A DNA stretch of 63,928 nucleotides, filler included, from Reclinomonas americana ATCC 50394 (GCA_048213135.1; 6 parts of 4 records of this genome joined end to end with filler, not necessarily neighbours in it); one strand, 5' to 3'. Shown: positions 1 to 63,928, counted from the whole stretch's first letter. Program-made: numbers and translations. The notes: generated by a model from the letters alone, not told the origin.

Positions 1-113
1 AAGAGAAGACCGAAAGGAAAAAGATGCAGGAACAAGAGTGGACGACAACAGAGGAGAGAAGGGGGTAACTACAGACTGACAAGTGGGGCTGCGAAGCCAC
101 AGTCTCACATGTC

Positions 114-525
114 GACTGGCAGCAGCTTCTTCATGTCTCTCTCCAGAATAGAGACGACATCAGCAAGCACGAGAAAGAGGAAGAAAAGACGGCAGGCAGC
201 AGCTTCTTCTTGTCTCTGTTCCTACTGCTGCATCATTGAATAGAGACGGCAGCAGCACGAAGCATGAAGAAGAGAAGGCAGGAAGACTGGCAGCAGCTTC
301 TTCGTGTGCCTCTCTTCCTACTGCAGTCCAGCTTGCAGCACTGAATAGAAGACGATATGAAGCACGAAGCTTGAGAAAGAGGAAGACTGGGAGACTGGCC
401 GCAGCTTCTCCGTGTTGCCTCTCTCCTCCGCTTGCAAGCAAGAAAGCCAAGTGTTGCAACAGTCTCATACGAGAAAGAAGACGACAGGAAGACAGGCAGC
501 ACCTTCTTCATGTTGCCTCACTGTT
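114..525. repeat. Degenerate ~100-bp tandem repeat (about 5 units), probably intronic
   Basis: Motif gac(t/a)ggc(a/c)gca(g/c)cttct(t/c)c..g..(c)tct recurs near 114, 195, 285, 393 and 491. Confidence 0.6.
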
Positions 526-855
526 GCTCAGCTGGCGAGCAAGAAGCCAAGTGTTGTCGTAGTCTCACACGAGAAGCGATATGCAGCATGTAGCTTCTCC
601 ATGTTATCATCCTTGCCTGTCTCACCTGCACCAATGCCCGCAAATCTCCCCCCGCCTCCCACAACAACAGCGACGGCACATGCGAGTAGTCTCCCTCTGG
701 AACCTCCGTCTTGCACACCACACGCCGCATCAGTTCCACTGCNNNNNNNNNNNNNNNNNNNNNNNNNNNNNNNNNNNNNNNNCAATTGCATTCCTCTCAC
801 ATCCTTTCCCTCCCTCCCTCTCCCTTTCCCTTCCTTCCCCCCTCCCTTCCTCCAG

Positions 856-1266
856 CGCGCCATCACCACTGGCCACGCCCGCCTTGTGATTCCCATCGCG
901 GACACACTGACATCGGCGGATGCACTCCAGGAGCTGGATGCCGACGCGCTCGTGTGGTCATTCGGTCGCTGCCTACCGCCCGCGAAAAACGCAGTCGTTT
1001 TGTGCGATGCAAGCGTGGTGTCTGCAGAACAGTATCGACCGGCGCACGTGCACCCCGTGTCGGCGGGTGTGTCGTCGGAGGCGATGGTGGAGCAGGTGAC
1101 GCGTGCTGTGGAGCGAGACCGTGCGCTGGTGTTGTCTCCCGAGGTGGCGGCTGTGGTCCCGCGCAGTGTGTGGCTGGAAGTGGGGTACACGGAGGTGGTA
1201 GAGGTGCTGGACGTGGTCGCCGACTGCGTGTTGCAGTGGTTTGCTGACAACCGAAAAGTATCATAA
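856..1266 (+). CDS. Terminal exon of hypothetical protein (upstream exons not resolved)
   Basis: Pyrimidine tract plus CAG acceptor at 853-855; GC-rich open frame RAITTGHARLVIP...DNRKVS to TAA; no recognised motif. Confidence 0.6.
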   Translation, partial: RAITTGHARLVIPIADTLTSADALQELDADALVWSFGRCLPPAKNAVVLCDASVVSAEQYRPAHVHPVSAGVSSEAMVEQVTRAVERDRALVLSPEVAAVVPRSVWLEVGYTEVVEVLDVVADCVLQWFADNRKVS

Positions 1267-1478
1267 AGGCTTGTGTTTGGAACGATTCACTGAGGGGACA
1301 TGAACGCGTGCGAAGCAAAAGGGCTCGAGAGAGCAGAAGGATGCATTATTTGACACAGAGGAATATCAGACACCGCTGTCGGTGACTTCGCCAGGAAAAG
1401 GGTTGCCTCGCGTGATGAAAAGGTGTGGCCAGAGAATGAAAACAATAGGAGAAACGGTCGGCAAGACGAAGAGATTAT

Positions 1479-2558
1479 TCAGAGACCGCCGTCGGCGAAA
1501 CATCGATGCATCACGACCTCCGCCTCCTCGACCAGGAAGCAGCGCAGAACGATCTCCACCAAGCAGCGTCGATCCACTTCTCCTGCTTCTTCTTGCACCT
1601 CCTGCACCGCTCGCATGGCCAATCGCGCGCAGTCGAGCTCTTGTTTCGCAAGACCGCGCGGCGTCGACCACACGCGCACAGCGTTTTTGTCGCCACCCGC
1701 ACTCGCAATGTGCTGGCCATCGGGAGTGACGGCAACAGACCACACCACACCGGTGCATCCCTCCAACCGTCCCACTTCCTCTCCACTCACGAGAGACCAC
1801 ACGCGCATCGTCACGCCACCGCTGGAAATCACAACCCACTCACCACCGGGAGTGATGGCTACCGACAGCACCGCCTCACCGTGTCCCTGCAGTCGTCGTA
1901 CCTCCACTCCACTCTCCGCACACCACACACGCACTGTCTCGTCCAGGCTACCGCTCACAATGTGCTCACCATTCGGAGTGACGGCGACGGTCCACACGGC
2001 ATCAGTGTGGCCTGTCGTACGTCGCACCTCCTTCCCACTTGCCATCGACCACACGCGCACAGTGTGGTCATCGCCGCCACTGACAATGTGCTGACCATCG
2101 GAAGTGACAGCCAGTGACAGAACCCAATCATCGTGCCCGACGAATCGTCGCACTTCCTCCCCACTCGCCATGGACCACACTCGCACGGACTCGTCCTCAC
2201 TTCCGCTCACAATGTACTGCCCATCAGGCGTGACGGTGATCGCCATCACCTCTCCAATGTGACCATCCAACACTCGCACCTGCTCGCCGCTCTCCAGCGA
2301 CCACACACGCACTGTGTGGTCGTCGCTTCCACTCACCACATGCCGACCATCGGGGAAGACGGCCACAGATCGCACCAACGCAGTGTGCCCCACCAACCGA
2401 TGCACCACCTCTCCACTCGCCAGCGACCACACACGCACGGTCTTGTCGGCACTTCCGCTGACCACGTGCTGACCGTCGGGGGTGAAGGCGACTGCGTACA
2501 CTGGGTCGGCGTGGCCACGCAGGAGCTTGCACAGGAGTGAGCGGAAAGGCGAGGCCAT
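1479..2558 (-). CDS. Intronless WD40-repeat protein (7 highly similar repeats plus short tail)
   Basis: Seven repeats of the form GH..V..VAVTPDGQH(I/V)VSGS.D.TVRVWS; 359-aa uninterrupted ORF. Confidence 0.93.
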   Translation of the reverse strand: MASPFRSLLCKLLRGHADPVYAVAFTPDGQHVVSGSADKTVRVWSLASGEVVHRLVGHTALVRSVAVFPDGRHVVSGSDDHTVRVWSLESGEQVRVLDGHIGEVMAITVTPDGQYIVSGSEDESVRVWSMASGEEVRRFVGHDDWVLSLAVTSDGQHIVSGGDDHTVRVWSMASGKEVRRTTGHTDAVWTVAVTPNGEHIVSGSLDETVRVWCAESGVEVRRLQGHGEAVLSVAITPGGEWVVISSGGVTMRVWSLVSGEEVGRLEGCTGVVWSVAVTPDGQHIASAGGDKNAVRVWSTPRGLAKQELDCARLAMRAVQEVQEEAGEVDRRCLVEIVLRCFLVEEAEVVMHRCFADGGL

Positions 2559-2866
2559 CGCGTGTGGTGCAAGGAGGAGAACCGAACTTGTTGTCGGGAC
2601 GTGTCATGTGTTGACTTCAGAAGCTGTTGTACACTTGTTGAGACTCGCACGCTGCAGTCCGTAGGGGAGAGAAAAGACAAGTTCTTCTGAAAGTAAACAA
2701 GCTGGCATGGGGGAAAATAGCTATATACCGGGAAGTAGTTCTCGACTAGACAAAAGAAACCTGCTGCTGTCTCAAGACTGGTGTGTGTGTTGATGTTTCA
2801 GATATGGTTGGACTCGGTCATCAAAACAGCTGTGCTGGGTTGTTGTTGTTGTTGAATGAATTGCTG

Positions 2867-3793
2867 TCATTCAATACGGTCGCGTTCCTGGCGCGGAAGA
2901 GCCGACCACACGCGCACCGTCTCGTCCTTGCTCCCACTCACGACGCTGTGACCGTCGGGAGAGACAGCAACAGACCACACTGCGTCGTCGTGCCCGTCCA
3001 GTTGATGCACGACCTCTCCCGTCGCCAGCGACCACACAAGCACGGCCTTGTCGTCACTGCCGCTGACAATGGATCGACCGTCCGGGGTGACAGCAACAGA
3101 GTACACAGCGGCGGTGTGACCCTCCAGCCGCTGCACTTCCTCTCCGCTCGCCAGCGACCACACACGCACGGTCTTATCCCAGCTGCCGCTCACCACATGC
3201 TGGCCATCTGGCGTGACGGCGACACAGAGCACAAGGGCGCGGTGTCCACGCAGCAGCCGCACTTCCTCGCTACTCGCCAGCGACCACACGCGCAATGACT
3301 TGTCGTCACTCCCGCTGATAATGTGGCGACTGTCGGGAGTGATGGCGACGCACAACACCATTCCAGTGTGGCCCTCCAGTCGGCGCACTTCTTCTCCACG
3401 TGCCACAGACCACACACGCAGTGTCTGCTCCAGACCGCCCGCACTCACAATGTGCTGTCCATCGGGGGCAACGGCCACAGCACACGCGTAGTCTGTGTGG
3501 CCCTCCAGCTGCCGCACCTGTTCCCCGCTCGCCAGTGACCACACGCGCACTGACTTGTCTTCGCTGCCACTCACGATGTGCTGGCCATCGGGAGTAACGG
3601 CGACAGAGAGCACAGTGTGCGTGTGTCCTTTCATCTGTCGCACCTCTCTCCCGCTCTCGAGGGACCACAGTCGCACGATCTTGTCTTCACCGCCGCTGAT
3701 GATGTGCTGGCCATTGGGAGTGACGGCGATGGAGAACACAGTGCCGGTGTGTCCACGCAGGACCTGGCAGGGAGGGGAAGGAGGGGCGGCCAT
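2867..3793 (-). CDS. Intronless WD40-repeat protein, tandem paralogue of 1479-2558
   Basis: Likely start MAAPPSPPCQVLRGH at 3793, matching the paralogue start MASPFRSLLCKLLRGH; seven GH...VW repeats; TGA at 2867. Confidence 0.92.
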   Translation of the reverse strand: MAAPPSPPCQVLRGHTGTVFSIAVTPNGQHIISGGEDKIVRLWSLESGREVRQMKGHTHTVLSVAVTPDGQHIVSGSEDKSVRVWSLASGEQVRQLEGHTDYACAVAVAPDGQHIVSAGGLEQTLRVWSVARGEEVRRLEGHTGMVLCVAITPDSRHIISGSDDKSLRVWSLASSEEVRLLRGHRALVLCVAVTPDGQHVVSGSWDKTVRVWSLASGEEVQRLEGHTAAVYSVAVTPDGRSIVSGSDDKAVLVWSLATGEVVHQLDGHDDAVWSVAVSPDGHSVVSGSKDETVRVWSALPRQERDRIE

Positions 3794-4004
3794 GGACGAA
3801 GGCGAATGCAAGTGCGCAGACGAAGCAGACAACGATTGAGCGTCCTTCAATCGGAGGACACCATGCGCATAACATGGAGAGATCCCCAATTTCCACAACG
3901 AAGCATTGATGCACAACAACCTCCTCGACCATCAAACAACCCGTGTAAGTACATGATATTCTACATCGATCTCGTCCCACTCGCTATTGTGGCGTTCTCC
4001 TGCC

Positions 4005-5991
4005 TTATTCATCGTCACCGGTCATGTTGTGCGACTCGAGTACCTCGCACTCTCCGACTTCGCGAGGATTGAAGGCTATTCTGAAAAACATGCCATCCGC
4101 ACCGGCCACTACAGAGAGAAGGAGGATGAGAGGACGCACAAGGCACAGGTCACACAGGGGAAGGAGCTACGAAACACATGATGGTGTGCTGGTCGGGCCC
4201 AAACGCGCAAATGGTGGGATTGTCCTCGATGCCCTTGTGCTGTGCGAAGCTCCACTCGGACTTGAAGTAGCCTTGGAAGCCCGAGAAGAAGGACATTCTG
4301 CAGACGAGTGCTGCGCGTGAGAGGAGAACATTCTCTCAGAGCAGATGCAAGCGCGGGGCAATAGACGCACTTGGACTTGGTGTTGGCGGCCGCCACCTCC
4401 TTTACCTCTCGATTGGCCGCATTGATTGTGGCCCTACAAGTGTAACGTGTGAGTGGTGCTTCAACGGAAAAATCCATCAAGCTCTACGCAACTCATTCGA
4501 TGCAAACACATGCGTGGTGCCTGACGAACTCGTGCAGCAAAAGTATCGCGTGTCCGCAGAAAAGGCACTGTTCGTACACACACACCATCAATACGCGGAT
4601 GACAATTTTGGAATATGCAGAGGGCGGAAACGCAACATGCAGTAGATGATGGCTGACTCGGCACCTCGTCGGACCTCCTGCAACTTGGTCGCACTGTGCG
4701 TGTCAAAGATGCGAATCAGCGTGCCCTTCTCCGAGGCCGTGGCCAACCGCGTTCCGTCCAGAGTGAGCGCCATACAGGCCAGAGCGGACTCGTGTGCGCT
4801 GACAAATGTCTGCTGCCGCGTGGCCAGGTGCTCAATGTGCACCAGACCCGGCTCGGTGCCAGGAATGGCCAGTGTGCGTGTCGACGCGCCGGGGGAGACG
4901 GCGACCAGGCCACGTGGGCTGCGTGGCGTCGGTAAGTGTGTGCAGAAAGACGGGGGGAGGGAGGGGGGATGGGGGAGAGGGGAGAGAGGAGATATAGAAA
5001 GGGAGGGGGGAGGGAGGGGGGATGGGGAGAGGGAGGAGGGAGGGAGGAGGGAGGGAGAGGGAGAGAGAGGGGGGAGAGAGACTGAGAGCGAGAGAGAGGA
5101 GGGGGAGAGAGACTGAGAGAGAGAGAGGAGGGAGAGACTGAGAGCGAGAGAGAGGAGGGAGGGGANNNNNNNNNNNNNNNNNNNNNNNNNNNNNNNNNNN
5201 NNNNNNNNNNNNNNNNNNNNNNNNNNNNNNNNNNNNNNNNNNNNNNNNNNNNNNNNNNNNNNNNNNNNNNNNNNNNNNNNNNNNNNNNNNNNNNNNNNNN
5301 NNNNNNNNNNNNNNNNNNNNNNNNNNNNNNNNNNNNNNNNNNNNNNNNNNNNNNNNNNNNNNNNNNNNNNNNNNNNNNNNNNNNNNNNNNNNNNNNNNNN
5401 NNNNNGAGAGAGAGAGAGAGAGAGAGAGAGCACAACAAGCAATTGTTGTCATTCTCCCTCTTGCTGTCCTCCCCGCGAGAGAGGAGAGAGTGACAGCGCT
5501 GTCTCTTGCTCTTAAACTCCCTATTCACTCTCTCCCCCTCTCCCTTTCCCTCCCTCTCTCTCCCTCCCTCCCCTTTCGGCCTCCCAGCAACTCACCGCCA
5601 TCCCATCTCTTCTGACCAACGCCAACACATTGGAACGAAAGAGCATCTCCACACCACCAAGGTTGGGAGAATCCCGCGTGAAAATGTCCTTGAAAGGGGT
5701 CGTGTTGGCAATCTGACAACACACACAAGAACGACATTGATGATAATGATCAAGATGATGAGCGACTGACAGTTGAATTGTGTGAGAATCAGAGTGAGAC
5801 CTTGAAGCCTGACTTTTGCGCAATGGCCACGCATGACGCATCCTGTGTGTGTGAGAGAGAGAAGAGAGAGTGAGTGTGTGTTTCATTGTGAGAGGATTTC
5901 TTCCTCACTCTCTTTCAACACGCACTTGATTCCAGGCGAGTGAGGTGATCGCAGACTCGCGGTCTTCTCGCGCACTCAGACGCAGTGACAT
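4005..5991 (-). CDS. ATG18: ATG18/WIPI-family PROPPIN autophagy protein (multi-exon, part in gap)
   Basis: Spliced translation MSLRLS...AWNQ|DASCVAI...VEMLFRSNVLAL...LATASEKGTLIRIF...EVRRG...IYCI|AFSAD...YFKSEWSFA; lipid-binding xRRG motif; GT-AG junctions in phase. Confidence 0.9.
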
Positions 5992-6180
5992 TGGGAGGGG
6001 TGTGTGTGTGTGAGGTGCGCGCGATCGAGAGACAGAAAGGTTGGTCGCAGGACAGCAAAGGACACTCTTTCATTCTTCCTCTCTGCTGCGTGACAGGTGG
6101 AGCGTGCATCACTGTGGACGCAAGGATACGCACAAAGCTTTTTCTGTGTGTGTGTGTGCTCTTTTCGATTGACACACCTC

Positions 6181-6941
6181 ATGGACGCGATCTCAATGGG
6201 TGGGTACACAGTGAGCCACATCTGTTCCTGTTGTTTCTGATTGACACACTCCTTCACAGACGCTGTGCGTGCACAAGCGCGGGCCGCGCAAGCGACTGCC
6301 GCTCTTGTGAAAAGTAACAGCGCGAGGCTGGTTGAAGCCGTGGCCCGATCTCGTCGTGCAGCTGGTATGTACATGTGAGGTTGTGAGACACGCACGCAGT
6401 CGTTGAGCAGCGTGCGGTTTCCCGCAGCACTCGCCGGAGAACGCATGACCAAGGCCGCCTGTGACCACGGAGCGACTGACTCATGATCACCAGCTGTACA
6501 AGAGGCCTCTTGTGTCGGTGAGTCTGTTGGTGATGTTGATGGCCATAGCACGTCTCCACCCCTGCTCCGACGATGCTCTCTCTTTTCTCTGTCTGTTCGT
6601 TCATATTGTGCATGGTGTCTATTTCACGCCTCCGCCGGTCAAGCGTTGATGGTGTTCACTCAAGTGGGATCGTGCACAGACCACGTCGCCGGAGAGGATA
6701 CATCAAACGATGTACAAGTGCTGCGTGTCGATTCTGCGCTCGGGCCGTGCGATATATTCGTGTGGTTGACGAGGATATGCGAATCACGTTGCCACAGCAG
6801 TGTCTGCTGGTGATTAGCACGCTGCACACCACTTCCACGTACGCCAGTACGATGGAACCAACGTCGGTTGCTGACATCGTTTGTGCCACGTGCGTAGCAT
6901 TCTACAGGTGTTGGTCTCCCGGAAAGATGGTTGTGGAATGA
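6181..6941 (+). CDS. Possible short multi-exon hypothetical protein, divergent from ATG18
   Basis: ATG at 6181 and plausible GT/AG sites around coding-like blocks (about 6260-6364 and 6798-6941); model not fully phase-verified. Confidence 0.25.
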
Positions 6942-7411
6942 GCTCGAGTCTCTGTAAATGTTTGTGCAAACTATAGTCTCATCGGCGCTTGTCTGGTTCT
7001 CGTGGATAGTATGGCAAGAGAAGTAGTTGCTCAGCATTGGGATTGCGAGCAAAGAAACGAGGAGAACTGCAGCTGTTCCCGATCGCGATTGAACACGAGG
7101 CGTGTTCGTTCCGCTGTTGGAGCTGAGTGCTTCTTATTCTCTCCCTCGTGAAACTCTCTCGTTACTATCTTTCTGCAGCTCCCTTCCGATCGCAGCATGC
7201 ACAGCAGCTTGCAATGATCCGGACCGATATCGATCGACGTCGACTCATGATCAAATTAAATTGCAACTTGATATCGATCACAGCACAAGCTACATCGATG
7301 CTCAGCCTGCATCCCTCACTCACCACATCACACTCTGCATGCACACAGCCCATCTGCATTTCCAGACTTGTCCCCTCCGTCCATTGCTATTTCTCGCTTT
7401 TTTTTCTAGTC

Positions 7412-7713
7412 ATGAGTCTTGAGCGTTCCTTCCGCGCTCCCTCGGCCGCTGCTGGTGTTGACCAATCGCGCATTGTGCAGTTTCGCGTGTTCCACTGGAA
7501 CGTGCTGGCGGATGGACTGGCGCAGCACGGAGACTTTGTGAAGGCACACACACACTCTCTCTCTCTCTTCTCTCTTGCTCTTCAGTGAATGACTTTCTCT
7601 CTCTGTGTGTTTGTGTTTGTGTAGACTCCTGCGGAGCTGCTGGAGTGGGGCTATCGTGAGCCGCTCATCATTCAAGAGCTGGCAGCTGTGCATGCAGGTG
7701 CTGATTGATGGAA

Positions 7714-7768
<55 letters not shown>

Positions 7769-9655
7769 CGTCGTACGGACCGAACGGACGGANNNNNNNN
7801 NNNNNNNNNNNNNNNNNNNNNNNNNNNNNNNNNNNNNNNNNNNNNNNNNNNNNGAGAAGCAAGTCTGCAGTGCTGCACTCGTCCATGCAGATCACCGTGC
7901 GATCTGCAGGTACGCAATGAAAGAGAGAAAAGAGAAGAGACTGAGAGCTCAATGACAGGCGGACAAGCCAGTCTGACCATTCTTCTCTCTCACGTCTACT
8001 TCCTCGGTCATGCAACCTGCTCATGTTTGACAGTCTCCTTCGTCCACCTTGCCATGTTGCATTCCTTCCTCTCAAGCACTCTCTCTTCCTCGGAAAAAGA
8101 CTGAGTGTCTGTTCTCATCCAGGCAAACACGCAGAGCGATGCACATTCACGAGTCTCTCTATACTTGACAAGTCGTCATGCCACTCATGACTCTTTCCCC
8201 CTTCCCGCAGACCTCGTGGGCCTCCACGAGATGAACCACGTGGGCGAGGGCGAAGGTATTCCCAACTACATGGCGCACCACGGGTACGCCGGCCATTACA
8301 TTGCGAAGGATCCGTCGCCGTGCACCGGCATGGGTTTCCCCGTTGCGTCTGCGTTCCCTCTATGTTGTCTTCTCCTTCCAACACTCATCCATGTGCCCGC
8401 AGGCCGATGGCAGCGCGCTGTATGCGCGCGAGGAGCGCTTCCGAATCGTGTCACATCGGCTGATCGAGTTGACAAATCCCGACGGCAGTCCCGCGTCGCA
8501 ACGGGCCGTCGGCGTGGTGGTGCAGGAGACGCACTCGGGCGCGCACGTGTGCTTTGTGGCGGCGCACTTGAAGGCAAAGAAAGGTGAGGAGAATGACCTC
8601 GTTCGCAAGCACCAGGCTGGCGAGGTGGTGCATGTGGCGCGTGAGATGGCCGCCACTGTGGGTCGCGACTGCGCGGTGATTGTGGCCGGCGATTTCAACG
8701 GGCCGCCAACAAGTCCGCTGTACGAGGTGATGCTGAACGGCGGGTTTATCAGTGCCTACAACACGGCGACGGAAAAGAGGGATCCGGCAGGTGAGATGGT
8801 GGGGGGGAGGGGGGCGGGGGGAGGGTGGGAAGGGAGGATAAGATCTCGGTATTGATTTTATTGCCTCTTGGGATCTCTTGTTCCACACTCTCTGCTCTGC
8901 ACCCGTTAGCGTGGACTCTGCGCCCTTGACTCTTGCACTCTTCGACCTTTTCCGCTCTCCGTTGAATGCATGACAACACGCTGGTCTCGTAACTCCGACC
9001 CTCCCCCTCTGCCGTTGCACTCTTCACATTCTTCCCTCTTCTCTTATCTCTTTTTATACGTGACAACATTTGGGCCATCAACATGCGCTCTTGTCCGTTG
9101 AGTGCCTGTTGGCCCCTCTTCCTTGTGCCCTCCGCCCTCCGCGTTTTTGCATTCTTCCCTCTTCTAATCTCTGTGCTCTTGTCCGATGAGTGGATAGAGT
9201 ACTTTGGTCCCTTGTCTTCTGCTTTTCGCCACTCCCATGACCCCTTCCCCTCAACCTTGACCGTTGAATTCAACGCACCACCGTGACCTTACTTTGGCCG
9301 CCCCGTGACTCTTGCTCTCTTCACATTCAATCCCGAACCCGTGAACGTGTTACTGTTTCGCCCTCCACTCTCCACTTTCTTCCTCGACCTGCATGCTTCC
9401 CCTTGCACTTCACTCACCTCTACTTCCTCGTTTGTCCCCCCAGGAGAGCCATCCTACACCACGTGGAAGTTCCGCCCCACCGAATCGCCCAAGCACGTGA
9501 TTGACTACATTTGGTACGACCCGAAGTACCTGACCGTGGAGCGGTGTCTGTCGCTGCCCACGGAGGACGAGATTGGCGAGAACGGCCTGCCGAGTGCCAT
9601 GTACCCGTCGGACCATCTGTCGCTCGGAGCCGATTTCTTGATGGACCTGTATTGA
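7412..9655 (+). CDS. Nocturnin-like EEP-family phosphatase (CCR4/nocturnin)
   Basis: Exons give FHWNVLADGLA, LLEWGYREPLII.E, LHEMNH, AHLKAK, VAGDFN, YTTWKFR, DYIWY, YPSDHLSL; first intron has a GC donor (AAG|GCACAC). Confidence 0.9.
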
Positions 9656-9763
9656 GCCCCCGACGACCCACCTCTCTTTTGTGTCTACGTTTTGATGCAG
9701 AGAATACATTGAAAGCACGAGTGACTCCGCGAGGCGCCCGCCCGCCCTGCACCCCTCGACTAA

Positions 9764-12700
9764 TCAGTGCTCGATAATCTCGTTGATCACAATCTCCTTG
9801 ATCTGCTCGAGACAGTTCTCCAGCACATCGTTGACAACCACATGATCAAACAGGCCTGGCTCCGACGCCGCGTCCATCTCGGCATGCGCGTTTCGCAACC
9901 GCTTCTGAATGGCCTCCTCGGTCTCCGTGCCTCTGCACGACAAGGACGTGAGTGGAAAGGGAGAGACAAGGCTTGTCGCGGACATACACACCGCCCACGC
10001 AAACGCTTCTCCAGCTCCTCGCGCGATGGTGGCATCACAAAGAGGTACACGGGACTGAGGTGAGAGTTGCGAATCTGGCGCGCGCCTTGCACGTCAATGT
10101 CGAGGATGCAGATCTTGCCCTCGCTGGCCACCTTCTCCACGGCCTCCACGCTGGTGCCGTACAGGTTGCCGTGCACGTCGGCGTGCTCGAGGAACTTGCC
10201 CTGCGAGATCTCGTCCAGCATGGAGTCGCGGTTGGCAAAGTGGTAGTGGATGCCTGTGGAAGGGGAAGGCGAAGGGTGAGGAGAGAAAGGGGAAGGGTGA
10301 GGAGAAGGGGAAGGCGACGGGGAAGGGTAGGGAGAGGGAGGAGAGGGAGGAGAGGGCGGAGAGAAGGGGGAGAGAGGGAGGAGAGGGAGGAGAGGAGAGG
10401 GGAGAAGAAGGGAGGGGAGGAGAGGGTGGAGAGGAGAGGGTGGAGAGGAGAGGGTGGAGAGAGGGTGGAGAGGAGGAGAGGGAGGAGAGGAAGGAGAGAG
10501 GGAGGAGAGGGCGGAGAGAAGGGGGAGAGAGGGAGGAGAGGGAGGACAGGGAGGACAGGGAGGACAGGGAGGAGGGGGAGGACAGGGGAGGAGAGGGGAG
10601 CCAGAGGGAGGAGAAATGAGCGGATCAACGGACATAAAGGAGTGAATGCAGAGTCCGCAGGTTCATCATGAGAAACAGGCGAGTGTGTTCGACAGCCGCA
10701 GGAGTCGGATCGAAAGCGCACAAATGCACATATCAGGAGACGGAGATGATTAACAAGGACAATCAAGCAAACACAAAGCCTGCAACCCTTTGTTGGAAAA
10801 CTGGGAGAGCGAGGCGGTGACTTTCCTTCTCCCTCACCCTCCCTCCCCCATCCCACTCACCATCCTCCTCCTTCACCCTCTCCTCCCTCGCCCTCTCCTC
10901 CCTCACCCTCTNNNNNNNNNNNNNNNNNNNNCCTCCCTCACCCTCTCCTCCCTCACCCTCTCCCCCCTCCCCCATTCCACTCACCATCCTCCTCTCCTGG
11001 CCGCGGCTTGCGCGTGGTGTGCGACACGGAGAAACCAAAGAGTCGCGGATTCCACTTTTGCAGCTCGGCAATGAGCGTGCCCTTGCCGACACCACTCGGT
11101 CCGCAAATGACCAGTGGCCTCTTGGGCACCACCGGCACCTCGCCCATCTTGGAAAAATAGTCGGCCGCAAAGCCAAACACATCGTCAGGCTTCTTGACCA
11201 GCACGTACGACATGAAGTCGTGCAGCAGCTTCTTCAGCTCCGGGTGCTCGTCAATGTAGGCGCGGTGGTCGGCCTTCAGGTGCTCCTGTTGAGATAGGGG
11301 GAAGGGAAGGGACGNNNNNNNNNNNNNNNNNNNNNNNNNNNNNNNNNNNNNNNNNNNNNNNNNNNNNNNNNNNNNNNNNNNNNNNNNNNNNNNNNNNNNN
11401 NNNNNNNNNNNNNNNNNNNNNNNNNNNNNNNNNNNNNNNNNNNNNNNNNNNNNNNNNNNNNNNNNNNNNNNNNNNNNNNNNNNNNNNNNNNNNNNNNNNN
11501 NNNNNNNNNNNNNNNNNNNNNNNNNNNNNNNNNNNNNNNNNNNNNNNNNNNNNNNNNNNNNNNNNNNNNNNNNNNNNNNNNNNNNNNNNNNNNNNNNNNN
11601 NNNNNNNNNNNNNNNNNNNNNNNNNNNNNNNNNNNNNNNNNNNNNNNNNNNNNNNNNNNNNNNNNNAGAGGGTGAGAAGGGAGACGTGATTTTGTGGCAC
11701 TGGAAACAAGGGAGAGAGAAGTTGAAACGAGAGCACGGCATCCGCAGAGCAGCAGAAAGAAAAGTGGCAGACACAGGCTCAGTTGCAACAGTGAGCAGGA
11801 TACAGTGGATGAGACAGTTCACGGAAGGCAACGAGTGCATATCTACAAACTGCTGACAAGAGTGCAATCGACTTGAGCGAAACGAACGCACAGCACGCAC
11901 AGGAGTGCAAGTCGTGACAATCACTTCGATCACACAACACAAATCACCGACTCGAAAGAGCAGCTCACTTGCGCATTGACACGATCACGGTAACAGCCCA
12001 TCACAACAGCAGCTTGTGCAAAGGAAAGAGCGCAACACAGCGAATGACTCACTGGTCGATCACAACAGCCGCTTGTGTAAAGGAAAGGAGTGCAACACAG
12101 CGAACGCCTGCCACACACCGCTCACTAGTGCACGGACACGATCACAACCAGTCTTGTGTAAAGGGAAAGAGCGCAACACAGCGAACAACTTCTACACAAC
12201 GCCCTGGTGCACAGACTCGATCACGGCAACAGCTCATCACAACAGCCGCTTGTGTAAAGGAAAAGAGTGCAACGCACCGAACGCCTGCCACGCACAGCTC
12301 ACTGGTGCACGGACACGATCACAACAGCCTCTTGTGTAAAGGGAAAGAGCGCAACACAGCGAATGACTTCTGCATAACGCACTGGTGCACAGACTCGATC
12401 ACGGCAACAGCTCATCACAACAGCCGCTTGTGTAAAGGGAAAGAGCGAATGACTCACTGATGCACAGACTCGATCACAACATCACAACAGCAGCTTGTGT
12501 AAAGGAGAGAGCGCAACACAGCGAATGACTTGCTGATGCACAGACTCGATCACAGGTGCTTGTTTAAGGAAAAGAGTGCAACGCAACGAACGCCTGCCAC
12601 GCACAGCTCACTAGCGCACGGACATGATTACAAACAGCCTCTTGTGTAAAGGGAAAGAGCGCAACGCAGCGAATGACTCGCAACGCTCACTTGCGGATCA

Positions 12701-37073: not shown

Positions 37074-40000
37074 AGTTCTCACATCCGTCCTCCCTGCGCG
37101 TCATCACATCTCCGTCTTCCATCGTCCACATTCTTCTCTCGCTGCCTCTCGTCTGACTTGCTGTGGTTCCTCTCATTTCTGTCTCTCCCTGTTCGCTGCA
37201 AACCAAGACTCCTTCCTTCTTTCTCTGGATCTTCTCTATCTCTCTCTTCTCACCCGTTCTCACACTTTTCGTTTCTGTCATTCATGTTTCTTGCATATTC
37301 ACTCTCCGTCCCTCTAGAGAGAGATGTTCCACACGAAGAGAAGCAGTCATGATTTGCATTGGTCAGGGAGAGAAAGTGATATGAGAGAGGGAGATACCAA
37401 GTGAATCACAGGAGGCAGTGAGAGGAGGAGGAGAGAGAGAGAGAGAGAGAGAGAGAAAGAAGAGGAATAAGAAGCGAAGTGAATCACATGAGGCAGCGAG
37501 GGTAGAATGGAGACACACACACTCTCTCTCTCTCTCTCACCCGTTATCATTTCTTTCTCTCCCTGTTCGCTGTAAGTCATGGCTCCTTCACTATTCTCGC
37601 CCCTCGCTACACACGCTGCGCTTCCTCAACCCCTTTGCCTCCACCTGCGACTCACTTTCATCCAGCGCCGACCCACTCGGCCTCTTCTTGACGCAGTAGA
37701 AGATGCGGATGCCGTCGGGACTCGGCACACACTGGCATTGCAAAGAGTGTCGCACAGAGCTGAGCGAGAGGAGGGTATGATGTGAGCGAATGCAGAGGCC
37801 TGACGACGGCTGCAGGCTCACGCAACTCAATAAAGACGTGGAATCTCGAGATCGCCGCATCCACATCCGTCAAGTCGCGCGCCATGTTGAGCATGGCGTG
37901 CCGGCGAAACACGTGCACCAGTTCTCCGACGGTGTCGACGGACCAGAAGCGCAGCAGGTCGTAGTTGCCGGGCTCCAGCGTCATGCGCAGGAGGCGGCAG
38001 GAGCGAATGTCGTAAACGACCTGCGAGAGGAGTAAAGAAAAAAAAGGTCAGACTTCTCCATGTGACAGCGAGCAACAAAAAACATGAGAAGCCCTCCTGT
38101 GTGCTACGATCGGACGCACATAGGCGCCTTGCAGACAACTCCAATTCTCAAGAGATCAAGATGACAGAGATCTCACAGACAACGAGCGACATAGGCGCGC
38201 TGAATGTGCTCCCACACATAGACAACATGCACACGCGGGAACAGCAGCCACTTGCTACCCCACACTTCCGCTGCCATCGGAAATGCACCACACTCCTCCA
38301 ACAGCTACCTCAAGAGATCAAGATGACAGAGATCTCACAGACAACGTATGACACAGGTGCTCCCACACACAGACAACATGAACACGCGGGAACTGCAGCA
38401 ACTTGCTATCCACACACTTCCGCCGCCATCAGAAATGCAACACACTCCTCCAACAGCTGCCTCAAGAGATCAAGATGACAGAGATTTCACAGTGATACAG
38501 GCGCGCTGAATGTGCTCCCCACACACAGACAACATGCACACGCGAGAACTGCAGCCACTTGCTATCCACACACTTCCGCTGACACCCTCGACAGCCTGTC
38601 TGTACGACTCACTGTCCTATCCTGGCTCTCCACTCTTTCCGCACGCAACTCGCAAGCAAAAGTTGCACGCCTCGCGTCGCAGCTCCACGTCAATGAGACC
38701 CGGTGCAGCTGGCAGACACACGACTGTGAGTCTGTGAACCTCCCAGAGCACCGCCGACAAATTTTCCGCCACTCACCCTCAGAATAGAATGTCGCGCTGG
38801 CCTCCTCCGCAATGGCCTCGAGAGCCGACACGAGCGCGCGACCGGGTGGGCTGAGGGCGACGGCCTGGTGTAGTGATGCGCGCAGCGTGGATTGCTGGAG
38901 GACGTCTTTGAAGTGGCCGAGTTCCTCCACCAGCTGTGAAGGGAGATGGGTGAAATGGGGGGCAAGGGAAAGGGAGAAGAGCTAGTGGGGAAAGGATGAG
39001 GGGGAGACGAAGAAACATCCCGCAAGGAGAGGGGTGATGTGGGGGCAAGGGAAAGGGGAGGAGGACCAGAGGGACAGGACGAACAATCCCACAAGGAGAA
39101 GGGCAAGGGAAAGGGTGAAGAGGAGCACGAAAGGGAAAGGACGGCGGAAGACGAAGAAACATCCCGCAAGGCGAAGGGCGATGTGGGAGTGAGGGAAAGG
39201 GAGAAGGGGAGCACCAAGAGGGAAGGACGGCAGGAGACGAATAAACATCCCACAAGGAGAACGGTGGGATGGGGACAAGGGAAAGGACGGCGGGAGACGA
39301 AGAAACATCCCGTTAGGCGAAGGGCGATGCGGGAGTGAGGGAAAGGGAGAAGAGGAGCACAAAAAGGGGGAAGGACGGCGGGAGACAAAGAAACACAAGG
39401 AGAAGGGTGAAATGGGGCAAGGGAAAGGGAGGGAAGGACGGCAGGAGACGAATAAACATCCCGCAAGGAGAAGGGCGAGATGGGGGCAAGAGAAAGGCAG
39501 AAGAGGAGCACCAGCAGGAAATGACGACGGGGGACGATGAGGAATCCCCCAAGGAGAAAGGTGAAATGGGGACAAGGGAAAGAACGTAGAGGAGCACAAG
39601 AGGGGAAGGAAAGACGATAACAAATCGCACAAGGAGCGAGGCGATCACATGATTACGCGCGCCACGCAAACTGTTTTGCACTTCATGGAAAGTGTGCGAG
39701 ACGGACAGGGAAAGGCAGAAAAGTATCGAAAAAGAAAGAAGTGGAAAGAGAATGCAAACGACGTTACCTCAATCATGCGCGTCTGCTGCTTCACTTTCGG
39801 CAAGCGCTGCGTGAGCGACTTTTCGAGCTGCGCGACACAATGAGCATAGCATTCCACCCTCCTCCTCCTCCACCTCACAACACGAAACGATTTGACCGTG
39901 CAATTGTTGCCTGAGCATGAACAGTGAGGAAAACAGACGACCATTCAGAGAGCGCCCACCACTTCTCTACGCACCGCCGATCCTCAAAGTCATTGACCTG

Positions 40001-40288
40001 CATCCCGGCCATCACATCACGCCGTTGTCGCGCCGACAACCACGTCTCTTGCACATTGTCGCTCCACCCCTGCAACACCAAGGCGATCTCCTCGGCGGCC
40101 ATTTGCAGGCGCTCCCGGGCCGCCACACTCAGCGGGCCAAATGGATGGCAGTCTGTGGTGAAATGGGAAAGAGGGAAACTGACTGGGGAAAGAGGGGGGA
40201 GGGAGAACCTTCCTGCACGGCAAGTCGATCAGAGCAGCACTTCCAGACTTCTTCCATGGCGGTGAGAAGGCGTGAGCCGGAGAGGACC
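34010..40288 (-). CDS. Mediator subunit MED1-like protein (multi-exon; polyQ/Pro-rich exons up to about 43030 may belong to it)
   Basis: Recalled Med1-domain landmarks in order: LEAIAEEASATFYSE; GIRIFY; YVLYFDDPLLV; LPISHAPGLGRALL|FCRQAFYFSSLIMS; terminal LLNQCCHIPLAVALL; some middle junctions unresolved. Confidence 0.5.
38147..38580. repeat. Intronic tandem repeat, 3 units of about 160 bp
   Basis: ctcaagagatcaagatgacagagat at about 38147, 38309 and 38462, each followed by gtgctcccacac..agacaacatg..cacgcg. Confidence 0.9.
38990..39570. repeat. Intronic degenerate tandem repeat
   Basis: gacgaa(g/t)aaacatccc(g/a)caagg recurs at about 39006, 39150, 39236, 39296 and 39447. Confidence 0.8.
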
Positions 40289-41825
40289 TGAAAAGTGGGA
40301 GTAGGGTGAGGAGGAGGAGGAGGAGAAGGAGGAGGAGGAGGAGGAAGAAGAAGAAGAAGAAAAGAAAAGAAGAACAAGAACAAGAAGAGCAACAACAAAA
40401 GAAGAAGAAGAAGAAGAAGAAGAAGAAGAAGAAGAAGAAGAAGAAGAAGAAGAAGAAGNNNNNNNNNNNNNNNNNNNNNNNNNNNNNNNNNNNNNNNNNN
40501 NNNNNNNNNNNNNNNNNNNNNNNNNNNNNNNNNNNNNNNNNNNNNNNNNNNNNNNNNNNNNNNNNNNNNNNNNNNNNNNNNNNNNNNNNNNNNNNNNNNN
40601 NNNNNNNNNNNNNNNNNNNNNNNNNNNNNNNNNNNNNNNNNNNNNNNNNNNNNNNNNNNNNNNNNNNNNNNNNNNNNNNNNNNNNNNNNNNNNNNNNNNN
40701 NNNNNNNNNNNNNNNNNNNNNNNNNNNNNNNNNNNNNNNNNNNNNNNNNNNNNNNNNNNNNNNNNNNNNNNNNNNNNNNNNNNNNNNNNNNNNNNNNNNN
40801 NNNNNNNNNNNNNNNNNNNNNNNNNNNNNNNNNNNNNNNNNNNNNNNNNNNNNNNNNNNNNNNNNNNNNNNNNNNNNNNNNNNNNNNNNNNNNNNNNNNN
40901 NNNNNNNNNNNNNNNNNNNNNNNNNNNNNNNNNNNNNNNNNNNNNNNNNNNNNNNNNNNNNNNNNNNNNNNNNNNNNNNNNNNNNNNNNNNNNNNNNNNN
41001 NNNNNNNNNNNNNNNNNNNNNNNNNNNNNNNNNNNNNNNNNNNNNNNNNNNNNNNNNNNNNNNNNNNNNNNNNNNNNNNNNNNNNNNNNNNNNNNNNNNN
41101 NNNNNNNNNNNNNNNNNNNNNNNNNNNNNNNNNNNNNNNNNNNNNNNNNNNNNNNNNNNNNNNNNNNNNNNNNNNNNNNNNNNNNNNNNNNNNNNNNNNN
41201 NNNNNNNNNNNNNNNNNNNNNNNNNNNNNNNNNNNNNNNNNNNNNNNNNNNNNNNNNNNNNNNNNNNNNNNNNNNNNNNNNNNNNNNNNNNNNNNNNNNN
41301 NNNNNNNNNNNNNNNNNNNNNNNNNNNNNNNNNNNNNNNNNNNNNNNNNNNNNNAGAAGAAGAAGAGGAAGATGATGAAGAAGAATAACAAAAAGAAGAT
41401 GAAGGACAAGAAGAACAAGAAGAACAAGAAGAAGAAGAAGGAGGAGGAGGAGAAGAAGAAGAAGAAGAACAAGAAGAAGGACAAGGAAGAGAAGGAAGAG
41501 AAGGAAGAGAAAGAGGAGGAAGAGGACGAGGAGGAAGAGAAGGAATGAGGGAACAACAAGAATGACTGAGGAGATGAAGAATGAACGTGCAGCGTGCCTA
41601 CCAAGAGAGTGAACCTCACACACAGATGCGCAAGAGGAGCAGGAGGCAGCGAAGAAAGCAAAGGAGGAAAGGTCCACGAGCAAGAAAGAGTCAAAGATGC
41701 CAAAGATGAATCCCCCAGACAACAAGACAACAAGACAGAGAGAAGAAGCAAGGCCAAAGAGGGTGAAGGAGAAGAAGAGCATCAGAGAGAGAGAACACAA
41801 GACAACAGCGAGAACGAGAGAGAGA

Positions 41826-41856
<31 letters not shown>

Positions 41857-41865
41857 CAGAAATCA

Positions 41866-43025
41866 CCTCTGGCTCTGTGACCAACTGTGGCAACTGCTGT
41901 TGCTGCTGTTGTTGCTGCTGTTGTTGCTGCACAAGAGGCACATTCGCGCCAACACTCGAATGTGCGTCCAAGTGCTGCTGTTGTTGTTGTTGATGATGTT
42001 GCGCGTAATGCACAGGAGCAGGAGGANNNNNNNNNNNNNNNNNNNNTACATTTATTTGTAATAGGTCGATGTCCTGTGTGTCCGCTTTTGTGACTGGCGC
42101 TGTCTGCGGCACAGTGTGTGATGCAGAGAGAACGGGAGAGGCGTAGGGAAGGTAATGGCGTGGCAGAGAGAGAGAGAGAGATCGTCTGCAGCGAGCCAAA
42201 AGCGTGCAACTGAACGATTTTTCGATATCGGTATTTTTTGTTGCGTGTCATGCACAGGAGGAGGAGGAGGCTGAGCTAAAGTAGGAGCAGCAGAAGCAGG
42301 AGCAGGAGGAGGAGGAGGAGATGTCATGTATGCGGCTGCGTAGGGTGCGTAGGGCGCACTGCCACTGCCTCCACCACCACCGCTCGACGAGTACATTTGT
42401 ATAGGTCAATGTCCTGTGTGTCCGCTTTTGTGATTGGCGACGGAGGAGGGAGCGAGAGAGTAGAGGAGAGGCAACGGCGTCTCTATTAGCAGAAAGACAG
42501 GGAGCGAGAGACAGCCTGCAGTGAGCCAAAGCGTACAATTTCGATATTGGTATATTTGCAATTGTACATGTATTTCACGAGGGGGAGCTGAAGTAGGAGG
42601 AGCAGGGGGAGGAGGAGGAGATGTCATGTGTGTTGCTGCACAGGGCGAGCTGTTTCCATTCGATGGGTTGCAATCAGTCGACGTTGTAGTGCACGTGTGT
42701 CCGCTTTTGTGCAGCAAAGGCGACGGCTTGATGGAGAAGAGTGAGACAAGAACACAGAGGAGGCTGCTGTTTATGAGGCACGGGTAGCACGCGAGAGAGA
42801 GACAGTCCGCAGCGCGCCAAAAACCTTGCAACTTCGTCTCCGTTCGATCCTGCGCTGCGTACGATGCACACGAGCACATGGAGGAGAAGACACCAAGCAC
42901 ACCGTTGTACATAGCGCACATGCCACACTGCTCACAACAACGCTCTTGCATCTCTCTGCGTCCTGTGCGTGTCCCGTTTCTGTGAGTTCGTACGTACGTG
43001 GAACGAATGGCGTCGTCAAGCGCAT
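41866..43025 (-). CDS. PolyQ and Pro-rich exons within a ~300-340 bp tandem triplication; possibly the N-terminus of the MED1-like gene
   Basis: QQQ tracts ending LVTEPE|GT in phase 0 with the 40288 acceptor; repeated markers gtgtgtccgcttttgtg (42076, 42416, 42695) and the peptide MTSPPPPPAP twice. Confidence 0.4.
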
Positions 43026-43426
43026 CTGCAATGCAGAAAGGTGCACACTCTCACACACAGAGAGACAGAGAGTGAGAGCAACAGAGAAAGAGAGAGAGAG
43101 AGAGTGGCAAGTACAATGAGAAAGTCCGAATGCACGCACGCGCACTCTCACTCATTCGCAGACAGAGAGACAGAGAGACACGCGCACACAGTGAGAAACA
43201 CGCAAGCATAGTGAAAAGAGGAAATGAGTGAGTGGAGAGATGCATGCACTTTCTTATTGTCAACTCACACTCACGCTCACAGTGAGAGAGAGAGAGAGAG
43301 CACAAGAAGACTGTTCTCTGTGCACACACTGACATGCGCGCACACAGAGAGAAAGACGGAGAGTGAGTGTGCGAGTTGACAACATGAAAGTGCAGTCATT
43401 CTCTGTCTCTCTCTGCGCGCGCGCGC

Positions 43427-43463
<37 letters not shown>

Positions 43464-44059
43464 TGAGGGAGTGAATGAGTGAGTGAGTGAGTGAGAGTGT
43501 GTGTGTGTGAGAGAGTTTCGCACAGAAAGAGTGAGAGGCAGACAAACACAGAGCTTCCTCGTCATATCACACTCACACTCACACTCGCACTCACACTCAC
43601 ACTCACACTCACACACGCTCACTTGCANNNNNNNNNNNNNNNNNNNNNNNNNNNNNNNNNNNNNNNNNNNNNNNNNNNNNNNNNNNNNNNNNNNNNNNNN
43701 NNNNNNNNNNNNNNNNNNNNNNNNNNNNNNNNNNNNNNNNNNNNNNNNNNNNNNNNNNNNNNNNNNNNNNNNNNNNNNNNNNNNNNNNNNNNNNNNNNNN
43801 NNNNNNNNNNNNNNNNNNNNNNNNNNNNNNNNNNNNNNNNNNNNNNNNNNNNNNNNNNNNNNNNNNNNNNNNNNNNNNNNNNNNNNNNNNNNNNNNNNNN
43901 NNNNNNNNNNNNNNNNNNGAGAGAGAGAGGAGAGAGCGAGTTGCGCTCTCAGGTACACTGTTGTTCCCGCGTGGAGAGATAGATTGCTTCCAAGAAGACT
44001 GTGACTTGCAGCAAGAGAGCGCGCAAGAAGACTGTGACTTGCATGCACTCTCTCCTCTG

Positions 44060-44092
<33 letters not shown>

Positions 44093-44136
44093 GATTTCCG
44101 GGTTCGGTTCCTGATGCTGTTCTTGTGTGCGAAAAG

Positions 44137-45007
44137 GCTCGTCGTCGGCGTCTGCTGGTGGTGGTGGTGCTCCGTTGTTGGGATCGAGCGCGTCGGAGAG
44201 TGTGTTGCGCGCGGCGAGGGAGACGGCTGTTGTTGCGTTGATGGGAGGGAAGAGGGGGAAGAAGGGAGAAGGGACAAGAAGAATGTGATCGAGAGAGAGA
44301 GAGAGNNNNNNNNNNNNNNNNNNNNAGTGAGAGAGAGAGAGAGAGAGAGTGTGTGTGTGTGTGTGATACCTCTGTCGTTGCGTTTATGATGGAATGGAAG
44401 AGTGAGAAGAGACAAGAACTGTTTCGAGTGCATGAGAGCGATAGAGGGGAGTGAGTGTTTATGTGAGTGACTTGGTGAGTGGCAGTGAGACCGCCTTTCT
44501 TGCGTTAGTGGGAGGGAACGGAGGGTGAGTGAGTGGCTGTGAGATGGCTGTTGCGTTGAGGGAGAGAGAGAGGGTGGGGGAGAGAATGAGAGAGAGAGAG
44601 AGAGAGAGAGATGAGCAAGTGAGTGAGCGAGTGGCAATGAGACGGCCGCAGTTGCGTTAGTGGGAGGAGTGAAAAGGCGCAAGACAAGTGTTTCTGTGCA
44701 TTGCAAGGGTTAGACTGTGACTGAGTGAGTCAGACGGCTGTGTGTTGCGTTTAGGGAAGTGAGAGAGAAGGGAACAAGAAGACTGTCTGTGCTGACGACT
44801 GTCATTGCGTTGATGGGCGGACTAACCCTCTCCCCGCAGCTCATGGAGAGCATCTACGAACACGTTGAGACGTTGCTGGGTTTGTCTTTCTTTGCCATTC
44901 CCCATCTCACCGCTCGATCACTCACCTGCGCCCTTTCTCCTTCGTCGCCAGGCACCAATGCGGCTCTCGCCGTTGAAGATTCACGGATACGCAAGGAGCG
45001 GCAGGAG
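44137..45007 (+). CDS. Partial hypothetical protein (3 exons), truncated by scaffold end
   Basis: GSSSASAGGGGAPLLGSSASESVLRAARETAV|LMESIYEHVETLL|GTNAALAVEDSRIRKERQE with in-phase junctions. Confidence 0.5.
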
Positions 45008-45051
45008 NNNNNNNNNNNNNNNNNNNNNNNNNNNNNNNNNNNNNNNNNNNN

Positions 45052-45063
45052 TTAATTAATTAA
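45052..45063. other. Artificial scaffold linker
   Basis: TTAATTAATTAA flanked by N runs. Confidence 0.97.
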
Positions 45064-45107
45064 NNNNNNNNNNNNNNNNNNNNNNNNNNNNNNNNNNNNN
45101 NNNNNNN

Positions 45108-48100
45108 TCAGGCGGTGCTCCGACTCGGTGTCGAAGCCGCGGAAATGCACAATGGGGGGACGGGCTTCGAGGAGGTTGCCGGCGCGGCCAATGGATTTGT
45201 ATTCTGGGGGAAGAAGGGGAAGGGAATGGGTGAGGGAGGGTGAAAGGGTAAGTGAATGATGAAGATGATGGAGAGAAACAGGGAAGGATGGCGGTAAGGA
45301 CATGGTTGAGAGAGAGGGGGGGGGGAAGAGGATGTACGAGCGAAGACGGTGAATGACACAGAAAGCAACAGAGAGACAGGCTAGTGTGTGAGAAGAAGAG
45401 AGGTGCAAGTGAATGAAAGAGTGACAAAGAGAGAGAGAGAGAGAGAGAGAGAGCATGGCAAGGAGAAGAGGGTGTGAGCACGAAGACGGCGAATGAGAGA
45501 GTGCAGGCGAATGTGTGAGAGAAGATAAGGATGAAGAAGAGGATGTCAGCAAGAGCAGAGACAGAGAGACAGGCTAGTGTGTGAGAAGAAGAGAGGTGCA
45601 AGTGAATGAAAGAGNNNNNNNNNNNNNNNNNNNNNNNNNNNNNNNNNNNNNNNNNNNNNNNNNNNNNNNNNNNNNNNNNNNNNNNNNNNNNNNNNNNNNN
45701 NNNNNNNNNNNNNNNNNNNNNNNNNNNNNNNNNNNNNNNNNNNNNNNNNNNNNNNNNNNNNNNNNNNNNNNNNNNNNNNNNNNNNNNNNNNNNNNNNNNN
45801 NNNNNNNNNNNNNNNNNNNNNNNNNNNNNNNNNNNNNNNNNNNNNNNNNNNNNNNNNNNNNNNNNNNNNNNNNNNNNNNNNNNNNNNNNNNNNNNNNNNN
45901 NNNNNNNNNNNNNNNNNNNNNNNNNNNNNNNNNNNNNNNNNNNNNNNNNNNNNNNNNNNNNNNNNNNNNNNNNNNNNNNNNNNNNNNNNNNNNNNNNNNN
46001 NNNNNNNNNNNNNNNNNNNNNNNNNNNNNNNNNNNNNNNNNNNNNNNNNNNNNNNNNNNNNNNNNNNNNNNNNNNNNNNNNNNNNNNNNNNNNNNNNNNN
46101 NNNNNNNNNNNNNNNNNNNNNNNNNNNNNNNNNNNNNNNNNNNNNNNNNNNNNNNNNNNNNNNNNNNNNNNNNNNNNNNNNNNNNNNNNNNNNNNNNNNN
46201 NNNNNNNNNNNNNNNNNNNNNNNNNNNNNNNNNNNNNNNNNNNNNNNNNNNNNNNNNNNNNNNNNNNNNNNNNNNNNNNNNNNNNNNNNNNNNNNNNNNN
46301 NNNNNNNNNNNNNNNNNNNNNNNNNNNNNNNNNNNNNNNNNNNNNNNNNNNNNNNNNNNNNNNNNNNNNNNNNNNNNNNNNNNNNNNNNNNNCCGTGCGC
46401 CTGCTCAACATCTCCGCCAAGGGAACCCGCATTCACATTGTGGCCCCGGAGACCCCGTATTTCGTGCTCGAGTATGACAAGAAGGGAGTGGTGCGCATGC
46501 AGGGGAGGGAAAAGGGGCGAAAGAGTGGGTTGTGTGCCGTATCTCTTTGTATCTGTTATGGGTGAGCGTGTCAAGAATTGAGAGGCTGAGAGAACGAGAG
46601 CGTGTCTGCAAGAAGTAATATCTTGTGATTTCATGATTATTGTCTTGCTTGCCTTTCCGTTGTGGGTGAGCCTGTGGTGAGCGTGTCAAGAAGTGAGAGT
46701 GAGAGAACGAGAGTGTGCCTGCGAGAAGTAATATCTCGTGATCTCATGATTATTGTCTTGTGTGCCTTTCCGTTGTGGGTGAGCCTGTGGTGAGCGTGTC
46801 AAGAAGTGAGAGTGAGAGAACGAGAGTGTGCCTGCAAGAAGTAGTATCTTGTGATTTCATGATTGTTGTCTTGTGCGCCTTTCCGCTGTGGGTGAGCCTG
46901 TGGTGAACGTGTCCAGAGTTGAGAGTCTTGAGAAACGAGAGAGTGTGCCTGCAAGAAGTATTATCTCGTGATCTCATGATTATTGTCTTGTGTGCCTTTC
47001 CGTTGCGGGTGAGCCTGTGGTGAACGTGTCAAGAGTTGAGAAGCACAGAGAACGAGAGTGTGCCTGCAAGAAGTATCTCGTGACTCGATGATGCCCCTGT
47101 TCGTTGAGCTGCGTGCTTCAAGAATCGCGAAGTGCGTGTTGTGCATCATCGTGTACCGTTCTCCTCTTGTTGGAGACTCCTCCCTCCTTCTCCCTCCTTC
47201 TCCCTCCTTCTCCCTCGCCTTCTTCCTCCTTCTTCCTCCTTCTCCTTCTGTTCTCTCTCATCTCTGCCTCTTTGCCCCGCTGCATACTTCTCCCAATCAC
47301 ACTTATTCTCCGCATTCGTTGATTCTGCATGCTCCTTGCGATCGTGCGTTCCTTTTGCGTTCTCCAATGCACAGCCGCTACTGTAGCAAGACTAGTTTAC
47401 TGTCTCGCTCCTTCGTTCTCTGGGCGTGTAGAGTGACGCTCTGAATGCAGTTGTTAACTTGTACGTCCCCTTTTCCCAGATCCAACCCGGCATGTCCGAG
47501 GAAATCTCCGTCGTCTTCCTGCCCGCCGAGCACCGCTACTACTACGACTGCATTCGTGTGCACACCGAGGGCGACGACGACACAAACATGGTGATTCCGC
47601 TGCACGCGTACCCGGTGGTGAGCCAGGGCGAGGTCTTCCCCAAGCGTGTGGATCTCGGCAAGTGTGCCCTGGGTGAAACGTTGCGTGTCGAGGGAGGGAC
47701 TGTCTGAGAGAGAGAGAGAGAAGGGACAAGTGCGAGTGCTTCCGCTCCGTTTGTCTGAATGACGACTGCTTGCATTTGAGGTGTTGCTCCCGTGACTTGC
47801 ACTCATTCATCCTTCTCCTCACCCACCCTTTCCCTCACCCTCCCTTCCCCTCACTCACCCTTTCCCCTCGCTCCCCTCCTTCACCCTTTCCCCCTCTCCC
47901 GCAGTGTCACCCGCGTCATCCCCATCCACTGCGAAGTCCCCGTGGAATTCGAGTTCGAAATCGCCGTCCTGCAGTCCTCCATCGACATGGACATTACGCC
48001 ACTGCGCGGTACGGTACCGCCCAACGGCACGGCCGAGATCACCGTGCAGTTCACGCCCTCGCGTCTCGCCACTTGCATGAGCAAAATCGAGCTGAGTTTG

Positions 48101-48983
48101 AGCCAGTTCGAGTCCGAGCCGATTGTGTGCACCATTGTGGGGACGGCGGCGGCGCAGGAGGTGGGTGTGTGTGATGGGGGAGAAGGAAGGGAGATGCGGT
48201 GAGAGAGAGATGGGGGGGAAAGGGAACGAGCAACGAAAGTAGAAGTGAGAGTGGGAAGAAGGACAAGAGGGGAAACGGAGAGAAGGAGAGCGAGAAAGAT
48301 CAACAGCTGAAAGAGAGAGAGAAGGATGGGGAGAAACGGCGGGACAGCAAGGATTTGATAGTACACACGAACTGCGTCGCTCTTTGTGCATCTCTCGACC
48401 TGTTGCTCGTTCTCTCTCACTTTCTTGCTGTTGTTCTTTCTCGCTCTTATTGTCACTCTTCCCTTGTTTCTCGCAGTCTGTCTTTTTCTCATGTTTCTGC
48501 TTCGTTCTCCCTCTCTCTCTCACTCTCTCGCAGTTGTGTTGTCGATTCGTCTCTGTTGCCTTCCACTTTCTCTCTCTTTCTTGGGGTTTATTGCTTGTTA
48601 TCATTCCAGCTCTTTCCTTACTCTTTCTCGCAGTCTCTCCTTTTCTCTCTTGTTGCTGTCATTCATAATCCATTATCGCTCTCATTGTCACTTTTTCTTG
48701 TTCTCTGTTTCCGCCTCCCGCTTCCTTGCTTTTGCTTCAACTGTTTTACTCTCATTGACTCTCTCTCTCTCGCGCGCGCACACACATACTCGCCATCTCA
48801 CAATCTCTCTCGCTTTATTTGTTATACTTGTCGCTCTTCTCTCTCACACACACTTCTCCCTCTCTCACACACTTTTCCTTCTCTCTCTATTTCACTTATC
48901 TTTCTCGCTGTATGATTGTTATCATTCCCACTCTTGTTCTTACTCCTTCTCCCCATCTTTGCTATAACTCTCATTTAACTCTC

Positions 48984-49036
<53 letters not shown>

Positions 49037-49991
49037 TCTCTNNNNNNNNNNNNNNNNNNNNNNNNNNNNNNNNNNNNNNNNNNNNNNNNNNNNNNNNNNN
49101 NNNNNNNNNNNNNNNNNNNNNNNNNNNNNNNNNNNNNNNNNNNNNNNNNNNNNNNNNNNNNNNNNNNNNNNNNNNNNNNNNNNNNNNNNNNNNNNNNNNN
49201 NNNNNNNNNNNNNNNNNNNNNNNNNNNNNNNNNNNNNNNNNNNNNNNNNNNNNNNNNNNNNNNNNNNNNNNNNNNNNNNNNNNNNNNNNNNNNNNNNNNN
49301 NNNNNNNNNNNNNNNNNNNNNNNNNNNNNNNNNNNNNNNNNNNNNNNNNNNNNNNNNNNNNNNNNNNNNNNNNNNNNNNNNNNNNNNNNNNNNNNNNNNN
49401 NNNNNNNNNNNNNNNNNNNNNNNNNNNNNNNNNNNNNNNNNNNNNNNNNNNNNNNNNNNNNNNNNNNNNNNNNNNNNNNNNNNNNNNNNNNNNNNNNNNN
49501 NNNNNNNNNNNNNNNNNNNNNNNNNNNNNNNNNNNNNNNNNNNNNNNNNNNNNNNNNNNNNNNNNNNNNNNNNNNNNNNNNNNNNNNNNNNNNNNNNNNN
49601 NNNNNNNNNNNNNNNNNNNNNNNNNNNNNNNNNNNNNNNNNNNNNNNNNNNNNNNNNNNNNNNNNNNNNNNNNNNNNNNNNNNNNNNNNNNNNNNNNNNN
49701 NNNNNNNNNNNNNNNNNNNNNNNNNNNNNNNNNNNNNNNNNNNNNNNNNNNNNNNNNNNNNNNNNNNNNNNNNNNNNNNNNNNNNNNNNNNNNNNNNNNN
49801 NNNNNNNNNNNNNNNNNNNNNNNNNNNNNNNNNNNNNNNNNNNNNNNNNNNNNNNNNNNNNNNNNACTTCTTCTTCTCTCTCTTCTTACTTACTTACTTC
49901 TTCTCTCGTTGTTATGTTATTCTACTCCTACCTCTTCTTCTTCTTCTTCCTTCCCTCCTCCTTCTTCTCTACTACTCTCTTACTTACTCTC

Positions 49992-50043
<52 letters not shown>

Positions 50044-50671
50044 TCAGTTCTGTCGTCATCGGTATTCAGTCTCAAGTTTCTTTACTCTCCTACTCATTTC
50101 CTGCCGTCATCTGCTTGAAGCAGTCTTCCTCGTTTTCCCACTCTTCTGTCCCATTGCTTTTTCCTCTTTGCTTCCGTCCACCTTGTTTTCTCTCATTATT
50201 TATCGCTCCTCTTTGCCCTCTCTCTCCCTCCTCCTGTTTGCTTTCCTTAATTTACTTCCCTTCCCTTTCACTTTCTTCTTCACCGTTCCCTTCACCGTTT
50301 CCTTCTCCTTTCCCTCACCCTTTCCCTTCCCCTCCCTCCAGGTCCGCCGCCGTGAACTCAACAAAGCCACCCAACGCCTGGCCCGCGAGCTCGCCGGCAA
50401 CCCCGCCCGCGATCCCACCGTCCGCGAAGACGGCGCCGACGCCAAGGCCGTCACCGTGGTGCGCAGCGGCGGCGGTGCCGGCGGCGGCGACCTGGTGACG
50501 CAAATGAAGCACGAGGAGCTGAAGCGCACTCGCGGCACAAGGAAGGACAAGGTGAGTCCTCTCCTCTCCTGTGTAGCGCTCTGGGTGTCACCTGACTCCT
50601 TCTCCTTTTGCGCAGGAATTCAAACTCCCCCCTCCACCACCCGCCGAGCGCGAGGTCGACGGCCTCATTGT
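45108..50671 (+). CDS. CFAP221: CFAP221/PCDP1 central-pair protein, partial; block 45108-45203 is on an inverted contig
   Basis: EARPPIVHFRGF...VRLLNIS..TRIHIVAPETPYF; RYYYDCIRVH; IPLHAYPV; IPIHCEVPVEFEF; LSQFESEP match recalled CFAP221 N-terminal motifs. Confidence 0.88.
46555..47085. repeat. Intronic tandem repeat, about 5 units of ~113 bp
   Basis: gggtgagc...gtgtcaaga...aacgagagtgtgcctgcaagaagta at about 46560, 46664, 46777, 46890 and 47007. Confidence 0.92.
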
Positions 50672-50715
50672 NNNNNNNNNNNNNNNNNNNNNNNNNNNNN
50701 NNNNNNNNNNNNNNN

Positions 50716-50727
50716 TTAATTAATTAA
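50716..50727. other. Artificial scaffold linker
   Basis: TTAATTAATTAA flanked by N runs. Confidence 0.97.
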
Positions 50728-50849
50728 NNNNNNNNNNNNNNNNNNNNNNNNNNNNNNNNNNNNNNNNNNNNCTTTTCTCCCTTTCCTATCTTTCCTCTCT
50801 CTTCCTCCTCTCTCTCTCTCTCATCCTTCTTTCCCTTCCCCTCGCTCAC

Positions 50850-53800
50850 CTCGCCGGGTCGAAACCAAATCCATTGACGCTCACGGTGGAGGCCGTGCTG
50901 GAGGCCACCACCACCGCCGGGGTGATACTGGTCGTGCCCTGCACGTACAGCGCACCGGTACCCACGGTCTGGTACTGCGGCGAGTTGCCGACCTTCATGC
51001 ACACCAGGTACTGGTTGGCCGCCGAGGCCATGGTGGTGACGAGTGCGGTGACCTTGGTGCCGTCGGTGCCCACCGCCGCTGTGCCGGTGACGGTGACGCC
51101 AGCGGCTGCCGCGGTGCCGCACGTGGCTCCCGTCACCACCTGAATCGAGTCCGATGCGCTGAGGCCGACACCGGTGATGGTGACCGTCGTCGCGGCTCTG
51201 TAAAGGAGAAGGCATAAGTAAATGAATGGTTGAACGACAAAGTTCTGGTCCTCCTCACTCACCCTGGCGGAATCGACACTGGGCTCAACGAGCTCGCCGC
51301 CTGTTTAAGAAATGCAATCAGTCGCACATTATTTATCAATGAGCGTACACAGCGACGCAACAGTGATGGTAAGAGTGCCATTCGGGACGGCAGTGAAGGT
51401 GCCGCTGCCAAGCCTGCGAAAGAGCATAACAATTAAGCAGGAGAAGATACGAAGGAATGAAGGCCTCAACAGGCACGCAACTGCAAACACACAGTGTACG
51501 GTCCAGCACTCGCGATACCCGTGGCAGTCACGGCAGCGAGAACGCTGGTGCTCGTCGACATGGCGCTGACCATGACTGTGATGGCCGCCGGCTGCGTTGC
51601 CGAGCACATGGTGCCAGTGACGAGCTTCACATTCGGGCTGTTTGATGGAAAGAGAGAGTGAGTGGCTGGCGACTACAGATGGTGGTGCGTTCATCATCAT
51701 CACAGACATACCTCGCTGCGAGACCAAAGCCTTGAATGGTGACTGTGGTCTGAATGTCGTGTGTGATGGCTGATGGCGAGATGCCAGTCGAGCTGTGCAA
51801 AGAGAAGAAGAGGGCAGAGGGAAAAGGGAGAGGGAGGGAGAGAGGGCAGTGGGAAAAGGGAGAGGGAGGGAGAGGGAGAGGGAGGGAGAGGGAGGAGATT
51901 TGTGGAAAAGGGAAAGAGAGCGAGAAACAGACAGACAGACAGACAGACAGAGAGACAGACAGAGAGGAGATGGAGGGGGAGAGATGGAGAGTGATAGACA
52001 AACAGACAAAAAGAGAGTCAGCGAAAATGACACGACCACCAACTCGTGCAGCAACTGGTTTACGTACCCCTGAACCACGAGCGCGTTGGTGGCTGGCACC
52101 GCTGGTTGTCCATTGATGCTGCAGACAACCCTTCTGTCAGCACTTCTTTCAGAATGTCACACACGCAGTTGATGCTGTTGACGCAACACAATGCACACGG
52201 TGAAGGCACCGGGATTGGTGCCAGTGACCTGCACATAGAAGAAGTTCAGCACACCGCTCTCCATTATCGATAAAGACATCTCGGGAAAAACGCAACAGGA
52301 GTCGAGATCTGCTGCGCGGAAGTGACAGTCACCGCGCCAAACGTGACCGAGTTAACCGCGGCACTCGTGCACGCAGAGTTCTGCGCCACCGCCGTGAACG
52401 TGGGAGTCTTGTCGAGACCGAAGCCGGTGAAAGTAATGACGGTGGCGGCGGCGGGTACAATCGTCAGCGGAGTCGCGTTCGTCACACCCTGCGGAGCCGA
52501 GATGAGCGCGTCATCAAATTTCTTCTCGCAACAGGAACAACAACAAGACCTGCACAGTGAGATTGCCACCCGTCACGGCAGCGTACGAATTGCCACCCGT
52601 TGGCCTGCATGCAGGTGGGTGAGCACGGATTTGATGAAAACATGTGGCTCGACGTTGACACGCAACTGAAGGCACACGATAAACAGGTTCGGCGTTGTGG
52701 TCGTCGCAGACACCACGAGCTGGGTCGGCGACGGTGAAGCGCGGTTCGTGATAGTGATGCTGGCGTCCTGCGCATTGCCGGTGCATGTGCCGCCGGTAGC
52801 AATCACCTTGACAAGATCGGTGGCCGCCAGACTAATTGCGAAGAGTGTTCAGCATCATCGGCGTTGGCATGAAACAAGATGGACAATATGCGCTCACCCG
52901 TCGCCATTGATGGTAAAGGCGGTCATGCCGACCGGTACCTGAGTCGGTGTGATCGACTGTGTGCCTGTGGAGGGAAACAGAATGTGAGCTTCCCATGCAG
53001 ACTCCAAGAGACAGCAGCCTGGTCTCACCTTGCACAAACAAGTCGCCCGACACATTCACAGCGGTGCCCATGCCACCATATCTGCAGAGGATAAGAAACT
53101 AAGCATTTGTGTCGAGGACGACGCAACACAGGATACTGTTGAGGCGCACGCAACTGGATGCACATCACATACTGTCCTCCAGTATTACCAGTGCCATTCA
53201 CAGTCACCGCGAATGCAATGCTGGTGGTTCCAGTCGCCGTCACTGCACCGACCGTAATCTGTCAAGGGTCGTGCGCGGGCGATGAGTTCATTATGTCTGG
53301 ATCTATTGCCATCTTCCCTTCGACTCTCATCCTCTGTTTTCATCTCTCTCTCTCTCTCTGTCTCCCTTGGCCTTGGTACTTATTCTTGTTCCTGTTATCC
53401 TTCTTCTCCTTGTTGTTGTTGTCGTTCTTCTTCTTCTACTTCCTCTTCTTCTTCTCTCTCTTGTTCTTCTCTTCAATCTTCTTCTTCTCCTTCTTCCATG
53501 TTCTTCTTCTTCTTCTTGTTACTGTTGTTCTCTCTCTCTCTCCCTCTCTCCCTCCCTCCCTCCCTCCCTCTCTCCCTCCCTCCCTCCCTCCCTCTCTGCC
53601 TCTCCTGTCCCTCTCCTCCATACCGTGCCCGGAGTGGTACCCGTGGCGCAGTTTGGCGTCGGTGAGGCCGGCAAAACGGCGATCTTGTCCGCGCCCGACA
53701 GCGCAAAACCATTGACCGTCACCGTGGTGGCGGTGGCCGGCGGAATGGAGGTCGGCGAGATGCCAGTCGTGCCCTGCACGGTGAACTGGCCAGTTTGCAG

Positions 53801-56800
53801 CGGAATGTACGTTCCCATGGCGGCGCTCGACGGGCTGCATTGTGCGTGAGCTTTGGAGAGAAGAAACCTCACTCACACAGTCGGCAAACCTGATGCAGGC
53901 CTGGAAGGTGCCTGGCGGAGTGCTCACGTTCAGCGAAGCGGTAATCACGGTGGCAGAGCTGGCGGCCACAGTGCCGACAGTGATGCTGGCGACTTGCGCG
54001 TCGCTGCACGAACCGGCCGCCGTGACAATCTTGACGCCAGTGGTGGCTGCGGAGGAGAATCAGAAAAGAGGTCACAATATATCTCAGTTGACTCTCTTAC
54101 AAATACCAGTCAATCCAACTCCAGTAATGGACAGCACAACGCCGTTGGAGATTGAGAGCACTTGCGGAGTCAGCGATGAACCGCCTGCACATCATTACCG
54201 ACGCATGAGCTAATCTTCCCCACAAATCACCCTCCTACGCACACACGTATGCAAACCTTGCACAGTGAGCACAGCGGAGCTGGCCACCGGCACAAACGTC
54301 GGCAGCAGCTGACCGCGCAGCTCGCCGGCCGCCACCGCCGCGGTCGGAATGTCAACGTACCATTGACCGGCCAGGAGTTCGTTGAGCACCTGGTTCGAGG
54401 TCACGGTGACATTCTGCGTCGGCACGGTGCCCGAGGTGCTGGCCGGCACGTTGGTGAGAGTGGCAACCAACGTGCCCGTGGCGCCAGGCACAGCCGGCCC
54501 GTGAATCTCCACTGCCGTCGGGTTGCCCGACAGACCGGCAAAGGTGACCGACACGGAGATGGAGGTGTTGCCGGGCGCGACCACCACGGTGGCGGTGCCG
54601 GAGGCGTTGTTGACCTGGCCAGCCTGAGCGCCGGTGAGGACGCCGCCAGCCGTCACCGCGGGCGCCGCTTGCCCGCGGATCTCACCATTGGTGTTGTTCA
54701 CCGTCTCCACATACACGTACCACATGCTGCTCTGCAGATCGGCCACCTGAGCCGCCGACACGGCGAAAGTCTGCGGTCCCAGCGTGCCACTGGTGTTGGC
54801 CGTCGGCACCGTCATCGCGAACAGTGCGGGCCCGGTGGCGCCCGCCGCCGCCGGTCCATGAATGCGCGCGCCCGTAATGTTGGAGCTGAGAGCAGTGTAC
54901 TGCACCGTCACCGAGATGCTGGTGGGCGACACGACCGTGATGGTCGCGGAGCCTGCCGCGGCGCCCGGATTGGTGGGCGCTGGCACATTGGCCGCAGATG
55001 TCAGCGCCATGTAGTAATTTGACGTGCCACTGTAGGCGATGCACAGAATGTACGTGTTCGGCGCGCTGGCCTGAATGAACGGCGTCACCGAGGTCGGTGG
55101 CGACGACACGTCGGCCGAGATGGAGATGCCATTCGGCTGCGCGTCGGTCGCGCAGTTGCCGGCAGTCGGCAGCATCTTGAAGGAGGCGGAAGCTATAAAA
55201 GGGAATAGGGTTGAGAAGAAGAGGAGGTGAGGAAGAGAAAGGGAGGGTCGTCGCTCACCGGAGAGACCAAAGCCGTTGATGGCCACTGCGGATTTGATTG
55301 TGGCCGGGATGGCGGTGGAGCCGACGGACGTGGTGCCTGCACGCAAAGGAGGGTTTTAGTTAAGGATGAATTCCGAAAACTTGGAGAAGTATGTGTGTGA
55401 GTGAATACCCTGCACAGCAATCGGCAAGGCGAGGCCGCTGAAGAAGGCGGTGGCGTTGGCGAACCTGCGAAAATGGAATGAGTGGGCAAGAAGGAGAAAA
55501 AAGTTCAACAAAGAAAGGAGTACGAGGAGAAGGGGAAGGGGGAGAAGGGAAGAAGAATTTCTACAATCTTCGCGCACACGCAACTTGATGCACACAGTGT
55601 ACGTGCCGGGGGTGGCGGTAGCCGTGGCGACAAACACCGACTGCGTGCCATCGACGCCGGCGGTGATGGTGTTGCCGACGGTGAAGACGGTGGCGGTGGC
55701 CGAGCAGTCGGTGCCCGACACGACCTTGATGGTGTCGGTGGACGAGAAGCCGTAGCCGGCCAGCGTCACCGAGGTCGGAATCGTGGCCATCACAAACGAG
55801 GGCGACGGTGCGGCAGTGACCGCCTGTCCGGACAGAGTGCCAACGGCGGCGTAGGCGGTGGTGGTCGCGGCGTCCGCGAACCTTTTGTAGAGGGTTGTGA
55901 GAAACAGTGTGGGCAAATAGAACTGGACAGATTGACGCAACTTGTAGCACAGCGTGTACTGCGCGCCCGTAGTGAGAGTGATGGGGAAGCTCACGGCGGT
56001 ATTGGCGGTGACCACAGCGGGTGTGCCGACAGTGACGCCGCCCACCATACCGCCGTTCACGCAGTCGCCGTTGAAGGTGACCACCTTGACCGCGTCGGTG
56101 GCCAGCAGGCCGAAGCCGTTGATAGTCACTGTGACGAGGGAAAGGGATGAGGGAAAGGGAAAGGGGGAAGAAGGAAAAGGGGGAAAGAGGGAAAGGGGGA
56201 AAGGGGAAGGGGGAAAGGGGAAGGGGGAAAGGGGGAAAGGGGGAAAGGGGGAAAGAGGGAGAAGGGGGAAAGGGGACAGGGAAAGGCGGGAGCGTCAGGA
56301 GAGCTGAGAAGAGAGTGTGTGTGCGCGGAAGCCGAAAGCGCAGTGCGTGTGTGTCGTCCACATAACCGCTTCAAGAATGTGGTATCTCTCATTCAGTCTC
56401 GTGCTCTTACTGTCTCAGTTATTCTCTGCTGCGTTCGCATCCTTGAGTTGCTGTTGTACTCTTAACTACGTCTCAGTGCGTGCGCGTGTCGGTGAGTGTG
56501 CATCTTCATCTCTCCAGTCCGCGCCTGCTGCACATTGTTGCGGTAATGCGCTCTCCTCTTTCTGTGTGTGCTCCGCATTTCTCTTCCCTCTCACTCGCTC
56601 CATTGCACTTGCTGTGAACTTCATGAAGTTACAGCAGCGCACGCTTCCGTTCCCTCTCTCTCTCTCTCTTTGTGTGTGTGTGTGTGTGTGTGTGTTTGTG
56701 TGGCTGCCAAATCTTTCCTCACAATGTGAGACAAGCGACGTTCAACAAAGTGCATCGTTTCTCCTTTCCTCCTCCTCATCTCTATCCTGCTCTTGCTGAT

Positions 56801-58107
56801 CTCTATCTTGTTCATGAAGAGAGTGAAAGTAAGAGAACATTAAAGGGTGAAAAAGAAACACAGATCTGTGCTAGAAAGGGCAAACATTGAACAGTCACAA
56901 TTGCATCTCTGATGCTGCTACTCCCAGGCATCGGTATCCATTCTCTCCGCCGTATTCTCTTAGTCTGCTCGTTCCCCTTTCCTAATCGTTCCCCTCCCCC
57001 TACCCCTCCTCCTTTCACTCACCCGGAGTGGCCACAGTCAACGGAATCGCCACCGGCGTCAGCGTCGTCGTGCCCTGCACATAGAACATCGTCCCACCAT
57101 TCACGTCATAGAACGCGCCAGTGACAAACTGGATGCACACGCGGTAGGTGCCAGCGGCAGAGCCGGCGACACTCGCCGTGAGATTCGGGGCCACGAGCGT
57201 GATATTCGCGGCGGTGATCGACATGACAGCGGCGTCGGCGCAAGTGCCAGCGGTAGTCACGAACTTGATCACATCAGTGGCCGCGAGGCTGCACGCGCCT
57301 TTGGAATGAGCGCAGAGGCAGGACGAGGAGAGTTTCAATTGAATGACGCAACGCCAGTCCCGTAATTGTGACCGTGGTGGCCGTGCCAGGCGGTGACGGA
57401 AGACCCTGAATCGGTGAGAATCCGGTGGTGCCTGTGTTCAAAGAATCAGCAGCTCTTCTCTCTGCACAAAGTAGACGATACAAGACGCACCCTGCACCAA
57501 CAGCGGCGTCGTGGACACTGGCACTGCGGTTGCTGCCGTGCCCACCCTGCAGACCAAACTGCTAAGCGCCCATTCGAACAACGGAGAGAGAGGCGAGAGA
57601 AACGAAACTTGATGCACAGGGTGAGCGAGAGAACAGCAGTCGACTTGACAGTGAAGCTGTCGACTGTGCCGCCGACGCTGGTGATGGCGCCGATGGTGAC
57701 GTGCGCGTCGTTGGGTTGTGTGGCGCATGTGCCCGTGGAGATCGCAGTGATCTGCAAAGGCATTGTCAGCAATGAGGGGAAAAGGCACAGGGGATACGAA
57801 AGGTGCTGCAGACTTGCCTGATCAGTCATGGACAATCCAACGCCGGTGACAGACACCACAGTCGTCACGTCGTTCAGTGACACGAATGCCGGGGAGAAGA
57901 CTCCGGTGGGACCGCTAATGGAGGGAGATAAAGAGGTGAGAACTGAGCACGGGGAACGAGATGTTGAAGGAAGTGTACCTGACAGTGAGGGATCCTGTTT
58001 GGGGGGAGGGACGAGGGGAGAGAGAGGTGTAAGTGCAAGGGTTGGGATGGAGAGATTTGACTGAACACAAACCAGTCACAGCGGCGGATGCAGCGGCGCC
58101 GACAAAC
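50850..58107 (-). CDS. Giant Thr/Val/Ala/Gly-rich repeat protein (about ten ~100-aa two-Cys beta repeats) with two CHRD domains; both ends missing
   Basis: Repeat pattern GTT.ISP..IP..TATTVTI.GFGL..D.IKVV...C......Y.VC.K......L.VQG; CHRD motifs IHGPA..GATG...WYV...GE(I/L)RGQ twice in about 54305-55010. Confidence 0.88.
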
Positions 58108-58147
58108 CTACGGTTTCAGTGTTAGAATCAAAGGGAAACGGGGGGGG

Positions 58148-58190
<43 letters not shown>

Positions 58191-58257
58191 AGAGGAGGTG
58201 GTGTGTGTGTGTGNNNNNNNNNNNNNNNNNNNNNNNNNNNNNNNNNNNNNNNNNNNN

Positions 58258-58269
58258 TTAATTAATTAA
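58258..58269. other. Artificial scaffold linker
   Basis: TTAATTAATTAA flanked by N runs. Confidence 0.97.
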
Positions 58270-58337
58270 NNNNNNNNNNNNNNNNNNNNNNNNNNNNNNN
58301 NNNNNNNNNNNNNCAGTCATCGACTGGAAAGGCTCAC

Positions 58338-60910
58338 CGGTACGGCATCGGATCGGTGAGGAGGAATACGGCGGCGACCACGGTCTGGAATGAGGCGCGA
58401 AGCAGGGCGAAGAGTACCAGCATGGTGCGTGGTCTCAATATGTTGTACAGTGGGGCGCCGACTGTGTGGCATGCGATGAGTGCGAGAGAAGAGGGGGAGA
58501 CGGGAGACAGAGAGTAGGGGAAAAGGGGGAGGGAGTGGAAAGGGAGGGAGGGAGAGAGGGAGGGAGGAGAGGGGGAGAGAGAGAGAGAGAGGCTACGATG
58601 AGAGGCAGGTCGCCTCACGATCCACAGCGAGGGGAGCAAATAGTCGTGGTCGCATAGGCGGTAATTCTCTGTNNNNNNNNNNNNNNNNNNNNNNNNNNNN
58701 NNNNNNNNNNNNNNNNNNNNNNNNNNNNNNNNNNNNNNNNNNNNNNNNNNNNNNNNNNNNNNNNNNNNNNNNNNNNNNNNNNNNNNNNNNNNNNNNNNNN
58801 NNNNNNNNNNNNNNNNNNNNNNNNNNNNNNNNNNNNNNNNTGAAGAGAATCCCGAAGCTTGCTGACTTCTAGCATTCCCCCGCCAAGGTGGTTGTTTGTC
58901 GTATTATATTGTGTTGACCAGGCGTGCGTTGGTGAGTGCCATCGATTGTCGTCGCGTTTTCGTCTCCTCCTCACGTCATTCCTTCCTGCACAGGATTTCT
59001 GGACACTGCGCGGCAGGCATTCCCGAAATCCGTTGTCGGCGCACGGCACGACAAGTTGGAAGAGAAGATTTGTTTGGATTTGGTCAACTCGAATTAGTTG
59101 CGTGCTGTTGGCACACGTATACCGATGTGCTTTCTCTTGTCGCTCACCTTCGATTGCTGGTCACCACAGTCAGTTCTTCTTTGACTGGTGCGTGTTGCTC
59201 TCTCTTTGTTGGCTGCGCTGGATAACTAATTGTGCTCGTGCAGGGGGACAACTCTCGGTAAGCGAGCGCCACTTGGCATTTCCTTTCTGAGTCCGTGCCT
59301 TGTTAAGAATCCTATTTATCCTGTTTCATTTCTCTCTCTGTCACACCTCTCACTGTCATCCCTCGATTCCAACCCAATTTCTCCCCATGTCTCGCGTCTC
59401 CTTCTCTGTTCACCATGGCTCGCGTGGCCCTTCACTTCTGTTGCTCTCGCTTTCTCGTCTCTCTTGTGCCTCTCGCTTCGTGTCTCAGCACCCCCTGTTG
59501 TTCACCATGCATCTCGTCGTCATTTCCCGTCCTTCCCCTCCTTCTCCCCCCTTCTCTTCCCCCACTCTTCCCCTTCTCTTCCCCCTTCTCTTTCCCTCAC
59601 TCTTTCCCCCTCTCTTCCCCTCTCTTCCCCTCTCTTCCCCTCTGTTCCCCGCTTCCCCCCTTGTCTTCCCCGTTCTCTTCCCCGTTCTCTTCCCGTTCTC
59701 TTCCCCGTTCTCTTCCCCGTTCTCTTCCCCCNNNNNNNNNNNNNNNNNNNNNNNNNNNNNNNNNNNNNNNNNNNNNNNNNNNNNNNNNNNNNNNNNNNNN
59801 NNNNNNNNNNNNNNNNNNNNNNNNNNNNNNNNNNNNNNNNNNNNNNNNNNNNNNNNNNNNNNNNNNNNNNNNNNNNNNNNNNNNNNNNNNNNNNNNNNNN
59901 NNNNNNNNNNNNNNNNNNNNNNNNNNNNNNNNNNNNNNNNNNNNNNNNNNNNNNNNNNNNNNNNNNNNNNNNNNNNNNNNNNNNNNNNNNNNNNNNNNNN
60001 NNNNNNNNNNNNNNNNNNNNNNNNNNNNNNNNNNNNNNNNNNNNNNNNNNNNNNNNNNNNNNNNNNNNNNNNNNNNNNNNNNNNNNNNNNNNNNNNNNNN
60101 NNNCCCTTCTCTTCCCCACTCTCTTCCCCTTCCCTTTCCCTTCCTATCTCCCCCTTTCTCCCCCTACTCACCCTTCTCTCTCGCTTGTCAAAGGTCCCGC
60201 CGCCATCGGCATCATCATGCTGCGCACCAACAGCTTGTGGATTGTAAACCTCTTCATCCCACCCGGCTTCATTCTCGCCGCCATCTTCTTCCTCTTCCTG
60301 CCGGCCGACATTGGCGACCGCCGACACGTGCCGGTGGCAGCGGAGGTTCCTCTCCCACCTGACAGCAAGCCATCGCGATGGGATCGCATCGCGCCGGAGG
60401 CGTGCGGCTACATTTGTGGGTTTCCGCGTTTGCTTGTCGCGATGACTATTTTCTTCTTGCTGCAAGGTGCGACCTCCACTACTGTGCGTTGCTCGCGACT
60501 CATCTCACGTTGGCTGCCACACAGTGTACCGCTTGAAGAATGCCTATGCAGCGCTGTATAGTACGCAAGTGTTGCATCAGCGAATTTTCTCGCCGTGGAT
60601 AGTTGCGCTTGTCAATCATCCCTCCTCTTGTTCTTTTCCTCCTATTCTCCTCCTCTGACTCGTTCTTCTTGTTCTTGCTCTTCTTTTTCTCTCTCTCTCT
60701 CACGCGCACATTCGTCACTGCACTCTCTCCCTCGTTCCCTTTCTCTCTCTCTCTCCCCCCATTACCTGTGCAGTCAGTTGCCTCCATCTCTTTCTACATT
60801 TNNNNNNNNNNNNNNNNNNNNNNNNNNNNNNNNNNNNNNNNNNNNNNNNNNNNNNNNNNNNNNNNNNNNNNNNNNNNNNNNNNNNNNNNNNNNNNNNNNN
60901 TCTCCTCACA

Positions 60911-60959
<49 letters not shown>

Positions 60960-61798
60960 ACTCCTTCTCTCTCTCTCTCTCTCTCGCATTCTTTCTCCGC
61001 ACCATGCGCAAACGAGTAGCTGCTCAACGAGATGAAGCATTCGATCAGCAAGTTCGAGAATTGGGAGACGATAGAGGAAGAGAACGTGCACTACGCAAGT
61101 TCCAGACTGTGTGGCATGCAGTTGATCGCGCAGTCGCATGGCGGGGGAGAGTACGTGGCAAAGAATCGTCGGTTCTGAGTAGGAACCGTATTGAGTAGAC
61201 GACGAGTGGAGTCAAACGAATATTCCTTGCTTTTTCGATTGTTACTGTGAAGAATGACGAACTTACTGCTGTGACACGTTGCTGCAGAGGCACACAATTC
61301 TTCCATCACTGGCGTGCGCGGATTCGTTGTGAAGCTGACGGCGGCGCTGCTGCGCCTTGCACTGGGCGGAGCATTCTACTTGTCGCCGAATGACGGCGTC
61401 AAGGCGTTCATGTACTTTGGGTGAGTCAGTTCGTGTGCCACCAACAGCTCGGCGTTGGCGCCAGTACCCATTTGTGTGTCGCTTCCGCAGATATATGCTG
61501 TTGATCGTGGCTGGCGTCATGGCACTGCTGGCGTTTTTGCTGATGCACACTAGCACGGAGCCGAGAGATGGCTCGCTGGCAAAGCGCTCGCTTGTGCAGG
61601 ATGACTTGATGGCTGACGATGATAACGATGATGACGACGATGACGACGATGACGACGTCGATAGGCAGGGGAAGCAGAGAAAAGTTGCGGAGAATTGCAG
61701 CGGCAGGTGTTGTAATGTGGCGGTTGGACTGACGCATGGGAGTGTGCTCGTAGGGAGGCGACGAGGTCACCACCCCGTTGCTGAAACAACATAGATGA
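58338..61798 (+). CDS. MFS-type membrane transporter, partial; exon 58338-58461 is on an inverted contig
   Basis: Spliced hydrophobic helices RPRTMLVLFALLRASF...PYR|WLFVVLYCVDQACV|GFLDTARQAFP...VNSNY|QFFFDW|GTTL|GPAAIGII; acidic tail ending TTPLLKQHR-stop. Confidence 0.7.
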
Positions 61799-62491
61799 GG
61801 AGGAGACTGCCTGTGCCGCCGCATTAAACAGAAGAATGTGACACGAGGGAATGTGTGGAGACTCCTGCATTTGCGCCCGACACCATCTCTGCGGATGTGA
61901 CTGGCATGCAGTCTCGATGGAATCTCATTGTGTCTGTGTGCGTCTCATCCTCGCTGTCCGACGGGGTTGGTGCTCGTTGTGTCTGTGGATACTCCTGCAC
62001 CTGCACACCTCAGCGGGTGCGGTTAGAATGCAGTCTCTAGGACAATCAGGGTTGTGATCGTGACCTTGTGCATGGTGTCGACGTCTGTCTGCGGCTCTTC
62101 CTCGGTGTCCATCGAGGTTGAATGCTGCCCTGCTGCAGCTGTTCATGTGCACAGTTGTAATCGGTGTGGAGTTGTTGTCCACCATCACCCCAGCACCCAG
62201 CTTCTACTGATCCACGTTCTACATCTCTTTGTGAGAGAGAGATTCAAAACAATGAGACATGCGTAGCTGGTCATGGAGAACAATCGCAGCTGACGATGCA
62301 CCCAACGTTGCCCAGTTCACCGCTCCCTCTCTCCTTCCTCCTCCTCCTCCTCCTCCGCGCTTCACATCACGACTTGTCACCTTTTCATCTTGCTGTTCGA
62401 ATCAATGAATCTTCATTCTCTCTCATACTCTTCGTTTCTTGCATCACGCAGTGCGCGCGTGTGTGCGAAACAACAACCAAGACACACATAA

Positions 62492-62532
62492 ATGGCCGCT
62501 CGACGTCCTCCTCCTCCACCGCGCCCTCACTC

Positions 62533-62591
<59 letters not shown>

Positions 62592-62817
62592 CTCCTTCGC
62601 TGCCAATGTCTGCCTCTTCTCCGTGCGACGACGAGAAAGCAGACATGATGCTCATCGACAGCAAGCAGCATGTGACGACGACGATGACGATGATGCATTC
62701 CTCCTCTCCCTCCGTCAACAGCAGCGATGATGATGATGAGATGAAGATGAAGAGTGCATTGGGGTCGGCTGCTCATCGTGGTGTGCCTGCGATGGCGAGG
62801 CGACGAGTGCCTGTCTC
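62492..62817 (+). CDS. Probable first exon of a low-complexity (polyP/polyT) hypothetical protein, truncated
   Basis: ATG at 62492 with frame open to the scaffold end; includes an (ACA)n tract. Confidence 0.3.
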
Positions 62818-62861
62818 NNNNNNNNNNNNNNNNNNNNNNNNNNNNNNNNNNNNNNNNNNNN

Positions 62862-62873
62862 TTAATTAATTAA
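62862..62873. other. Artificial scaffold linker
   Basis: TTAATTAATTAA flanked by N runs. Confidence 0.97.
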
Positions 62874-62937
62874 NNNNNNNNNNNNNNNNNNNNNNNNNNN
62901 NNNNNNNNNNNNNNNNNGTCGTCGATTGAAAGAAAAA

Positions 62938-63032
62938 CACTTCATTCACCACATTCCAATAATGCGACAAATGTCCACAAATCCCTTGCCGACGATGACC
63001 ATTGGCACACCAACAGTAATCAACACAGATAA
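62938..63032. repeat. Dispersed ~95-bp repeat, copy 2
   Basis: Near-identical to 28948-29040, same orientation. Confidence 0.85.
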
Positions 63033-63033
63033 A

Positions 63034-63928
63034 TCATCTCCAACAGACATCTTCCCTTTCAGGAGACGAATTCGTAATGACCGACGGTGTGGGCAGTCTC
63101 GTGGTCACGTTAAAGGCACAGTTGTTGAAGGGGAAAATGCCGCCAAGCCGGTCTTCGTCATGCTGGAAAAGATGCAGAAGTCTCTCGGCGTCACCAAAGG
63201 CCCAGCCGGCACGCTCTCGGATGCGTCCAAGCATCGACATGTACGACTTTCGCTCAGAACCAGGCATGTGCGCTGTCTGCCTCTCGATGAGGTAGGCCAC
63301 GCGCTCCAGCATCTCGGAGGCCGGGGGGATCGCCAGGTCAGCACCGGCATCCGCTGCCTCGTCATTCGGCTTGTAGGCCCGGAGTGCGACCAGAATGCGC
63401 ACACTTTCGAGGAGGGACAGGTACGAGTCCACTGTTGGGTCATAATTCGGCCACTGTGCACGCCACTCGAGCAGGCGCTCGAGAAGCCGCGGGTTGAGCC
63501 GAATATTAATGCCAGCTGCCAACAGCGCCGATTCAGCCGCCTGTGGATCTTCGGGCAGCGGAGTCTCATTCAACACCTTCAGCACTTTGGTCAATCTACG
63601 CACACACAATGCCACATCGCACGCGAGAGTGCATTGTCAGCAGTCAACCATGTATGCACACTGCTTTGGGTTCAACCACACCTCACGACTGGAACGCTGA
63701 GAATGTGTCGGTCGATAAATGCCTGCTGACCAGCAGTGGAGTTATCCACAGCGAGCTCTTCAATGCTCTTGACTGTGCGCGCACGAGCGCCGTCACGCGC
63801 AGCGGCAGCCATTTGACACGCACTCTCTCTGCGTAGAAAGCACAACAGAATGAGACAATTAATTGCGCGAGTTTCGTCCCCCAATATTTTGCGAGTCAAT
63901 GACTTCGCCGTTGCGTAAACGCTGCTTC
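63034..63928 (-). CDS. 3' exons of a hypothetical helical protein
   Basis: Terminal exon (acceptor near 63596) RLTKVLKVLNETPLP...EDVCWR-stop; upstream exon at about 63683-63828. Confidence 0.6.

What the first reader, a model, noticed from the sequence alone, without database searches (positions are those of the whole stretch)
4492..61690. Abundant GTTGCG(T) 5' splice sites: a one-base-shifted donor class
Seen: at least 22 traced introns start GTTGCG, 20 of them GTTGCGT. First intron bases: 4492, 4636, 8342, 20203, 26580, 29510, 32881, 37826, 44232, 47680, 51361, 51481, 52187, 52296, 52666, 53154, 55584, 55941, 57352, 59097, 60602, 61684. Most are fixed by reading-frame phase, and several also by homology (ATG18 IYCI|AFS, CFAP221 LGET|VTRVIP, asparaginase TPN|YPTLG). 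In all 22 the last exon base is A, C or T and never G, whereas most GTGAG/GTGCG donors here follow G. GTTGCGT is the common GTGCGT donor displaced by one base, and a GTTGAGT analogue occurs at 23212. Established: a pyrimidine at +3 is disfavoured in standard U2 introns, and shifted-register U1 pairing is known for rare mammalian GUUAAGU sites (Roca and Krainer 2009). Inference: here a shifted or bulged U1 register, or a variant U1/U6 snRNA, may serve a major intron class.
Basis: partly seen in the sequence, partly recalled or inferred. Interest (0 to 1): 0.8.

Follow-up and report, generated by a model that had tools for sequence, protein, structure and literature searches.

The report
Heptamer GTTGCGT intron-start class
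About one intron in five in this unidentified, intron-rich protist genome piece appears to begin with the exact seven bases GTTGCGT, a splice signal that does not fit the usual recognition RNA and so hints at an altered or extra recognition factor.

Summary
All 22 listed places carry GTTGCG, 20 of them GTTGCGT. The heptamer occurs 33 times against 10.8 expected. It marks a coding-to-noncoding drop better than any other GT class, and it is 5-fold over-represented among frame-compatible candidate donors chosen with no motif model (18 of 725). Homology fixes two junctions exactly: 4636 and 20203. About 13 more are fixed by frame or by my gene models. Three are only plausible and four cannot be verified or are doubtful. 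Eight or nine lie in one tandem-repeat gene, and six of those are paralogous.

G at -1 is nearly absent: 1 of 33 occurrences, and 0 of 20 predicted donors against 44 of 95 others.

GTGCGT is not a common donor here (3 of 115 predicted introns, against 21 GTGAG). The GTTGAG analogue is unused. The standard U1 5' end is predicted to bind H|GUUGCGU hardly at all in any register. The class therefore looks like a separate, intron-side-defined 5' splice site of ordinary U2-type introns. It probably needs a variant or co-evolved recognition RNA.

No RNA data, genome or U1 gene were available.

The parts
4630..4636 (-). GTTGCGT donor, WIPI3/ATG18-like gene, phase 2, 69-nt intron (IYC-I|AFS)
   Evidence: Of 213 stop-free splice combinations scored against 7 homologues, the best three all use this donor with the 69-nt intron. 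Read-through hits a stop after 16 codons.
20197..20203 (-). GTTGCGT donor, asparaginase gene, phase 0; the intron runs across an N gap to the acceptor ending at 19538
   Evidence: Best of 10 stop-free combinations against 10 homologues. The alignment AFTTPN|YPTLG is gap-free. The upstream exon matches Pfam Asparaginase at E 4.5e-41.
8342..8348 (+). GTTGCGT donor, endonuclease/exonuclease/phosphatase (nocturnin-like) gene, phase 0, 61-nt intron
   Evidence: The intron length forces a frame change. EM posterior is 1.0 and the Viterbi model agrees. The downstream exon matches Exo_endo_phos from its 2nd residue.
32881..32887 (+). GTTGCGT donor, GST-like gene, phase 0, intron of 69 nt (96 nt in my models)
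   Evidence: EM posterior 0.93-0.94. Read-through stops after 16 codons. The upstream exon matches GST_N_2 positions 20-50 of 70. The choice of acceptor is not settled.
37820..37826 (-). GTTGCGT donor, gene of unknown family, phase 2, 67-nt intron
   Evidence: EM posterior 0.98 with a strong acceptor and Viterbi agreement. No homology is available.
47680..47686 (+). GTTGCGT donor, ciliary Ig-like (CFAP65-type) gene, phase 2, 225-nt intron (LGE-T|VTRVIP)
   Evidence: Read-through stops after 9 codons. EM posterior is 0.77-0.99 and Viterbi agrees. The downstream exon matches Ig_CFAP65_4th at E 3e-11.
29504..29510 (-). GTTGCGT donor, ADP-ribosylglycohydrolase gene, phase 0, 58-nt intron
   Evidence: Read-through stops after 8 codons. 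The Viterbi model uses it, but EM preferred 29565 with posterior 0.3. The downstream exon matches ADP_ribosyl_GH.
51475..57352 (-). Eight GTTGCGT donors in the TIG-like/CHRD repeat gene. First intron bases are 51481, 52187, 52296, 52666, 53154, 55584, 55941 and 57352. Six of them (51481, 52187, 52666, 53154, 55584, 55941) sit at the same repeat position, C-[ILY]-[KQV] in phase 2.
   Evidence: The repeat structure is shown. Introns are 60-120 nt. All eight are in the Viterbi model, 8 of that gene's 29 introns. The interiors of the six paralogous introns are no more alike than shuffled sequence, yet the heptamer is identical in all six.
4486..4492 (-). GTTGCGT, plausible donor in the WIPI3-like gene; not fixed
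   Evidence: It lies in a variable loop. The alternative donor 4487 (the second GT of the same motif) scores 346.0 and 342.6 against 338.0 for 4492.
44232..44238 (+). GTTGCGT, plausible donor; it is the first of five GTTGCGTT copies in a degenerate repeat at 44.2-44.8 kb
   Evidence: Codon score is 5.2 upstream and -8.1 downstream. The intron runs into an N gap. The repeat units are visible.
29789..29795 (-).
   Evidence: EM MAP choice with posterior 0.6 and in the Viterbi model. Codon score is 6.2 upstream and -6.7 downstream.
38643..38649 (-).
   Evidence: Supported by the Viterbi model only, with weak codon contrast.
61684..61689 (+). GTTGCG (G at +7), weak donor candidate
   Evidence: The Viterbi model gives a 70-nt intron. 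Codon contrast is small, 1.7 against -1.8.
26574..26580 (-). GTTGCGT, not verifiable
   Evidence: An N gap lies 60 nt upstream, so only 19 open codons remain. My Viterbi model puts this site inside a longer intron.
51355..51361 (-). GTTGCGT, doubtful as a donor
   Evidence: The coding frame reads through it (the core ends with ...TLTITVASL). By my own reading of the coordinates, phase 0 at 51361 does not fit the acceptor ending at 51301 that the models use with donor 51348.
59097..59103 (+). GTTGCGT, not verifiable
   Evidence: There is no codon contrast, 0.8 against 0.1, and it is in neither gene model.
60602..60607 (+). GTTGCG (C at +7), not verifiable
   Evidence: An N gap lies downstream. 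My Viterbi model uses 60488 instead.

Best explanation
GUUGCGU is a genuine second class of 5' splice site. It is used by roughly one sixth to one quarter of the short U2-type GT-AG introns of this genome, spread over at least eight genes in the window.

The class is defined wholly on the intron side: seven fixed bases, no G at -1, and almost no phase-1 introns. The other class is defined mainly on the exon side, as G|GU followed by a loose GAG.

The heptamer is held by selection. I infer that it is read by base pairing to an RNA whose recognition sequence is not the standard U1 5' end. The likeliest candidate is a variant or co-evolved U1-like snRNA able to pair with the C at +5 and the G at +4 and +6. 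The standard U1 would serve the G|GUGAG class. Branch-site and 3' splice-site recognition are shared by both classes.

Shown: the motif, its enrichment, its donor position, its conservation in paralogues, and its poor predicted fit to standard U1. Inferred: splicing itself, since no RNA data exist, and the identity of the recognising RNA.
For: - Enrichment and donor behaviour.
- Exact junctions by homology: 4636 and 20203.
- Census from gene models trained from a neutral start: 13 of 96 junctions in the first EM, 11 of 42 high-scoring junctions, and 20 of 115 Viterbi introns.
- Selection on the heptamer: six paralogous introns keep GTTGCGT exactly while their interiors score -0.37 against -0.379 for shuffles.
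- Same intron type as the rest. A CTNAY branch-like motif occurs in 12 of 17 class introns against 22 of 41 others, about 19-22 nt from the 3' end. GCAG ends both classes, and median length is 68 against 76 nt.
- Not the usual profile displaced. The A:C ratio at the base after G is 21:3 in GTG[A/C]G and 0:20 in GTTG[A/C]G (Fisher p 1e-9). The G|GT donors have T at +6 in 11 of 44, while the class has T at +7 in 18 of 20.
- Poor fit to standard U1. Predicted duplexes are -0.6 to -1.4 kcal/mol for H|GUUGCGU, -11.8 for G|GUGAGU and -5.1 for A|GUUGAGU. A human control oligo of similar predicted weakness (-1.6) gave no melting transition (PMC4856993, passages read).
- Precedent. In Entamoeba, GUUUGU donors go with a U1 carrying AACAAAC. 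In Mastigamoeba, GUGCGC donors go with a U1 carrying ACGUAC. Physarum is reported to have both standard and modified U1 candidates (bioRxiv 10.1101/2022.06.08.495308, abstract and passages read).
Against: - No transcript evidence: no RNA run was listed.
- No genome is held, and no snRNA lies in the window, so no U1 of any kind was seen.
- The same preprint reports that Thecamonas and Mamiellales prefer C at +4 while keeping a standard U1. A C opposite the U1 pseudouridine therefore need not mean a changed U1.
- The energy model ignores pseudouridines and U1 proteins.
- The census depends on my own gene models. Their donor model was learned from the data, and some acceptors are wrong (for example 4636 and 32881).
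- The window is only 55 kb of known sequence. Eight of the 20 predicted class donors lie in one repeat gene.
- A perfectly complementary variant U1 built like the standard one would be expected to favour G at -1, and G is avoided.
Confidence: 0.4

Rival explanations
1. The one standard U1 (and U6) recognises GUUGCGU in a register shifted by one base, or with U at +2/+3 bulged out. Cleavage still occurs at the GU. U1 proteins or other factors make up for the weak duplex.
For: - The conserved block is displaced by exactly one base, with T at +7 instead of +6.
- The -1 spectrum resembles the -2 spectrum of ordinary donors (p 0.12).
- Shifted and +2/+3-bulge registers are experimentally proven in human cells (PMC4856993, passages read).
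- Lineages with +4C donors keep a standard U1.
Against: - Predicted duplexes with standard U1 are -0.6 to -1.4 kcal/mol in any register.
- GTTGAGT would pair far better (-5.1) yet is not used: 0 of 115 predicted donors, and 8 occurrences against 5.1 expected.
- The ordinary donors prefer A, not C, at the matching position, and show no T at +6.
- A bulge register should favour G at -1, yet G is 0 of 20.
- In humans such registers serve about 1.5-5% of sites, not about 20%.
Confidence: 0.3
2. The heptamer is read mainly by something other than U1. Candidates are a sequence-specific protein or later spliceosomal contacts (U6 or U5), in a U1-weak or U1-independent route. The two donor classes would correspond to the exon-side and intron-side 5' splice-site classes described in other eukaryotes.
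For: - The two classes are strongly anticorrelated: G at -1 in 0 of 20 against 44 of 95.
- There is no predicted U1 duplex.
- Seven fixed bases is protein-site-like information.
Against: - No candidate factor is known.
- Nothing in the window bears on it.
- My knowledge of the exon-side and intron-side classes in plants and animals is recalled; I read no paper on it here.
Confidence: 0.15
3. The heptamer is a relic of the terminus of a mobile intron family (introner-like elements) that carried its own donor. It is not a separately recognised signal.
For:
- The class occurs in many genes.
Against: - There is no similarity beyond +7 among 15 introns read by eye or among six paralogues.
- The heptamer is kept unchanged where the rest has fully diverged, which needs selection on the heptamer itself.
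- Intron lengths range from 58 to 225 nt.
Confidence: 0.05
4. Most of these sites are not splice donors at all. The enrichment would come from repeats, codon usage (for example Lys/Gln-Leu-Arg read across AAG TTG CGT) and paralogy.
For: - There is no RNA evidence.
- Five copies lie in a degenerate repeat, and GTTGCGC copies lie in a tandem repeat at 12.0-12.7 kb.
- Some introns are in frame and free of stops (55584, 55941).
- Scoring against the gene's own repeats was inconclusive.
Against: - Two junctions are fixed by gap-free homology.
- Many introns shift the frame or carry early stops.
- Codon score falls sharply after the motif.
- The sites lie on the sense strand (21:2) and close to exon-core ends.
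- Good acceptors with branch-like motifs follow at 58-225 nt.
Confidence: 0.07

Closest known systems
Shifted and bulged 5' splice-site/U1 registers in human
   Same: A pyrimidine sits at +3 and the paired block is displaced one base downstream. Cleavage stays at the GU, and the exon end is not G.
   Different: In humans these sites are about 1.5% (validated register types) to 5.1% (predicted) of all sites, and they pair measurably with standard U1. Here one single heptamer serves roughly 17-26% of modelled introns. It has C where pairing to standard U1 needs A, and it is predicted to bind standard U1 at -0.6 to -1.4 kcal/mol.
Co-evolved U1 and donor sites in Archamoebae: Entamoeba GUUUGU with U1 AACAAAC, Mastigamoeba GUGCGC with U1 ACGUAC (bioRxiv 10.1101/2022.06.08.495308, abstract and passages read)
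   Same: The donor consensus is atypical, with U at +3 (Entamoeba) or C at the position opposite U1 (Mastigamoeba). It is explained by a changed U1 recognition sequence.
   Different: There the atypical donor is nearly universal and the genome has one U1. Here two donor classes coexist (GTTGCG 20 and GTGAG 21 of 115 predicted introns), and no U1 could be examined.
+4C donors (GYGCGY) of Mamiellales and Thecamonas with a standard U1 (same preprint)
   Same: C is preferred at the position facing the U1 pseudouridine, in a GC-rich, intron-containing protist genome.
   Different: Those donors are in the normal register. In this window normal-register GTGCG donors are rare: 3 of 115 predicted introns, and donor-like only at background rate.
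U12-type (minor spliceosome) introns
   Same: A minority intron class has a rigid 7-8-base 5' motif, no exon-side consensus and a skewed phase distribution.
   Different: The motif is not the minor-class 5' motif, and the branch region looks like that of the other introns here (CTCAY about 20 nt from GCAG). The minor-class consensus itself is recalled, not taken from a call.

Membership tests
U2-type GT-AG spliceosomal introns | GT at the 5' end, AG at the 3' end, and the reading frame restored by removal | tested here: met
   Removal gives gap-free alignments to homologues at 4636 and 20203.
U2-type GT-AG spliceosomal introns | A YUNAY-like branch motif and a pyrimidine-rich stretch shortly before the 3' AG | tested here: met
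   CTNAY occurs in 12 of 17 class introns, with its A a median 19 nt from the 3' end. Pyrimidine fraction is 0.62, and GCAG ends 12 of 17. The other donors give similar values: 22 of 41, 22 nt and 0.67.
U2-type GT-AG spliceosomal introns | Removal from the transcript | not testable with these tools
   No RNA run was listed.
Shifted-register 5' splice sites (standard U1) | The +1 register gives clearly more stable pairing to the standard U1 5' end than the canonical register | tested here: not met
   The best duplex in any register is -0.6 to -1.4 kcal/mol for A/U/C|GUUGCGU. The model lacks pseudouridine and proteins.
Shifted-register 5' splice sites (standard U1) | Base preferences equal those of ordinary donors moved by one position | tested here: inconclusive
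   The exon side is compatible: class -1 against ordinary -2 gives p 0.12. The intron side is not: C against A (0:20 against 21:3), and T at +7 in 18 of 20 against T at +6 in 11 of 44.
Shifted-register 5' splice sites (standard U1) | Rescue by suppressor U1 only in the shifted register | not testable with these tools
   This is an experiment.
Bulge +2/+3 register (standard U1) | Exon positions stay in register, so G at -1 should be favoured as in ordinary donors | tested here: not met
   G at -1 is 0 of 20 predicted donors and 1 of 33 occurrences. G|GUUGCGU is the only version with an appreciable predicted duplex, -5.9.
Co-evolved U1/donor systems (Entamoeba type) | A nearly universal atypical donor | tested here: not met
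   The class is 20 of 115 predicted introns, and GTGAG is 21.
Co-evolved U1/donor systems (Entamoeba type) | A U1 gene whose recognition sequence complements the atypical donor | not testable with these tools
   No genome is held, and no snRNA match lies in the window.
U12-type introns | The minor-class 5' motif and a minor-class branch motif close to the 3' end | tested here: not met
   The heptamer differs, and the branch region is like that of the other introns. The consensus is recalled.
Introner-like mobile introns | Sequence similarity along the intron among copies | tested here: not met
   The interiors of six paralogous introns score like shuffles. I saw no shared sequence beyond +7 in 15 introns.

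The most novel reading that the evidence does not exclude
This organism runs a two-track major spliceosome. A second U1-like snRNA, with a recognition sequence complementary to GUUGCGU, commits about a fifth of all introns. Standard U1 serves the G|GUGAG introns. This would be a stable division of labour between two 5' splice-site readers within the U2-type system.
Probability: 0.3. Interest if true: 0.8.

Novelty: new variant of a known kind. Interest (0 to 1): 0.62.

Why it matters
The pairing of U1 with the 5' splice site is among the most conserved RNA-RNA contacts in eukaryotes. Known departures are of two kinds. Some are rare sites, such as the human shifted and bulged registers. Others are whole-genome shifts, with or without a co-evolved U1.

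A genome in which one exact heptamer serves about a fifth of the introns beside an ordinary class would be a natural test case. That heptamer is unpaired by standard U1 in silico and is kept unchanged in old paralogues. It would show how donor classes and their readers divide labour and co-evolve.

There is also a practical point. Gene finders trained on a single donor profile will misplace these junctions, and the alternative GT five bases downstream changes the reading frame.

I found no paper describing this motif as a donor. My searches were GTTGCGT with intron and splice site and GUUGCG with splice. Both returned only primers and unrelated sequences, and I read only the listings.

Tried and rejected
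- RNA evidence. The look-up of sequencing runs listed no RNA holder.
- Whole genome. None is held.
- Earlier notes. There are none for this genome.
- Rfam. There were 0 matches at gathering thresholds. At E up to 5 there were only low-complexity miRNA-like and snoRNA-like matches and no spliceosomal snRNA.
- Neutral Viterbi gene finder (GT/AG only). It gave too few and misplaced introns and was discarded.
- Scoring TIG-repeat junctions against intron-less repeat copies. Exon-skipping alternatives scored higher, so this was inconclusive.
- Pfam on single short exons to show profile continuity across junctions. Four of the 7 queries gave no match: three short exons and the 135-aa upstream open frame of the ADP-ribosylglycohydrolase gene.
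- A broader GTNNCGT or GTNNAGT class. Not supported; only GTTGCGT stands out.
- Identifying the organism or finding relatives. The best WIPI3 hits are about 60% identical and taxonomically scattered. The nearest asparaginase relatives are scattered too. The protein atlas gave no usable hit. One metagenome scan found no relative, and the other found only two loci at 56% identity, which I did not use.
- Idea that the second GT inside the motif (+6/+7) is the real donor. It scored lower at the two homology-fixed junctions but remains open at 4492.
- Literature. I never read the papers on exon-side versus intron-side donor classes. One search failed on term syntax and I did not repeat it.
- Supplements. 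Supplementary files of the papers I cite were not opened. The U1 candidates and donor logos in the preprint may hold taxa relevant here.


Full report
**What is in the sequence.**
The window is 63,928 bases, 8,546 of them N in 37 runs. G+C is about 56% of the known bases. It is an intron-rich eukaryotic stretch.
- Codon-score exon cores and Pfam give the following genes: two WD40 genes, a WIPI3/ATG18-like gene, an endonuclease/exonuclease/phosphatase (nocturnin-like) gene, a guanylate kinase, another WD40 gene, an asparaginase, a kinase, an ADP-ribosylglycohydrolase, a GST-like gene, and a ciliary Ig-like gene. The ciliary gene's best Pfam match is a CFAP65 domain; no CFAP221-specific family was among its listed matches.
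- A long gene at 50.8-58.1 kb on the - strand consists of TIG-like repeats with two CHRD domains.
- All 22 coordinates carry GTTGCG, 7 on the + strand and 15 on the - strand. 20 of them are GTTGCGT. The GTTGAGT analogue is at 23213, not 23212.

**Is it more than chance?**
- GTTGCGT occurs 33 times on both strands against 10.8 expected from an order-3 Markov model (z 6.8). The other three GTTGCGN words are at expectation.
- Of the 16 GTNNCGT words only GTTGCGT is enriched, apart from the repeat word GTACCGT. No GTNNAGT word is enriched.
- Not all copies are independent. Five GTTGCGTT copies lie in a degenerate repeat at 44.2-44.8 kb. Five GTTGCGC copies lie in an 81/178-bp tandem repeat at 12.0-12.7 kb.

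**Are they donors?**
No RNA run was listed and no genome is held. The case therefore rests on sequence logic.
1. The fall in codon score from the 20 codons before a site to the 20 after it has a median of 8.9 for GTTGCGT (29 scorable sites). It is 0.3 for 5,648 other GT sites (p 1.6e-6). GTGAGT and GTGCGT as plain words are near background, because most copies are microsatellite or coding sequence.
2. Relative to exon cores defined without any splice signal, 21 occurrences are sense, 2 antisense and 10 have no strong core nearby. Both antisense cases sit next to cores that I judge to be false antisense calls. 16 of 33 lie within -15..+40 nt of a same-strand core end, against 9.5% of all GT.
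3. I listed every GT..AG pair that joins 96 neighbouring cores in frame without a stop, using no motif model. 18 of the 725 distinct candidate donors are GTTGCGT, or 2.5% against 0.49% of all GT (p 3.8e-8). 17 of the 96 junctions have such a candidate.
4. Expectation-maximisation from a neutral start put the most probable donor on GTTGCGT at 13 of 96 junctions. With a first-order donor model it did so at 11 of the 42 best junctions.
5. A Viterbi gene model using those learned signals gave 115 introns. Of these, 20 start GTTGCG (18 with T at +7), 21 start GTGAG, 5 GTATG and 3 GTGCG. This last census is partly circular, because the donor model was learned from the same data. Some acceptors in it are also wrong.

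**Homology.**
- WIPI3-like gene. I scored 213 stop-free splice combinations against seven homologues. The best three all use donor 4636 with a 69-nt intron (IYC-I|AFS). The second site, 4492, lies in a variable loop and is not fixed. The GT five bases downstream (4487) scores 346.0 and 342.6 against 338.0.
- Asparaginase. Donor 20203 with the acceptor ending at 19538 is the best of 10 combinations against ten homologues, and it aligns without a gap (AFTTPN|YPTLG).
- TIG-like gene. Scoring against its own intron-less repeats was inconclusive.

My tally of the 22 listed sites:
- Fixed by homology (2): 4636, 20203.
- Supported by frame, stops or models (13): 8342, 29510, 32881, 37826, 47680, 51481, 52187, 52296, 52666, 53154, 55584, 55941, 57352.
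- Plausible (3): 4492, 44232, 61684.
- Unverifiable or doubtful (4): 26580, 51361, 59097, 60602.

**What kind of introns?**
The class shares its 3' half with the other introns.
- A CTCAC/CTCAT-type branch-like motif lies about 20 nt from the 3' end.
- The 3' end is GCAG.
- Median length is 68 against 76 nt.
- Composition is similar.

There is no shared sequence beyond +7. Six introns at the same position of the TIG-like repeat have interiors no more alike than shuffled sequence (-0.37 against -0.379). All six nevertheless keep GTTGCGT exactly, and the flanking exon still shows weak similarity. This argues for selection on the heptamer itself. It argues against an introner relic.

**Two donor classes.**

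| Feature | GTTGCG donors | Other predicted donors | Source |
|---|---|---|---|
| G at -1 | 0 of 20 | 44 of 95 (Fisher p 2e-5) | |
| Intron phase 2 / 0 / 1 | 12 / 7 / 1 | 31 / 32 / 32 | |

- Over all 33 occurrences, G at -1 is seen once.
- Among sites called donor-like by codon contrast alone, GTGAG follows G in 18 of 25 and GTTGCG follows G in 0 of 19.
- The G|GT class is loose on the intron side: +3 G in 22 of 44, +4 A in 18, +5 G in 27, and +6 T in only 11.
- Part of the G depletion follows from phase, because codon position 2 is poor in G. My rough estimate from the phases still leaves it at p of about 0.01-0.03. That estimate is my own arithmetic, not a tool result.

**The register question.**
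- On the exon side a one-base shift is tenable. The class's -1 spectrum does not differ from the -2 spectrum of the G|GT donors (p 0.12).
- On the intron side it fails. Ordinary donors prefer A after GTG (21 GTGAG to 3 GTGCG), whereas the class has only C after GTTG (20 to 0, p 1e-9). T at +7 has no counterpart at +6. Normal-register GTGCGT is donor-like only at background rate.
- RNAduplex allows bulges and loops. With the standard U1 5' end it gives -11.8 kcal/mol for G|GUGAGU, -7.4 for G|GUGCGU and -5.1 for A|GUUGAGU. For A/U/C|GUUGCGU it gives only -0.6 to -1.4. The one version with an appreciable duplex, G|GUUGCGU (-5.9), is the one that is avoided.
- In the melting data of Tan et al. 2016, an oligo of similar predicted weakness (-1.6) gave no transition, while a working shifted site was at -6.5 (PMC4856993, passages).
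- The energy model lacks pseudouridine and proteins, so this is an argument and not a proof.

**Precedents.**
- Roy and Bowser report Entamoeba GUUUGU donors with a U1 carrying AACAAAC, and Mastigamoeba GUGCGC donors with a U1 carrying ACGUAC. They mention both standard and modified U1 candidates in Physarum. They also report Thecamonas and Mamiellales with +4C donors and a standard U1 (bioRxiv 10.1101/2022.06.08.495308, abstract and passages). Both outcomes therefore occur in nature.
- A U1 of the Mastigamoeba type would pair with the class in the shifted register at -6.6. It would, however, favour G|GUGCGU at -13.3, and that donor is rare here.
- By my own comparison of the motifs, no single recognition sequence fits both classes well. 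For this reason I favour a second reader.

**Verdict.**
GTTGCGT is the commonest donor heptamer in the window, about as frequent as all GTGAG donors together.
- The interpretation as the common donor displaced by one base, read by standard U1 in a shifted register, is only partly supported.
- My odds are 0.4 for a variant or co-evolved recognition RNA and 0.3 for standard U1 in a non-canonical register with help. They are 0.15 for another factor, 0.05 for a mobile-intron relic and 0.07 that these are mostly not donors.
- The organism could not be identified and no relatives were found.

Noticed in passing
window 44222-44830 (+): A degenerate dispersed or tandem repeat of about 100-170 nt. Each unit has a form like GAGACGGCTGT..GTTGCGTT(G/A).TGGGAGG. 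It looks as if the exon-intron boundary at 44232 had been duplicated several times into its own intron. It carries five exact GTTGCGTT copies and two near copies.
   Followed up: partly
window 12059-12445 (and on to about 12690), - strand motif: A tandem repeat of 81/178-bp period (92% matches over 2.2 copies of the 178-bp unit). It carries GTTGCGCTC five times. These copies inflate the GTTGCG count and are not donors.
   Followed up: partly
window 55337-55408 (-): A 72-nt intron in the TIG-like gene starts GTATTCACT and contains TCCTTAAC about 22 nt before its 3' AG. That resembles the minor-spliceosome branch motif as I recall it. The 5' end fits the minor-class motif only partly. It may be chance.
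   Followed up: no
No CFAP221-specific family was among the matches listed.
   Followed up: partly
window 50772-58100 (-): A large gene of tandem TIG-like repeats with two CHRD domains in one 381-codon exon (54213-55355). The TIG-like exon I tested (55575-55877) had no Pfam match. The CHRD exon had no usable protein-atlas hit and no metagenome relative.
   Followed up: partly
window 11013-11288 and 9770-10254 (-): The guanylate kinase gene appears to carry an N-terminal extension ([25 protein letters not shown]...). It resembles a dimerisation/docking domain of ciliary proteins. This is my reading, not tested.
   Followed up: no
whole window: Other T-at-+3 donors appear in my models, some after G (cag|GTTTGC, aag|GTTTGC, tgg|GTTTGT) and some after non-G (GTTTCGT at 57608 and 39888). 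T at +3 is as frequent as G among the 115 predicted donors (41 against 42).
   Followed up: partly
window 22531-22733, 17128-17281, 30079-30340: Long GA/CT and similar low-complexity hairpin-forming stretches give sub-threshold Rfam matches to plant miRNA families. All are below the gathering score and are most likely composition artefacts.
   Followed up: no
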